DNA from: the human T2T-CHM13v2.0 reference genome, Homo sapiens | Length of the DNA stretch: 64,000 bases | Assembly (NCBI GenBank): GCA_009914755.4 | Contig: CP068257.2 | Span: forward strand, 704,001-768,000 | Direction: 5' to 3' | Part shown: positions 1 to 64,000 of the stretch, piece after piece | How the letters are laid out: each line of letters starts with the position of its first letter | Position numbering within the stretch: the stretch's first letter is position 1 | The notes under the pieces: generated by a model | Told to the model about the DNA's origin: nothing | What the model saw: the letters and a program-made list of their open reading frames with translations, nothing else | Databases searched by the model: none | Position numbers and translations under genes: made by a program

Positions 1-110
1 ACTCTTGTCTAGCCTCTGCTTTCACGGCATATTGTGATATATCCATGCGCTGATCACCTTAGTGATGTAACACTTGTGTAGGCTCGGCCTACAGGGGAAT
101 ATTGACATAT
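1..110. repeat. H0: partial HOR copy (3' tail only). Equivalent to the tail of H2 at 1841-1948.
   Basis: Sequence 1-110 matches 1839-1948 apart from a few substitutions. Confidence 0.85.
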
Positions 111-1948
111 CTCTGCACTGTTAACCGAGGTGATTTAAATCTTGTCTAGGCTGTGCCCACAGGGGGATTGAGACATGTCTCTGCACTGATCCCGAGGTGA
201 TCCAACTGTTGCCTGGTCTCTGCCTACTGGGGACATTGTGACATATCACTGCACTGATCACCCAGGAGAGATAAATCTTGTCTAGGCTCTGCCTACAAAG
301 GCCTTGTGACATATCTCTGCACTGATCACCCAGGTGATATAACTCTTCTCTAGGATCTGACCACAGGGTGCTTTGTGGCATTTCCCTGCAATGATCACCC
401 AGGTGATATACCACTTGCCAAGGCTCTGCCTACAGGGGCATTGCAATGTATCTCTGCACTGATCACCTCGGTCTTGTAACTCTATTCTAGGATCTGCCCA
501 CAGGGTGCCTTGTGACGTATCCCAGCAGGGATTACCCAGGTGATGTACCTCTCATCAAGGCTCTGCCTACAGGCACATTGTGATGTATCTCTGCACTGAT
601 CACCTAGGTCATGTAACTTTTGTCTAGGCTCTGCCTACGATGGCATTGTGACATATCTCTGCACTAATCATCCAAGTGATGTAACCCTTGTCTAGGATCT
701 GCCTAAATTAACTTTGTGACATAACCCTGTACTGATCATCCAGGTGATGGGGCTTTTGTCTAGGCTCTGCCTAAGGGGGCATTGTGACATATTTCTGCAT
801 TGATCACCCAGGTGGCGAACTCTTCTCTTGGATCTGCCTATGGGGGCATTGTGACAAATCTCTGCACTGATCACCCAGGTGATGTAACTGTTGTGTAACC
901 TCTGCCTACAGGGGAATTGTGAGAGATCTCGCCACTGATCACCCAAGTGATGTAACCATTGTCTAGGCTTTGCGTACAGGGGGCTTTGTGACATACCTTT
1001 GCACTGATCACCCAGGTGATGTAACACATCTAAGTTAGGCCTAAAGGAGCTTTGTGACATATCTCTGCACTGATCACTTAGGTGATGGAACACTTTTATA
1101 AGCACTGCCTACAGCGAATTTTGACAAATCTCTGCACTGATCACCTAGGTGATGTAACGCTTGTCTACCCTCTGTCCAACGGGGCATTGTGAAATATCTC
1201 TGCACTGATCACCCAGGTGATTCAACTCTTGACTAGTGTCTGCCTACAGAGGTTATTGTGAAATATCTCTGCACTGATAAACTAGGTGGTGTAATCCTTA
1301 TCGAAGCTCTGCCTACAGGGGCGTTTTCACATATCCCTGAAGTGATGACAAGGGTGATGTAACTCTTGCCTAGGCTTTGCCTACAGGGGACATAGGACAT
1401 ATATCTGCACTGATCACCCAGTTGATGCAACTGTAGCCTAGGCTTTGCCTACAGGGGACATTGTGACATATCGCTTCAATGATCACCCATGTGATGCAAC
1501 TCTTGCCTAGGCTTTGCCTACAGGGGACATTGTGACATATCTCAGCACTGATGTCCCAGGTGCTGTAACATTAGTCCAGACTCTGGCTACACGGCATTGT
1601 GACATATCACTGCACTGATCAACCAGGTGATATAACTCTTGTCTAGGCTCTGCCTACAGGGGGCTTGTGACATATCCCTGCAATGATCACCCAGGTGATC
1701 TAACTCTTGTTTAAGCTCTGCCTAAAGGGGCATTGTGACAGATCTCTGCACTGATCACTCAGGTGATGTAACTATTGTCTAGGCTCTGCTTAAAGGGGCC
1801 TCGTCACATACCTCTGCACTGATCACCCAGGTGATGTAACTCTTGTCTAGCCTCTGCTTTCACGGCATATTGTGACATATCCATGCGCTGAACACCTTAG
1901 TGATGTAACACTTGTGTAGGCTCGGCCTACAGGGGAATGTTGACATAT
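111..1948. repeat. H1: HOR copy, 1838 bp, about 27 monomers, f-like subtype. Lacks two monomers present in 29-mer copies.
   Basis: Landmark monomer 'ctctgcactgttaaccgagg' at 111, next at 1949. The 'ctcccaggtgctgtaacttt' monomer is missing after 246 and the 'ctttgcgacatat' monomer is missing near 1670. Carries the 'cccaggagagataaat' variant shared with H9 at 15781. Confidence 0.85.
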
Positions 1949-2016
1949 CTCTGCACTGTTAACCGAGGTGATTTAACTCGTGTCAAGGCTGTGCCCACAG
2001 GGGGATTGAGACATGT
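1949..2016. other. Landmark monomer (example copy). Its GATC site is replaced by GTTAAC (HpaI-like) and it carries 'CCGAGG'. Occurs once per HOR and was used here as the HOR phase anchor.
   Basis: 'ctctgcactgttaaccgaggtgatttaactc' is seen exactly once per ~1.9-2.1 kb, at 111, 1949, 3924 and so on through 62647. Confidence 0.9.
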
Positions 2017-3377
2017 CTCTGCACTGATCCCGAGGTGATCCAACTGTTGCCTGGTCTCTGCCTACTGGGGACATTGTGACATATCTCTGCACTGATCTCC
2101 CAAGTGCTGTAACTTTAGTCTAGGCTCTGGCTACACGGCATTGTGACATATCACTGCACTGATCACCCAGGTGATATAAATCTTGTCTAGGCTCTGCCTA
2201 CAATGGCCTTGTGACATATCACTGCACTGATCACCCAGGTGATATAACTCTTCTCTAGGATCTGACCACAGGGTGCTTTGTGGCATTTCCCTGCAATGAT
2301 CACCCAGGTGATATACCACTTGCCAAGGCTCTGCCTACAGGGGCATTGCAATGTATCTCTGCACTGATCACCTCGTTCTTGTAACTCTTTTCTAGGATCT
2401 GCCCACAGGGTGCCTTGTGACGTATCCCAGCAAGGATTACCCAGGTGATGTACCTCTCATCAAGGCTCTGCCTACAGGCACATTGCGATGTATCTCTGCA
2501 CTGATCACCTAGGTCATGTAACTTTTGTCTAGGCTCTGCCTACGATGGCATTGTGACATATCTCTGCACTAATCATCCAAGTGATGTAACCCTTGTCTAG
2601 GATCTGCCTAAATTAACTTTGTGACATAACCCTTTACTGATCATCCAGGTGATGGGGCTTTTGTCTAGGCTCTGCCTTAAGGGGGCATTGTGACATATTT
2701 CTGCATTGATCACCCAGGTGGCGAACTCTTCTCTTGGATCTGCCTATGGGGGCATTGTGACAAATCTCTGCACTCATCACCCAGGTGATGTAACTGTTGT
2801 GTAACCTCTGCCTACAGGGGAATTGTGAGAGATCTCGCCACTGATCACCCAAGTGATGTAACCATTGTCTAGGCTTTGCGTACAGGGGGCTTTGTGACAT
2901 ACCTTTGCACTGATCACCCAGGTGATGTAACACATCTATGTTCGACCTAAAGGAGCTTTGTGACATATCTCTGCACTGATCACTTAGGTGATGGAACACT
3001 TTTATAAGCACTGCCTACAGGGAATTTTGACAAATCTCTGCACTGATCACCTAGGTGATGTAACGCTTGTCTACCCTCTGTCCAACGGGGCATTGTGAAA
3101 TATCTCTGCACTGATCACCCAGGTGATTCAACTCTTGACTAGGATCTGCCTACAGAGGTTATTGTGAAATATCTCTGCACTGATAAACTAGGTGGTGTAA
3201 TCCTTATCGAAGCTCTGCCTACAGGGGCGTTTTCACATATCCGTGAAGTGATGACAAAGGTGATGTAACCCTTGCCTAGGCTTTGTCTACAGGGGACATA
3301 GAACATATATCTGCACTGATCACCCACGTGATGCAACTCTAGCCTAGGCTTTGCCTACAGGGGACATTGTGACATAT

Positions 3378-3446
3378 CGCTTCAATGATCACCCATGTGA
3401 TGCAACTCTTGCCTAGGCTTTGCCTACAGGGGACATTGTGACATAT
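3378..3446. repeat. Reference copy of the monomer that is absent from d-form 28-mer HORs (H7, H21, H27, H32).
   Basis: The monomer 'cgcttcaatgatcacccatgtgatgcaactcttgcctaggctttgcctacaggggacattgtgacatat' follows a near-identical monomer in 29-mers. In H7, near 13060-13110, only one monomer of this pair is present. Confidence 0.8.
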
Positions 3447-3581
3447 CTCTGCACTGATCTCCCAGGTGCTGTAACATTAGTCTAGACTCTGGCTACACGG
3501 CATTGTGACATATCACTGCACTGATCAACCAGGTGATATAACACTTGTCTAAGCCCTGCCTACAGGGGGCTTGTGACATAT

Positions 3582-3650
3582 CTCTGCACTGATCACCCAG
3601 GTGATATAACTCTTCTCTAGGATCTGCCTACAGGGTGCTTTGCGACATAT
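3582..3650. repeat. Reference copy of the monomer that is absent from b-form 28-mer HORs (H1, H3, H6, H17, H20, H25).
   Basis: H2 reads ...ggcttgtgacatat[ctctgcactgatcacccaggtgatataactcttctctaggatctgcctacagggtgctttgcgacatat]ccctgcaatg. H3 reads ggcttgtgacatat|ccctgcaatg at 5554/5555. Confidence 0.85.
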
Positions 3651-3923
3651 CCCTGCAATGATCACCCAGGTGATCTAACTCTTGTTTAAGCTCTGCCTAA
3701 AGGGGCATTGTGACAGACCTCTGCACTGATCACTCAGGTGATGTAACTATTGTCTAGGCTCTGCTTAAAGGGGCCTTGTCACATACCTCTGTACTGATCA
3801 CCCAGGTGATGTAACTCTTGTCTAGCCTCTGCTTTCACTGCATATTGTGACATATCTATGCGCTGATCACCTTAGTGATGTAACACTTGTGTAGGCTCGG
3901 CCTACAGGGGAATATTGACATAT

Positions 3924-5827
3924 CTCTGCACTGTTAACCGAGGTGATTTAACTCTTGTCTAGGCTGTGCCCACAGGGGAATTGAGACATGTCTCTGCACT
4001 GATCCCGAGGTGATCCAACTGTTGCCTGGTCTCTGCCTACTGGGGACATTGTGACATATCTCTGCAGTGATCTCCCAGGTGCTGTAACTTTAGTCTAGGC
4101 TCTGGCTACACGGCTTTGTGAGATATCACTGCACTGATCACCCTGGTGATATAAATCTTGTCTAGGCTCTGCCTACAATGGCCTTGTGACATATCTCTGC
4201 ACTGATCACCCAGGTGATATAACTCTTCTCTAGGATCTGACCACAGGGTGCTTTGTGGCATTTCCCTGCAATGATCACCCAGGTGAAATACCACTTGCCA
4301 AGGCTCTGCCTACAGGGGCATTGCAATATATCTCTGCACTTATCACCTCGGTCTTGCAACTCTTTTCTAGGATCTGCCCACAGGGTGCCTTGTGACGTAT
4401 CCCAGCAAGGATTACCCAGGTGATGTACCTCTCATCAAGGCTCTGCCTACAGGCACATTGCGATGTATCTCTGCACTGATCACCTAGGTCATGTAACTTT
4501 GTCTAGGCTCTGCCTACGATGGCATTGTGACATATCTCTGCACTAATCATCCAAGTGATGTAACCCTTGTCTAGGATCTGCCTAAATTAACTTTGTGACA
4601 TAACCCTGTACTGATCATCCAGGTGATGGGGCTTTTGTCTAGGCTCTGCCTAAGGGGGCATTGTGACATATTTCTGCATTGATCACCCAGGTGGCGAACT
4701 CTTCTCTTGGATCTGCCTATGGGGGCATTGTGACAAATCTCTGCACTGATAACCAAGGTGATGTAACGGTTGTGTAACCTCTGCCTACAGGGGAATTGTG
4801 AGAGATCTCGCCACTGATCACCCAAGTGATGAAACCATTGTCTAGGCTTTGCGTACAGGGGGCTTTGTGACATACCTTTGCACTGATCACCCAGGTGATG
4901 TAACACATCTAAGTTCGGCCTAAAGGAGCTTTGTGACATATCTCTGCACTGATCACTTAGGTGATGGAACACTTTTATAAGCACTGCCTACAGGGAATTT
5001 TGACAAATCTCTGCACTGATCACCTAGGTGATGTAACGCTTGTCTACCCTCTGTCCAACGGGGCATTGTGAAATATCTCTGCACTGATCACCCAGGTGAT
5101 TCAACTCTTGACTAGGATCTGCCTACAGAGGTTATTGTGAAATATCTCTGCACTGATAAACTAGGTGGTGTAATCCTTATCGAAGCTCTGCCTACAGGGG
5201 CGTTTTCACATATCCCTGAAGTGATGACAAAGGTGATGTAACTCTTGCCTAGGCTTTGCCTACAGGGGACATAGGACATATATCTGCACTGATCACCCAG
5301 GTGATGCAACTGTAGCCTAGGCTTTGCCTACAGGGGACATTGTGACATATCGCTTCAATGATCACCCATGTGATGCAACTCTTGCCTAGGCTTTGCCTAC
5401 AGGGGACATTGTGACATATCTCAGCACTGATGTCCCAGGTGCTGTAACATTAGTCTAGACTCTGGCTACACGGCATTGTGACATATCACTGCACTGATCA
5501 ACCAGGTGATATAACTCTTGTCTAGGCTCTGCCTACAGGGGGCTTGTGACATATCCCTGCAATGATCACCCAGGTGATCTAACTCTTGTTTAAGCTCTGC
5601 CTAAAGGGGCATTGTGACAGATCTCTGCACTGATCACTCAGGTGATGTAACTATTGTCTAGGCTCTGCTTAAAGGGGCCTTGTCACATACCTCTGCACTG
5701 ATCACCCAGGTGATGTAACTCTTGTCTAGACTCTGCTTTCACGGCATATTGTGACATATCCATGCGCTGATCACCTTAGTGATGTAACACTTCTGTAGGC
5801 TCGGCCTACAGGGGAATATTGACATAT
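3924..5827. repeat. H3: HOR copy, 1904 bp, 28-mer, subtype b. Lacks the 'ctttgcgacatat' monomer; junction at 5554/5555.
   Basis: Landmark at 3924. Paired overlapping ORFs 4106-4294 (MVFHLGDH) and 4162-4359 (MQDRGDK). 137-aa ORF has the 'NRYITLVIS' variant. Confidence 0.9.
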
Positions 5828-7801
5828 CTCTGCACTGTTAACCGAGGTGATTTAACTCTTGTCTAGGCTGTGCCCACAGGGGGATTGAGACATGTCTCTG
5901 CACTGATCCCGAGGTGATCCAACTGTTGCCTGGTCTCTGCCTACTGGGGACATTGTGACATATCTCTGCACTGATCTCCCAGGTGCTGTAACTTTAGTCT
6001 AGGCTCTGGCTACACGGCATTGTGACATATCACTGCACTGATCACCCAGGTGATATAAATCTTGTCTAGGCTCTGCCTACAATGGCCTTGTGACATATCA
6101 CTGCACTGATCACCCAGGTGATATAACTCTTCTCTAGGATCTGACCACAGGGTGCTTTGTGGCATTTCCCTGCAATGATCACCCAGGTGATATACCACTT
6201 GCCAAGGCTCTGCCTACAGGGGCATTGCAATGTATCTCTGCACTGATCACCTCGTTCTTGTAACTCTTTTCTAGGATCTGCCCACAGGGTGCCTTGTGAC
6301 GTATCCCAGCAAGGATTACCCAGGTGATGTACCTCTCATCAAGGCTCTGCCTACAGGCACATTGCGATGTATCTCTGCACTGATCACCTAGGTCATGTAA
6401 CTTTTGTCTAGGCTCTGCCTACGATGGCATTGTGACATATCTCTGCACTAATCATCCAAGTGATGTAACCCTTGTCTAGGATCTGCCTAAATTAACTTTG
6501 TGACATAACCCTGTACTGATCATCCAGGTGATGGGGCTTTTGTCTAGGCTCTGCCTTAAGGGGGCATTGTGACATATTTCTGCATTGATCACCCAGGTGG
6601 CGAACTCTTCTCTTGGATCTGCCTATGGGGGCATTGTGACAAATCTCTGCACTGATCACCCAGGTGATGTAACTGTTGTGTAACCTCTGCCTACAGGGGA
6701 ATTGGGAGAGATCTCGCCACTGATCACCCAAGTGATGTAACCATTGTCTAGGCTTTGCTTACAATGGGCTTTGTGACATACCTTTGCACTGATCACCCAG
6801 GTGATGTAACACATCTATGTTCGACCTAAAGGAGCTTTGTGACATATCTCTGCACTGATCACTTAGGTGATGGAACACTTTTATAAGCACTGCCTACAGG
6901 GAATTTTGACAAATCTCTGCACTGATCACCTAGGTGATGTAACGCTTGTCTACCCTCTGTCCAACGGGGCATTGTGAAATATCTCTGCACTGATCACCCA
7001 GGTGATTCAACTCTTGACTAGTATCTGCCTACAGAGGTTATTGTGAAATATCTCTGCACTGATAAACTAGGTGGTGTAATCCTTATCGAAGCTCTGCCTA
7101 CAGGGGCGTTTTCACATATCCCTGAAGTGATGACAAAGGTGATGTAACCTTTGCCTAGGCTTTGCCTACAGGGGATATAAGACATATATCTGCACTGATC
7201 ACCCAGGTGATGCAACTCTAGCCTAGGCTTTGCCTACAGGGGACATTGTGACATATCGCTTCAATGATCACCCATGTGATGCAACTATTGCCTAGGCTTT
7301 GCCTACAGGGGACATTGTGACATAAATCTGCACTGATCTCCCAGGTGCTGTAACATTAGTCTAGACTCTGGCTACACGGCATTGTGACATATCACTGCAC
7401 TGATCAACCAGGTGATATAACTCTTGTCTAGGCCCTGCCTACAGGGGGCTTGTGACATATCTCTGCACTGATCACCCAGGTGATATAACTCTTCTCTAGG
7501 ATCTGCCTACAGGGTGCTTTGCGACATATCCCTACAATGATCACCCAGGTGATCTAACTCTTGTTTAAGCTCTGCCTAAAGGGGCATTGTGACAGACCTC
7601 TGCACTTATCACTCAGGTGATGTAACTATTGTCTAGGCTCTGCTTAAAGGGGCCTTGTCACATACCTCTGCACTGATCACCCAGGTGATGTAACTCTTGT
7701 CTAGACTCTGTTTCACGGCATATTGTGACATATCTATGCGCTGATCACCTTAGTGATGTAACACTTGTGTAGGCTCGGCCTACAGGGGAATATTGACATA
7801 T
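5828..7801. repeat. H4: HOR copy, 1974 bp, 29-mer, subtype a.
   Basis: Landmark at 5828. ORFs 6010-6198 ('DQCSDMSQ'), 6492-6731 and 7018-7215 ('MSYIPCRQ...GRY'). Confidence 0.9.
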
Positions 7802-9775
7802 CTCTGCACTGTTAACCGAGGTGATTTAACTCTTGTCTAGGCTGTGCCCACAGGGGGATTGAGACATGTCTCTGCACTGATCCCGAGGTGATACAACTGT
7901 TGCCTGGTCTCTGCCTACTGGGGACATTGTGACATATCTCTGCACTGATCTCCCAGGTGCTGTAACTTTAGTCTAGGCTCTGGCTACACGGCATTGTGAC
8001 ATATCACTGCACTGATCACCCAGGTGATATAAATGTTGTCTAGGCTCTGCCTACAATGGCCTTGTGACATATCTCTGCACTGATCACCCAGGTGATATAA
8101 CTCTTCTCTAGGATCTGACCACAGGGTGCTTTGTGGCATTTCCCTGCAATGATCACCCAGGTGATATACCACTTGCCAAGGCTCTGCCTACAGGGGCATT
8201 GCAATGTATCTCTGCACTGATCACCTCGGTCTTGTAACTCTTTTCTAGGATCTGCCCACAGGGTGCCTTGTGACGTATCCCAGCAAGGATTACCCAGGTG
8301 ATGTACCTCTCATCAAGGCTCTGCCTACAGGCACATTGCGATGTATCTCTGCACTGATCACCTAGGTCATGTAACTTTTGTCTAGGCTCTGCCTACGATG
8401 GCATTGTGACATATCTCTGCACTAATCATCCAAGTGATGTAACCCTTGTCTAGGATCTGCCTAAATTAACGATGCGACATAAACCTGTACTGATCATCCA
8501 GGTGATGGGGCTTTTGTCTAGGCTCTGCCTAAGGGGGCATTGTGACATATTTCTGCATTGATCACCCAGGTGGCAAACTCTTCTCTTGGATCTGCCTATG
8601 GTGGCATTGTGACAAATCTCTGCACTGATCACCCAGGTGATGTAACTGTTGTGTAACCTCTGCCTACAGGGGAATTGTGAGAGATCTCACCACTGATCAC
8701 CCAAGTGATGTAACCATTGTCTAGGCTTTGCGTACAGGGGGCTTTGTGACATACCTTTGCACTGATCACCCAGGTGATGTAACACATCTAAGTTCGGCCT
8801 AAAGGAGCTTTGTGACATACCTCTGCACTGATCACTTAGGTGATGGAACACTTTTATAAGCACTGCCTACAGGGAATTTTGACAAATCTCTGCACTGATC
8901 ACCTAGGTGATGTAACGCTTGTCTACCCTCTGTCCAACGGGGCATTGTGAAATATCTCTGCATTGATCACCCAGGTGATTCAACTCTTGACTAGGATCTG
9001 CCTACAGAGGTTATTGTGAAATATCTCTGCACTGATAAACTAGGTGGTGTAATCCTTATCGAAGCTCTGCCTACAGGGGCATTTTCACATATCCCTGAAG
9101 TGATGACAAAGGTGATGTAACCCTTGCCTAGGCTTTGTCTACAGGGGACATAGAACATATATCTGCACTGATCACCCAGGTGATGCAACTCTAGCCTAGG
9201 CTTTGCCTACAGGGGACATTGTGACATATCGCTTCAATGATCACCCATGTGATGCAACTCTTGCCTAGGCTTTGCCTACAGGGGACATTGTGACATATCT
9301 CTGCACTGATCTCCCAGGTGCTGTAACATTAGTCTAGGCTCTGGCTACACGGCATTGTGACATATCACTGCACTGATCAACCAGGTGATATAACTCTTGT
9401 CTAGGCCCTGTCTACAGGGGGCTTGTGACATATCTCTGCACTGATCACCCAGGTGATATAACTCTTCTCTAGGATCTGCCTACAGGGTGCTTTGCGACAT
9501 ATCCCTGCAATGATCACCCAGGTGATCTAACTCTTGTTTAAGCTCTGCCTAAAGGGGCATTGTGACAGATCTCTGCACTGATCACTCAGGTGATGTAACT
9601 ATTGTCTAGGCTCTGCTTAAAGGGGCCTTGTCACATACCTCTGTACTGATCACCCAGGTGATGTAACTCTTGTCTAGACTCTGCTTTCACGGCATATTGT
9701 GACATATCTATGCGCTGATCACCTTAGTGATGTAACACTTGTGTAGGCTCGGCCTACAGGGGAATATTGACATAT
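7802..9775. repeat. H5: HOR copy, 1974 bp, 29-mer, subtype c.
   Basis: Landmark at 7802. ORFs 8450-8632 ('RRVCHLGDQ', 'CRIVNLGRS') and 8991-9188 ('MFYVPCRQ'). Confidence 0.9.
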
Positions 9776-11679
9776 CTCTGCACTGTTAACCGAGGTGATT
9801 TAAATCTTGTCTAGGCTGTGCCCACAGGGGAATTCAGACATGTCTCTGCACTGATCCCGAGGTGATCCAACTGTTGCCTGGTCTCTGCCTACTGGGGACA
9901 TTGTGACATATCTCTGCACTGATCTCCCAGGTGCTGTAACTTTAGTCTAGGCTCTGGCTACACGGCTTTGTGAGATATCATTGCACTGATCACCCAGGTG
10001 ATATAAATCTTGTCTAGGCTCTGCCTACAATGGCCTTGTGACATATCTCTGCACTGATCACCCAGGTGATATAACTCTTCTCTAGGATCTGACCACAGGG
10101 TGCTTTGTGGCATTTCCCTGCAATGATCACCCAGGTGAAATACCACTTGCCAAGGCTCTGCCTACAGGGGCATTGCAATATATCTCTGCACTGATCACCT
10201 CGGTCTTGCAACTCTTTTCTAGGATCTGCCCACAGGGTGCCTTGTGACGTATCCCAGCAAGGATTACCCAGGTGATGTACCTCTCATCAAGGCTCTGCCT
10301 ACAGGCACATTGCGATGTATCTCTGCACTGATCACCTAGGTCATGTAACTTTTGTCTAGGCTCTGCCTACGATGGCATTGTGACATATCTCTGCACTAAT
10401 CATCCAAGTGATGTAACCCTTGTCTAGGATCTGCCTAAATTAACTTTGTGACATAACCCTGTACTGATCATCCAGGTGATGGGGCTTTTGTCTAGGCTCT
10501 GCCTAAGGGGGCATTGTGACATATTTCTGCATTGATCACCCAGGTGGCGAACTCTTCTCTTGGATCTGCCTATGGGGGCATTGTGACAAATCTCTGCACT
10601 GATAACCCAGGTGATGTAACGGTTGTGTGACCTCTGCCTACAGGGGAATTGTGAGAGATCTCGCCACTGATCACCCAAGTGATGAAACCATTGTCTAGGC
10701 TTTGCGTACAGGGGGCTTTGTGACATACCTTTGCACTGATCACCCAGGTGATGTAACACATCTAAGTTCGGCCTAAAGGAGCTTTGTGACATATCTCTGC
10801 ACTGATCACTTAGGTGATGGAACACTTTTATAAGCACTGCCTACAGGGAATTTTGACAAATCTCTGCACTGATCACCTAGGTGATGTAACGCTTGTCTAC
10901 CCTCTGTCCAACGGGGCATTGTGAAATATCTGTGCACAGATCACCCAGGTGATTCAACTCTTGACTAGGATCTGCCTACAGAGGTTATTGTGAAATATCT
11001 CGGCACTGATAAACTAGGTGGTGTAATCCTTATCGAAGCTCTGCCTACAGGGGCGTTTTCACATATCCCTGAAGTGATGACAAAGGTGATGTAACTCTTG
11101 CCTAGGCTTTGCCTACAGGGGACATAGGACATATATCTGCACTGATCACCCAGGTGATGCAACTGTAGCCTAGGCTTTGCCTACAGGGGACATTGTGACA
11201 TATCGCTTCAATGATCACCCATGTGATGCAACTCTTGCCTAGGCTTTGCCTACAGGGGACATTGTGACATATCTCAGCACTGATGTCCCAGGTGCTGTAA
11301 CATTAGTCTAGACTCTGGCTACACGGCATTGTGACATATCACTGCACTGATCAACCAGGTGATATAACTCTTGTCTAGGCTCTGCCTACAGGGGGCTTGT
11401 GACATATCCCTGCAATGATCACCCAGGTGATCTAACTCTTGTTTAAGCTCTGCCTAAAGGGGCATTGTGACAGACCTCTGCACTGATCACTCAGGTGATG
11501 TAACTATTGTCTAGGCTCTGCTTAAAGGGGCCTTGTCACATACCTCTGCACTGATCACCCAAGTGATGTAACTCTTGTCTAGACTCTGTTTCACGGCATA
11601 TTGTGACATATCTATGCGCTGATCACCTTAGTGATGTAACACTTGTGTAGGCTCGGCCTACAGGGGAATATTGACATAT
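9776..11679. repeat. H6: HOR copy, 1904 bp, 28-mer, subtype b.
   Basis: Landmark at 9776. ORFs 9958-10146 (MVFHLGDH), 10014-10211 (MQDRGDQ) and 10424-10837 ('RSHNRYITWVIS'). Confidence 0.9.
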
Positions 11680-13584
11680 CTCTGCACTGTTAACCGAGGT
11701 GATTTAACTCTTGTCTAGGCTGTGCCCACAGGGGGATTGAGACATGTCTCTGCACTGATCCCGAGGTGATCCAACTGTTGCCTGGTCTCTGCCTACTGGG
11801 GACATTGTGACATATCTCTGCACTGATCTCCCAGGTGCTGTAACTTTAGTCTAGGCTCTGGCTACACGGCATTGTGACATATCACTGCACTGATCACCCA
11901 GGTGATATAAATCTTGTCTAGGCTCTGCCTACAATGGCCTTGTGACATATCTCTGCACTGATCACCCAGGTGATATAACTATTCTCTAGGATCTGACCAC
12001 AGGGTGCTTTGTGGCATTTCCCTGCAATGATCACCCAGGTGATATACCACTTGCCAAGGCTCTGCCTACAGGGGCATTGCAATGTATCTCTGCACTGATC
12101 ACCTCGGTCTTGTAACTCTTTTCTAGGATCTGCCCACAGGGTGCCTTGTGACGTATCCCAGCAAGGATTACCCAGGTGATGTACCTCTCATCAAGGCTCT
12201 GCCTACAGGCACATTGCGATGTATCTCTGCTCTGATCACCTAAGTCATGTAACTTTTGTCTAGGCTCTGCCTACGATGGCATTGTGACAAATCTCTGCAC
12301 TAATCATCCAAGTGATGTAACACTTGTCTAGGATCTGCCTAAAGTAACTTTGTGACATAACCCTGTACTGATCATCCAGGTGATGCGGCTTTTGTCTAGG
12401 CTCTGCTTAAGGGGGCATTGTGACATATTTCTGCATTGATCACCCAGGTGGCGAACTCTTCTCTTGGATCTGCCTATGGGGGCATTGTGACAAATCTCTG
12501 CACTGATCACCCAGGTGATGTAACTGTTGTGTAACCTCTGCCTACAGGGGAATTGTGTGAGATCTCGCCACTGATCACCCAAGTGATGTAACCATTGTCT
12601 AGGCTTTGCGTATAGGGGGCTTTGTGACATACCTTTGCACTGATCACCCAGGTGATGTAACACATCTAAGTTCGGCCTAAAGGAGCTTTGTGACATATCT
12701 CTGCACTGATCACTTAGGTGATGGAACACTTTTATAAGCACTGCCTACAGGGAATTTTGACAAATCTCTGCACTGATCACCTAGGTGATGTAACGCTTGT
12801 CTACCCTCTGTCCAACGGGGCATTGTGAAATATCTCTGCACTGATCACCCAGGTGATTCAACTATTGACTAGGATCTGCCTACAGAGGTTATTGTGAAAT
12901 ATCTCTGCACTGATAAACTAGGTGGTGTAATCCTTATCGAAGCTCTGCCTGCAGGGGCGTTTTCACATATCCCTGAATTGATGACAAAGGTGATGTAACC
13001 CTTGCCTAGGCTTTGCCTACAGGGGACATAGGACATATATCTGCACTGATCACCCAGGTGATGCAACTCTAGCCTAGGCTTTGCCTACAGGGGACATTGT
13101 GACATATCTCTGCACTGATCTCCCAGGTGCTGTAACATTAGTCTAGACTCTGGCTACACGGCATTGTGACATATCACTGCACTGATCAACCAGGTGATAT
13201 AACTCTTGTCTAGGCCCTGACTACAGGGGGCTTGTGACATATCTCTGCACTGATCACCCAGGTGATATAACTCTTCTCTAGGGTCTGCCTACAGGGTGCT
13301 TTGCGACATATCCCTGCAATGATCACCCAGGTGATCTAACTCTTGTTTAAGCTCTGCCTAAAGGGGCATTGTGACAGACCTCTGCACTGATCACTCAGGT
13401 GATGTAACTATTGTCTAGGCTCTGCTTAAAGGGGCCTTGTCACATACCTCTGCACTGATAACCCAGGTGATGTAACTCTTGTCTAGCCTCTGCTTTCACG
13501 GCATATTGTGACATATCTATGCGCTGATCACCTTAGTGATGTAACACTTGTGTAGGCTCGGCCTACAGGGGAATATTGACATAT
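11680..13584. repeat. H7: HOR copy, 1905 bp, 28-mer, subtype d. Lacks the 'cgcttcaatgatcacccatgtgatgcaac' monomer.
   Basis: Landmark at 11680. ORFs 12328-12741 ('DLTQFP', 'KSRITW', 'KVTLGRS') and 12869-13066 ('FVINSG...APAGRAS'). The stretch 13066-13584 is one monomer shorter than 3336-3923. Confidence 0.9.
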
Positions 13585-15558
13585 CTCTGCACTGTTAACC
13601 GAGGTGATTTAACTCTTGTCTAGGCTGTGCCCACAGGGGGTTTGAGACATGTCTCTGCACTGATCCCGAGGTGATCCAACTGTTGCCTGGTCTCTGCCTA
13701 CTGGGGACATTGTGACATATCTCTGCACTGATCTCCCAGGTGCTGTAATTTTAGTCTAGGCTCTGGCTACACGGCATTGTGACATATCACTGCACTGATC
13801 ACCCAGGTGATATAAATCTTGTCTAGGCTCTGCCTACAATGACCTTGTGACATATCTCTGCACTGATCACTCAGGTGATATAACTCTTCTCTAGGATCTG
13901 ACCACAGGGTGCTTTGTGGCATTTCCCTGCAATGATCACCGAGGTGATATACCACTTGTCAGGGCTCTGCCTACAGGGGCATTGCAACGTATCTCTGCAC
14001 TGATCACCTCGGTCTTGTAACTCTTTTCTAGGATCTGCCCACAGGGTGCCTTGTGACGTATCCCAGCAAGGATTACCCAGGTGATGTACCTCTCATCAAG
14101 GCTCTGCCTACAGGCACATTGCGATGTATCTCTGCACTGATCACCTAGGTCATGTAACTTTTGTCTAGGCTCTGCCTACGATGGCATTGTGACATATCTC
14201 TGCACTAATCATCCAAGTGATGTAACCCTTGTCTAGGATCTGCCTAAATTAACTTTGTGACATAACCCTGTACTGGTCATCCAGGTGATGGGGCTTTTGT
14301 CTAGGCTCTGCCTAAGGGGGCATTGTGACTTATTTCTGCATTGATCACCCAGGTGGCGAACTCTTCTCTTGGATCTGCCTATGGGGGCATTGTGACAAAT
14401 CTCTGCACTGATCACCCAGGTGATGTAACTGTTGTGTAACCTCTGCCTACAGGGGAATTGTGAGAGATCTCGCCACTGATCACCCAAGTGACGTAACCAT
14501 TGTCTAGGCTTTGCGTACAGGGGGCTTTGTGACATACCTTTGCACTGATCACCCAGGTGATGTAACACATCTAAGTTCGGCCTAAAGGAGCTTTGTGACA
14601 TATCTCTGCACTGATCACCTAGGTGATGGAACACTTTTATAAGCACTGCCTACAGGGAATTTTGACAAATCTCTGCACTGATCACCTAGGTGATGTAACT
14701 CTTGTCTACCCTCTGTCCAACGGGGCATTGTGAAATATCTCTGCACTGATCACCCAGGTGATTCAACTCTTGACTAGGATCTGCCTACAGAGGTTATTGT
14801 GAAATATCTCTGCACTGATAAACTAGGTGGTGTAATCCTTATCGAAGCTCTGCCTACAGGGGCGTTTTCACATATCCCTGAAGTGATGACAAAGGTGATG
14901 TAACTCTTGCCTAGGCTTTGCCTACAGGGGACATAGGACATATATCTGCGCTGATCACCCAGGTGATGCAACTCTAGCCTAGGCTTTGCCTACAGGGGAC
15001 ATTGTGACATATCGCTTCAATGATCACCCATGTGATGCAACTCTTGCCTTGGCTTTGACTATAGGGGACATTGTGACATATCTCTGCACTGATCTCCCAG
15101 GTGCTGTAACATTAGTCCAGACTCTGGCTACACGGCATTGTGACATATCACTGCACTAATCAACCAGGTGACATAACTCTTGTCTAGGCCCTGCCTACAG
15201 GGGGCTTGTGACATATCTCTGCACTGATCACCCAGGTGATATAACTCTTCTCTAGGGTCTGCCTACAGGGTGCTTTGCGACATATCCCTGCAATGATCAC
15301 CCAGGTGATCTAACTCTTGTTTAAGCTCTGCCTAAAGGGGCATTGTGACAGATCTCTGCACTGATCACTCAGGTGATGTAACTATTGTCTAGGCTCTGCT
15401 TAAAGGGGCCTTGTCACATACCTCTGCACTGATCACCCAGGTGATGTAACTCTTGTCTAGCCTCTGCTTTCACGGCATATTGTGACATATCTATGCGCTG
15501 ATCACCTTAGTGATGTAACACTTGTGTAGGCTCGGCCTACAGGGGAATATTGACATAT
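13585..15558. repeat. H8: HOR copy, 1974 bp, 29-mer, subtype e.
   Basis: Landmark at 13585. ORFs 14233-14646 ('HHLGDQ', 'RQWLRHLGDQ', 'RNKSQ') and 14774-14971 ('DQRRYMSY'). Confidence 0.9.
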
Positions 15559-17532
15559 CTCTGCACTGTTAACCGAGGTGATTTAACTCTTGTCTAGGCT
15601 GTGCCCACAGGGGGATTGAGACATGTCTCTGCCATGATCCCGAGGTGATCCAACTGTTGCCTGGTCTCTGCCTACTGGGGACATTGTGACATATCTCTGC
15701 ACTGATCTCCCAGGTGCTGTAATTTTAGTCTAGGCTCTGGCTACACGGCATTGTGACATATCACTGCACTGATCACCCAGGAGAGATAAATCTTGTCTAG
15801 GCTCTGCCTACAATGGCCTTGTGACATATCTCTGCACTGATCACCCAGGTGATATAACTCTTCTCTAGGATCTGACCACAGGGTGCTTTGTGGCATTTCC
15901 CTGCAATGATCACCCAGGTGATATACCACTTGCCAAGGCTCTGCCTACAGGGGCATTGCAATGTATCTCTGCACTGATCACCTCGGTCTTGTAACTCTTT
16001 TCTAGGATCTGCCCACAGGGTGCCTTGTGACGTATCCCAGCAAGGATTACCCAGGTGATGTACCTCTCATCAAGGCTCTGCCTACAGGCACATTGCGATG
16101 TATCTCTGCACTGATCACCTAGGTCATGTAACTTTTGTCTGGGCTCTGCCTACGATGGCATTGTGACATATCTCTGCACTAATCATCCAAGTGATGTAAC
16201 CCTTGTCTAGGATCTGCCTAAATTAACTTTGTGACATAACCCTGTACTGATCATCCAGGTGATGGGGCTTTTGTCTAGGCTCTGCCTAAGGGGGCATTGT
16301 GACATATTTCTGCATTGATCACGCAGGTGGCGAACTCTTCTCTTGGATCTGCCTATGGGGGCATTGTGATAAATCTCTGCACTCATCACCCAGGTGATGT
16401 AACTGTTGTGTAACCTCTGCCTACAGGGGAATTGTGAGAGATCTCGCCACTGATCACCCAAGTGATGTAACCATTGTCTAGGCTTTGCGTACAGGGGGCT
16501 TTGTGACATACCTTTGCACTGATCACCCAGGTGATGTAACACATCTAAGTTCGGCCTAAAGGAGCTTTGTGACATATCTCTGCACTGATCACTTAGGTGA
16601 TGGAACACTTTTATAAGCACTGCCTACAGGGAATTTTGACAAATCTCTGCACTGATCACCTAGGTGATGTAATGCTTGTCTACCCTCTGTCCAACGGGGC
16701 ATTGTGAAATATCTCTGCACTGATCACCCAGGTGATTCAACTCTTGACTAGGATCTGCCTACAGAGGTTATTGTGAAATATCTCTGCACTGATAAACTAG
16801 GTGGTGTAATACTTATCGAAGCTCTGCCTACAGGTGCGTTTTCACATATCCCTGAAGTGATGACAAAGGTGATGTAACCCTTGCCTAGGCTTTGCCTACA
16901 GGGGACATAGGACATATATCTGCACTGATCACCCAGGTGATGCAACTCTAGCCTAGGCTTTGCCTACAGGGGACATTGTGACATATCGCTTCAATGATCA
17001 CCCATGTGATGCAACACTTGCCTAGGCTTTGCCTACAGGGGACATTGTGACATATCTCTGCACTGATCTACCAGGTGCTGCAACATTAATCTAGAGTCTG
17101 GCTACACGGCATTGTGACATATCACTGCACTGATCAACCAGGTGATATAACTCTTGTCTAGGTCCTGCCTACAGAGGGCTTGTGACATATCTCTGCACTG
17201 ATCACCCAGGTGATATAACTCTTCTCTAGGATCTGCCTACAGGGTGATTTGCGACATATCCCTGCAATGATAACCCAGGTGATCTAACTCTTGTTTAAGC
17301 TCTGCCTAAAGGGGCATTGTGACAGACCTGTGCACTGATCACTAAGGTGATGTAACTATTGTCTAGGCTCTGCTTAAAGGGGCCTTGTCACATACCTCTG
17401 CACTGATAACCCAGGTGATGTAACTCTTGTCTAGCCTCTGCTTTCACGGCATATTGTGACATATCCATTCGCAGATCACCTTAGTGATGTAACAGTTGTG
17501 TAGGCTCGGCCTACAGGGGAATATTGACATAT
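15559..17532. repeat. H9: HOR copy, 1974 bp, 29-mer, subtype f.
   Basis: Landmark at 15559. ORFs 16207-16620 ('MSAEIYHNAP', 'RHLRDQ') and 16748-16945 ('ASISITPP'). Tail variant 'ccattcgcagatcacc' at ~17466. Confidence 0.9.
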
Positions 17533-19506
17533 CTCTGCACTGTTAACCGAGGTGATTTAACGCTTGTCTGGGCTGTGCCCACAGGGGTATTGAGACATAT
17601 CTCTGCACTGATCCCGAGGTGATCCAACTGTTGCCTGGTCCCTGCCTACTGGGGACATTGTGACATATCTCTGCACTGATCTCCCAGGTGCTGTAACTTT
17701 AGTCTAGGCTCTGGCTACACGGCATTGTGACATATCACTGCACTGATCACCCAGGTGATATAAATCTTGTCTAGGCTCTGCCTACAATGGCCTTGTGACA
17801 TATCTCTGCACTGATCACCCAGGTGATATAACTCTTCTCTAGGATCTGACCACAGGGTGCTTTGTGGCATTTCTCTGCAATGATCACCCAGGTGATATAC
17901 CACTTGCCAAGGCTCTGCCTACAGGGGCATTGCAATGTATCTCTGCACTGATCACCTCGGTCTTGTAACTCTTTTCTAGGATATGCCCACAGGGTGCCTT
18001 GTGACGTATCCCAGCAGGGATTATCCAGGTGATGTACCTCTCATCAAGGCTCTGCCTACAGGCACATTGCGATGTATCTCTGCACTGATCACCTAGGTCA
18101 TGTAACTTTTGTCTAGGCTCTGCCTACGATGGCATTGTGACATATCTCTGCACTAATCATCCAAGTGATGTAACCCTTGTCTAGGATCTGCCTAAATTAA
18201 CTTTGTGACATAACCCTGTACTGATCATCCAGGTGATGGGGCTTTTGTCTAGGCTCTGCCTAAGGGGGCATTGTGACATATTTCTGCATTGATCACCCAG
18301 GTGGCGAACTCTTCTCTTGGATCTGCCTATGGGGGCATTGTGACAAATCTCTGCACTGATCACCCAGGTGATGTAACTGTTGTGTAACCTCTGCCTACAG
18401 GGGAATTGTGAGAGATCTCGCCACTGATCACCCAAGTGATGTAACCATTGTCTAGGCTTTGCGTACAGGGGGCTTTGTGACATACCTTTGCACTGATCAC
18501 CCAGGTGATGTAACACATCTAAGTTCGGCCTAAAGGAGCTTTGTGACATATCTCTGCACTGATCACTTAGGTGATGGAACACTTTTATAAGCACTGCCTA
18601 CAGCGAATTTTGACAAATCTCTGCACTGATCACCTAGGTGATGTAACGCTTGTCTACCCTCTGTCCAACGGGGCATTGTGAAATATCTCTACACTGATCA
18701 CCCAGGTGATTCAACTCTTGAGTAGGATCTGCCTACAGAGGTTATTGTGAAATATCTCTGCACTGATAAACTTGGTGGTGTAATCATTACCGAAGCTGTG
18801 CCTGCAGGGGCGTTTTCACATATCCCTGAAGTGATGACAAAGGTGATGTAACTCTTGCCTAGGCTTTGCCTACAGGGGACATAGGACATATATCTGCACT
18901 GATCACCCAGGTGATGCAACACTAGCCTAGGCTTTGCCTACAGGGGACATTGTGACATATCGCTTCAATGATCACCCATGTGATGCAACTCTTGCCTAGG
19001 CTTTGCCTACAGGGGACATTGTGACATATCTCTGCACTGATCTCCCAGGTGCTGTAACATTAGTCTAGACTCTGGCTACACGGCATTGTGACATATCACT
19101 GCACTGATCAACCAGGTGTTATAACTCTTGTCTAGGCCCTGCCTACAGGGGGCTTGTGACATATCTCTGCACTGATCACCCAGGTGATATAACTCTTCTC
19201 TAGGATCTGCCTACAGGGTGCTTTGCGACATATCCCTGCAATGATCACCCAGGTGATCTAACTCTTGTTTAAGCTCTGCCTAAAGGGGCCTTGTGACAGA
19301 TCTCTGCACTGATCACTCAGGTGATGTAACTATTGTCTAGGCTCTGCTTCAAGGGGCCTTGTCACATACCTCTGCACTGATCACCCAGGTGATGTAACTC
19401 TTTTCTAGCCTCTGCTTTCACGGCATATTGTGACATATCCATGCGCTGATCACCTTAGTGATGTAACACTTGTGTAGGCTCGGCCTACAGGGGAATATTG
19501 ACATAT
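17533..19506. repeat. H10: HOR copy, 1974 bp, 29-mer, subtype g.
   Basis: Landmark at 17533 with 'ttaacgcttgtctgggctg' and 'ggggtattgagacatat'. ORFs 18181-18594 (canonical) and 18698-18922. Confidence 0.9.
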
Positions 19507-22500
19507 CTCTGCACTGTTAACTGAGGTGATTTAACTCTTGTCTAGGCTGTGCCCACAGGGGGATTGAGACATGTCTCTGCACTGATCCCGAGGTGATCCA
19601 ACTGTTGCCTGGTCTCTGCCTACTGGGGACATTGTGACATATCTCTGCACTGATCTCCCAGGTGCTGTAACTTTAGTCTAGGCTCTGGCTACACGGCATT
19701 GTGACATATCACTGCACAGATCACCCAGGTGATATAAATCTTGTCTAGGCTCTGCCTACAATGGCCTTGTGACATATCTCTGCACTGATCACCCATGTGA
19801 TATAACTCTTCTCTAGGATCTGACCACAGGGTGCTTTGTGGCATTTCCCTGCAATGATCACCCAGGTGATATACCACTTGCCAAGGCTCTGCCTACAGGG
19901 GCATTGCAATGTATCTCTGCACTGATCACCTCGGTCTTGTAACTCTTTTCTAGGATCTGCCCACAGGGTGCCTTGTGACGTATCCCAGCAAGGATTACCC
20001 AGGTGATGTACCTCTCATCAAGGCTCTGCCTACAGGCACATTGCGATGTATCTCTGCACTGATCACCTAGGTCATGTAACTTTCGTCTAGGCTCTGCCTA
20101 CGATGGCATTGTGACATATCTCTGCACTAATCATCCAAGTGATGTAACCCTTGTCTAGGATCTGCCTAAATTAACTTTGTGACATAACCCTGTACTGATC
20201 ATCCAGGTGATGGGGCTTTTGTCTAGGCTCTGCCTAAGGGGGTATTGTGACATATTTCTGCATTGATCACCCAGGTGGCGAACTCTTCTCTTGGATCTGC
20301 CTATGGGGGCAATGTGACAAATCTCTGCACTGATCACCCAGGTGATGTAACTGTTGTGTAACCTCTGCCTACAGGGGAATTGTGAGAGATCTCGCCACTG
20401 ATCACCCAAGTGATGTAACCATTGTCTAAGCTTTGCGTACAGGGGGCTTTGTGACATACCTTTGCACTGATCACCCAGGTGATGTAACACATCTAAGTTC
20501 GGCCTAAAGGAGCTTTGTGACATATCTCTGCACTGATCACTTAGGTGATGGAACACTTTTATAAGCACTGCCTACAGGGAATTTTGACAAATCTCTGCAC
20601 TGATCACCTAGGTGATGTAACGCTGGTCTACCCTCTGTCCAACGGGGCATTGTGAAATATCTCTGCACTGATCACCCAGGTGATTCAACTCTTGACTAGG
20701 ATCTGCCTACAGAGGTTATTGTGAAATATCTCTGCACTGATAAACTAGGTGGTGTAATCCTTATCGAAGCTCTGCCTACAGGGGCGTTTTCACATATCCC
20801 TGAAGTGATGACAAAGGTGATGTAACTCTTGCCTAGGCTTTGCCTACAGGGGTCATAGGACATATATCTGCACTGATCACCCAGGTGATGCAACTCTAGC
20901 CTAGGCTTTGCCTACAGGGGACATTGTGACATATCGCTTCAATGATCACCCATGTGATGCAACTCTTGCCTTGGCTTTGCCTACAGGGGACATTGTGACA
21001 TATCTCTGCACTGATCTCCCAGGTGCTGTAACATTAGTCTAGACTCTGGCTACACGGCATTGTGACATATCACTGCACTGATCAACCAGGTGATATAACT
21101 CTTGTCTAGGCCCTGCCTACAGGGGGCTTGTGACATATCTCTGCACTGATCACCCAGGTGATATAACTCTTCTCTAGGATCTGCCTACAGGGTGCTTTGT
21201 GACATATCCCTGCAATGATCACCCAGGTGATCTAACTCTTGTTTAAGCTCTGCCTAAAGGGGCATTTTGACAGATCTCTGCACTGATCACTCAGGTGATG
21301 TAACTATTGTCGAGGCTCTGCTTAAAGGGGCCTTGTCACATACCTCTGCACTGATCACCCAGGTGATGTAACTCTTGTCTAGCCTCTGCTTTCACGGCAT
21401 ATTGTGACATATCCATGCGCTGATCACCTTAGTGATGTAACACTTGTGTAGGCTCGGCCTACAGGGGAATATTGACATATCTCTGCACTGTTAACCGAGG
21501 TGATTTAACTCTTGTCTAGGCTGTGCCCACAGGGGGATTGAGACATGTCTCTGCACTGATCCCGAGGTGATCCAATTGTTTCCTGGTCTCTGCCTACTGG
21601 GGACATTGTGACATATCTCTGCACTGATCTCCCAGGTGCTGTAACTTTAGTCTAGGCTCTGGCTACATGGCATTGTGACATATCACTGCACTGAACACAC
21701 AGGTGATATAAATCTTTTCTAGGCTCTGCCTACAATGGCCTTGTGACATATCTCTGCACTGATCACCCAGGTGATATAACTCTTCTCTAGGATCTGACCA
21801 CAGGGTGCTTTGTGGCATTTCCCTGCAATGATCACCCAGGTGATATACCACTTGCCAAGGCTCTGCCTACAGGGGCATTGCAATGTATCTCTGCTCTGAT
21901 CACCTCGGTCTTGTAACTCTTTTCTAGGATCTGCCCACAGGGTGCCTTGTGACGTATCCCAGCAAGGATTACCCAGGTGATGTACCTCTCATCAAGGCTC
22001 TGCCTACAGGCACATTGCGATGTATCTCTGCACTGATCACCTAGGTCATGTAACTTTCGTCTAGGCTCTGCCTACGATGGCATTGTGACATATCTCTGCA
22101 CTAATCATCCAAGTGATGTAACCCTTGTCTAGGATCTGCCTAAATTAACTTTGTGACATAACCCTGTACTGATCATCCAGGTGATGGGGCTTTTGTCTAG
22201 GCTCTGCCTAAGGGGGCTTTGTGACATATTTCTGCATTGATCACCCAGGTGGCGAACTCTTCTCTTGGATCTGCCTATGGGGGCATTGTGACAAATCTCT
22301 GCACTGATCACCCAGGTGATGTAACTGTTGTGTAACCTCTCCTACAGGGGAATTGTGAGAGATCTCTCCACTGATCACCCAAGTGATGTAACCATTGTCT
22401 AGGCTTTGCGTACAGGGGTCTTTGTGACATACCTTTGCACTGATCACCCAGGTGATGTAACACATCTAAGTTCGGCCTAAAGGAGCTTTGTGACATATCT

Positions 22501-23000
22501 CTGCACTGATCACTTAGGTGATGGAACACTTTTATAAGCACTGCCTACAGGGAATTTTGACAAATCTCTGCACTGATCACCTAGGTGATGTAACGCTTGT
22601 CTACCCTCTGTCCAACGGGGCATTGTGAAATATCTCTGCACTGATCACCCAGGTGATTCAACTCTTGACTAGGATCTGCCTACAGAGGTTATTGTGAAAT
22701 ATCTCTGCACTGATAAACTAGGTGGTGTAATCCTTATCGAAGCTCTGCCTACAGGGGCGTTTTCACATATCCCTGAAGTGATGACAAAGGTGATGTAACT
22801 CTTGCCTAGGCTTTGCCTACAGGGGACATAGGACATATATCTGCACTGATCACCCAGGTGATGCAACTCTAGCCTAGGCTTTGCCTACAGGGGACATTGT
22901 GACATATCGCTTCAGTGATCACCCATGTGATGCAACTCTTGCCTTGGCTTTGCCTACAGGGCACATTGTGACATAACTCTGCACTGATCTCCCAGGTGCT
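19050..23000. repeat. Two-HOR segment (h-i) duplicated at +7,894. Copy 1.
   Basis: H11 and H12 ORFs equal H15 and H16 ORFs. Shared rare variants: 'ttaactgagg', 'ggtgttataact', 'cttcaagggg', 'ctcttttctagcc', and the 1-bp deletion 'acctctcctacagggg'. Confidence 0.8.
19507..21480. repeat. H11: HOR copy, 1974 bp, 29-mer, subtype h.
   Basis: Landmark variant 'ttaactgagg' at 19507. ORFs 19689-19877 ('YHMGDQ', 'WVICAV'), 20155-20568 ('AKLRQWL', 'CHIAPIG', 'SQYPL') and 20696-20893 ('MSYDPCRQ'). Confidence 0.9.
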
Positions 23001-23453
23001 GTAACATTAGTCTAGACTCTGGCTACACGGCATTGTGACATATCACTGCACTGATCAACCAGGTGATATAACTCTTGTCTAGGCCCTGCCTACAGGGGGC
23101 TTGTGACATATCTCTGCACTGATCACCCAGGTGATATAACTCTTCTCTAGGACCTGCCTACAGGGTGCTTTGTGACATATCCCTGCAATGATCACCCAGG
23201 TGATCTAACTCTTGTTTAAGCTCTGCCTAAAGGGGCATTTTGACAGATCTCTGCACTGATCACTCAGGTGATGTAACTATTGTCGAGGCTCTGCTTAAAG
23301 GGGCCTTGTCACATACCTCTGCACTGATCACCCAGGTGATGTAACTCTTGTCTAGCCTCTGCTTTCACGGCATATTGTGACATATCCATGCGCTGATCAC
23401 CTTAGTGATGTAACACTTGTGTAGGCTCGGCATACAGGGGAATATTGACATAT
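21481..23453. repeat. H12: HOR copy, 1973 bp, 29-mer, subtype i.
   Basis: Landmark at 21481. A 1-bp deletion 'acctctcctacagggg' near 22336 splits the long ORF into 22129-22311, 22241-22465 and 22308-22541. 62-aa ORF has 'LEKIYITCVFSAV'. Confidence 0.9.
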
Positions 23454-25426
23454 CTCTGCACTGTTAACCGAGGTGATTTAACTCTTGTCTAGGCTGTGCC
23501 CACAGGGGGATTGAGACATGTCTCTGCACTGATCCCGAGGTGATCCAATTGTTTCCTGGTCTCTGCCTACTGGGGACATTGTGACATATCTCTGCACTGA
23601 TCTCCCAGGTGCTGTAACTTTAGTCTAGGCTCTGGCTACACGGCATTGTGACATATCACTGCACTGAACACCCAGGTGATATAAATCTTTTCTAGGCTCT
23701 GCCTACAATGGCCTTGTGACATATCTCTGCACTGATCACCCAGGTGATATAACTCTTCTCTAGGATCTGACCACAGGGTGCTTTGTGGCATTTCCCTGCA
23801 ATGATCACCCAGGTGATATACCACTTGCCAAGGCTCTGCCTACAGGGGCATTGCAATGTATCTCTGCACTGATCACCTCGGTCTTGTAACTCTTTTCTAG
23901 GATCTGCCCACAGGGTGCCTTGTGACGTATCCCAGCAAGGATTACCCAGGTGATGTACCTCTCATCAAGGCTCTGCCTACAGGCACATTGCGATGTATCT
24001 CTGCACTGATCACCTAGGTCATGTAACTTTCGTCTAGGCTCTGCCTACGATGGCATTGTGACATATCTCTGCACTAATCATCCAAGTGATGTAACCCTTG
24101 TCTAGGATCTGCCTAAATTAACTTTGTGACATAACCCTGTACTGATCATCCAGGTGATGGGGCTTTTGTCTAGGCTCTGCCTAAGGGGGCATTGTGACAT
24201 ATTTCTGCATTGATCACCCAGGTGGCGAACTCTTCTCTTGGATCTGCCTATGGGGGCATTGTGACAAATCTCTGCACTGATCACCCAGGTGATGTAACTG
24301 TTGTGTAACCTCTCCTACAGGGGAATTGTGAGAGATCTCTCCACTGATCACCCAAGTGATGTAACCATTGTCTAGGCTTTGCGTACAGGGGGCTTTGTGA
24401 CATACCTTTGCACTGATCACCCAGGTGATGTAACACATCTAAGTTCGGCCTAAAGGAGCTTTGTGACATATCTCTGCACTGATCACTTAGGTGATGGAAC
24501 ACTTTTATAAGCACTGCCTACTGGGAATTTTGACAAATCTCTGCACTGATCACCTAGGTGATGTAACGCTTGTCTACCCTCTGTCCAACGGGGCATTGTG
24601 AAATATCTCTGCACTGATCACCCAGGTGATTCAACTCTTGACTAGGATCTGCCTACAGAGGTTATTGTGAAATATCTCTGCACTGATAAACTAGGTGGTG
24701 TAATCCTTATCGAAGCTCAGCCTACAGGGGCGTTTTCACATATCCCTGAAGTGATGACAAAGGTGATGTAACTCTTGCCTAGGCTTTGCCTACAGGGGAC
24801 ATAGGACATATATCTGCACTGATCACCCAGGTGATGCAACTCTAGCCTAGGCTTTGCCTACAGGGGACATTGTGACATATCGCTTCAGTGATCACCCATG
24901 TGATGCAACTCTTGCCTTGGCTTTGCCTACAGGGCACATTGTGACATAACTCTGCACTGATCTCCCAGGTGCTGTAACATTAGTCTAGACTCTGGCTACA
25001 CGGCATTGTGACATATCACTGCACTGATCAACCAGGTGATATAACTCTTGTCTAGGCCCTGCCTACAGGGGGCTTGTGACATATCTCTGCACTGATCACC
25101 CAGGTGATATAACTCTTCTCTAGGATCTGCCTACAGGGTGCTTTGTGACATATCCCTGAAATGATCACCCAGGTGATCTAACTCTGGTTTAAGCTCTGCC
25201 TAAAGGGTCATTGTGACAGATCTCTGCACTGATCACTCAGGTGATGTAACTATTGTCTAGGCTCTGCTTCAAGGGGCCTTGTCACATACCTCTGCACTGA
25301 TCACCCAGGTGATGTAACTCTTGTCTAGCCTCTGCTTTCACGGCATATTGTGACATATCCATGCGCTGATCACCTTAGTGATGTAACACTTGTGTAGGCT
25401 CGGCCTACAGGGGAATATTGACATAT
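23454..25426. repeat. H13: HOR copy, 1973 bp, 29-mer, subtype i. Near-twin of H12.
   Basis: Landmark at 23454. Carries the same 1-bp deletion as H12 (near 24309). ORFs 24102-24284, 24214-24438 and 24281-24514 parallel those of H12. Confidence 0.9.
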
Positions 25427-27400
25427 CTCTGCACTGTTAACCGAGGTGATTTAACTCTTGTCTAGGCTGTGCCCACAGGGGTATTGAGACATATCTCTGC
25501 ACTGATCCCGAGGTGATCCAACTGTTGCCTGGTCTCTGCCTACTGGGGACATTGTGACATATCTCTGCACTGATCTCCCAGGTGCTGTAACTTTAGTCTA
25601 GGCTCTGGCTACACGGCATTGTGACATATCACTGCACTGATCACCGAGGTGATATAAATCTTGTCTAGGCTCTGCCTACAATGGCCTTGTGACATATCTC
25701 TGCACTGATCACCCAGGTGATATAACTCTTCTCTAGGATCTGACCACAGGGTGCTTTGTGGCATTTCCCTGCAATGATCACCCAGGTGATATACCACTTG
25801 CCAAGGCTCTGCCTACAGGGGCATTGCAATGTATCTCTGCACTGATCACCTCGGTCTTGTAACTCTTTTCTAGGATCTGCCCACAGGGTGCCTTGTGACG
25901 TATCCCAGCAAGGATTACCCAGGTGATGTACCTCTCATCAAGGCTCTGCCTACAGGCACATTGCGATGTATCTCTGCACTGATCACCTAGGTCATGTAAC
26001 TTTTGTCTAGGCTCTGCCTACGATGGCATTGTGACATATCTCTGCAGTAATCATCCAAGTGATGTAACCCTTGTCTAGGATCTGCCTAAATTAACTTTGT
26101 GACATAACCCTGTACTGATCATCCAGGTGATGGGGCTTTTGTCTAGGCTCTGCCTAAGGGGGCATTGTGACATATTTCGGCATTGATCACCCAGGTGGCG
26201 AACTCTTCTCTTGGATCTGCCTATGGGGGCATTGTGACAAATCTCTGCACTGATCACCCAGGTGATGTAACTGTTGTGTAACCTCTGCCTACAGGGCAAT
26301 GGTGAGAGATCTCGCCACTGATCACCCAAGTGATGTAACCATTGTCTAGGCTTTGCGTACAGGGGGCTTTGTGACATACCTTTGCACTGATCACCCAGGT
26401 GATGTAACACATCTAAGTTCGGCCTAAAGGAGCTTTGTGACATATCTCTGCACTGATCACTTAGGTGATGGAACACTTTTATAAGCACTGCCTACAGGGA
26501 ATTTTGACAAATCTCTGCACTGATCACCTAGGTGATGTAATGCTTGTCTACCCTCTGTCCAACGGGGCATTGTGAAATATCTCTGCACTGATCACCCAGG
26601 TGATTCAACTCTTGACTAGGATCTGCCTACAGAGGTTATTGTGAAATATCTCTGCACTGATAAACTAGGTGGTGTAATACTTATCGAAGCTCTGCCTACA
26701 GGTGCGTTTTCACATATCCCTGAAGTGATGACAAAGGTGATGTAACCCTTGCCTAGGCTTTGCCTACAGGGGACATAGGACATATATCTGCACTGATCAC
26801 CCAGGTGATGCAACTCTAGCCTAGGCTTTGCCTACAGGGGACATTGTGACATATCGCTTCAATGATCACCCATGTGATGCAACACTTGCCTAGGCTTTGC
26901 CTACAGGGGACATTGTGACATATCTCTGCACTGATCTCCCAGGTGCTGTAACATTAGTCTAGACTCTGGCTACACGGCATTGTGACATATCACTGCACTG
27001 ATCAACCAGGTGTTATAACTCTTGTCTAGGCCCTGCCTACAGGGGGCTTGTGACATATCTCTGCACTGATCACCCAGGTGATATAACTCTTCTCTAGGAT
27101 CTGCCTACAGGGTGCTTTGCGACATATCCCTGCAATGATCACCCAGGTGATCTAACTCTTGTTTAAGCTCTGCCTAAAGGGGCCTTGTGACAGATCTCTG
27201 CACTGATCACTCAGGTGATGTAACTATTGTCTAGGCTCTGCTTCAAGGGGCCTTGTCACATACCTCTGCACTGATCACCCAGGTGATGTAACTCTTTTCT
27301 AGCCTCTGCTTTCACGGCATATTGTGACATATCCATGCGCTGATCACCTTAGTGATGTAACACTTGTGTAGGCTCGGCCTACAGGGGAATATTGACATAT
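25427..27400. repeat. H14: HOR copy, 1974 bp, 29-mer, f-like subtype.
   Basis: Landmark at 25427. ORF 26616-26813 ('GKGYITF...ASISITPP') and 'gtaatacttatcgaagctctgcctacaggtgcg' at ~26685, both as in H9. Confidence 0.85.
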
Positions 27401-30400
27401 CTCTGCACTGTTAACTGAGGTGATTTAACTCTTGTCTAGGCTGTGCCCACAGGGGGATTGAGACATGTCTCTGCACTGATCCCGAGGTGATCCAACTGTT
27501 GCCTGGTCTCTGCCTACTGGGGACATTGTGACATATCTCTGCACTGATCTCCCAGGTGCTGTAACTTTAGTCTAGGCTCTGGCTACACGGCATTGTGACA
27601 TATCACTGCACAGATCACCCAGGTGATATAAATCTTGTCTAGGCTCTGCCTACAATGGCCTTGTGACATATCTCTGCACTGATCACCCATGTGATATAAC
27701 TCTTCTCTAGGATCTGACCACAGGGTGCTTTGTGGCATTTCCCTGCAATGATCACCCAGGTGATATACCACTTGCCAAGGCTCTGCCTACAGGGGCATTG
27801 CAATGTATCTCTGCACTGATCACCTCGGTCTTGTAACTCTTTTCTAGGATCTGCCCACAGGGTGCCTTGTGACGTATCCCAGCAAGGATTACCCAGGTGA
27901 TGTACCTCTCATCAAGGCTCTGCCTACAGGCACATTGCGATGTATCTCTGCACTGATCACCTAGGTCATGTAACTTTCGTCTAGGCTCTGCCTACGATGG
28001 CATTGTGACATATCTCTGCACTAATCATCCAAGTGATGTAAACCTTGTCTAGGATCTGCCTAAATTAACTTTGTGACATAACCCTGTACTGATCATCCAG
28101 GTGATGGGGCTTTTGTCTAGGCTCTGCCTAAGGGGGTATTGTGACATATTTCTGCATTGATCACCCAGGTGGCGAACTCTTCTCTTGGATCTGCCTATGG
28201 GGGCAATGTGACAAATCTCTGCACTGATCACCCAGGTGATGTAACTGTTGTGTAACCTCTGCCTACAGGGGAATTGTGAGAGATCTCGCCACTGATCACC
28301 CAAGTGATGTAACCATTGTCTAAGCTTTGCGTACAGGGGGCTTTGTGACATACCTTTGCACTGATCACCCAGGTGATGTAACACATCTAAGTTCGGCCTA
28401 AAGGAGCTTTGTGACATATCTCTGCACTGATCACTTAGGTGATGGAACACTTTTATAAGCACTGCCTACAGGGAATTTTGACAAATCTCTGCACTGATCA
28501 CCTAGGTGATGTAACGCTGGTCTACCCTCTGTCCAACGGGGCATTGTGAAATATCTCTGCACTGATCACCCAGGTGATTCAACTCTTGACTAGGATCTGC
28601 CTACAGAGGTTATTGTGAAATATCTCTGCACTGATAAACTAGGTGGTGTAATCCTTATCGAAGCTCTGCCTACAGGGGCGTTTTCACATATCCCTGAAGT
28701 GATGACAAAGGTGATGTAACTCTTGCCTAGGCTTTGCCTATAGGGGTCATAGGACATATATCTGCACTGATCACCCAGGTGATGCAACTCTAGCCTAGGC
28801 TTTGCCTACAGGGGACATTGTGACATATCGCTTCAATGATCACCCATGTGATGCAACTCTTGCCTTGGCTTTGCCTACAGGGGACATTGTGACATATCTC
28901 TGCACTGATCTCCCAGGTGCTGTAACATTAGTCTAGACTCTGGCTACACGGCATTGTGACATATCACTGCACTGATCAACCAGGTGATATAACTCTTGTC
29001 TAGGCCCTGCCTACAGGGGGCTTGTGACATATCTCTGCACTGATCACCCAGGTGATATAACTCTTCTCTAGGATCTGCCTACAGGGTGCTTTGTGACATA
29101 TCCCTGCAATGATCACCCAGGTGATCTAACTCTTGTTTAAGCTCTGCCTAAAGGGGCATTTTGACAGATCTCTGCACTGATCACTCAGGTGATGTAACTA
29201 TTGTCGAGGCTCTGCTTAAAGGGGCCTTGTCACATACCTCTGCACTGATCACCCAGGTGATGTAACTCTTGTCTAGCCTCTGCTTTCACGGCATATTGTG
29301 ACATATCCATGCGCTGATCACCTTAGTGATGTAACACTTGTGTAGGCTCGGCCTACAGGGGAATATTGACATATCTCTGCACTGTTAACCGAGGTGATTT
29401 AACTCTTGTCTAGGCTGTGCCCACAGGGGGATTGAGACATGTCTCTGCACTGATCCCGAGGTGATCCAATTGTTTCCTGGTCTCTGCCTACTGGGGACAT
29501 TGTGACATATCTCTGCACTGATCTCCCAGGTGCTGTAACTTTAGTCTAGGCTCTGGCTACATGGCATTGTGACATATCACTGCACTGAACACCCAGGTGA
29601 TATAAATCTTTTCTAGGCTCTGCCTACAATGGCCTTGTGACATATCTCTGCACTGATCACCCAGGTGATATAACTCTTCTCTAGGATCTGACCACAGGGT
29701 GCTTTGTGGCATTTCCCTGCAATGATCACCCAGGTGATATACCACTTGCCAAGGCTCTGCCTACAGGGGCATTGCAATGTATCTCTGCTCTGATCACCTC
29801 GGTCTTGTAACTCTTTTCTAGGATCTGCCCACAGGGTGCCTTGTGACGTATCCCAGCAAGGATTACCCAGGTGATGTACCTCTCATCAAGGCTCTGCCTA
29901 CAGGCACATTGCGATGTATCTCTGCACTGATCACCTAGGTCATGTAACTTTCGTCTAGGCTCTGCCTACGATGGCATTGTGACATATCTCTGCACTAATC
30001 ATCCAAGTGATGTAACCCTTGTCTAGGATCTGCCTAAATTAACTTTGTGACATAACCCTGTACTGATCATCCAGGTGATGGGGCTTTTGTCTAGGCTCTG
30101 CCTAAGGGGGCTTTGTGACATATTTCTGCATTGATCACCCAGGTGGCGAACTCTTCTCTTGGATCTGCCTATGGGGGCATTGTGACAAATCTCTGCACTG
30201 ATCACCCAGGTGATGTAACTGTTGTGTAACCTCTCCTACAGGGGAATTGTGAGAGATCTCTCCACTGATCACCCAAGTGATGTAACCATTGTCTAGGCTT
30301 TGCGTACAGGGGTCTTTGTGACATACCTTTGCACTGATCACCCAGGTGATGTAACACATCTAAGTTCGGCCTAAAGGAGCTTTGTGACATATCTCTGCAC

Positions 30401-30900
30401 TGATCACTTAGGTGATGGAACACTTTTATAAGCACTGCCTACAGGGAATTTTGACAAATCTCTGCACTGATCACCTAGGTGATGTAACGCTTGTCTACCC
30501 TCTGTCCAACGGGGCATTGTGAAATATCTCTGCACTGATCACCCAGGTGATTCAACTCTTGACTAGGATCTGCCTACAGAGGTTATTGTGAAATATCTCT
30601 GCACTGATAAACTAGGTGGTGTAATCCTTATCGAAGCTCTGCCTACAGGGGCGTTTTCACATATCCCTGAAGTGATGACAAAGGTGATGTAACTCTTGCC
30701 TAGGCTTTGCCTACAGGGGACATAGGACATATATCTGCACTGATCACCCAGGTGATGCAACACTAGCCTAGGCTTTGCCTACAGGGGACATTGTGACATA
30801 TCGCTTCAGTGATCACCCATGTGATGCAACTCTTGCCTTGGCTTTGCCTACAGGGCACATTGTGACATAACTCTGCACTGATCTCCCAGGTGCTGTAACA
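26950..30900. repeat. Two-HOR segment (h-i) duplicated at +7,894. Copy 2.
   Basis: See copy 1. Identity ends near 30870-30965, where H16 switches to an a-type tail. Confidence 0.8.
27401..29374. repeat. H15: HOR copy, 1974 bp, 29-mer, subtype h. Copy of H11.
   Basis: Landmark variant 'ttaactgagg' at 27401. ORFs 27583-27771, 28049-28462 and 28590-28787 are identical or near-identical to the H11 ORFs. Confidence 0.9.
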
Positions 30901-31347
30901 TTAGTCTAGACTCTGGCTACACGGCATTGTGACATATCACTGCACTGATCAACCAGGTGATATAACACTTGTCTAAGCCCTGCCTACAGGGGGCTTGTGA
31001 CATATCTCTGCACTGATCACCCAGGTGATATAACTCTTCTCTAGGATCTGCCTACAGGGTGCTTTGCGACATATCCCTGCAATGATCACCCAGGTGATCT
31101 AACTCTTGTTTAAGCTCTGCCTAAAGGGGCATTGTGACAGACCTCTGCACTGATCACTCAGGTGATGTAAGTATTGTCTAGGCTCTGCTTAAAGGGGCCT
31201 TGTCACATACCTCTGTACTGATCACCCAGGTGATGTAACTCTTGTCTAGCCTCTGCTTTCACTGCATATTGTGACATATCTATGCGCTGATCACCTTAGT
31301 GATGTAACACTTGTGTAGGCTCGGCCTACAGGGGAATATTGACATAT
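29375..31347. repeat. H16: HOR copy, 1973 bp, 29-mer. Chimeric: i-type head, a-type tail.
   Basis: Landmark at 29375. ORFs 30023-30205, 30135-30359 and 30202-30435 match H12. The tail from ~30965 ('tataacacttgtctaagccc') matches the H2 tail at 3537. Confidence 0.85.
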
Positions 31348-33251
31348 CTCTGCACTGTTAACCGAGGTGATTTAACTCTTGTCTAGGCTGTGCCCACAGG
31401 GGAATTGAGACATGTCTCTGCACTGATCCCGAGGTGATCCAACTGTTGCCTGGTCTCTGCCTACTGGGGACATTGTGACATATCTCTGCAGTGATCTCCC
31501 AGGTGCTGTAACTTTAGTCTAGGCTCTGGCTACACGGCTTTGTGAGATATCACTGCACTGATCACCCTGGTGATATAAATCTTGTCTAGGCTCTGCCTAC
31601 AATGGCCTTGTGACATATCTCTGCACTGATCCCCAGGTGATATAACTCTTCTCTAGGATCTGACCACAGGGTGCTTTGTGGCATTTCCCTGCAATGATCA
31701 CCCAGGTGAAATACCACTTGCCAAGGCTCTGCCTACAGGGGCATTGCAATATATCTCTGCACTTATCACCTCGGTCTTGCAACTCTTTTCTAGGATCTGC
31801 CCACAGGGTGCCTTGTGACGTATCCCAGCAAGGATTACCCAGGTGATGTACCTCTCATCAAGGCTCTGCCTACAGGCACATTGCGATGTATCTCTGCACT
31901 GATCACCTAGGTCATGTAACTTTTGTCTAGGCTCTGCCTACGATGGCATTGTGACATATCTCTGCACTAATCATCCAAGTGATGTAACCCTTGTCTAGGA
32001 TCTGCCTAAATTAACTTTGTGACATAACCCTGTACTGATCATCCAGGTGATGGGGCTTTTGTCTAGGCTCTGCCTAAGGGGGCATTGTGACATATTTCTG
32101 CATTGATCACCCAGGTGGCGAACTCTTCTCTTGGATCTGCCTATGGGGGCATTGTGACAAATCTCTGCACTGATAACCAAGGTGATGTAACGGTTGTGTA
32201 ACCTCTGCCTACAGGGGAATTGTGAGAGATCTCGCCACTGATCACCCAAGTGATGAAACCATTGTCTAGGCTTTGCGTACAGGGGGCTTTGTGACATACC
32301 TTTGCACTGATCACCCAGGTGATGTAACACATCTAAGTTCGGCCTAAAGGAGCTTTGTGACATATCTCTGCACTGATCACTTAGGTGATGGAACACTTTT
32401 ATAAGCACTGCCTACAGGGAATTTTGACAAATCTCTGCACTGATCACCTAGGTGATGTAACGCTTGTCTACCCTCTGTCCAACGGGGCATTGTGAAATAT
32501 CTCTGCACTGATCACCCAGGTGATTCAACTCTTGACTAGGATCTGCCTACAGAGGTTATTGTGAAATATCTCTGCACTGATAAACTAGGTGGTGTAATCC
32601 TTATCGAAGCTCTGCCTACAGGGGCGTTTTCACATATCCCTGAAGTGATGACAAAGGTGATGTAACTCTTGCCTAGGCTTTGCCTACAGGGGACATAGGA
32701 CATATATCTGCACTGATCACCCAGGTGATGCAACTGTAGCCTAGGCTTTGCCTACAGGGGACATTGTGACATATCGCTTCAATGATCACCCATGTGATGC
32801 AACTCTTGCCTAGGCTTTGCCTACAGGGGACATTGTGACATATCTCAGCACTGATGTCCCAGGTGCTGTAACATTAGTCTAGACTCTGGCTACACGGCAT
32901 TGTGACATATCACTGCACTGATCAACCAGGTGATATAACTCTTGTCTAGGCTCTGCCTACAGGGGGCTTGTGACATATCCCTGCAATGATCACCCAGGTG
33001 ATCTAACTCTTGTTTAAGCTCTGCCTAAAGGGGCATTGTGACAGATCTCTACACTGATCACTCAGGTGATGTAACTATTGTCTAGGCTCTGCTTAAAGGG
33101 GCCTTGTCACATACCTCTGCACTGATCACCCAGGTGATGTAACTCTTGTCTAGACTCTGCTTTCACGGCATATTGTGACATATCCATGCGCTGATCACCT
33201 TAGTGATGTAACACTTCTGTAGGCTCGGCCTACAGGGGAATATTGACATAT
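31348..33251. repeat. H17: HOR copy, 1904 bp, 28-mer, subtype b. Copy of H3.
   Basis: Landmark at 31348. ORF 31995-32408 is identical to 4571-4984. 'cggctttgtgagatat' variant at ~31545 matches 4111. Confidence 0.9.
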
Positions 33252-35225
33252 CTCTGCACTGTTAACCGAGGTGATTTAACTCTTGTCTAGGCTGTGCCCA
33301 CAGGGGGATTGAGACATGTCTCTGCACTGATCCCGAGGTGATCCAACTGTTGCCTGGTCTCTGCCTACTGGGGACATTGTGACATATCTCTGCACTGATC
33401 TCCCAGGTGCTGTAACTTTAGTCTAGGCTCTGGCTACACGGCATTGTGACATATCACTGCACTGATCACCCAGGTGATATAAATCTTGTCTAGGCTCTGC
33501 CTACAATGGCCTTGTGACATATCACTGCACTGATCACCCAGGTGATATAACTCTTCTCTAGGATCTGACCACAGGGTGCTTTGTGGCATTTCCCTGCAAT
33601 GATCACCCAGGTGATATACCACTTGCCAAGGCTCTGCCTACAGGGGCATTGCAATGTATCTCTGCACTGATCACCTCGTTCTTGTAACTCTTTTCTAGGA
33701 TCTGCCCACAGGGTGCCTTGTGACGTATCCCAGCAAGGATTACCCAGGTGATGTACCTCTCATCAAGGCTCTGCCTACAGGCACATTGCGATGTATCTCT
33801 GCACTGATCACCTAGGTCATGTAACTTTTGTCTAGGCTCTGCCTACGATGGCATTGTGACATATCTCTGCACTAATCATCCAAGTGATGTAACCCTTGTC
33901 TAGGATCTGCCTAAATTAACTTTGTGACATAACCCTGTACTGATCATCCAGGTGATGGGGCTTTTGTCTAGGCTCTGCCTTAAGGGGGCATTGTGACATA
34001 TTTCTGCATTGATCACCCAGGTGGCGAACTCTTCTCTTGGATCTGCCTATGGGGGCATTGTGACAAACCTCTGCACTGATCACCCAGGTGATGTAACTGT
34101 TGTGTAACCTCTGCCTACAGGGGAATTGGGAGAGATCTCGCCACTGATCACCCAAGTGATGTAACCATTGTCTAGGCTTTGCTTACAATGGGCTTTGTGA
34201 CATACCTTTGCACTGATCACCCAGGTGATGTAACACATCTATGTTCGACCTAAAGGAGCTTTGTGACATATCTCTGCACTGATCACTTAGGTGATGGAAC
34301 ACTTTTATAAGCACTGCCTACAGGGAATTTTGACAAATCTCTGCACTGATCACCTAGGTGATGTAACGCTTGTCTACCCTCTGTCCAACGGGGCATTGTG
34401 AAATATCTCTGCACTGATCACCCAGGTGATTCAACTCTTGACTAGTATCTGCCTACAGAGGTTATTGTGAAATATCTCTGCACTGATAAACTAGGTGGTG
34501 TAATCCTTATCGAAGCTCTGCCTACAGGGGCGTTTTCACATATCCCTGAAGTGATGACAAAGGTGATGTAACCCTTGCCTAGGCTTTGCCTACAGGGGAT
34601 ATAAGACATATATCTGCACTGATCACCCAGGTGATGCAACTCTAGCCTAGGCTTTGCCTACAGGGGACATTGTGACATATCGCTTCAATGATCACCCATG
34701 TGATGCAACTCTTGCCTAGGCTTTGCCTACAGGGGACATTGTGACATAAATCTGCACTGATCTCCCAGGTGCTGTAACATTAGTCTAGACTCTGGCTACA
34801 CGGCATTGTGACATATCACTGCACTGATCAACCAGGTGATATAACTCTTGTCTAGGCCCTGCCTACAGGGGGCTTGTGACATATCTCTGCACTGATCACC
34901 CAGGTGATATAACTCTTCTCTAGGATCTGCCTACAGGGTGCTTTGCGACATATCCCTACAATGATCACCCAGGTGATCTAACTCTTGTTTAAGCTCTGCC
35001 TAAAGGGGCATTGTGACAGACCTCTGCACTGATCACTCAGGTGATGTAACTATTGTCTAGGCTCTGCTTAAAGGGGCCTTGTCACATACCTCTGCACTGA
35101 TCACCCAGGTGATGTAACTATTGTCTAGACTCTGTTTCACGGCATATTGTGACATATCTATGCGCTGATCACCTTAGTGATGTAACACTTGTGTAGGCTC
35201 GGCCTACAGGGGAATATTGACATAT
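33252..35225. repeat. H18: HOR copy, 1974 bp, 29-mer, subtype a. Copy of H4.
   Basis: Landmark at 33252. ORFs 33434-33622, 33916-34155 and 34442-34639 match the H4 ORFs. Confidence 0.9.
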
Positions 35226-37199
35226 CTCTGCACTGTTAACCGAGGTGATTTAACTCTTGTCTAGGCTGTGCCCACAGGGGGATTGAGACATGTCTCTGCA
35301 CTGATCCCGAGGTGATCCAACTGTTGCCTGGTCTCTGCCTACTGGGGACATTGTGACATATCTCTGCACTGATCTCCCAGGTGCTGTAACTTTAGTCTAG
35401 GCTCTGGCTACACGGCATTGTGACATATCACTGCACTGATCACCCAGGTGATATAAATGTTGTCTAGGCTCTGCCTACAATGGCCTTGTGACATATCTCT
35501 GCACTGATCACCCAGGTGATATAACTCTTCTCTAGGATCTGACCACAGGGTGCTTTGTGGCATTTCCCTGCAATGATCACCCAGGTGATATACCACTTGC
35601 CAAGGCTCTGCCTACAGGGGCATTGCAATGTATCTCTGCACTGATCACCTCGGTCTTGTAACTCTTTTCTAGGATCTGCCCACAGGGTGCCTTGTGACGT
35701 ATCCCAGCAAGGATTACCCAGGTGATGTACCTCTCATCAAGGCTCTGCCTACAGGCACATTGCGATGTATCTCTGCACTGATCACCTAGGTCATGTAACT
35801 TTTGTCTAGGCTCTGCCTACGATGGCATTGTGACATATCTCTGCACTAATCATCCAAGTGATGTAACCCTTGTCTAGGATCTGCCTAAATTAACGATGCG
35901 ACATAAACCTGTACTGATCATCCAGGTGATGGGGCTTTTGTCTAGGCTCTGCCTAAGGGGGCATTGTGACATATTTCTGCATTGATCACCCAGGTGGCAA
36001 ACTCTTCTCTTGGATCTGCCTATGGTGGCATTGTGACAAATCTCTGCACTGATCACCCAGGTGATGTAACTGTTGTGTAACCTCTGCCTACAGGGGAATT
36101 GTGAGAGATCTCACCACTGATCACCCAAGTGATGTAACCATTGTCTAGGCTTTGCGTACAGGGGGCTTTGTGACATACCTTTGCACTGATCACCCAGGTG
36201 ATGTAACACATCTAAGTTCGGCCTAAAGGAGCTTTGTGACATACCTCTGCACTGATCACTTAGGTGATGGAACACTTTTATAAGCACTGCCTACAGGGAA
36301 TTTTGACAAATCTCTGCACTGATCACCTAGGTGATGTAACGCTTGTCTACCCTCTGTCCAACGGGGCATTGTGAAATATCTCTACATTGATCACCCAGGT
36401 GATTCAACTCTTGACTAGGATCTGCCTACAGAGGTTATTGTGAAATATCTCTGCACTGATAAACTAGGTGGTGTAATCCTTATCGAAGCTCTGCCTACAG
36501 GGGCGTTTTCACATATCCCTGAAGTGATGACAAAGGTGATGTAACCCTTGCCTAGGCTTTGTCTACAGGGGACATAGAACATATATCTGCACTGATCACC
36601 CAGGTGATGCAACTCTAGCCTAGGCTTTGCCTACAGGGGACATTGTGACATATCGCTTCAATGATCACCCATGTGATGCAACTCTTGCCTAGGCTTTGCC
36701 TACAGGGGACATTGTGACATATCTCTGCACTGATCTCCCAGGTGCTGTAACATTAGTCTAGGCTCTGGCTACACGGCATTGTGACATATCACTGCACTGA
36801 TCAACCAGGTGATATAACTCTTGTCTAGGCCCTGCCTACAGGGGGCTTGTGACATATCTCTGCACTGATCACCCAGGTGATATAACTCTTCTCTAGGATC
36901 TGCCTACAGGGTGCTTTGCGACATATCCCTGCAATGATCACCCAGGTGATCTAACTCTTGTTTAAGCTCTGCCTAAGGGGGCATTGTGACAGACCTCTGC
37001 ACTGATCACTCAGGTGATGTAACTATTGTCTAGGCTCTGCTTAAAGGGGCCTTGTCACATACCTCTGTACTGATCACCCAGGTGATGTAACTCTTGTCTA
37101 GCCTCTGCTTTCACGGCATATTGTGACATATCTATGCGCTGATCACCTTAGTGATGTAACACTTGTGTAGGCTCGGCCTACAGGGGAATATTGACATAT
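35226..37199. repeat. H19: HOR copy, 1974 bp, 29-mer, subtype c. Copy of H5.
   Basis: Landmark at 35226. ORFs 35874-36056 and 36415-36612 are identical to 8450-8632 and 8991-9188. Confidence 0.9.
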
Positions 37200-39103
37200 C
37201 TCTGCACTGTTAACCGAGGTGATTTAACTCTTGTCTAGGCTGTGCCCACAGGGGAATTGAGACATGTCTCTGCACTGATCCCGAGGTGATCCAACTGTTG
37301 CCTGGTCTCTGCCTCCTGGGGACATTGTGACATATCTCTGCACTGATCTCCCAGGTGCTGTAAATTTAGTCTAGGCTCTGGCTACACGGCTTTGTGAGAT
37401 ATCACTGCACTGATCACCCAGGTGATATAAACGTTGTCTAGGCTCTGCCTACAATGGCCTTGTGACATATCTCTGCACTGATCACCCAGGTGATATAACT
37501 CTTCTCTAGGATCTGACCACAGGGTGCTTTGTGGCATTTCCCTGCAATGATCACCCAGGTGAAATACCACTTGCCAAGGCTCTGCCTACAGGGGCATTGC
37601 AATATATCTCTGCACTGATCACCTCGGTCTTGCAACTCTTTTCTAGGATCTGCCCACAGGGTGCCTTGTGACGTATCCCAGCAAGGATTACCCAGGTGAT
37701 GTACCTCTCATCAAGGCTCTGCCTACAGGCACATTGCGATGTATCTCTGCACTGATCACCTAGGTCATGTAACTTTTGTCTAGGCTCTGCCTACGATGGC
37801 ATTGTGACATATCTCTGCACTAATCATCCAAGTGATGTAACCCTTGTCTAGGATCTGCCTAAATTAACTTTGTGACATAACCCTGTACTGATCATCCAGG
37901 TGATGGGGCTTTTGTCTAGGCTCTGCCTAAGGGGGCATTGTGACATATTTCTGCATTGATCACCCAGGTGGCGAACTCTTCTCTTGGATCTGCCTATGGG
38001 GGCATTGTGACAAATCTCTGCACTGATAACCCAGGTGATGTAACGGTTGTGTGACCTCTGCCTACAGGGGAATTGTGAGAGATTTCGCCACTGATCACCC
38101 AAGTGATGAAACCATTGTCTAGGCTTTGCGTACAGGGGGCTTTGTGACATACCTTTGCACTGATCACCCAGGTGATGTAACACATCTAAGTTCGGCCTAA
38201 AGGAGCTTTGTGACATATCTCTGCACTGATCACTTAGGTGATGGAACACTTTTATAAGCACTGCCTACAGGGAATTTTGACAAATCTCTGCACTGATCAC
38301 CTAGGTGATGTAACGCTTGTCTACCCTCTGTCCAACGGGGCATTGTGAAATATCTGTGCACAGATCACCCAGGTGATTCAACTCTTGACTAGGATCTGCC
38401 TACAGAGGTTATTGTGAAATATCTCGGCACTGATAAACTAGGTGGTGTAATCCTTATCGAAGCTCTGCCTACAGGGGCGTTTTCACATATCCCTGAAGTG
38501 ATGACAAAGGTGATGTAACTCTTGCCTAGGCTTTGCCTACAGGGGACATAGGACATATATCTGCACTGATCACCCAGGTGATGCAACTGTAGCCTAGGCT
38601 TTGCCTACAGGGGACATTGTGACATATCGCTTCAATGATCACCCATGTGATGCAACTCTTGCCTAGGCTTTGCCTACAGGGGACATTGTGACATATCTCA
38701 GCACTGATGTCCCAGGTGCTGTAACATTAGTCTAGACTCTGGCTACACGGCATTGTGACATATCACTGCACTGATCAACCAGGTGATATAACTCTTGTCT
38801 AGGCTCTGCCTACAGGGGGCTTGTGACATATCCCTGCAATGATCACCCAGGTGATCTAACTCTTGTTTAAGCTCTGCCTAAAGGGGCATTGTGACAGACC
38901 TCTGCACTGATCACTCAGGTGATGTAACTATTGTCTAGACTCTGCTTAAAGGGGCCTTGTCACATACCTCTGCACTGATCACCCAGGTGATGTAACTCTT
39001 GTCTAGACTCTGTTTCACGGCATATTGTGACATATCTATGCGCTGATCACCTTAGTGATGTAACACTTGTGTAGGCTCGGCCTACAGGGGAATATTGACA
39101 TAT
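37200..39103. repeat. H20: HOR copy, 1904 bp, 28-mer, subtype b. Copy of H6.
   Basis: Landmark at 37200. ORFs 37382, 37438 and 37848-38261 ('RSHNRYITWVIS') match H6. Confidence 0.9.
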
Positions 39104-41008
39104 CTCTGCACTGTTAACCGAGGTGATTTAACTCTTGTCTAGGCTGTGCCCACAGGGGGATTGAGACATGTCTCTGCACTGATCCCGAGGTGATCCAACT
39201 GTTGCCTGGTCTCTGCCTACTGGGGACATTGTGACATATCTCTGCACTGATCTCCCAGGTGCTGTAACTTTAGTCTAGGCTCTGGCTACACGGCATTGTG
39301 ACATATCACTGCACTGATCACCCAGGTGATATAAATCTTGTCTAGGCTCTGCCTACAATGGCCTTGTGACATATCTCTGCACTGATCACCCAGGTGATAT
39401 AACTATTCTCTAGGATCTGACCACAGGGTGCTTTGTGGCATTTCCCTGCAATGATCACCCAGGTGATATACCACTTGCCAAGGCTCTGCCTACAGGGGCA
39501 TTGCAATGTATCTCTGCACTGATCACCTCGGTCTTGTAACTCTTTTCTAGGATCTGCCCACAGGGTGCCTTGTGACGTATCCCAGCAAGGATTACCCAGG
39601 TGATGTACCTCTCATCAAGGCTCTGCCTACAGGCACATTGCGATGTATCTCTGCTCTGATCACCTAAGTCATGTAACTTTTGTCTAGGCTCTGCCTACGA
39701 TGGCATTGTGACAAATCTCTGCACTAATCATCCAAGTGATGTAACACTTGTCTAGGATCTGCCTAAAGTAACTTTGTGACATAACCCTGTACTGATCATC
39801 CAGGTGATGCGGCTTTTGTCTAGGCTCTGCCTAAGGGGGCATTGTGACATATTTCTGCATTGATCACCCAGGTGGCGAACTCTTCTCTTGGATCTGCCTA
39901 TGGGGGCATTGTGACAAATCTCTGCACTGATCACCCAGGTGATGTAACTGTTGTGTAACCTCTGCCTACAGGGGAATTGTGTGAGATCTCGCCACTGATC
40001 ACCCAAGTGATGTAACCATTGTCTAGGCTTTGCGTAAAGGGGGCTTTGTGACATACCTTTGCACTGATCACCCAGGTGATGTAACACATCTAAGTTCGGC
40101 CTAAAGGAGCTTTGTGACATATCTCTGCACTGATCACTTAGGTGATGGAACACTTTTATAAGCACTGCCTACAGGGAATTTTGACAAATCTCTGCACTGA
40201 TCACCTAGGTGATGTAACGCTTGTCTACCCTCTGTCCAACGGGGCATTGTGAAATATCTCTGCACTGATCACCCAGGTGATTCAACTATTGACTAGGATC
40301 TGCCTACAGAGGTTATTGTGAAATATCTCTGCACTGATAAACTAGGTGGTGTAATCCTTATCGAAGCTCTGCCTGCAGGGGCGTTTTCACATATCCCTGA
40401 ATTGATGACAAAGGTGATGTAACCCTTGCCTAGGCTTTGCCTACAGGGGACATAGGACATATATCTGCACTGATCACCCAGGTGATGCAACTCTAGCCTA
40501 GGCTTTGCCTACAGGGGACATTGTGACATATCTCTGCACTGATCTCCCAGGTGCTGTAACATTAGTCTAGACTCTGGCTACACGGCATTGTGACATATCA
40601 CTGCACTGATCAACCAGGTGATATAACTCTTGTCTAGGCCCTGACTACAGGGGGCTTGTGACATATCTCTGCACTGATCACCCAGGTGATATAACTCTTC
40701 TCTAGGGTCTGCCTACAGGGTGCTTTGCGACATATCCCTGCAATGATCACCCAGGTGATCTAACTCTTGTTTAAGCTCTGCCTAAAGGGGCATTGTGACA
40801 GACCTCTGCACTGATCACTCAGGTGATGTAACTATTGTCTAGGCTCTGCTTAAAGGGGCCTTGTCACATACCTCTGCACTGATAACCCAGGTGATGTAAC
40901 TCTTGTCTAGCCTCTGCTTTCACGGCATATTGTGACATATCTATGCGCTGATCACCTTAGTGATGTAACACTTGTGTAGGCTCGGCCTACAGGGGAATAT
41001 TGACATAT
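39104..41008. repeat. H21: HOR copy, 1905 bp, 28-mer, subtype d. Copy of H7.
   Basis: Landmark at 39104. ORFs 39752-40165 and 40293-40490 match H7. Confidence 0.9.
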
Positions 41009-42982
41009 CTCTGCACTGTTAACCGAGGTGATTTAACTCTTGTCTAGGCTGTGCCCACAGGGGGTTTGAGACATGTCTCTGCACTGATCCCGAGGTGATC
41101 CAACTGTTGCCTGGTCTCTGCCTACTGGGGACATTGTGACATATCTCTGCACTGATCTCCCAGGTGCTGTAATTTTAGTCTAGGCTCTGGCTACACGGCA
41201 TTGTGACATATCACTGCACTGATCACCCAGGTGATATAAATCTTGTCTAGGCTCTGCCTACAATGACCTTGTGACATATCTCTGCACTGATCACCCAGGT
41301 GATATAACTCTTCTCTAGGATCTGACCACAGGGTGCTTTGTGGCATTTCCCTGCAATGATCACCGAGGTGATATACCACTTGTCAGGGCTCTGCCTACAG
41401 GGGCATTGCAACGTATCTCTGCACTGATCACCTCGGTCTTGTAACTCTTTTCTAGGATCTGCCCACAGGGTGCCTTGTGACGTATCCCAGCAAGGATTAC
41501 CCAGGTGATGTACCTCTCATCAAGGCTCTGCCTACAGGCACATCGCGATGTATCTCTGCACTGATCACCTAGGTCATGTAACTTTTGTCTAGGCTCTGCC
41601 TACGATGGCATTGTGACATATCTCTGCACTAATCATCCAAGTGATGTAACCCTTGTCTAGGATCTGCCTAAATTAACTTTGTGACATAACCCTGTACTGA
41701 TCATCCAGGTGATGGGGCTTTTGTCTAGGCTCTGCCTAAGGGGGCATTGTGACTTATTTCTGCATTGATCACCCAGGTGGCGAACTCTTCTCTTGGATCT
41801 GCCTATGGGGGCATTGTGACAAATCTCTGCACTGATCACCCAGGTGATGTAACTGTTGTGTAACCTCTGCCTACAGGGGAATTGTGAGAGATCTCGCCAC
41901 TGATCACCCAAGTGACGTAACCATTGTCTAGGCTTTGCGTACAGGGGGCTTTGTGACATACCTTTGCACTGATCACCCAGGTGATGTAACACATCTAAGT
42001 TCGGCCTAAAGGAGCTTTGTGACATATCTCTGCACTGATCACCTAGGTGATGGAACACTTTTATAAGCACTGCCTACAGGGAATTTTGACAAATCTCTGC
42101 ACTGATCACCTAGGTGATGTAACTCTTGTCTACCCTCTGTCCAACGGGGCATTGTGAAATATCTCTGCACTGATCACCCAGGTGATTCAACTCTTGACTA
42201 GGATCTGCCTACAGAGGTTATTGTGAAATATCTCTGCACTGATAAACTAGGTGGTGTAATCCTTATCGAAGCTCTGCCTACAGGGGCGTTTTCACATATC
42301 CCTGAAGTGATGACAAAGGTGATGTAACTCTTGCCTAGGCTTTGCCTACAGGGGACATAGGACATATATCTGCGCTGATCACCCAGGTGATGCAACTCTA
42401 GCCTAGGCTTTGCCTACAGGGGACATTGTGACATATCGCTTCAATGATCACCCATGTGATGCAACTCTTGCCTTGGCTTTGACTATAGGGGACATTGTGA
42501 CATATCTCTGCACTGATCTCCCAGGTGCTGTAACATTAGTCTAGACTCTGGCTACACGGCATTGTGACATATCACTGCACTAATCAACCAGGTGACATAA
42601 CTCTTGTCTAGGCCCTGCCTACAGGGGGCTTGTGACATATCTCTGCACTGATCACCCAGGTGATATAACTCTTCTCTAGGGTCTGCCTACAGGGTGCTTT
42701 GCGACATATCCCTGCAATGATCACCCAGGTGATCTAACTCTTGTTTAAGCTCTGCCTAAAGGGGCATTGTGACAGATGTCTGCACTGATTACTCAGGTGA
42801 TGTAACTATTGTCTAGGCTCTGCTTAAAGGGGCCTTGTCACATACCTCTGCACTGATCACCCAGGTGATGTAACTCTTGTCTAGCCTCTGCTTTCACGGC
42901 ATATTGTGACATATCTATGCGCTGATCACCTTAGTGATGTAACACTTGTGTAGGCTCGGCCTACAGGGGAATATTGACATAT
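41009..42982. repeat. H22: HOR copy, 1974 bp, 29-mer, subtype e. Copy of H8.
   Basis: Landmark at 41009. ORFs 41657-42070 and 42198-42395 match H8. Confidence 0.9.
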
Positions 42983-44956
42983 CTCTGCACTGTTAACCGA
43001 GGTGATTTAACTCTTGTCTAGGCTGTGCCCACAGGGGGATTGAGACATGTCTCTGCCATGATCCCGAGGTGATCCAACTGTTGCCTGGTCTCTGCCTACT
43101 GGGGACATTGTGACATATCTCTGCACTGATCTCCCAGGTGCTGTAATTTTAGTCTAGGCTCTGGCTACACGGCATTGTGACATATCACTGCACTGATCAC
43201 CCAGGTTATATAAATCTTGTCTAGGCTCTGCCTACAATGGCCTTGTGACATATCTCTGCACTGATCACCCAGGTGATATAACTCTTCTCTAGGATCTGAC
43301 CACAGGGTGCTTTGTGGCATTTCCCTGCAATGATCACCCAGGTGATATACCACTTGCCAAGGCTCTGCCTACAGGGGCATTGCAATGTATCTCTGCACTG
43401 ATCACCTCGGTCTTGTAACTCTTTTCTAGGATCTGCCCACAGGGTGCCTTGTGACGTATCCCAGCAAGGATTACCCAGGTGATGTACCTCTCATCAAGGC
43501 TCTGCCTACAGGCACATTGCGATGTATCTCTGCACTGATCACCTAGGTCATGTAACTTTTGTCTGGGCTCTGCCTACGATGGCATTGTGACATATCTCTG
43601 CACTAATCATCCAAGTGATGTAACCCTTGTCTAGGATCTGCCTAAATTAACTTTGTGACATAACCCTGTACTGATCATCCAGGTGATGGGGCTTTTGTCT
43701 AGGCTCTGCCTAAGGGGGCATTGTGACATATTTCTGCATTGATCACGCAGGTGGCGAACTCTTCTCTTGGATCTGCCTATGGGGGCATTGTGATAAATCT
43801 CTGCACTCATCACCCAGGTGATGTAACTGTTGTGTAACCTCTGCCTACAGGGGAATTGTGAGAGATCTCGCCACTGATCACCCAAGTGATGTAACCATTG
43901 TCTAGGCTTTGCGTACAGGGGGCTTTGTGACATACCTTTGCACTGATCACCCAGGTGATGTAACACATCTAAGTTCGGCCTAAAGGAGCTTTGTGACATA
44001 TCTCTGCACTGATCACTTAGGTGATGGAACACTTTTATAAGCACTGCCTACAGGGAATTTTGACAAATCTCTGCACTGATCACCTAGGTGATGTAATGCT
44101 TGTCTACCCTCTGTCCAACGGGGCATTGTGAAATATCTCTGCACTGATCACCCAGGTGATTCAACTCTTGACTAGGATCTGCCTACAGAGGTTATTGTGA
44201 AATATCTCTGCACTGATAAACTAGGTGGTGTAATACTTATCGAAGCTCTGCCTACAGGTGCGTTTTCACATATCCCTGAAGTGATGACAAAGGTGATGTA
44301 ACCCTTGCCTAGGCTTTGCCTACAGGGGACATAGGACATATATCTGCACTGATCACCCAGGTGATGCAACTCTAGCCTAGGCTTTGCCTACAGGGGACAT
44401 TGTGACATATCGCTTCAATGATCACCCATGTGATGCAACACTTGCCTAGGCTTTGCCTACAGGGGACATTGTGACATATCTCTGCACTGATCTCCCAGGT
44501 GCTGCAACATTAATCTAGAGTCTGGCTACACGGCATTGTGACATATCACTGCACTGATCAACCAGGTGATATAACTCTTGTCTAGGTCCTGCCTACAGAG
44601 GGCTTGTGACATATCTCTGCACTGATCACCCAGGTGATATAACTCTTCTCTAGGATCTGCCTACAGGGTGATTTGCGACATATCCCTGCAATGATAACCC
44701 AGGTGATCTAACTCTTGTTTAAGCTCTGCCTAAAGGGGCATTGTGACAGACCTGTGCACTGATCACTAAGGTGATGTAACTATTGTCTAGGCTCTGCTTA
44801 AAGGGGCCTTGTCACATACCTCTGCACTGATAACCCAGGTGATGTAACTCTTGTCTAGCCTCTGCTTTCACGGCATATTGTGACATATCCATTCGCAGAT
44901 CACCTTAGTGATGTAACAGTTGTGTAGGCTCGGCCTACAGGGGAATATTGACATAT
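42983..44956. repeat. H23: HOR copy, 1974 bp, 29-mer, subtype f. Copy of H9.
   Basis: Landmark at 42983. ORFs 43631-44044 and 44172-44369 are identical to the H9 ORFs. Local difference 'ggttatataaat' at ~43205 versus 'ggagagataaat' in H9. Confidence 0.9.
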
Positions 44957-46930
44957 CTCTGCACTGTTAACCGAGGTGATTTAACTCTTGTCTAGGCTGT
45001 GCCCACAGCGGGATTGAGACATGTCTCTGCACTGATCCCGAGGTGATCCAACTGTTGCCTGGTCTCTGCCTACTGGGGACATTGTGACATATCTCTGCAC
45101 TGATCTCCCAGGTGCTGTAACTTTAGTCTAGGCTCTGACTACACGGCATTGTGACATATCACTGCACTGATCACCCAGGTGATATAAATCTTGTCTAGGC
45201 TCTGCCTACAATGGCCTTGTGACATATCTCTGCACTGATCACCCAGGTGATATAACTCTTCTCTAGGATCTGACCACAGGGTGCTTTGTGGCATTTCCCT
45301 GCAATGATCACCCAGGTGATATACCACTTGCCAAGGCTCTGCCTACAGGGGCATTGCAATGTATCTCTGCACTGATCACCTCGGTCTTGTAACTCTTTTC
45401 TAGGACCTGCCCACCGGGTGCCTTGTGACGTATCCCAGCAAGGATTACCCAGGTGATGTACCTCTCATCAAGGCTCTGCCTACAGGCACATTGCGATGTA
45501 TCTCTGCACTGATCGCCTAGGTCATGTAACTTTTGTCTAGGCTCTGCCTACGATGGCATTGTGACATATCTCTGCACTAATCATCCAAGTGATGTAACCG
45601 TTGTCTAGGATCTGCCTAAATTAACTTTGTGACATAACCCTGTACTGATCATCCAGGTGATGGGGCTTTTGTCTAGGCTCTGCCTAAGGGGGCATTGTGA
45701 CATATTTCTGCATTGATCACCCAGGTGGCAAACTCTTCTCTTGGATCTGCCTATGGGGGCATTGTGACAAATCTCTGCACTGATCACCCAGGTGATGTAA
45801 CTGTTGTGTAACCTCTGCCTACAGGGGAATTGTGAGAGATCTCACCACTGATCACCCAAGTGACGTAACCATTGTCTAGGCTTTGCGTACAGGGGGCTTT
45901 GTGACATACCTTTGCACTGATCACCCAGGTGATGTAACACATCTAAGTTCGGCCTAAAGGAGCTTTGTGACATACCTCTGCACTGATCACTTAGGTGATG
46001 GAACACTTTTATAAGCACTGCCTACAGGGAATTTTGACAAATCTCTGCACTGATCACCTAGGTGATGTAACGCTTGTCTACCCTCTGTCCAACGGGGCAT
46101 TGTGAAATATCTCTGCATTGATCACCCAGGTGATTCAACTCTTGACTAGGATCTGCCTACAGAGGTTATTGTGAAATATCTCTGCACTGATAAACTAGGT
46201 GGTGTAATCCTTATCGAAGCTCTGCCTACAGGGGCGTTTTCACATATCCCTGAAGTGATGACAAAGGTGATGTAACCCTTGCCTAGGCTTTGTCTACAGG
46301 GGACATAGAACATATATCTGCACTGATCACCCAGGTGATGCAACTCTAGCCTAGGCTTTGCCTACAGGGGACATTGTGACATATCGCTTCAATGATCACC
46401 CATGTGATGCAACTCTTGCCTAGGCTTTGCCTACAGGGGACATTGTGACATATCTCTGCACTGATCTCCCAGGTGCTGTAACATTAGTCTAGACTCTGGC
46501 TACACGGCATTGTGACATATCACTGCACTGATCAACCAGGTGATATAACACTTGTCTAAGCCCTGCCTACATGGGGCTTGTGACATATCTCTGCACTGAT
46601 CACCCAGGTGATATAACTCTTCTCTAGGATCTGCCTACAGGGTGCTTTGCGACATATCCCTGCAATGATCACCCAGGTGATCTAACTCTTGTTTAAGCTC
46701 TGCCTAAAGGGGCATTGTGACAGACCTCTGCACTGATCACTCAGGTGATGTAACTATTGTCTAGGCTCTGCTTAACGGGGCCTTGTCACATACCTCTGTA
46801 CTGATCACCCAGGTGATGTAACTCTTGTCTAGCCTCTGCTTTCACGGCATATTGTGACATATCTATGCGCTGATCACCTTAGTGATGTAACACTTGTGTA
46901 GGCTCGGCCTACAGGGGAATATTGACATAT
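44957..46930. repeat. H24: HOR copy, 1974 bp, 29-mer, c/g-like subtype.
   Basis: Landmark at 44957. ORFs 45605-45787 ('RRVCHLGDQ') and 46146-46343 ('MFYVPCRQ'). 'taggacctgcccaccgggtg' variant at ~45401. Confidence 0.85.
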
Positions 46931-48835
46931 CTCTGCACTGTTAACCGAGGTGATTTAACTCTTGTCTAGGCTGTGCCCACAGGGGAATTGAGACATGTCT
47001 CTGCACTGATCCCGAGGTGATCCAACTGTTGCCTGGTCTCTGCCTACTGGGGACATTGTGACATATCTCTGCACTGATCTCCCAGGTGCTGTAACTTTAG
47101 TCTAGGCTCTGGCTACACGGCTTTGTGAGATATCACTGCACTGATCACCCAGGTGATATAAATCTTGTCTAGGCTCTGCCTACAATGGCCTTGTGACATA
47201 TCTCTGCACTGATCACCCAGGTGATATAACTCTTCTCTAGGATCTGACCACAGGGTGCTTTGTGGCATTTCCCTGCAATGATCACCCAGGTGAAATACCA
47301 CTTGCCAAGGCTCTGCCTACAGGGGCATTGCAATATATCTCTGCACTGATCACCTCGGTCTTGCAACTCTTTTCTAGGATGTGCCCACAGGGTGCCTTGT
47401 GACGTATCCCAGCAAGGATTACCCAGGTGATGTACCTCTCATCAAGGCTCTGCCTACAGGCACATTGCGATGTATCTCTGCACTGATCACCTAGGTCATG
47501 TAACTTTTGTCTGGGCTCTGCCTACGATGGCATTGTGACATATCTCTGCACTAATCATCCAAGTGATGTAACCCTTGTCTAGGATCTGCCTAAATTAACT
47601 TTGTGACATAACCCTGTACTGATCATCCAGGTGATGGGGCTTTTGTCTAGGCTCTGCCTAAGGGGGCATTGTGACATATTTCTGCATTGATCACCCAGGT
47701 GGCGAACTCTTCTCTTGGATCTGCCTATGGGGGCATTGTGACAAATCTCTGCACTGATAACCCAGGTGATGTAACGGTTGTGTAACCTCTGCCTACAGGG
47801 GAATTGTGAGAGATCTCGCCACTGATCACCCAAGTGATGAAACCATTGTCTAGGCTTTGCGTACAGGGGGCTTTGTGACATACCTTTGCACTGATCACCC
47901 AGGTGATGTAACACATCTAAGTTCGGCCTAAAGGAGCTTTGTGACATATCTCTGCACTGATCACTTAGGTGATGGAACACTTTTATAAGCACTGCCTACA
48001 GGGAATTTTGACAAATCTCTGCACTGATCACCTAGGTGATGTAACGCTTGTCTACCCTCTGTCCAACGGGGCATTGTGAAATATCTCTGCACTGATCACC
48101 CAGGTGATTCAACTCTTGACTAGGATCTGCCTACAGAGGTTATTGTGAAATATCTCTGCACTGATAAACTAGGTGGTGTAATCCTTATCGAAGCTCTGCC
48201 TACAGGGGCGTTTTCACATATCCCTGAAGTGATGACAAAGGTGATGTAACTCTTGCCTAGGCTTTGCCTACAGGGGACATAGGACATATATCTGCACTGA
48301 TTACCCAGGTGATGCAACTGTAGCCTAGGCTTTGCCTACAGGGGACATTGTGACATATCGCTTCAATGATCACCCATGTGATGCAACTCTTGCCTAGGCT
48401 TTGCCTACAGGGGACATTGTGACATATCTCAGCACTGATGTCCCAGGTGCTGTAACATTAGTCTAGACTCTGGCTACACGGCATTGTGACATATCACTGC
48501 ACTGATCAACCAGGTGATATAACTCTTGTCTAGGCTCTGCCTACAGGGGGCTTGTGACATATCCCTGCAATGATCATCCAGGTGATCTAACTCTTGTTTA
48601 AGCTCTGCCTAAAGGGGCATTCTGACAGATCTCTGCACTGATCACTCAGGTGATGTAACTATTGTCTAGGCTCTGCTTAAAGGGGCCTTGTCACATACCT
48701 CTGCACTGATCACCAAGGTGATGTAACTCTTGTCTAGCCTCTGCTTTCACGGCATATTGTGACATATCCATGCGCTGATCACCTTAGTGATGTAACACTT
48801 GTGTAGGCTCGGCCTTCAGGGGAATATTGACATAT
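46931..48835. repeat. H25: HOR copy, 1905 bp, 28-mer, subtype b.
   Basis: Landmark at 46931. ORFs 47113 (MVFHLGDH), 47169 (MQDRGDQ) and 47579-47992 ('NRYITWVIS'). Confidence 0.9.
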
Positions 48836-50808
48836 CTCTGCACTGTTAACCGAGGTGATTTAACTCTTGTCTAGGCTGTGCCCACAGGGGGATTGAGACA
48901 TGTCTCTGCACTGATCCCGAGGTAATCCAACTGTTGCCTGGTCTCTGCCTACTGGGGACATTGTGACATATCTCTGCACTGATCTCCCAGGTGCTGTAAC
49001 TTTAGTCTAGGCTCTGGCTACACGGCATTGTGACATATCACTGCACTGATCACCCAGGTGATATAAATCTTGTCTAGGCTCTGCCTACAATGGCCTTGTG
49101 ACATATCACTGCACTGATCACCCAGGTGATATAACTCTTCTCGAGGATCTGACCACAGGGTGCTTTGTGGCATTTCCCTGCAATGATCACCCAGGTGATA
49201 TACCACTTGCCAAGGCTCTGCCTACAGGGGCATTGCAATGTATCTCTGCACTGATCACCTCGTTCTTGTAACTCTTTTCTAGGATCTGCCCACAGGGTGC
49301 CTTGTGACGTATCCCAGCAAGGATTACCCAGGTGATGTACCTCTCATCAAGGCTCTGCCTACAGGCACATTGCGATGTATCTCTACACTGATCACCTAGG
49401 TCATGTAACTTTTGTCTAGGCTCTGCCTACGATGGCATTGTGACATATCTCTGCACTAATCATCCAAGTGATGTAACCCTTGTCTAGGATCTGCCTAAAT
49501 TAACTTTGTGACATAACCCTGTACTGATCATCCAGGTGATGGGGCTTTTGTCTAGGCTCTACCTTAAGGGGGCATTGTGACATATTTCTGCATTGATCAC
49601 CCAGGTGGCGAACTCTTCTCTTGGATCTGCCTATGGGGGCATTGTGACAAATCTCTGCACTCATCACCCAGGTGATGTAACTGTTGTGTAACCTCTGCCT
49701 ACAGGGGAATTGGGAGAGATCTCGCCACTGATCACCCAAGTGATGTAACCATTGTCTAGGCTTTGCGTACAGGGGCTTTGTGACATACCTTTGCACTGAT
49801 CACCCAGGTGATGTAACACATCTAAATTCGACCTAAAGGAGCTTTGTGACATATCTCTGCACTGATCACTTAGGTGATGGAACACTTTTATAAGCACTGC
49901 CTACAGGGAATTTTGACAAATCTCTGCACTGATCACCTAGGTGATGTAACTCTTGTCTACCCTCTGTCCAACGGGGCATTGTGAAATATCTCTGCACTGA
50001 TCACCCAGGTGATTCAACTCTTGACTAGTATCTGCCTACAGAGGTTATTGTGAAATATCTCTGCACTGATAAACTAGGTGGTGTAATCCTTATCGAAGCT
50101 CTGCCTACAGGGGCGTTTTCACATATCCCTGAAGTGATGACAAAGGTGATGTAACCCTTGCCTAGGCTTTGCCTACAGGGGATATAAGACATATATCTGC
50201 ACTGATCACCCAGGTGATGCAACTCTAGCCTAGGCTTTGCCTACAGGGGACATTGTGACATATCGCTTCAATGATCACCCATGTGATGCAACAATTGCCT
50301 AGGCTTTGCCTACAGGGGACATTGTGACATAAATCTGCACTGATCTCCCAGGTGCTGTAACATTAGTCTAGACTCTGGCTACACGGCATTGTGACATGTC
50401 ACTGCACTGATCAACCAGGTGATATAACTCTTGTCTAGGCCCTGCCTACAGGGGGCTTGTGACATATCTCTGCACTGATCACCCAGGTGATATAACTCTT
50501 CTCTAGGATCTGCCTACAGGGTGCTTTGCGACATATCCCTGCAATGATCACCCAGGTGATCTAACTCTTGTTTAAGCTCTGCCTAAAGGGGCATTGTGAC
50601 AGACCTCTGCACTGATCACTCAGGTGATGTAACTATTGTCTAGGCTCTGCTTAAAGGGGCCTTGTCACATACCTCTGCACTGATCACCCAGGTGATGTAA
50701 CTCTTGTCTAGACTCTGTTTCACGGCATATTGTGACATATCTATGCGCTGATCACCTTAGTGATGTAACACTTGTGTAGGCTCGGCCTACAGGGGAATAT
50801 TGACATAT
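48836..50808. repeat. H26: HOR copy, 1973 bp, 29-mer, subtype a.
   Basis: Landmark at 48836. ORFs 49018 ('DQCSDMSQ'), 49500, 49664 and 50025 ('MSYIPCRQ...GRY'). Confidence 0.9.
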
Positions 50809-52713
50809 CTCTGCACTGTTAACCGAGGTGATTTAACTCTTGTCTAGGCTGTGCCCACAGGGGGATTGAGACATGTCTCTGCACTGATCCCGAGGTGATC
50901 CAACTGTTGCCTGGTCTCTGCCTACTGGGGACATTGTGACATATCTCTGCACTGATCTCCCAGGTGCTGTAACTTTAGTCTAGGCTCTGGCTACACGGCA
51001 TTGTGACATATCACTGCACTGATCACCCAGGTGATATAAATCTTGTCTAGGCTCTACCTACAATGGCCTTGTGACATATCTCTGCACTGATCACCCAGGT
51101 GATATAACTCTTCTCTAGGATCTGACCACAGGGTGCTTTGTGGCATTTCCCTGCAATGATCACCCAGGTGATATACCACTTGCCAAGGCTCTGCCTACAG
51201 GGGCATTGCAATGTATCTCTGCACTGATCACCTCGGTCTTGTAACTCTTTTCTAGGATCTGCCCACAGGGTGCCTTGTGACGTATCCCAGCAAGGATTAC
51301 CCAGGTGATGTACCTCTCATCAAGGCTCTGCCTACAGGCACATTGCGATGTATCTCTGCTCTGATCACCTAAGTCATGTAACTTTTGTCTAGGCTCTGCC
51401 TACGATGGCATTGTGACAAATCTCTGCACTAATCATCCAAGTGATGTAACCCTTGTCTAGGATCTGCCTAAAGTAACTTTGTGACATAACCCTGTACTGA
51501 TCATCCAGGTGATGCGGCTTTTGTCTAGGCTCTGCCTAAGGGGGCATTGTGACATATTTCTGCATTGATCACCCAGGTGGCGAACTCTTCTCTTGGATCT
51601 GCCTATGGGGGCATTGTGACAAATCTCTGCACTGATCACCCAGGTGATGTAACTGTTGTGTAACCTCTGCCTACAGGGGAATTGTGTGAGATCTCGCCAC
51701 TGATCACCCAAGTGATGTAACCATTGTCTAGGCTTTGCGTACAGGGGGCTTTGTGACATACCTTTGCACTGATCACCCAGGTGATGTAACACATCTAAGT
51801 TCGGCCTAAAGGAGCTTTGTGACATATCTCTGCACTGATCACTTAGGTGATGGAACACTTTTATAAGCACTGCCTACAGGGAATTTTGACAAATCTCTGC
51901 ACTGATCACCTAGGTGATGTAACGCTTGTCTACCCTCTGTCCAACGGGGCATTGTGAAATATCTCTGCACTGATCACCCAGGTGATTCAACTCTTGACTA
52001 GGATCTGCCTACAGAGGTTATTGTGAAATATCTCTGCACTGATAAACTAGGTGGTGTAATCCTTATCGAAGCTCTGCCTGCAGGGGCGTTTTCACATATC
52101 CCTGAATTGATGACAAAGGTGATGTAACCCTTGCCTAGGCTTTGCCTACAGGGGACATAGGACATATATCTGCACTGATCACCCAGGTGATGCAACTCTA
52201 GCCTAGGCTTTGCCTACAGGGGACATTGTGACATATCTCTGCACTGATCTCCCAGGTGCTGTAACATTAGTCTAGACTCTGGCTACACGGCATTGTGACA
52301 TATCACTGCACTGATCAACCAGGTGATATAACTCTTGTCTAGGCCCTGACTACAGGGGGCTTGTGACATATCTCTGCACTGATCACCCAGGTGATATAAC
52401 TCTTCTCTAGGGTCTGCCTACAGGGTGCTTTGCGACGTATCCCTGCAATGATCACCCAGGTGATCTAACTCTTGTTTAAGCTCTGCCTAAAGGGGCATTG
52501 TGACAGACCTCTGCACTGATCACTCAGGTGATGTAACTATTGTCTAGGCTCTGCTTAAAGGGGCCTTGTCACATACCTCTGCACTGATCACCCAGGTGAT
52601 GTAACTCTTGTCTAGACTCTGCTTTCACGGCATATTGTGACATATCTATGCGCTGATCACCTTAGTGATGTAACACTTCTGTAGGCTCGGCCTACAGGGG
52701 AATATTGACATAT
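50809..52713. repeat. H27: HOR copy, 1905 bp, 28-mer, subtype d.
   Basis: Landmark at 50809. ORFs 51457-51870 and 51998-52195 are identical to the H21 ORFs. Confidence 0.9.
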
Positions 52714-54687
52714 CTCTGCACTGTTAACCGAGGTGATTTAACTCTTGTCTAGGCTGTGCCCACAGGGGGTTTGAGACATGTCTCTGCACTGATCCCGAGG
52801 TGATCCAACTGTTGCCTGGTCTCTGCCTACTGGGGACATTGTGACATATCTCCGCACTGATCTCCCAGGTGCTGTAATTTTAGTCTAGGCTCTGGCTACA
52901 CGGCATTGTGACATATCACTGCACTGATCACCCAGGTGATATAAATCTTGTCTAGGCTCTGCCTACAATGACCTTGTGACATATCTCTGCACTGATCACC
53001 CAGGTGATATAACTCTTCTCTAGGATCTGACCACAGGGTGCTTTGTGGCATTTCCCTGCAATGATCACCGAGGTGATATACCACTTGTCAGGGCTCTGCC
53101 TACAGGGGCATTGCAACGTATCTCTGCACTGATCACCACGGTCTTGTAACTCTTTTCTAGGATCTGCCCACAGGGTGCCTTGTGACGTATCCCAGCAAGG
53201 ATTACCCAGGTGATGTACCTCTCATCAAGGCTCTGCCTACAGGCACATTGCGATGTATCTCTGCACTGATCACCTAGGTCATGTAACTTTTGTCTAGGCT
53301 CTGCCTACGATGGCATTGTGACATATCTCTGCACTAATCATCCAAGTGATGTAACCCTTGTCTAGGATCTGCCTAAATTAACTTTGTGACGTAACCCTGT
53401 ACTGATCATCCAGGTGATGGGGCTTTTGTCTAGGCTCTGCCTAAGGGGGCATTGTGACTTATTTCTGCATTGATCACCCAGGTGGCGAACTCTTCTCTTG
53501 GATCTGCCTATGGGGGCATTGTGACAAATCTCTGCACTGATCACCCAGGTGATGTAACTGTTGTGTAACCTCTGCCTACAGGGGAATTGTGAGAGATCTC
53601 GCCACTGATCACCCAAGTGACGTAACCATTGTCTAGGCTTTGCGTACAGGGGGCTTTGTGACATACCTTTGCACTGATCACCCAGGTGATGTAACACATC
53701 TAAGTTCGGCCTAAAGGAGCTTTGTGACATATCTCTGCACTGATCACCTAGGTGATGGAACACTTTTATAAGCACTGCCTACAGGGAATTTTGACAAATC
53801 TCTGCACTGATCACCTAGGTGATGTAACTCTTGTCTACCCTCTGTCCAACGGGGCATTGTGAAATATCTCTGCACTGATCACCCAGGTGATTCAACTCTT
53901 GACTAGGATCTGCCTACAGAGGTTATTGTGAAATATCTCTGCACTGATAAACTAGGTGGTGTAATCCTTATCGAAGCTCTGCCTACAGGGGCGTTTTCAC
54001 ATATCCCTGAAGTGATGACAAAGGTGATGTAACTCTTGCCTAGGCTTTGCCTACAGGGGACATAGGACATATATCTGCGCTGATCACCCAGGTGATGCAA
54101 CTCTAGCCTAGGCTTTGCCTACAGGGGACATTGTGACATATCGCTTCAATGATCACCCATGTGATGCAACTCTTGCCTTGGCTTTGCCTACAGGGGACAT
54201 TGTGACATATCTCTGCACTGATCTCCCATGTGCTGTAACATTAGTCTAGACTCTGGCTACACGGCATTGTGACATATCACTGCACTAATCAACCAGGTGA
54301 TATAACTCTTGTCTAGGCCCTGCCTACAGGGGGCTTGTGACATATCTCTGCACTGATCACCCAGGTGATATAACTCTTCTCTAGGGTCTGCCTACAGGGT
54401 GCTTTGCGACATATCCCTGCAATGATCACCCAGGTGATCTAACTCTTGTTTAAGCTCTGCCTAAAGGGGCATTGTGACAGATCTCTGCACTGATCACTCA
54501 GGTGATGTAACTATTGTCTAGGCTCTGCTTAAAGGGGCCTTGTCACATACCTCTGCACTGATCACCCAGGTGATGTAACTCTTGTCTAGCCTCTGCTTTC
54601 ACGGCATATTGTGACATATCTATGCGCTGATCACCTTAGTGATGTAACACTTGTGTAGGCTCGGCCTACAGGGGAATATTGACATAT
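52714..54687. repeat. H28: HOR copy, 1974 bp, 29-mer, subtype e.
   Basis: Landmark at 52714. ORFs 53362-53775 ('GLRHKVNLGRS') and 53903-54100. Confidence 0.9.
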
Positions 54688-56796
54688 CTCTGCACTGTTA
54701 ACCGAGGTGATTTAACTCTTGTCTAGGCTGTGCCCACAGGGGGATTGAGACATGTCTCTGCCATGATCCCGAGGTGATCCAACTGTTGCCTGGTCTCTGC
54801 CTACTGGGGACATTGTGACATATCTCTGCACTGATCTCCCAGGTGCTGTAATTTTAGTCTAGGCTCTGGCTACACGGCATTGTGACATATCACTGCACTG
54901 ATCACCCAGGTTATATAAATCTTGTCTAGGCTCTGCCTACAATGGCCTTGTGACATATCTCTGCACTGATCTCCCAGGTGCTGTAACTTTAGTCTAGGCT
55001 CTGGCTACACGGCATTGTGACATACCACTGCACTGATCACCCAGGTGATATAAATCTTGTCTAGGCTCTGCCTACAATGGCCTTGTGACATATCTCTGCA
55101 CTGATCACCCAGGTGATATAACTCTTCTCTAGGATCTGACCACAGGGTGCTTTGTGGCATTTCCCTGCAATGATCACCCAGGTGATATACCACTTGCCAA
55201 GGCTCTGCCTACAGGGGCATTGCAATGTATCTCTGCACTGATCACCTCGGTCTTGTAACTCTTTTCTAGGATCTGCCCACAGGGTGCCTTGTGACGTATC
55301 CCAGCAAGGATTACCCAGGTGATGTACCTCTCATCAAGGCTCTGCCTACAGGCACATTGCGATGTATCTCTGCACTGATCACCTAGGTCATGTAACTTTT
55401 GTCTGGGCTCTGCCTACGATGGCATTGTGACATATCTCTGCACTAATCATCCAAGTGATGTAACCCTTGTCTAGGATCTGCCTAAATTAACTTTGTGACA
55501 TAACCCTGTACTGATCATCCAGGTGATGGGGCTTTTGTCTAGGCTCTGCCTAAGGGGGCATTGTGACATATTTCTGCATTGATCACGCAGGTGGCGAACT
55601 CTTCTCTTGGATCTGCCTATGGGGGCATTGTGATAAATCTCTGCACTCATCACCCAGGTGATGTAACTGTTGTGTAACCTCTGCCTACAGGGGAATTGTG
55701 AGAGATCTCGCCACTGATCACGCAAGTGATGTAACCATTGTCTAGGCTTTGCGTACAGGGGGCTTTGTGACATACCTTTGCACTGATCACCCAGGTGATG
55801 TAACACATCTAAGTTCGGCCTAAAGGAGCTTTGTGACATATCTCTGCACTGATCACTTAGGTGATGGAACACTTTTATAAGCACTGCCTACAGGGAATTT
55901 TGACAAATCTCTGCACTGATCACCTAGGTGATGTAACGCTTGTCTACCCTCTGTCCAACGGGGCATTGTGAAATATCTCTGCACTGATCACCCAGGTGAT
56001 TCAACTCTTGACTAGGATCTGCCTACAGAGGTTATTGTGAAATATCTCTGCACTGATAAACTAGGTGGTGTAATACTTATCGAAGCTCTGCCTACAGGTG
56101 CGTTTTCACATATCCCTGAAGTGATGACAAAGGTGATGTAACCCTTGCCTAGGCTTTGCCTACAGGGGACATAGGACATATATCTGCACTGATCACCCAG
56201 GTGATGCAACTCTATCCTAGGCTTTGCCTACAGGGGACATTGTGACATATCGCTTCAATGATCACCCATGTGATGCAACACTTGCCTAGGCTTTGCCTAC
56301 AGGGGACATTGTGACATATCTCTGCACTGATCTCCCAGGTGCTGCAACATTAATCTAGAGTCTGGCTACACGGCATTGTGACATATCACTGCACTGATCA
56401 ACCAGGTGATATAACTCTTGTCTAGGTCCTGCCTACAGAGGGCTTGTGACATATCTCTGCACTGATCACCCAGGTGATATAACTCTTCTCTAGGATCTGC
56501 CTACAGGGTGCTTTGCGACATATCCCTGCAATGATAACCCAGGTGATCTAACTCTTGTTTAAGCTCTGCCTAAAGGGGCATTGTGACAGACCTGTGCACT
56601 GATCACTAAGGTGATGTAACTATTGTCTAGGCTCTGCTTAAAGGGGCCTTGTCACATACCTCTGCACTGATAACCCAGGTGATGTAACTCTTGTCTAGCC
56701 TCTGCTTTCACGGCATATTGTAACATATCCATTCGCAGATCACCTTAGTGATGTAACAGTTGTGTAGGCTCGGCCTACAGGGGAATATTGACATAT
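54688..56796. repeat. H29: HOR copy, 2109 bp, 31-mer, subtype f. Contains an extra monomer pair.
   Basis: Landmark at 54688, next at 56797. Two-monomer tandem duplication at 54824-55093. ORFs 55471-55884 ('MSAEIYHNAP', 'RHLRDQ') and 56012-56209 ('ASISITPP'). Confidence 0.9.
54824..55093. repeat. Tandem duplication of a monomer pair (X Y X' Y'; +135 bp) that creates the 31-mer HOR H29.
   Basis: X 54824-54890 and X' 54959-55025 both carry 'ctgatctcccaggtgctgtaa(t/c)tttagtctaggctctggctacacggc'. Y 54891-54958 and Y' 55026-55093 both carry 'cactgcactgatcacccaggt(t/g)atataaatcttg'. X and Y resemble the H23 copy at 43125-43260. X' and Y' resemble the H30 copy at 56933-57068. Confidence 0.9.
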
Positions 56797-58769
56797 CTCT
56801 GCACTGTTAACCGAGGTGATTTAACTCTTGTCTAGGCTGTGCCCACAGGGGGATTGAGACATGTCTCTGCACTGATCCCGAGGTGATCCAACTGTTGCCT
56901 GGTCTCTGCCTACTGGGGACATTGTGACATATCTCTGCACTGATCTCCCAGGTGCTGTAACTTTAGTCTAGGCTCTGGCTACACGGCATTGTGACATATC
57001 ACTGCACTGATCACCCAGGTGATATAAATCTTGTCTAGGCTCTGCCTACAATGGCCTTGTGACATATCTCTGCACTGATCACCCAGGTGATATAACTCTT
57101 CTCTAGGATCTGACCACAGGGTGCTTTGTGGCATTTCCCTGCAATGATCACCCAGGTGATATACCACTTGCCAAGGCTCTGCCTACAGGGGCATTGCAAT
57201 GTATCTCTGCACTGATCACCTCGGTCTTGTAACTCTTTTCTAGGACCTGCCCACCGGGTGCCTTGTGACGTATCCCAGCAAGGATTACCCAGGTGATGTA
57301 CCTCTCATCAAGGCTCTGCCTACAGGCACATTGCGATGTATCTCTGCACTGATCACCTAGGTCATGTAACTTTTGTCTAGGCTCTGCCTACGATGGCATT
57401 GTGACATATCTCTGCACTAATCATCCAAGTGATGTAACCGTTGTCTAGGATCTGCCTAAATTAACTTTGTGACATAACCCTGTACTGATCATCCAGGTGA
57501 TGGGGCTTTTGTCTAGGCTCTGCCTAAGGGGGCATTGTGACATATTTCTGCATTGATCACCCAGGTGGCGAACTCTTCTCTTGGATCTGCCTATGGGGGC
57601 ATTGTGACAAATCTCTGCACTGATCACCCAGGTGATATAACTGTTGTGTAACCTCTGCCTACAGGGGAATTGTGAGAGATCTCGCCACTGATCACCCAAG
57701 TGATGTAACCATTGTCTAGGCTTTGCGTACAGGGGGCTTTGTGACATACCTTTGCACTGATCACCCAGGTGATGTAACACATCTAAGTTCGGCCTAAAGG
57801 AGCTTTGTGACATATCTCTGCACTGATCACTTAGGTGATGGAACACTTTTATAAGCACTGCCTACAGGGAATTTTGACAAATCTCTGCACTGATCACCTA
57901 GGTGATGTAATGCTTGTCTACCCTCTGTCCAACGGGGCATTGTGAAATATCTCTGCACTGATCACCCAGGTGATTCAACTCTTGACTAGGATCTGCCTAC
58001 AGAGGTTATTGTGAAATATCTCTGCACTGATAAACTAGGTGGTGTAATCCTTATCGAAGCTCTGCCTACAGGTGCGTTTTCACATATCCCTGAAGTGATG
58101 ACAAAGGTGATGTAACCCTTGCCTAGGCTTTGCCTACAGGGGACATAGGACATATATCTGCACTGATCACCCAGGTGATGCAACTGTAGCCTAGGCTTTG
58201 CCTACAGGGGACATTGTGACATATCGCTTCAATGATCACCCGTGTGATGCAACTCTTGCCTAGGCTTTGCCTACAGGGGACATTGTGACATATCTCTGCA
58301 CTGATCTCCCAGGTGCTGTAACATTAGTCCAGACTCTGGCTACACGGCATTGTGACATATCACTGCACTGATCAACCAGGTGATATAACTCTTGTCTAGG
58401 CCCTGCCTACAGGGGGCTTGTGACATATCTCTGCACTGATCACCCAGGTGATATAACTCTTCTCTAGGATCTGCCTACAGGGTGCTTTGCGACATATCCC
58501 TGCAATGATCACCCAGGTGATCTAACTCTTGTTTAAGCTCTGCCTAAAGGGGCATTGTGACAGACCTCTGCACTGATCACTCAGGTGATGTAACTATTGT
58601 CTAGGCTCTGCTTAAAGGGGCCTTGTCACATACCTCTGCACTGATCACCCAGGTGATGTAACTCTTGTCTAGACTCTGTTTCACGGCATATTGTGACATA
58701 TCTATGCGCTGATCACCTTAGTGATGTAACACTTGTGTAGGCTCGGCCTACAGGGGAATATTGACATAT
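56797..58769. repeat. H30: HOR copy, 1973 bp, 29-mer, g-like subtype.
   Basis: Landmark at 56797. 'taggacctgcccaccgggtg' at ~57241, as in H24. ORFs 57445-57858 and 57986-58183. Confidence 0.85.
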
Positions 58770-60741
58770 CTCTGCACTGTTAACCGAGGTGATTTAACTC
58801 TTGTCTAGGCTGTGCCCACAGGGTGATTGAGACATGTCTCTGCACTGATCCCGAGGTGATCCAACTGTTGCCTGGTCTCTGCCTACTGGGGACATTGTGA
58901 CATATCTCTGCACTGATCTCCCAGGTGCTGTAACTTTAGTCTAGGCTCTGGCTACACGGCATTGTGACATATCACTGCACTGATCACCCAGGTGATATAA
59001 ATCTTGTCTAGGCTCTGCCTACAATGGCCTTGTGACATATCTCTGCACTGATCACCCAGGTGATATAACTCTTCTCTAGGATCTGACCACAGGGTGCTTT
59101 GTGGCATTTCCCTGCAATGATCACCCAGGTGATATACCACTTGCCAAGGCTCTGCCTACAGGGGCATTGCAATGTATCTCTGCACTGATCACCTCGGTCT
59201 TGTAACTCTTTTCTAGGATCTGCCCACAGGGTGCCTTGTGACGTATCCCAGCAAGGATTACCCAGGTGATGTACCTCTCATCAAGGCTCTGCCTACAGGC
59301 ACATTGCGATGTATCTCTGCTCTGATCACCTAAGTCATGTAACTTTTGTCTAGGCTCTGCCTACGATGGCATTGTGACAAATCTCTGCACTAATCATCCA
59401 AGTGATGTAACCCTTGTCTAGGATCTGCCTAAAGTAACTTTGTGACATAACCCTGTACTGATCATCCAGGTGATGGGGCTTTTGTCTAGGCTCTGCCTAA
59501 GGGGGCATTGTGACATATTTCTGCATTGATCACCCAGGTGGCGAACTCTTCTCTTGGATCTGCCTATGGGGGCATTGTGACAAATCTCTGCACTCATCAC
59601 CCAGGTGATGTAACTGTTGTGTAACCTCTGCCTACAGGGGAATTGGGAGAGATCTCGCCACTGATCACCCAAGTGATGTAACCATTGTCTAGGCTTTGCG
59701 TACAGGGGCTTTGTGACATACCTTTGCACTGATCACCCAGGTGATGTAACACATCTAAATTCGACCTAAAGGAGCTTTGTGACATATCTCTGCACTGATC
59801 ACTTAGGTGATGGAACACTTTTATAAGCACTGCCTACAGGGAATTTTGACAAATCTCTGCACTGATCACCTAGGTGATGTAACTCTTGTCTACCCTCTGT
59901 CCAACGGGGCATTGTGAAATATCTCTGCACTGATCACCCAGGTGATTCAACTCTTGACTAGTATCTGCCTACAGAGGTTATTGTGAAATATCTCTGCACT
60001 GATAAACTAGGTGGTGTAATCCTTATCGAAGCTCTGCCTACAGGGGCGTTTTCACATATCCCTGAAGTGATGACAAAGGTGATGTAACCCTTGCCTAGGC
60101 TTTGCCTACAGGGGATATAAGACATATATCTGCACTGATCACCCAGGTGATGCAACTCTAGCCTAGGCTTTGCCTACAGGGGACATTGTGACATATCGCT
60201 TCAATGATCACCCATGTGATGCAACAATTGCCTAGGCTTTGCCTACAGGGGACATTGTGACATAAATCTGCACTGATCTCCCAGGTGCTGTAACATTAGT
60301 CTAGACTCTGGCTACACGGCATTGTGACATGTCACTGCACTGATCAACCAGGTGATATAACTCTTGTCTAGGCCCTGCCTACAGGGGGCTTGTGACATAT
60401 CTCTGCACTGATCACCCAGGTGATATAACTCTTCTCTAGGATCTGCCTACAGGGTGCTTTGCGACATATCCCTGCAATGATCACCCAGGTGATCTAACTC
60501 TTGTTTAAGCTCTGCCTAAAGGGGCATTGTGACAGACCTCTGCACTGATCACTCAGGTGATGTAACTATTGTCTAGGCTCTGCTTAAAGGGGCCTTGTCA
60601 CATACCTCTGCACTGATCACCCAGGTGATGTAACTCTTGTCTAGACTCTGTTTCACGGCATATTGTGACATATCTATGCGCTGATCACCTTAGTGATGTA
60701 ACACTTGTGTAGGCTCGGCCTACAGGGGAATATTGACATAT
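58770..60741. repeat. H31: HOR copy, 1972 bp, 29-mer, subtype a. Copy of H26.
   Basis: Landmark at 58770. ORFs 59597-59830 and 59958-60155 are identical to 49664-49897 and 50025-50222. Confidence 0.9.
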
Positions 60742-62646
60742 CTCTGCACTGTTAACCGAGGTGATTTAACTCTTGTCTAGGCTGTGCCCACAGGGGGATT
60801 GAGACATGTCTCTGCACTGATCCCGAGGTGATCCAACTGTTGCCTGGTCTCTGCCTACTGGGGACATTGTGACATATCTCTGCACTGATCTCCCAGGTGC
60901 TGTAACTTTAGTCTAGGCTCTGGCTACACGGCATTGTGACATATCACTGCACTGATCACCCAGGTGATATAAATCTTGTCTAGGCTCTACCTACAATGGC
61001 CTTGTGACATATCTCTGCACTGATCACCCAGGTGATATAACTCTTCTCTAGGATCTGACCACAGGGTGCTTTGTGGCATTTCCCTGCAATGATCACCCAG
61101 GTGATATACCACTTGCCAAGGCTCTGCCTACAGGGGCATTGCAATGTATCTCTGCACTGATCACCTCGGTCTTGTAACTCTTTTCTAGGATCTGCCCACA
61201 GGGTGCCTTGTGACGTATCCCAGCAAGGATTACCCAGGTGATGTACCTCTCATCAAGGCTCTGCCTACAGGCACATTGCGATGTATCTCTGCTCTGATCA
61301 CCTAAGTCATGTAACTTTTGTCTAGGCTCTGCCTACGATGGCATTGTGACAAATCTCTGCACTAATCATCCAAGTGATGTAACCCTTGTCTAGGATCTGC
61401 CTAAAGTAACTTTGTGACATAACCCTGTACTGATCATCCAGGTGATGCGGCTTTTGTCTAGGCTCTGCCTAAGGGGGCATTGTGACATATTTCTGCATTG
61501 ATCACCCAGGTGGCGAACTCTTCTCTTGGATCTGCCTATGGGGGCATTGTGACAAATCTCTGCACTGATCACCCAGGTGATGTAACTGTTGTGTAACCTC
61601 TGCCTACAGGGGAATTGTGTGAGATCTCGCCACTGATCACCCAAGTGATGTAACCATTGTCTAGGCTTTGCGTACAGGGGGCTTTGTGACATACCTTTGC
61701 ACTGATCACCCAGGTGATGTAACACATCTAAGTTCGGCCTAAAGGAGCTTTGTGACATATCTCTGCACTGATCACTTAGGTGATGGAACACTTTTATAAG
61801 CACTGCCTACAGGGAATTTTGACAAATCTCTGCACTGATCACCTAGGTGATGTAACGCTTGTCTACCCTCTGTCCAACGGGGCATTGTGAAATATCTCTG
61901 CACTGATCACCCAGGTGATTCAACTCTTGACTAGGATCTGCCTACAGAGGTTATTGTGAAATATCTCTGCACTGATAAACTAGGTGGTGTAATCCTTATC
62001 GAAGCTCTGCCTGCAGGGGCGTTTTCACATATCCCTGAATTGATGACAAAGGTGATGTAACCCTTGCCTAGGCTTTGCCTACAGGGGACATAGGACATAT
62101 ATCTGCACTGATCACCCAGGTGATGCAACTCTAGCCTAGGCTTTGCCTACAGGGGACATTGTGACATATCTCTGCACTGATCTCCCAGGTGCTGTAACAT
62201 TAGTCTAGACTCTGGCTACACGGCATTGTGACATATCACTGCACTGATCAACCAGGTGATATAACTCTTGTCTAGGCCCTGACTACAGGGGGCTTGTGAC
62301 ATATCTCTGCACTGATCACCCAGGTGATATAACTCTTCTCTAGGGTCTGCCTACAGGGTGCTTTGCGACGTATCCCTGCAATGATCACCCAGGTGATCTA
62401 ACTCTTGTTTAAGCTCTGCCTAAAGGGGCATTGTGACAGACCTCTGCACTGATCACTCAGGTGATGTAACTATTGTCTAGGCTCTGCTTAAAGGGGCCTT
62501 GTCACATACCTCTGCACTGATCACCCAGGTGATGTAACTCTTGTCTAGACTCTGCTTTCACGGCATATTGTGACATATCTATGCGCTGATCACCTTAGTG
62601 ATGTAACACTTGTGTAGGCTCGGCCTACAGGGGAATATTGACATAT
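60742..62646. repeat. H32: HOR copy, 1905 bp, 28-mer, subtype d. Copy of H27.
   Basis: Landmark at 60742. ORFs 61390-61803 and 61931-62128 are identical to the H27 ORFs. Confidence 0.9.
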
Positions 62647-64000
62647 CTCTGCACTGTTAACCGAGGTGATTTAACTCTTGTCTAGGCTGTGCCCACAGGG
62701 GGTTTGAGACATGTCTCTGCACTGATCCCGAGGTGATCCAACTGTTGCCTGGTCTCTGCCTACTGGGGACATTGTGACATATCTCCGCACTGATCTCCCA
62801 GGTGCTGTAATTTTAGTCTAGGCTCTGGCTACACGGCATTGTGACATATCACTGCACTGATCACCCAGGTGATATAAATCTTGTCTAGGCTCTGCCTACA
62901 ATGACCTTGTGACATATCTCTGCACTGATCACCCAGGTGATATAACTCTTCTCTAGGATCTGACCACAGGGTGCTTTGTGGCATTTCCCTGCAATGATCA
63001 CCGAGGTGATATACCACTTGTCAGGGCTCTGCCTACAGGGGCATTGCAACGTATCTCTGCACTGATCACCACGGTCTTGTAACTCTTTTCTAGGATCTGC
63101 CCACAGGGTGCCTTGTGACGTATCCCAGCAAGGATTACCCAGGTGATGTACCTCTCATCAAGGCTCTGCCTACAGGCACATTGCGATGTATCTCTGCACT
63201 GATCACCTAGGTCATGTAACTTTTGTCTAGGCTCTGCCTACGATGGCATTGTGACATATCTCTGCACTAATCATCCAAGTGATGTAACCCTTGTCTAGGA
63301 TCTGCCTAAATTAACTTTGTGACGTAACCCTGTACTGATCATCCAGGTGATGGGGCTTTTGTCTAGGCTCTGCCTAAGGGGGCATTGTGACTTATTTCTG
63401 CATTGATCACCCAGGTGGCGAACTCTTCTCTTGGATCTGCCTATGGGGGCATTGTGACAAATCTCTGCACTGATCACCCAGGTGATGTAACTGTTGTGTA
63501 ACCTCTGCCTACAGGGGAATTGTGAGAGATCTCGCCACTGATCACCCAAGTGACGTAACCATTGTCTAGGCTTTGCGTACAGGGGGCTTTGTGACATACC
63601 TTTGCACTGATCACCCAGGTGATGTAACACATCTAAGTTCGGCCTAAAGGAGCTTTGTGACATATCTCTGCACTGATCACCTAGGTGATGGAACACTTTT
63701 ATAAGCACTGCCTACAGGGAATTTTGACAAATCTCTGCACTGATCACCTAGGTGATGTAACTCTTGTCTACCCTCTGTCCAACGGGGCATTGTGAAATAT
63801 CTCTGCACTGATCACCCAGGTGATTCAACTCTTGACTAGGATCTGCCTACAGAGGTTATTGTGAAATATCTCTGCACTGATAAACTAGGTGGTGTAATCC
63901 TTATCGAAGCTCTGCCTACAGGGGCGTTTTCACATATCCCTGAAGTGATGACAAAGGTGATGTAACTCTTGCCTAGGCTTTGCCTACAGGGGACATAGGA
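62647..64000. repeat. H33: partial HOR copy (5' 1354 bp), subtype e. Copy of H28.
   Basis: Landmark at 62647. ORF 63295-63708 is identical to 53362-53775. The copy is cut by the window end. Confidence 0.85.

What the first reader, a model, noticed from the sequence alone, without database searches (positions are those of the whole stretch)
3445..44984. ~14-kb multi-HOR block duplicated at a 27,424-bp offset
Seven consecutive HORs plus a flanking tail (3445-17560) recur at 30870-44984 with a constant offset of 27,424 bp, equal to 14 HOR units. Subtype-defining substitutions are shared across the copies: 'cggctttgtgagatat' at 4111 and 31535, and identical ORFs at 4571 and 31995, 12328 and 39752, and 16207 and 43631. 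The copies still differ at roughly 1 position per 100 bp. Examples are the 1-bp 'gatcacccagg' to 'gatccccagg' change at 31631, 'gcgtatagg' at 12611 versus 'gcgtaaagg' at 40035, and 'gagagataaa' at 15781 versus 'gttatataaa' at 43205. This looks like a segmental amplification within the array, likely by unequal sister-chromatid exchange, that is old enough to have accumulated point differences. Such large internal paralogs are also the structures most prone to collapse or mis-join in assemblies.
Basis: seen in the sequence. Interest (0 to 1): 0.55.

Follow-up and report, generated by a model that had tools for sequence, protein, structure and literature searches.

The report
Duplicated multi-repeat block inside satellite DNA
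A 14.1-kb stretch of seven higher-order repeat units occurs twice, 27.4 kb apart and 99.7% identical, inside a 68-bp satellite array that looks like primate beta satellite; it is real, but it is the ordinary recombination-driven turnover already described for such arrays.

Summary
The whole 64-kb window is one uninterrupted 68-bp satellite. It is organised in ~1,974-bp higher-order repeats (HORs, 29 monomers; variants of 27, 28 and 31).

Block 3447-17561 recurs at 30871-44985 at a constant +27,424 bp (14 HORs). The copies differ by 36 substitutions and two 1-bp indels, so identity is 99.73%. That is about 1 difference per 370 bp, not 1 per 100. Divergence jumps to 2.0-2.2% at both edges, which matches the background between arbitrary HORs (median 1.9%).

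Most differences are private to one copy, split about evenly between the two. Twelve cluster in 9411-10009, which looks like a conversion patch.

The mechanism needs amending. The 13.3-kb spacer is not duplicated after copy 2, so a single 14-HOR unequal exchange does not fit. The block is the youngest pair of an at least three-copy multi-HOR macro-repeat; an older copy at 46454-56825 lacks two HORs. Each of the two young copies has one novel in-register junction. This implies at least two homologous exchange events or a long-tract conversion.

Two younger duplications also lie in the window. Similar nested duplications and macro-repeats are documented in alpha-satellite HOR arrays. Interest is low. 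Assembly correctness cannot be tested without reads.

The parts
1..64000 (+). Uninterrupted 68-bp satellite array in one orientation. It is organised in ~1,974-bp HORs (29 monomers), with variants of 1,835 (27), 1,904-1,906 (28) and 2,109 bp (31). There are 31 complete HORs (H0-H30, starting at 1583) plus two partial ones.
   Evidence: TRF finds one array at 1-63992 with period 68 and 76% matches. The anchor CTGGCTACACGG gives the HOR phase. HOR-to-HOR median substitution divergence is 1.9%. There are no long inverted repeats. GC is flat at 47%. There are 1,019 GATC sites, about one per monomer, and CpG observed/expected is 0.20.
3447..17561 (+). Copy 1 of the duplicated block: the last 42 bp of H0, H1-H7 complete, and the first 464 bp of H8 (14,115 bp).
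   Evidence: Gapped alignment difference list; HOR matrix; nearest-paralog scan in which the best hit is offset +27,424 for nearly every 500-bp window.
30871..44985 (+). Copy 2 of the duplicated block: the last 42 bp of H14, H15-H21, and the first 464 bp of H22. It is 99.73% identical to copy 1.
17562..30870 (+). 13,309-bp spacer between the copies: the H8 tail plus H9-H14. These are different HOR subtypes and the spacer is not repeated after copy 2.
   Evidence: H8-H14 versus H22-H28 diverge by 1.4-2.1%. The H8 tail is nearest to H12, not to H22 or H28.
17496..17561 (+). Interval containing the right-hand junction, which is specific to copy 1. H8 is an in-register hybrid HOR, with a head shared with H22 and H28 and an unrelated tail.
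   Evidence: The last marker shared by H8, H22 and H28 is at 17495. The first H8-specific differences are at 17562 and 17570, and 17588 and 17599 are shared only with H12. H22 and H28 remain alike for about 800 bp more (3 differences in 802 columns), whereas H8-H22 has 15.
30871..30966 (+). Interval containing the left-hand junction, which is specific to copy 2. An H14 tail of its own subtype is joined in register to the block.
   Evidence: The last site distinguishing H14 from H0 is 30870. The first site distinguishing H15 from H11 is 30967 (offset 7,894 mismatch list). The tails of H0, H3, H17 and H22, each of which precedes an A-type HOR, cluster at 1-2 differences in 211 columns. H14 differs from them by 7-8.
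46454..56825 (+). Third, older copy of the same multi-HOR block (H23-H27 plus the H28 head). It lacks the third and fourth HORs and diverges 0.3-1.0% from copies 1 and 2. It begins 1,468 bp after the end of copy 2 (44985), separated from it only by the tail of H22.
   Evidence: HOR matrix values are H23~H1/H15 0.5-0.6, H24~H2/H16 0.9-1.0, H25~H5/H19 0.4-0.5, H26~H6/H20 0.6-0.7 and H27~H7/H21 0.3-0.4. The H28 head has 2 differences from the H8 and H22 heads and at least 12 from all others. Divergence from copy 2 falls at 30870/46453, the same left position as for copies 1 and 2.
9411..10009 (+). Patch with background-level divergence between the copies (partner 36835-37433). It is probably a gene-conversion tract from a donor outside the window.
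   Evidence: 12 of the 36 substitutions fall in 599 bp (binomial P = 1.6e-8). Within the patch, H4 and H18 are each closer to H23 than to each other. The differences are a mix of shared polymorphisms and variants private to each copy.
18991..22867 (+). Younger two-HOR duplication inside the spacer; the partner is 26885-30761 (offset 7,894 bp, 4 HORs).
   Evidence: 3 mismatches in 3,877 bp on the ungapped diagonal. H9-H13 and H10-H14 each diverge by 0.1%.
49565..54067 (+). Youngest duplication; the partner is 59498-64000 (offset 9,933 bp, 5 HORs). It is cut off by the end of the window.
   Evidence: 1 mismatch (52679) in 4,503 bp, with a longest exact run of 3,114 bp. H25-H30 diverge by 0.0%.

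Best explanation
The window is non-coding satellite DNA: a 68-bp monomer array, most likely primate or human beta satellite, homogenised as ~2-kb HORs. The finding is a genuine paralogous pair of a 14.1-kb block of 7.2 HORs.

Shown:
- The two copies are in perfect HOR register.
- Their edges are sharp, each lying inside a stretch that is identical among the partners involved.
- They are the two closest members of an at least three-copy multi-HOR macro-repeat. The HOR subtype order is A-B-C-A'-D-E-F-G, and the third copy lacks C-A'.
- They are separated by 13.3 kb of other HOR subtypes that is not itself duplicated.

Inferred:
- The arrangement arose by homologous, HOR-register recombination within the array, between sister chromatids or between homologues.
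- Either two unequal exchanges placed the spacer between two neighbouring macro-repeat copies, or one long-tract non-reciprocal event (gene conversion or break-induced replication) copied 14.1 kb from one macro-repeat copy over another.
- The copies then diverged by independent point mutation, about 0.19% outside the patch.
- One ~0.6-kb conversion patch followed.
- Younger duplications of 2 to 2.3 or more HORs elsewhere in the window show the same process continuing.

No coding or regulatory function is implied.
For: The HOR matrix, background and diagonal statistics come. The same order of HOR length variants appears in both copies.

Differences are mostly private singletons. About 16 are derived in copy 2 and 15-17 in copy 1, with transitions to transversions at 20:16. 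This fits independent mutation after copying, not misalignment or read error.

The third copy and the shared G-head are shown. The copy-specific junctions are shown. Both lie in stretches of local identity with no inserted bases, as expected for homologous recombination.

The further nested duplications at offsets 7,894 and 9,933 are shown.

Literature. Unequal crossover and gene conversion are the accepted drivers of satellite array change (PMC9859433). 'Recent nested duplication', 'macro-repeats' and zones of recent duplication are described in human alpha-satellite HOR arrays, and HORs in beta satellite (bioRxiv 10.1101/2021.07.12.452052). The superHOR concept is defined in PMC8336445.
Against: - No reads are available, so the existence of two copies in the genome rests on the assembly.
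- The order and number of recombination events cannot be reconstructed from one 64-kb window of one haplotype.
- Donors for the spacer subtypes and for the 9411-10009 patch are not in the window.
- The assignment to beta satellite rests on the 68-bp period, roughly one GATC site per monomer and my memory of the consensus. Searches of the paper library for monomer sub-strings found nothing relevant. GC is 47%, against the 52% quoted for beta satellite genome-wide.
Confidence: 0.85

Rival explanations
1. A single unequal sister-chromatid exchange misaligned by 14 HORs produced a 27.4-kb tandem duplication. The distal half of one copy was replaced later.
For: The offset is exactly 14 HORs and the copies are in register. 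Unequal exchange is the textbook mechanism for satellite arrays.
Against: Only 14.1 of the 27.4 kb is shared. H8-H14 versus H22-H28 diverge by 1.4-2.1%, which is background, and H0-H14 by 1.84%.

What follows copy 2 is a third copy of the block that is older (0.3-1.0%) than the copy 1-copy 2 split (0.2-0.3%). It cannot be a later local derivative. A second exchange that brought in older material would be needed.
Confidence: 0.1
2. Assembly artefact: one genomic block, or two alleles of it, was placed twice in the assembly.
For: Near-identical multi-kb paralogs inside satellites are where assemblers fail. A divergence of 0.27% is in the range of allelic differences. Nothing in the window can exclude this directly.
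Against: Both copies are embedded in register in continuous array, with different flanks on both sides at background divergence. There are 38 fixed differences, of which 36 are substitutions and only one is a homopolymer-length change. Private variants fall on both copies. There is a structured 0.6-kb patch. A third, independently diverged copy and two other nested duplications show that such paralogy is a property of this array.
Confidence: 0.05
3. The window is a regular third-order tandem repeat (a superHOR array) with a fixed 14-HOR period, rather than a discrete duplication.
For: Offset 27,424 is the strongest self-similarity peak of the whole window. A recurring order of HOR subtypes exists.
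Against: Elevated identity on that diagonal is confined to 3447-17561. The three block copies are spaced 14 and then 8 HORs apart, and the third copy is itself two HORs shorter. The spacer subtypes occur nowhere else in the window.
Confidence: 0.03

Closest known systems
Recent nested duplications and macro-repeats within human alpha-satellite HOR arrays (Altemose et al., bioRxiv 10.1101/2021.07.12.452052)
   Same: Blocks of several consecutive HORs are copied within one array. The copies are more alike than the array background. The duplications are local and nested, of different ages. The proposed cause is unequal exchange and related recombination.
   Different: Here the monomer is 68 bp, of beta-satellite type, not the 171-bp alpha satellite. 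The array is presumably not a kinetochore site. The two youngest copies are interspersed with a 13.3-kb spacer rather than adjacent.
superHORs as defined by CentromereArchitect/HORDecomposer (PMC8336445)
   Same: A recurring ordered string of distinct HOR variants (here A-B-C-A'-D-E-F-G) repeats along the array.
   Different: superHORs there are defined on structural (monomer-string) HOR variants of alpha satellite. Here the subtypes are defined mostly by point variants plus three length variants. The recurrence is only three imperfect copies with unequal spacing.
Human beta satellite (Sau3A family) HOR arrays (Waye & Willard 1989 and Greig & Willard 1992, as cited; 'new HORs in beta satellite arrays' from NTRprism)
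   Same: Monomer of about 68 bp. About one GATC site per monomer. Multimeric higher-order units tandemly reiterated at high identity. Strong CpG depletion, consistent with a methylated vertebrate satellite.
   Different: No reference consensus could be aligned with the tools at hand, so the sequence-level match is from memory only. GC here is 47%, against the 52% quoted genome-wide. Chromosome and species of origin are unknown.
Intrachromosomal conversion within homogeneous alpha-satellite arrays (Schindelhauer & Schwarz 2002, cited in PMC9859433; not read)
   Same: Patches of variants are transferred between non-adjacent HORs in register. This is like the 0.6-kb patch at 9411-10009, and possibly like the 14.1-kb block itself.
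   Different: A 14-kb tract would be long for a conversion event. It is not proven here that the large block arose by conversion rather than by two exchanges.

Membership tests
Higher-order repeat (HOR) satellite array | Tandem monomers that are substantially diverged from their neighbours | tested here: met
   TRF finds period 68 and 76% matches over 1-63992.
Higher-order repeat (HOR) satellite array | A multimer of monomers repeated tandemly at much higher identity (more than about 95%) | tested here: met
   31 complete units of ~1,974 bp have a median substitution divergence of 1.9%. BLAST self-alignments at HOR multiples are 95-98% identical including gaps.
Beta satellite (Sau3A family) | Monomer of about 68 bp | tested here: met
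   TRF consensus unit is 68 bp. The 68-bp definition is quoted.
Beta satellite (Sau3A family) | Sau3AI (GATC) site recurring once per monomer | tested here: met
   1,019 GATC sites in about 941 monomers, with modal spacings of 68, 69 and 67 bp.
Beta satellite (Sau3A family) | Sequence similarity to the published or Dfam beta satellite consensus | not testable with these tools
   No reference sequence is available. Searches of the paper library for sub-strings of the monomer found nothing relevant. The resemblance is from memory only.
Beta satellite (Sau3A family) | Primate or human origin | tested here: inconclusive
   An exact 137-aa ORF of the HOR is present on contigs under 2 kb in 10 unrelated metagenome or SRA assemblies. 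These contigs are 86-99.4% identical to the window's HORs (seven of the eight at 95% or more). This pattern fits host contamination, but sample metadata could not be read. CpG observed/expected of 0.20 fits a vertebrate genome.
Intra-array multi-HOR segmental duplication | A run of consecutive HORs whose partners at one constant offset are their closest relatives | tested here: met
   H1-H7 versus H15-H21 diverge by 0.05-0.61%, against a 1.9% background and 0.3-0.9% for the next same-subtype HOR. The nearest-paralog scan agrees.
Intra-array multi-HOR segmental duplication | Discrete boundaries where identity falls to the array background | tested here: met
   Differences are 0.27% inside the block and 2.0-2.2% outside, changing at 3446/3447 and 17561/17562.
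Intra-array multi-HOR segmental duplication | Both copies present in the genome (read support) | not testable with these tools
   No reads or alternative assemblies are available.
Simple tandem duplication by one unequal sister-chromatid exchange | The whole interval between the two copy starts (27.4 kb) is duplicated head to tail | tested here: not met
   Only 14.1 kb is shared. The spacer HORs H8-H14 versus H22-H28 diverge by 1.4-2.1%, and H0-H14 by 1.84%.
superHOR / third-order periodic array | Recurring ordered string of distinct HOR variants | tested here: met
   The order A-B-C-A'-D-E-F-G occurs at H1-H8 and H15-H22, and as A-B-D-E-F-G at H23-H28.
superHOR / third-order periodic array | Regular tandem period of that string along the array | tested here: not met
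   The copies start 14 and then 8 HORs apart. A six-HOR stretch of other subtypes intervenes once.

The most novel reading that the evidence does not exclude
The beta-satellite-like array may carry a genuine third level of organisation: an ~8-HOR, ~15.6-kb macro-repeat. The 99.7% pair would then have been produced by a single in-register non-reciprocal copying event of about 14 kb (long-tract conversion or break-induced replication) rather than by crossovers. That would be direct sequence evidence that very long conversion tracts homogenise non-centromeric satellites.
Probability: 0.25. Interest if true: 0.3.

Novelty: already known. Interest (0 to 1): 0.12.

Why it matters
This matters mainly for practical reasons. 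The 38 copy-specific variants, the two hybrid junctions and the length-variant order (29-28-29-29-27-29-29 monomers) are usable markers. With long reads they can test whether an assembly has kept both copies.

The three layers of duplication differ in divergence: about 0.6%, 0.2-0.27%, and 0.08% and 0.02%. Together they give a small worked example of how a non-centromeric satellite turns over.

The finding does not change the picture of satellite evolution. Unequal exchange, conversion, nested duplications and macro-repeats are already documented for alpha-satellite HOR arrays.

Tried and rejected
- Coding potential. The 'identical ORFs' are one 137-aa minus-strand ORF that recurs in 22 HORs. 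It has no Pfam match (best E = 0.55), so it was rejected as a gene.
- Published sequence. Three searches of the paper library for 14- to 22-nt sub-strings of the monomer found nothing relevant. Waye & Willard 1989 and Schindelhauer & Schwarz 2002 are not held.
- Exact-protein cluster look-up of three ORF variants: none is in the collection.
- The repeat finder returned only 300-nt families dominated by the monomer periodicity, so it could not show the large block. It did report no long inverted repeats.
- A strict 27.4-kb periodic superHOR and a single tandem duplication were both considered. Both were rejected because the spacer is not duplicated.
- Hypermutability as the cause of the 9411-10009 cluster was considered unlikely. 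The homologous region of the sister subtype pair H1/H15 shows one substitution and one indel.
- I could not tell which copy was the donor, or which of H4 and H18 was converted. Both are about equally far from H23 in the patch.
Full report
**What the window is**

Tandem Repeats Finder reports a single array covering 1-63992, with a 68-bp unit and 76% matches between neighbouring monomers. Base composition is flat at about 47% GC. There are no long inverted repeats. GATC occurs 1,019 times, about once per monomer. CpG is at 0.20 of expectation.

A 12-nt anchor (CTGGCTACACGG) recurs twice per ~1,974 bp and defines 31 complete higher-order repeats. These are H0-H30, with H0 starting at 1583. Their lengths are:
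- 1,972-1,974 bp (29 monomers);
- 1,904-1,906 bp (28 monomers);
- 1,835 bp (27 monomers);
- 2,109 bp once (31 monomers).

HORs differ from one another by a median 1.9% in substitutions. This is a classical HOR satellite.

The 68-bp period and the Sau3AI site match the published definition of primate beta satellite. The monomer also resembles the beta-satellite consensus as I remember it. I could not align it to a reference, so that assignment is probable, not proven.

An exact ORF from the HOR turns up on contigs under 2 kb in ten unrelated metagenome or run assemblies. Their sequence is 86-99.4% identical to the window, seven of the eight at 95% or more. This is the pattern of host-DNA contamination.

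**Checking the observation**

Among all offsets up to 40 kb, 27,424 gives the highest ungapped self-identity. On that diagonal, 500-bp windows are 98-100% identical from about 3000 to about 17500. They then drop to about 98%, which is the background for equal-length HORs.

A gapped alignment with every difference listed fixes the block at 3447-17561 versus 30871-44985. It contains 36 substitutions plus a 1-bp deletion (opposite 4208) and a 1-bp insertion (opposite 4498) in copy 2. That is 38 differences in 14,115 bp, or 99.73% identity.

Immediately outside, differences run at 2.0% on the left (36 in 1,782 bp) and 2.2% on the right (45 in 2,001 bp).

In the HOR-by-HOR matrix the +14 pairs H1-H7/H15-H21 are 0.05-0.61%. 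H0/H14 and H8/H22 are 1.84% and 1.62%. Only 4.3% of all pairs are at or below 0.6%. The two copies carry the same sequence of length variants (29-28-29-29-27-29-29 monomers).

The +14 partner is the closest relative, or ties for closest, of each of the seven HORs.

The details need four corrections:
- The copies differ at about 1 position in 370, not 1 in 100.
- The 16-mer marker also occurs in three other HORs.
- One of the three 'identical' ORF pairs differs by two bases.
- The ORFs are a by-product of the repeat, present in 22 HORs with no family match.

**Nature of the differences**

I placed the 36 substitutions on a multiple alignment of all 31 HORs. At most sites one copy has the base found in all 29 other HORs and the other copy has a unique base. 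The unique base is in copy 1 about as often as in copy 2. Transitions to transversions are 20:16.

This is what independent mutation after copying looks like. It is not what misalignment among diverged HORs, or indel-dominated read error, would give.

There are two local oddities:
- Twelve substitutions fall in 9411-10009 (P = 1.6e-8). There, H4 and H18 are each closer to H23 than to each other. The simplest reading is a ~0.6-1.5-kb conversion from a same-subtype donor that is not in the window.
- Three substitutions within four bases at 15782-15785 look like one complex event.

Outside the patch the divergence is 0.19%.

**Context changes the mechanism**

The 13.3-kb spacer (17562-30870: the H8 tail plus H9-H14) consists of other HOR subtypes. 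It is not repeated after copy 2, since H8-H14 versus H22-H28 are at 1.4-2.1%. The sequence to the left of copy 1 is not like the end of the spacer either. A single unequal exchange misaligned by 14 HORs would duplicate the entire 27.4 kb, so that model does not hold on its own.

The block also has a third, older relative directly after copy 2. H23, H24, H25, H26 and H27 match the first, second, fifth, sixth and seventh HORs of the block at 0.3-1.0%. The third and fourth HORs are missing.

The first 464 bp of H8, H22 and H28 are a distinctive shared 'head', with 0-2 differences among the three and at least 12 to all others.

On the right, H22 and H28 stay alike for another ~800 bp (3 differences in 802 columns). 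H8 does not (15 differences, nearest H12). So the 17561|17562 edge is a junction peculiar to copy 1, located within 17496-17561.

On the left, the HOR tails that precede an A-type HOR (H0, H3, H17, H22) cluster at 1-2 differences in 211 columns. H14 is the exception at 7-8 differences. So the 30870|30871 edge is a junction peculiar to copy 2, located within 30871-30966.

Both junctions are in register and lie in stretches of local identity with no extra bases. This is the signature of homologous recombination.

The most economical histories are two:
- (a) Neighbouring copies of an ~8-HOR macro-repeat were separated when two in-register exchanges brought in a 13.3-kb stretch from another part of the array or from another chromatid.
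- (b) One long non-reciprocal tract of about 14 kb was copied from one macro-repeat copy over another.

I cannot separate these with one haplotype.

**More of the same process**

A nearest-paralog scan and diagonal mismatch lists show two younger duplications:
- 18991-22867 versus 26885-30761, with 3 differences in 3,877 bp;
- 49565-54067 versus 59498-64000, with 1 difference in 4,503 bp, running off the window end.

The window therefore holds at least four age layers of multi-HOR copying.

**Comparison with what is known**

Unequal crossover and gene conversion are the accepted engines of satellite change. The T2T centromere study describes 'recent nested duplication', zones of recent duplication and large 'macro-repeats' inside alpha-satellite HOR arrays. 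It reports HORs in beta satellite as well. 'superHORs', recurring strings of HOR variants, have been formalised.

The present case is an instance of these known behaviours in a 68-bp satellite. It meets the tests for a HOR array and for an intra-array multi-HOR duplication. It fails the test for a simple tandem duplication and for a strictly periodic superHOR.

**Verdict**

- The kind of feature is already known.
- Interest is low. The value is mostly practical, as paralog-specific markers for assembly validation.
- An assembly artefact cannot be formally excluded without reads. It is unlikely given the different flanks, the balanced private substitutions and the third diverged copy.

Noticed in passing
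window 18991-22867 and 26885-30761: A younger duplication of about 2 HORs, 4 HORs apart (offset 7,894 bp). It has only 3 mismatches in 3,877 bp and lies wholly inside the spacer between the two large copies.
   Followed up: yes
window 49565-54067 and 59498-64000: The youngest duplication, at offset 9,933 bp (5 HORs). It has 1 mismatch in 4,503 bp and a 3,114-bp exact run. It is cut off by the window end, so its true length is unknown.
   Followed up: yes
window 46454-56825: A third, older copy of the same multi-HOR block (0.3-1.0% from the other two). It begins 1,468 bp after the end of copy 2 (44985), separated from it only by the tail of H22, and lacks the third and fourth HORs. This suggests an underlying ~8-HOR macro-repeat.
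   Followed up: partly
window 9411-10009 (partner 36835-37433): 12 of the 36 substitutions between the copies cluster here (P = 1.6e-8). Both copies are closer to H23 than to each other in this patch. It is probably a conversion tract from a donor outside the window.
   Followed up: partly
window 15782-15785 (partner 43206-43209): Three substitutions within four bases (GAGAG versus GTTAT), with private bases on both copies. It looks like one complex mutational event rather than three independent ones.
   Followed up: no
window 12613 (partner 40037): A three-state site. Copy 1 has T, copy 2 has A, and all 29 other HORs have C. This implies two independent hits at one position, or a hit before and a hit after duplication.
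   Followed up: no
window 54866-55001 (H27, 54253-56361): One HOR is 2,109 bp long because of a two-monomer (135-bp) local duplication. Other structural variants are 28-mers of two different kinds (for example H2 with a 544-bp head, H25 with a 1,292-bp tail) and a 27-mer lacking both monomers (H5, H19).
   Followed up: partly
window 58336-60307 (H29): H29 looks like an in-register hybrid HOR. Its first ~60% is closest to H25/H30 and its last ~40% is identical or nearly identical to H24. This is another recombination junction.
   Followed up: no
every HOR, e.g. window 3436-3735 versus 4049-4348: Within each HOR, a segment of at least 300 bp recurs 613 bp (9 monomers) downstream. The two segments match a common reference at about 89% and 97%. 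The anchor 12-mer therefore appears twice per HOR, which points to an old internal partial duplication of the HOR.
   Followed up: partly
window minus strand, e.g. 18181-18594; loci L001-L008: A 137-aa stop-free ORF recurs in 22 HORs. Gene finders have called it as a protein on short contigs of unrelated metagenome assemblies, which are probably host contamination. This shows that satellite DNA seeds spurious proteins in public protein collections.
   Followed up: partly

What the first reader, a model, noticed from the sequence alone, without database searches (positions are those of the whole stretch)
54824..55093. 31-mer HOR created by an out-of-register (two-monomer) exchange between two different HOR subtypes
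In H29 the monomer pair X-Y is present twice in tandem (X 54824-54890, Y 54891-54958, X' 54959-55025, Y' 55026-55093). The first pair carries the f-lineage variants 'gctgtaatttt' and 'ggttatataaat', as in H23 at 43141-43210. The second pair carries the common variants 'gctgtaacttt' and 'ggtgatataaat' plus a private 'gacatac'. The extra 135 bp therefore looks like the product of an unequal crossover, shifted by two monomers, between an f-type and a non-f-type HOR, not a replication-slippage copy of itself. The same X monomer is the one deleted in the 27-mer H1 (absent after position 246), pointing to a recurrent register-slip site.
Basis: seen in the sequence. Interest (0 to 1): 0.5.

Follow-up and report, generated by a model that had tools for sequence, protein, structure and literature searches.

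The report
Two-monomer duplication in a satellite repeat
One 2-kb repeat unit in a long beta-satellite-type array carries a real extra pair of 68-bp monomers that was not simply copied from its neighbour, but the unit belongs to one subtype on both sides, so this is an ordinary satellite length variant and not a hybrid of two subtypes.

Summary
The window is one 68-bp satellite array arranged as 33 higher-order repeats (HORs) of about 29 monomers (1974 bp). H29 (54551-56659) is the only 31-mer (2109 bp), with monomer order 1-4,5,6,5,6,7-29.

The first pair, X-Y (54824-54958), is identical to the same pair in H23. The second pair, X'-Y' (54959-55093), equals the array consensus plus a private T>C at 55025. 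The pairs differ at 3 of 135 positions.

A fresh self-copy is excluded. A single crossover between an f-type and a non-f-type HOR is also contradicted:
- H29 carries f-specific markers upstream (54762-3) and at 15 sites downstream (55405-56608).
- It differs from H23 at only 4 of 1974 positions, against at least 29 for any non-f HOR.
- It keeps its d-e-f-g neighbour order.

X'-Y' is therefore an island of consensus-type sequence, 61 to 492 bp long, inside an f-type HOR. It is joined within a 24-bp identity, TTGTGACATAT|CTCTGCACTGATC.

The best reading is an out-of-register, conversion-type (non-crossover) repair event. The rivals are exchange between two f sublineages, an old duplication, and an assembly artefact. 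This is a known kind of satellite variant and of low interest.

The parts
54551..56659 (+). H29, the only 31-monomer (2109-bp) higher-order repeat in the window. It is f-type (H9/H23/H29 lineage) over its whole length.
   Evidence: Monomer decomposition. 4 differences from H23 against at least 29 from any non-f HOR. f markers at 54762-3 and at 15 sites between 55405 and 56608.
54824..54958 (+). First m5-m6 pair (X 54824-54890, Y 54891-54958). Carries T at 54852 and T at 54912 and is identical to H23 43119-43253.
54959..55093 (+). Second m5-m6 pair (X' 54959-55025, Y' 55026-55093). Array-consensus sequence plus a private C at 55025. Identical, apart from that base, to the m5-m6 pair of 8 HORs, including the adjacent H30.
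54948..54971 (+). 24-bp breakpoint window TTGTGACATAT|CTCTGCACTGATC, shared exactly by the m4|m5 and m6|m7 junctions. The register-shifted join must lie inside it. Equivalent copies lie at 54813-54836 and 55083-55106.
   Evidence: Tied third-longest exact match at a two-monomer offset in the HOR.
54913..55404 (+). Maximal extent of the tract that lacks f-specific alleles. The minimal extent is 54987-55047. f markers bound it at 54912 and 55405.
   Evidence: Candidate donors and where each one stops matching.
54496..55721 (+). Stretch in which H28/H29 shows no difference from H22/H23 on either side of X'-Y' (1090 aligned bp). This makes X'-Y' an island of 3 differences.
   Evidence: (135/1225)^3 = 0.0013.
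43119..43253 (+). H23 m5-m6 pair, the exact counterpart of X-Y, in the paralogous block H21-H24.
179..314 (+). H1 m4 is followed directly by m6. Monomer 5 (67 bp) is absent after position 246, with a 14-bp breakpoint homology CATTGTGACATATC.

Best explanation
H29 is an f-type higher-order repeat of a beta-satellite-like 68-bp array. It gained one extra m5-m6 pair (135 bp) through an out-of-register, homology-guided repair event of the non-crossover (gene-conversion or SDSA-like) kind.

Proposed steps:
1. A break or stalled end near the m6|m7 junction of an f-type HOR paired two monomers out of register. It used the 24-bp sequence TTGTGACATAT|CTCTGCACTGATC, which is identical at the m4|m5 and m6|m7 junctions.
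2. It copied m5-m6 from another HOR copy that carries the consensus alleles. Eight such copies are in the window, including the neighbouring H30.
3. It then rejoined its own f-type sequence, at the m6|m7 junction or at the latest before 55405.
4. A private T>C at 55025 arose afterwards.

A two-step version gives the same product and is included here as a sub-variant: a self-duplication followed by a short in-register conversion of the second pair.

Shown: the 31-mer structure, the three differences, the f-type identity of both flanks, the 24-bp junction identity, and the 61-492 bp bounds of the non-f tract.

Inferred: the direction of transfer, the non-crossover mechanism, and that one event rather than two produced it.
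For: - Structure and differences.
- Both flanks are f-type. There are 2 f-specific markers upstream, 54762-3 in m4. All 15 downstream markers are f-state. H29 shows 4 differences from H23 against at least 29 from non-f HORs.
- The block order d-e-f-g is conserved across H7-10, H21-24 and H27-30, so no flank was swapped.
- X'-Y' is an island. There are 3 differences in 135 bp and none in the 462 bp before or the 628 bp after. The probability that all three fall there is 0.0013.
- A fresh self-copy is unlikely: P = 0.003 at the H23/H29 divergence. The chance that two random substitutions restore both marker sites to the consensus base is about 4e-5.
- The join lies in a 24-bp exact identity, among the longest available at a two-monomer offset.
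- Short-tract exchange between HORs is common in this array. The four-gamete minimum is Rm = 17. A 3-site cluster in H9 m6, two derived bases with a consensus base between them, is shared only with H1.
- From established knowledge: non-crossover SDSA is the main outcome of mitotic homologous repair. Gene conversion and unequal exchange are the accepted homogenising processes in satellite arrays (PMC9549924).
Against: - Only three informative sites lie in the pair and only four differences elsewhere, so all statistics are small-number and partly post hoc.
- The consensus alleles in X'-Y' are probably also the ancestral f-lineage alleles, so they do not prove a foreign donor.
- Only 64 kb of the array is visible. 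An f-type copy with a consensus m5-m6 pair could exist outside the window.
- No donor can be named. Eight HORs fit equally well.
- No read-level evidence was available.
Confidence: 0.5

Rival explanations
1. A single unequal (two-monomer-shifted) crossover between two f-type copies. One was H23-like and supplied m1-m6 with T/T. The other was a basal f sublineage, or an allelic copy on the homologue, that kept the ancestral consensus m5-m6 and supplied m5-m29. On this view X'-Y' is H29's own resident pair.
For: - All 7 differences between H23 and H29 (read through X'-Y') lie downstream of the junction, and none lies in the 408 bp upstream.
- At cols 301, 1252 and 1826 H29 has the consensus base where H9 and H23 share a derived base. 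This gives a consistent tree (H29,(H9,H23)).
- Both flanks would be f-type and the block order would be kept.
- It needs only one event.
Against: - The 3 differences cluster in the first 135 bp, followed by 628 bp with none (P = 0.014 for 3 or more of 7 in that segment).
- Zero upstream differences is uninformative (P = 0.22).
- H28 differs from H22 at 54483 and 54495, right up to the H29 border. So the H23-like tract would be only about 460 bp long if H23 itself stands for the donor, which is again patch-like.
- No f-type copy with a consensus pair is seen in the window.
Confidence: 0.2
2. An old self-duplication of m5-m6 early in the f lineage, by slippage or sister-chromatid exchange. The two copies then diverged by ordinary point mutation. 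The 29-mer f-types H9 and H23 arose later by deletion of the second pair.
For: - f-specific substitutions elsewhere in the HOR (17 in 1839 bp) predict about 2.5 differences between two 135-bp copies over the age of the f lineage. Three are observed.
- Exact-monomer deletions are common in this array.
- A 98%-identical tandem pair is inherently prone to deletion (established knowledge).
Against: - It needs two structural events.
- Both shared derived alleles must fall in the copy that H23 kept.
- It also requires the T at col 301, which all e-type HORs share, to be a coincidence or a separate conversion.
- Only one 31-mer is seen among the three f-type copies in the window.
Confidence: 0.1
3. 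One reading: one unequal crossover, shifted by two monomers, between an f-type HOR (upstream) and a non-f-type HOR (downstream).
For: X-Y carries T/T as in H23, and X'-Y' carries the common alleles.
Against: - All 15 downstream f-diagnostic sites (55405-56608) are in the f state.
- H29 differs from H23 at 4 of 1974 positions and from any non-f HOR at 29 or more.
- The downstream neighbour H30 is the expected g-type partner, as in H24.
- A second, in-register switch back to f-type within 492 bp would be needed, and that is no longer a single crossover.
Confidence: 0.03
4. An assembly or polishing artefact. Either the extra 135 bp is a false duplication, or a true identical slippage copy was 'corrected' toward the array consensus by mis-mapped reads.
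For: - Satellite arrays are hard to assemble.
- Two of the three differences are consensus-ward, which is the direction that polishing with mis-mapped reads would produce (inference).
- The junction 44-mer was not found in any public metagenome contig, although no contig from the same array was recovered at all.
Against: - The private C at 55025 cannot come from consensus-ward polishing.
- The copies are in exact monomer register, with a clean homology-bounded junction.
- Whole-monomer indels are the normal form of HOR variation (PMC9549924).
Confidence: 0.06

Closest known systems
Structural variants (StVs) of alpha-satellite higher-order repeats, that is, whole-monomer insertions and deletions produced by out-of-register exchange (review PMC9549924; classic D17Z1 13- to 16-mer variants, from my own knowledge of Waye & Willard 1986 and Warburton et al. 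1993)
   Same: - A gain of whole monomers inside an otherwise canonical HOR.
- A breakpoint in a short stretch that is identical between non-adjacent monomers.
- The variant sits in a block of related HOR haplotypes.
- Unequal exchange and gene conversion are invoked as the cause.
   Different: - The monomer is 68 bp (beta-satellite type), not 171 bp.
- There is no CENP-B-box context.
- The flanks show that the added pair is a short patch with a history different from both sides. This points to a non-crossover event rather than the textbook crossover.
Human beta satellite (Sau3A family) HOR arrays, pB3 on chromosome 9 and pB4 on the acrocentric short arms (PMC8125562; bioRxiv 10.1101/2021.07.12.452052)
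   Same: - A 68-bp monomer.
- A GATC (Sau3A) site in most monomers.
- Multimeric HOR organisation in long homogeneous arrays.
   Different: The chromosome and the named subfamily could not be determined with these tools. I found no description of a 29-mer/1974-bp unit or its 31-mer variant in the papers I could search.
Out-of-register break-induced replication model for HOR array change (Rice 2019, bioRxiv 10.1101/731471)
   Same: It explains register shifts in tandem arrays by re-initiation at a homologous point after fork collapse.
   Different: BIR from the sister chromatid would copy everything downstream from an identical template. It would therefore give two identical pairs. Here the added pair differs from the first, while both flanks match the same lineage.
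Smith (1976) unequal sister-chromatid crossover model of tandem-repeat evolution (cited in PMC9549924)
   Same: An out-of-register alignment of repeats gives a gain of whole repeat units.
   Different: A sister exchange predicts identical copies. A crossover between different HOR subtypes predicts a subtype switch at the junction. Neither is seen here.

Membership tests
Beta satellite (Sau3A family) DNA | Tandem monomers of about 68 bp | tested here: met
   TRF reports a 68-bp period with 940 copies over 1-63992. Monomer lengths are 66-69 bp.
Beta satellite (Sau3A family) DNA | A Sau3A (GATC) site in the monomer | tested here: met
   775 of 939 monomers contain GATC.
Beta satellite (Sau3A family) DNA | Monomers organised in multimeric higher-order repeats | tested here: met
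   Periods of 1974, 1905 and 2109 bp. A 29-monomer HOR is resolved, with copies 98-99.8% identical while monomers are about 77% identical to one another.
Beta satellite (Sau3A family) DNA | Sequence match to the published beta-satellite consensus and a primate genomic origin | not testable with these tools
   - No reference consensus is held, and a literature search for k-mers found nothing.
- Indirect evidence: paralogous copies (82-97% identity) occur as low-coverage contaminant contigs in bacterial assemblies and in metagenomes. That pattern is typical of human DNA contamination (inference).
   All 15 downstream f-diagnostic sites remain in the f state. Overall there are 4 differences from H23.
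   A 24-bp exact identity between the m4|m5 and m6|m7 junctions.
Replication-slippage or sister-chromatid self-duplication | The two copies are identical, or differ only by random later mutations | tested here: not met
   3 differences in 135 bp, two of them at the lineage-marker sites and carrying the consensus base. An old duplication is not excluded.
Non-crossover (gene-conversion or SDSA-type) transfer | A short tract with a different history, flanked on both sides by the recipient's own lineage | tested here: met
   The non-f tract is 61-492 bp, bounded by f markers at 54912 and 55405. There are no differences from H23 in the 462 bp before and the 628 bp after it.
Non-crossover (gene-conversion or SDSA-type) transfer | An identifiable donor, with the donor left unchanged | tested here: inconclusive
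   Eight HORs carry the exact consensus pair (H4, 7, 10, 18, 21, 26, 30, 31). None can be singled out.

The most novel reading that the evidence does not exclude
Changes in monomer number in this beta-satellite HOR family are concentrated at one recurrent register-slip site. That site is the m4|m5 junction and its internal paralogue m24-m27, and all breakpoints contain the boundary motif GACATATC. At least some gains would arise by short out-of-register conversion patches rather than crossovers. HOR length would then evolve by a non-reciprocal, homology-length-dependent process that leaves the flanking haplotype intact.
Probability: 0.25. Interest if true: 0.35.

Novelty: new member of a known kind. 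Interest (0 to 1): 0.2.

Why it matters
If the reading is right, this is a clean, base-resolved case in which a satellite HOR gained whole monomers through a short patch-like transfer, with the same lineage on both sides, rather than through a crossover.

That bears on the long-running question of whether unequal crossing-over, gene conversion or replication-restart drives HOR length change. The question has been studied far less in beta satellites than in alpha satellites.

The case also gives a concrete test. The 9,933-bp five-HOR duplication that contains the 31-mer predicts a second 31-mer just beyond the window. Taken alone it is a single event resting on few informative sites, and the phenomenon (whole-monomer HOR variants) is well known.

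Tried and rejected
- Global MAFFT alignment of H21-H25 against H27-H31 slipped by a whole HOR and was discarded. Per-HOR alignments were used instead.
- I searched public collections for independent copies of the Y|X' junction and found none in metagenome contigs.
- A monomer-5-specific 45-mer retrieved 20 contigs and none from viral contigs. All 20 are paralogous arrays at 82-97% identity, and only one of the 18 f-marker 21-mers was found in any of them (55634, in L019). They could not test whether f-type copies with a consensus m5-m6 exist, nor confirm the 31-mer.
- A literature search for monomer k-mers found nothing. The original beta-satellite paper (PMC297815) is not held.
- I considered whether X' derives from the 97%-similar monomer 25 and rejected it. 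X' carries the m5-specific bases.
- I considered coding or structured-RNA content. Only a chance 137-aa ORF recurs once per HOR, outside the finding, and there is no Rfam match.
- A test for heterogeneity upstream versus downstream of the junction was uninformative (P = 0.22).

Full report
**What the window is**

The whole 64-kb window is one uninterrupted tandem array with a 68-bp period: 940 copies, about 76% identity between monomers, and 47% G+C throughout. K-mer spacing shows higher-order periods of 1974 bp (dominant), 1905 bp and, once, 2109 bp.

I cut the array into 939 monomers with a wrap-around alignment and classified each against 29 reference monomers.
- Most HORs are 29-mers.
- H3, 6, 17, 20 and 25 lack monomer 27.
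- H7, 21, 27 and 32 lack monomer 24.
- H1 lacks monomers 5 and 27.
- H29 (54551-56659) alone is a 31-mer, reading 1-4, 5, 6, 5, 6, 7-29.

Three features fit the beta satellite (Sau3A family) as described in PMC8125562 and bioRxiv 10.1101/2021.07.12.452052: the 68-bp unit, the GATC site in 775 of 939 monomers, and the HOR organisation. I could not compare the sequence with a reference consensus.

**Checking the observation**

X-Y (54824-54958) is base-for-base identical to the m5-m6 pair of H23 (43119-43253). X'-Y' (54959-55093) equals the array consensus, and the pair of the neighbouring H30, except for a private T>C at 55025.

The pairs differ at three positions: 54852/54987 (T/C), 54890/55025 (T/C) and 54912/55047 (T/G). 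GGTTATATAAAT occurs only in H23 and H29, and the 'gacatac' variant is unique.

One correction is needed. GCTGTAATTTT is not specific to the f lineage. It is also present in all four e-type HORs (H8, 22, 28, 33), which sit immediately upstream of the f-type HORs.

The period-135 identity extends from 54813 to 55106, that is 2 x 135 + 24 bp. The join must therefore lie inside the 24-bp sequence TTGTGACATAT|CTCTGCACTGATC, which is identical at the m4|m5 and m6|m7 junctions. That is tied for third-longest among exact matches at a two-monomer offset anywhere in the HOR.

**Not a fresh self-copy**

H29 and H23 differ at 4 of 1974 positions outside the insertion. At that divergence 135 bp should carry about 0.29 differences, so three or more has P = 0.003. 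Two of the three differences fall exactly on the two sites where the first pair departs from the consensus, and they carry the consensus base. For random substitutions that has a chance of about 4e-5.

**Not a crossover between an f-type and a non-f-type HOR**

I aligned all HORs and listed the alleles shared by H23 and H29 but rare or absent elsewhere. Besides the two sites in X-Y, there are two markers upstream (54762-3 in m4). There are also 15 downstream, from 55405 (m11) to 56608 (m29).

H29 has the f allele at every one of them. Its nearest non-f relative differs at 31 positions and H23's at 29, against 4 between H29 and H23.

H29 also keeps its neighbours. The order d (28-mer lacking m24), e, f, g recurs in H7-10, H21-24 and H27-30. 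A single crossover with a non-f HOR would have replaced both the downstream markers and the downstream neighbours.

**What the flanks say**

I compared block H27-30 with block H21-24. Differences are scattered through H27 (6), H28 (13, the last at 54483 and 54495) and H30 (21). From 54496 to 55721, however, there is no difference at all on either side of X'-Y': 462 bp before it and 628 bp after it.

X'-Y' is thus an island of three differences in a 1.2-kb stretch with none. The chance that all three fall there is 0.0013. The tract lacking f alleles is at least 54987-55047 (61 bp) and at most 54913-55404 (492 bp).

A short tract with its own history, flanked on both sides by the same lineage, is the signature of a non-crossover transfer. 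Exchange between HOR copies is clearly frequent here. The four-gamete test needs at least 17 exchanges among the HORs. Several HORs are visible mosaics (H24, H31, H16, H14). H9's monomer 6 carries a 3-site cluster, two derived bases with a consensus base between them, shared only with H1.

**Most likely mechanism**

I favour an out-of-register, homology-guided repair event of the gene-conversion or SDSA type. An end at the m6|m7 junction of an f-type HOR paired with the identical 24 bp at an m4|m5 junction of another copy. It copied one consensus-type m5-m6 pair and returned to its own sequence. The C at 55025 arose later.

Eight HORs carry the exact donor sequence, among them the adjacent H30. 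A two-step version, self-duplication followed by a short in-register conversion, gives the same product. I give the patch model in these two forms about 0.5.

The structure, the flank identities, the tract bounds and the junction identity are shown. The direction of transfer, the mechanism and the number of steps are inferred.

**Rivals**

(a) A single two-monomer-shifted crossover between two f-type copies. One is H23-like. The other is a basal f sublineage, or a homologue allele, that kept the ancestral consensus pair.
- For: all differences from H23 lie downstream of the junction. At three sites (cols 301, 1252, 1826) H29 has the consensus base where H9 and H23 share a derived one.
- Against: the clustering of differences in X'-Y', followed by 628 clean bases (P = 0.014).
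- I give it about 0.2.

(b) An old duplication early in the f lineage, followed by deletion of the second pair in the ancestor of H9 and H23.
- For: the rate of f-specific substitutions predicts about 2.5 differences between the copies, close to the three seen.
- Against: it needs two structural events.
- I give it about 0.1.

(c) An assembly or polishing artefact.
- Consensus-ward polishing could explain two of the differences, but it cannot explain the private C.
- Reads are needed to settle this.
- I give it about 0.06.

**The 'recurrent slip site' remark**

H1 does lack monomer 5 (67 bp) after position 246, with 14 bp of breakpoint homology. This is a one-monomer shift, but it uses the same m4|m5 junction.

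More broadly, all four kinds of whole-monomer change in the window fall in monomers 4-7 or 24-27. Those two segments are internal paralogues: m5/m25, m6/m26 and m7/m27 differ by 2, 7 and 5 edits against a mean of 16. All four breakpoint windows contain GACATATC at the monomer boundary. The m24 deletion uses the longest one-monomer-offset match in the HOR, 37 bp.

Paralogous arrays recovered as contaminant contigs also vary at this place: '4 5 27 8', '4 5 6 27 8', and a diverged '3 4 3 4 5' duplication in L020. This supports a homology-driven hotspot. However, the events are few, the test is post hoc, and the external contigs are short-read assemblies from other arrays (82-97% identity).

**Comparison with what is known**

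Whole-monomer structural variants occur in all alpha-satellite HORs and are attributed to unequal exchange and conversion (PMC9549924). Out-of-register BIR has been proposed as an alternative (10.1101/731471). H29 is the beta-satellite counterpart of such a variant.

It differs from the textbook crossover picture only in that the added pair behaves as a short patch. Out-of-register BIR or sister exchange alone would give identical pairs, which is not what is seen. I therefore class it as a new member of a known kind, of modest interest.

**Limits**

Only 64 kb of the array is visible, and there are few informative sites. No reads, population data or reference consensus were available. The source genome is not identified.

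Noticed in passing
window 3787-46793; 38968-58633; 50673-63937; 19370-31210: Nested multi-HOR duplications.
- A 14-HOR unit (27,424 bp) relates H3-H10 to H17-H24, with 3-10 differences per HOR.
- A 6-HOR offset (11,705 bp) relates H21-24 to H27-30.
- A 5-HOR offset (9,933 bp) relates H27-28 to H32-33. H27 and H32 are identical over 1904 bp.
- A 4-HOR offset (7,894 bp) relates H11-12 to H15-16.
The 9,933-bp unit contains the 31-mer, so the next HOR beyond the window (H34) is predicted to be another 31-mer.
   Followed up: partly
HOR monomers 5-7 and 25-27, e.g. window 19643-19846 and 21004-21208: The HOR contains an internal three-monomer paralogy. m5/m25, m6/m26 and m7/m27 differ by 2, 7 and 5 edits, against a mean of 16 for all monomer pairs. 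In H5 and H19 monomer 25 has moved one base closer to m5.
   Followed up: partly
H1 246/247; d-type HORs lacking m24 (e.g. H27 about 52220); a-type HORs lacking m27 (e.g. H3 about 5550); H29 54948-54971: All four kinds of whole-monomer indel in the window have breakpoint windows that include the monomer-boundary motif GACATATC. The exact homologies are 14, 37, 8 and 24 bp. The m24 deletion uses the longest one-monomer-offset match in the HOR.
   Followed up: partly
window about 15782-15785 (H9 m6) and about 267-270 (H1 m6): H9's monomer 6 reads GGAGAGATAAAT instead of GGTGATATAAAT. Only H1 shares this cluster of changes, and H1 is otherwise a different HOR type. It looks like a short conversion patch.
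   Followed up: no
H24 44820-46793, H31 58634-60605, H16 29238-31210, H14 25290-27263: Several HORs are mosaics of two subtypes along their length. For example, H24 is H10/H30-like in monomers 1-12 and H5/H19-like afterwards. The four-gamete minimum number of exchanges among HORs is 17.
   Followed up: partly
window minus strand, once per HOR, e.g. 55471-55884: A 137-aa ORF with a GTG start recurs in 22 of the HORs (monomers about 14-20). It is most likely a chance open frame propagated by the repeat. I did not test it for homology.
   Followed up: no
L014-L020 (e.g. BMRF01000120.1 Actinomadura cremea JCM 3308; BMTN01000074.1 Streptomyces kurssanovii JCM 4388) and L001-L013: Seven contigs filed under bacterial or archaeal genome assemblies, and 13 metagenome contigs, consist of this 68-bp satellite at 82-97% identity to the window. 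At least two of the 'bacterial genome' contigs are low-coverage nodes by their names. They look like host (probably human) DNA contamination in public microbial records.
   Followed up: partly
L020 340-611: A paralogous array has a two-monomer duplication of m3-m4 (order 1 2 3 4 3 4 5 26 27 8) with diverged copies. It lies immediately beside the same m4|m5 junction used in H29 and H1.
   Followed up: partly
window 13742, 41166, 52871, 62804 (e-type) and 15716, 43140, 54845 (f-type): The C>T variant GCTGTAATTTT in monomer 5 is shared by two otherwise distinct HOR subtypes (e and f) that are always adjacent. This suggests in-register transfer between neighbouring HORs.
   Followed up: no
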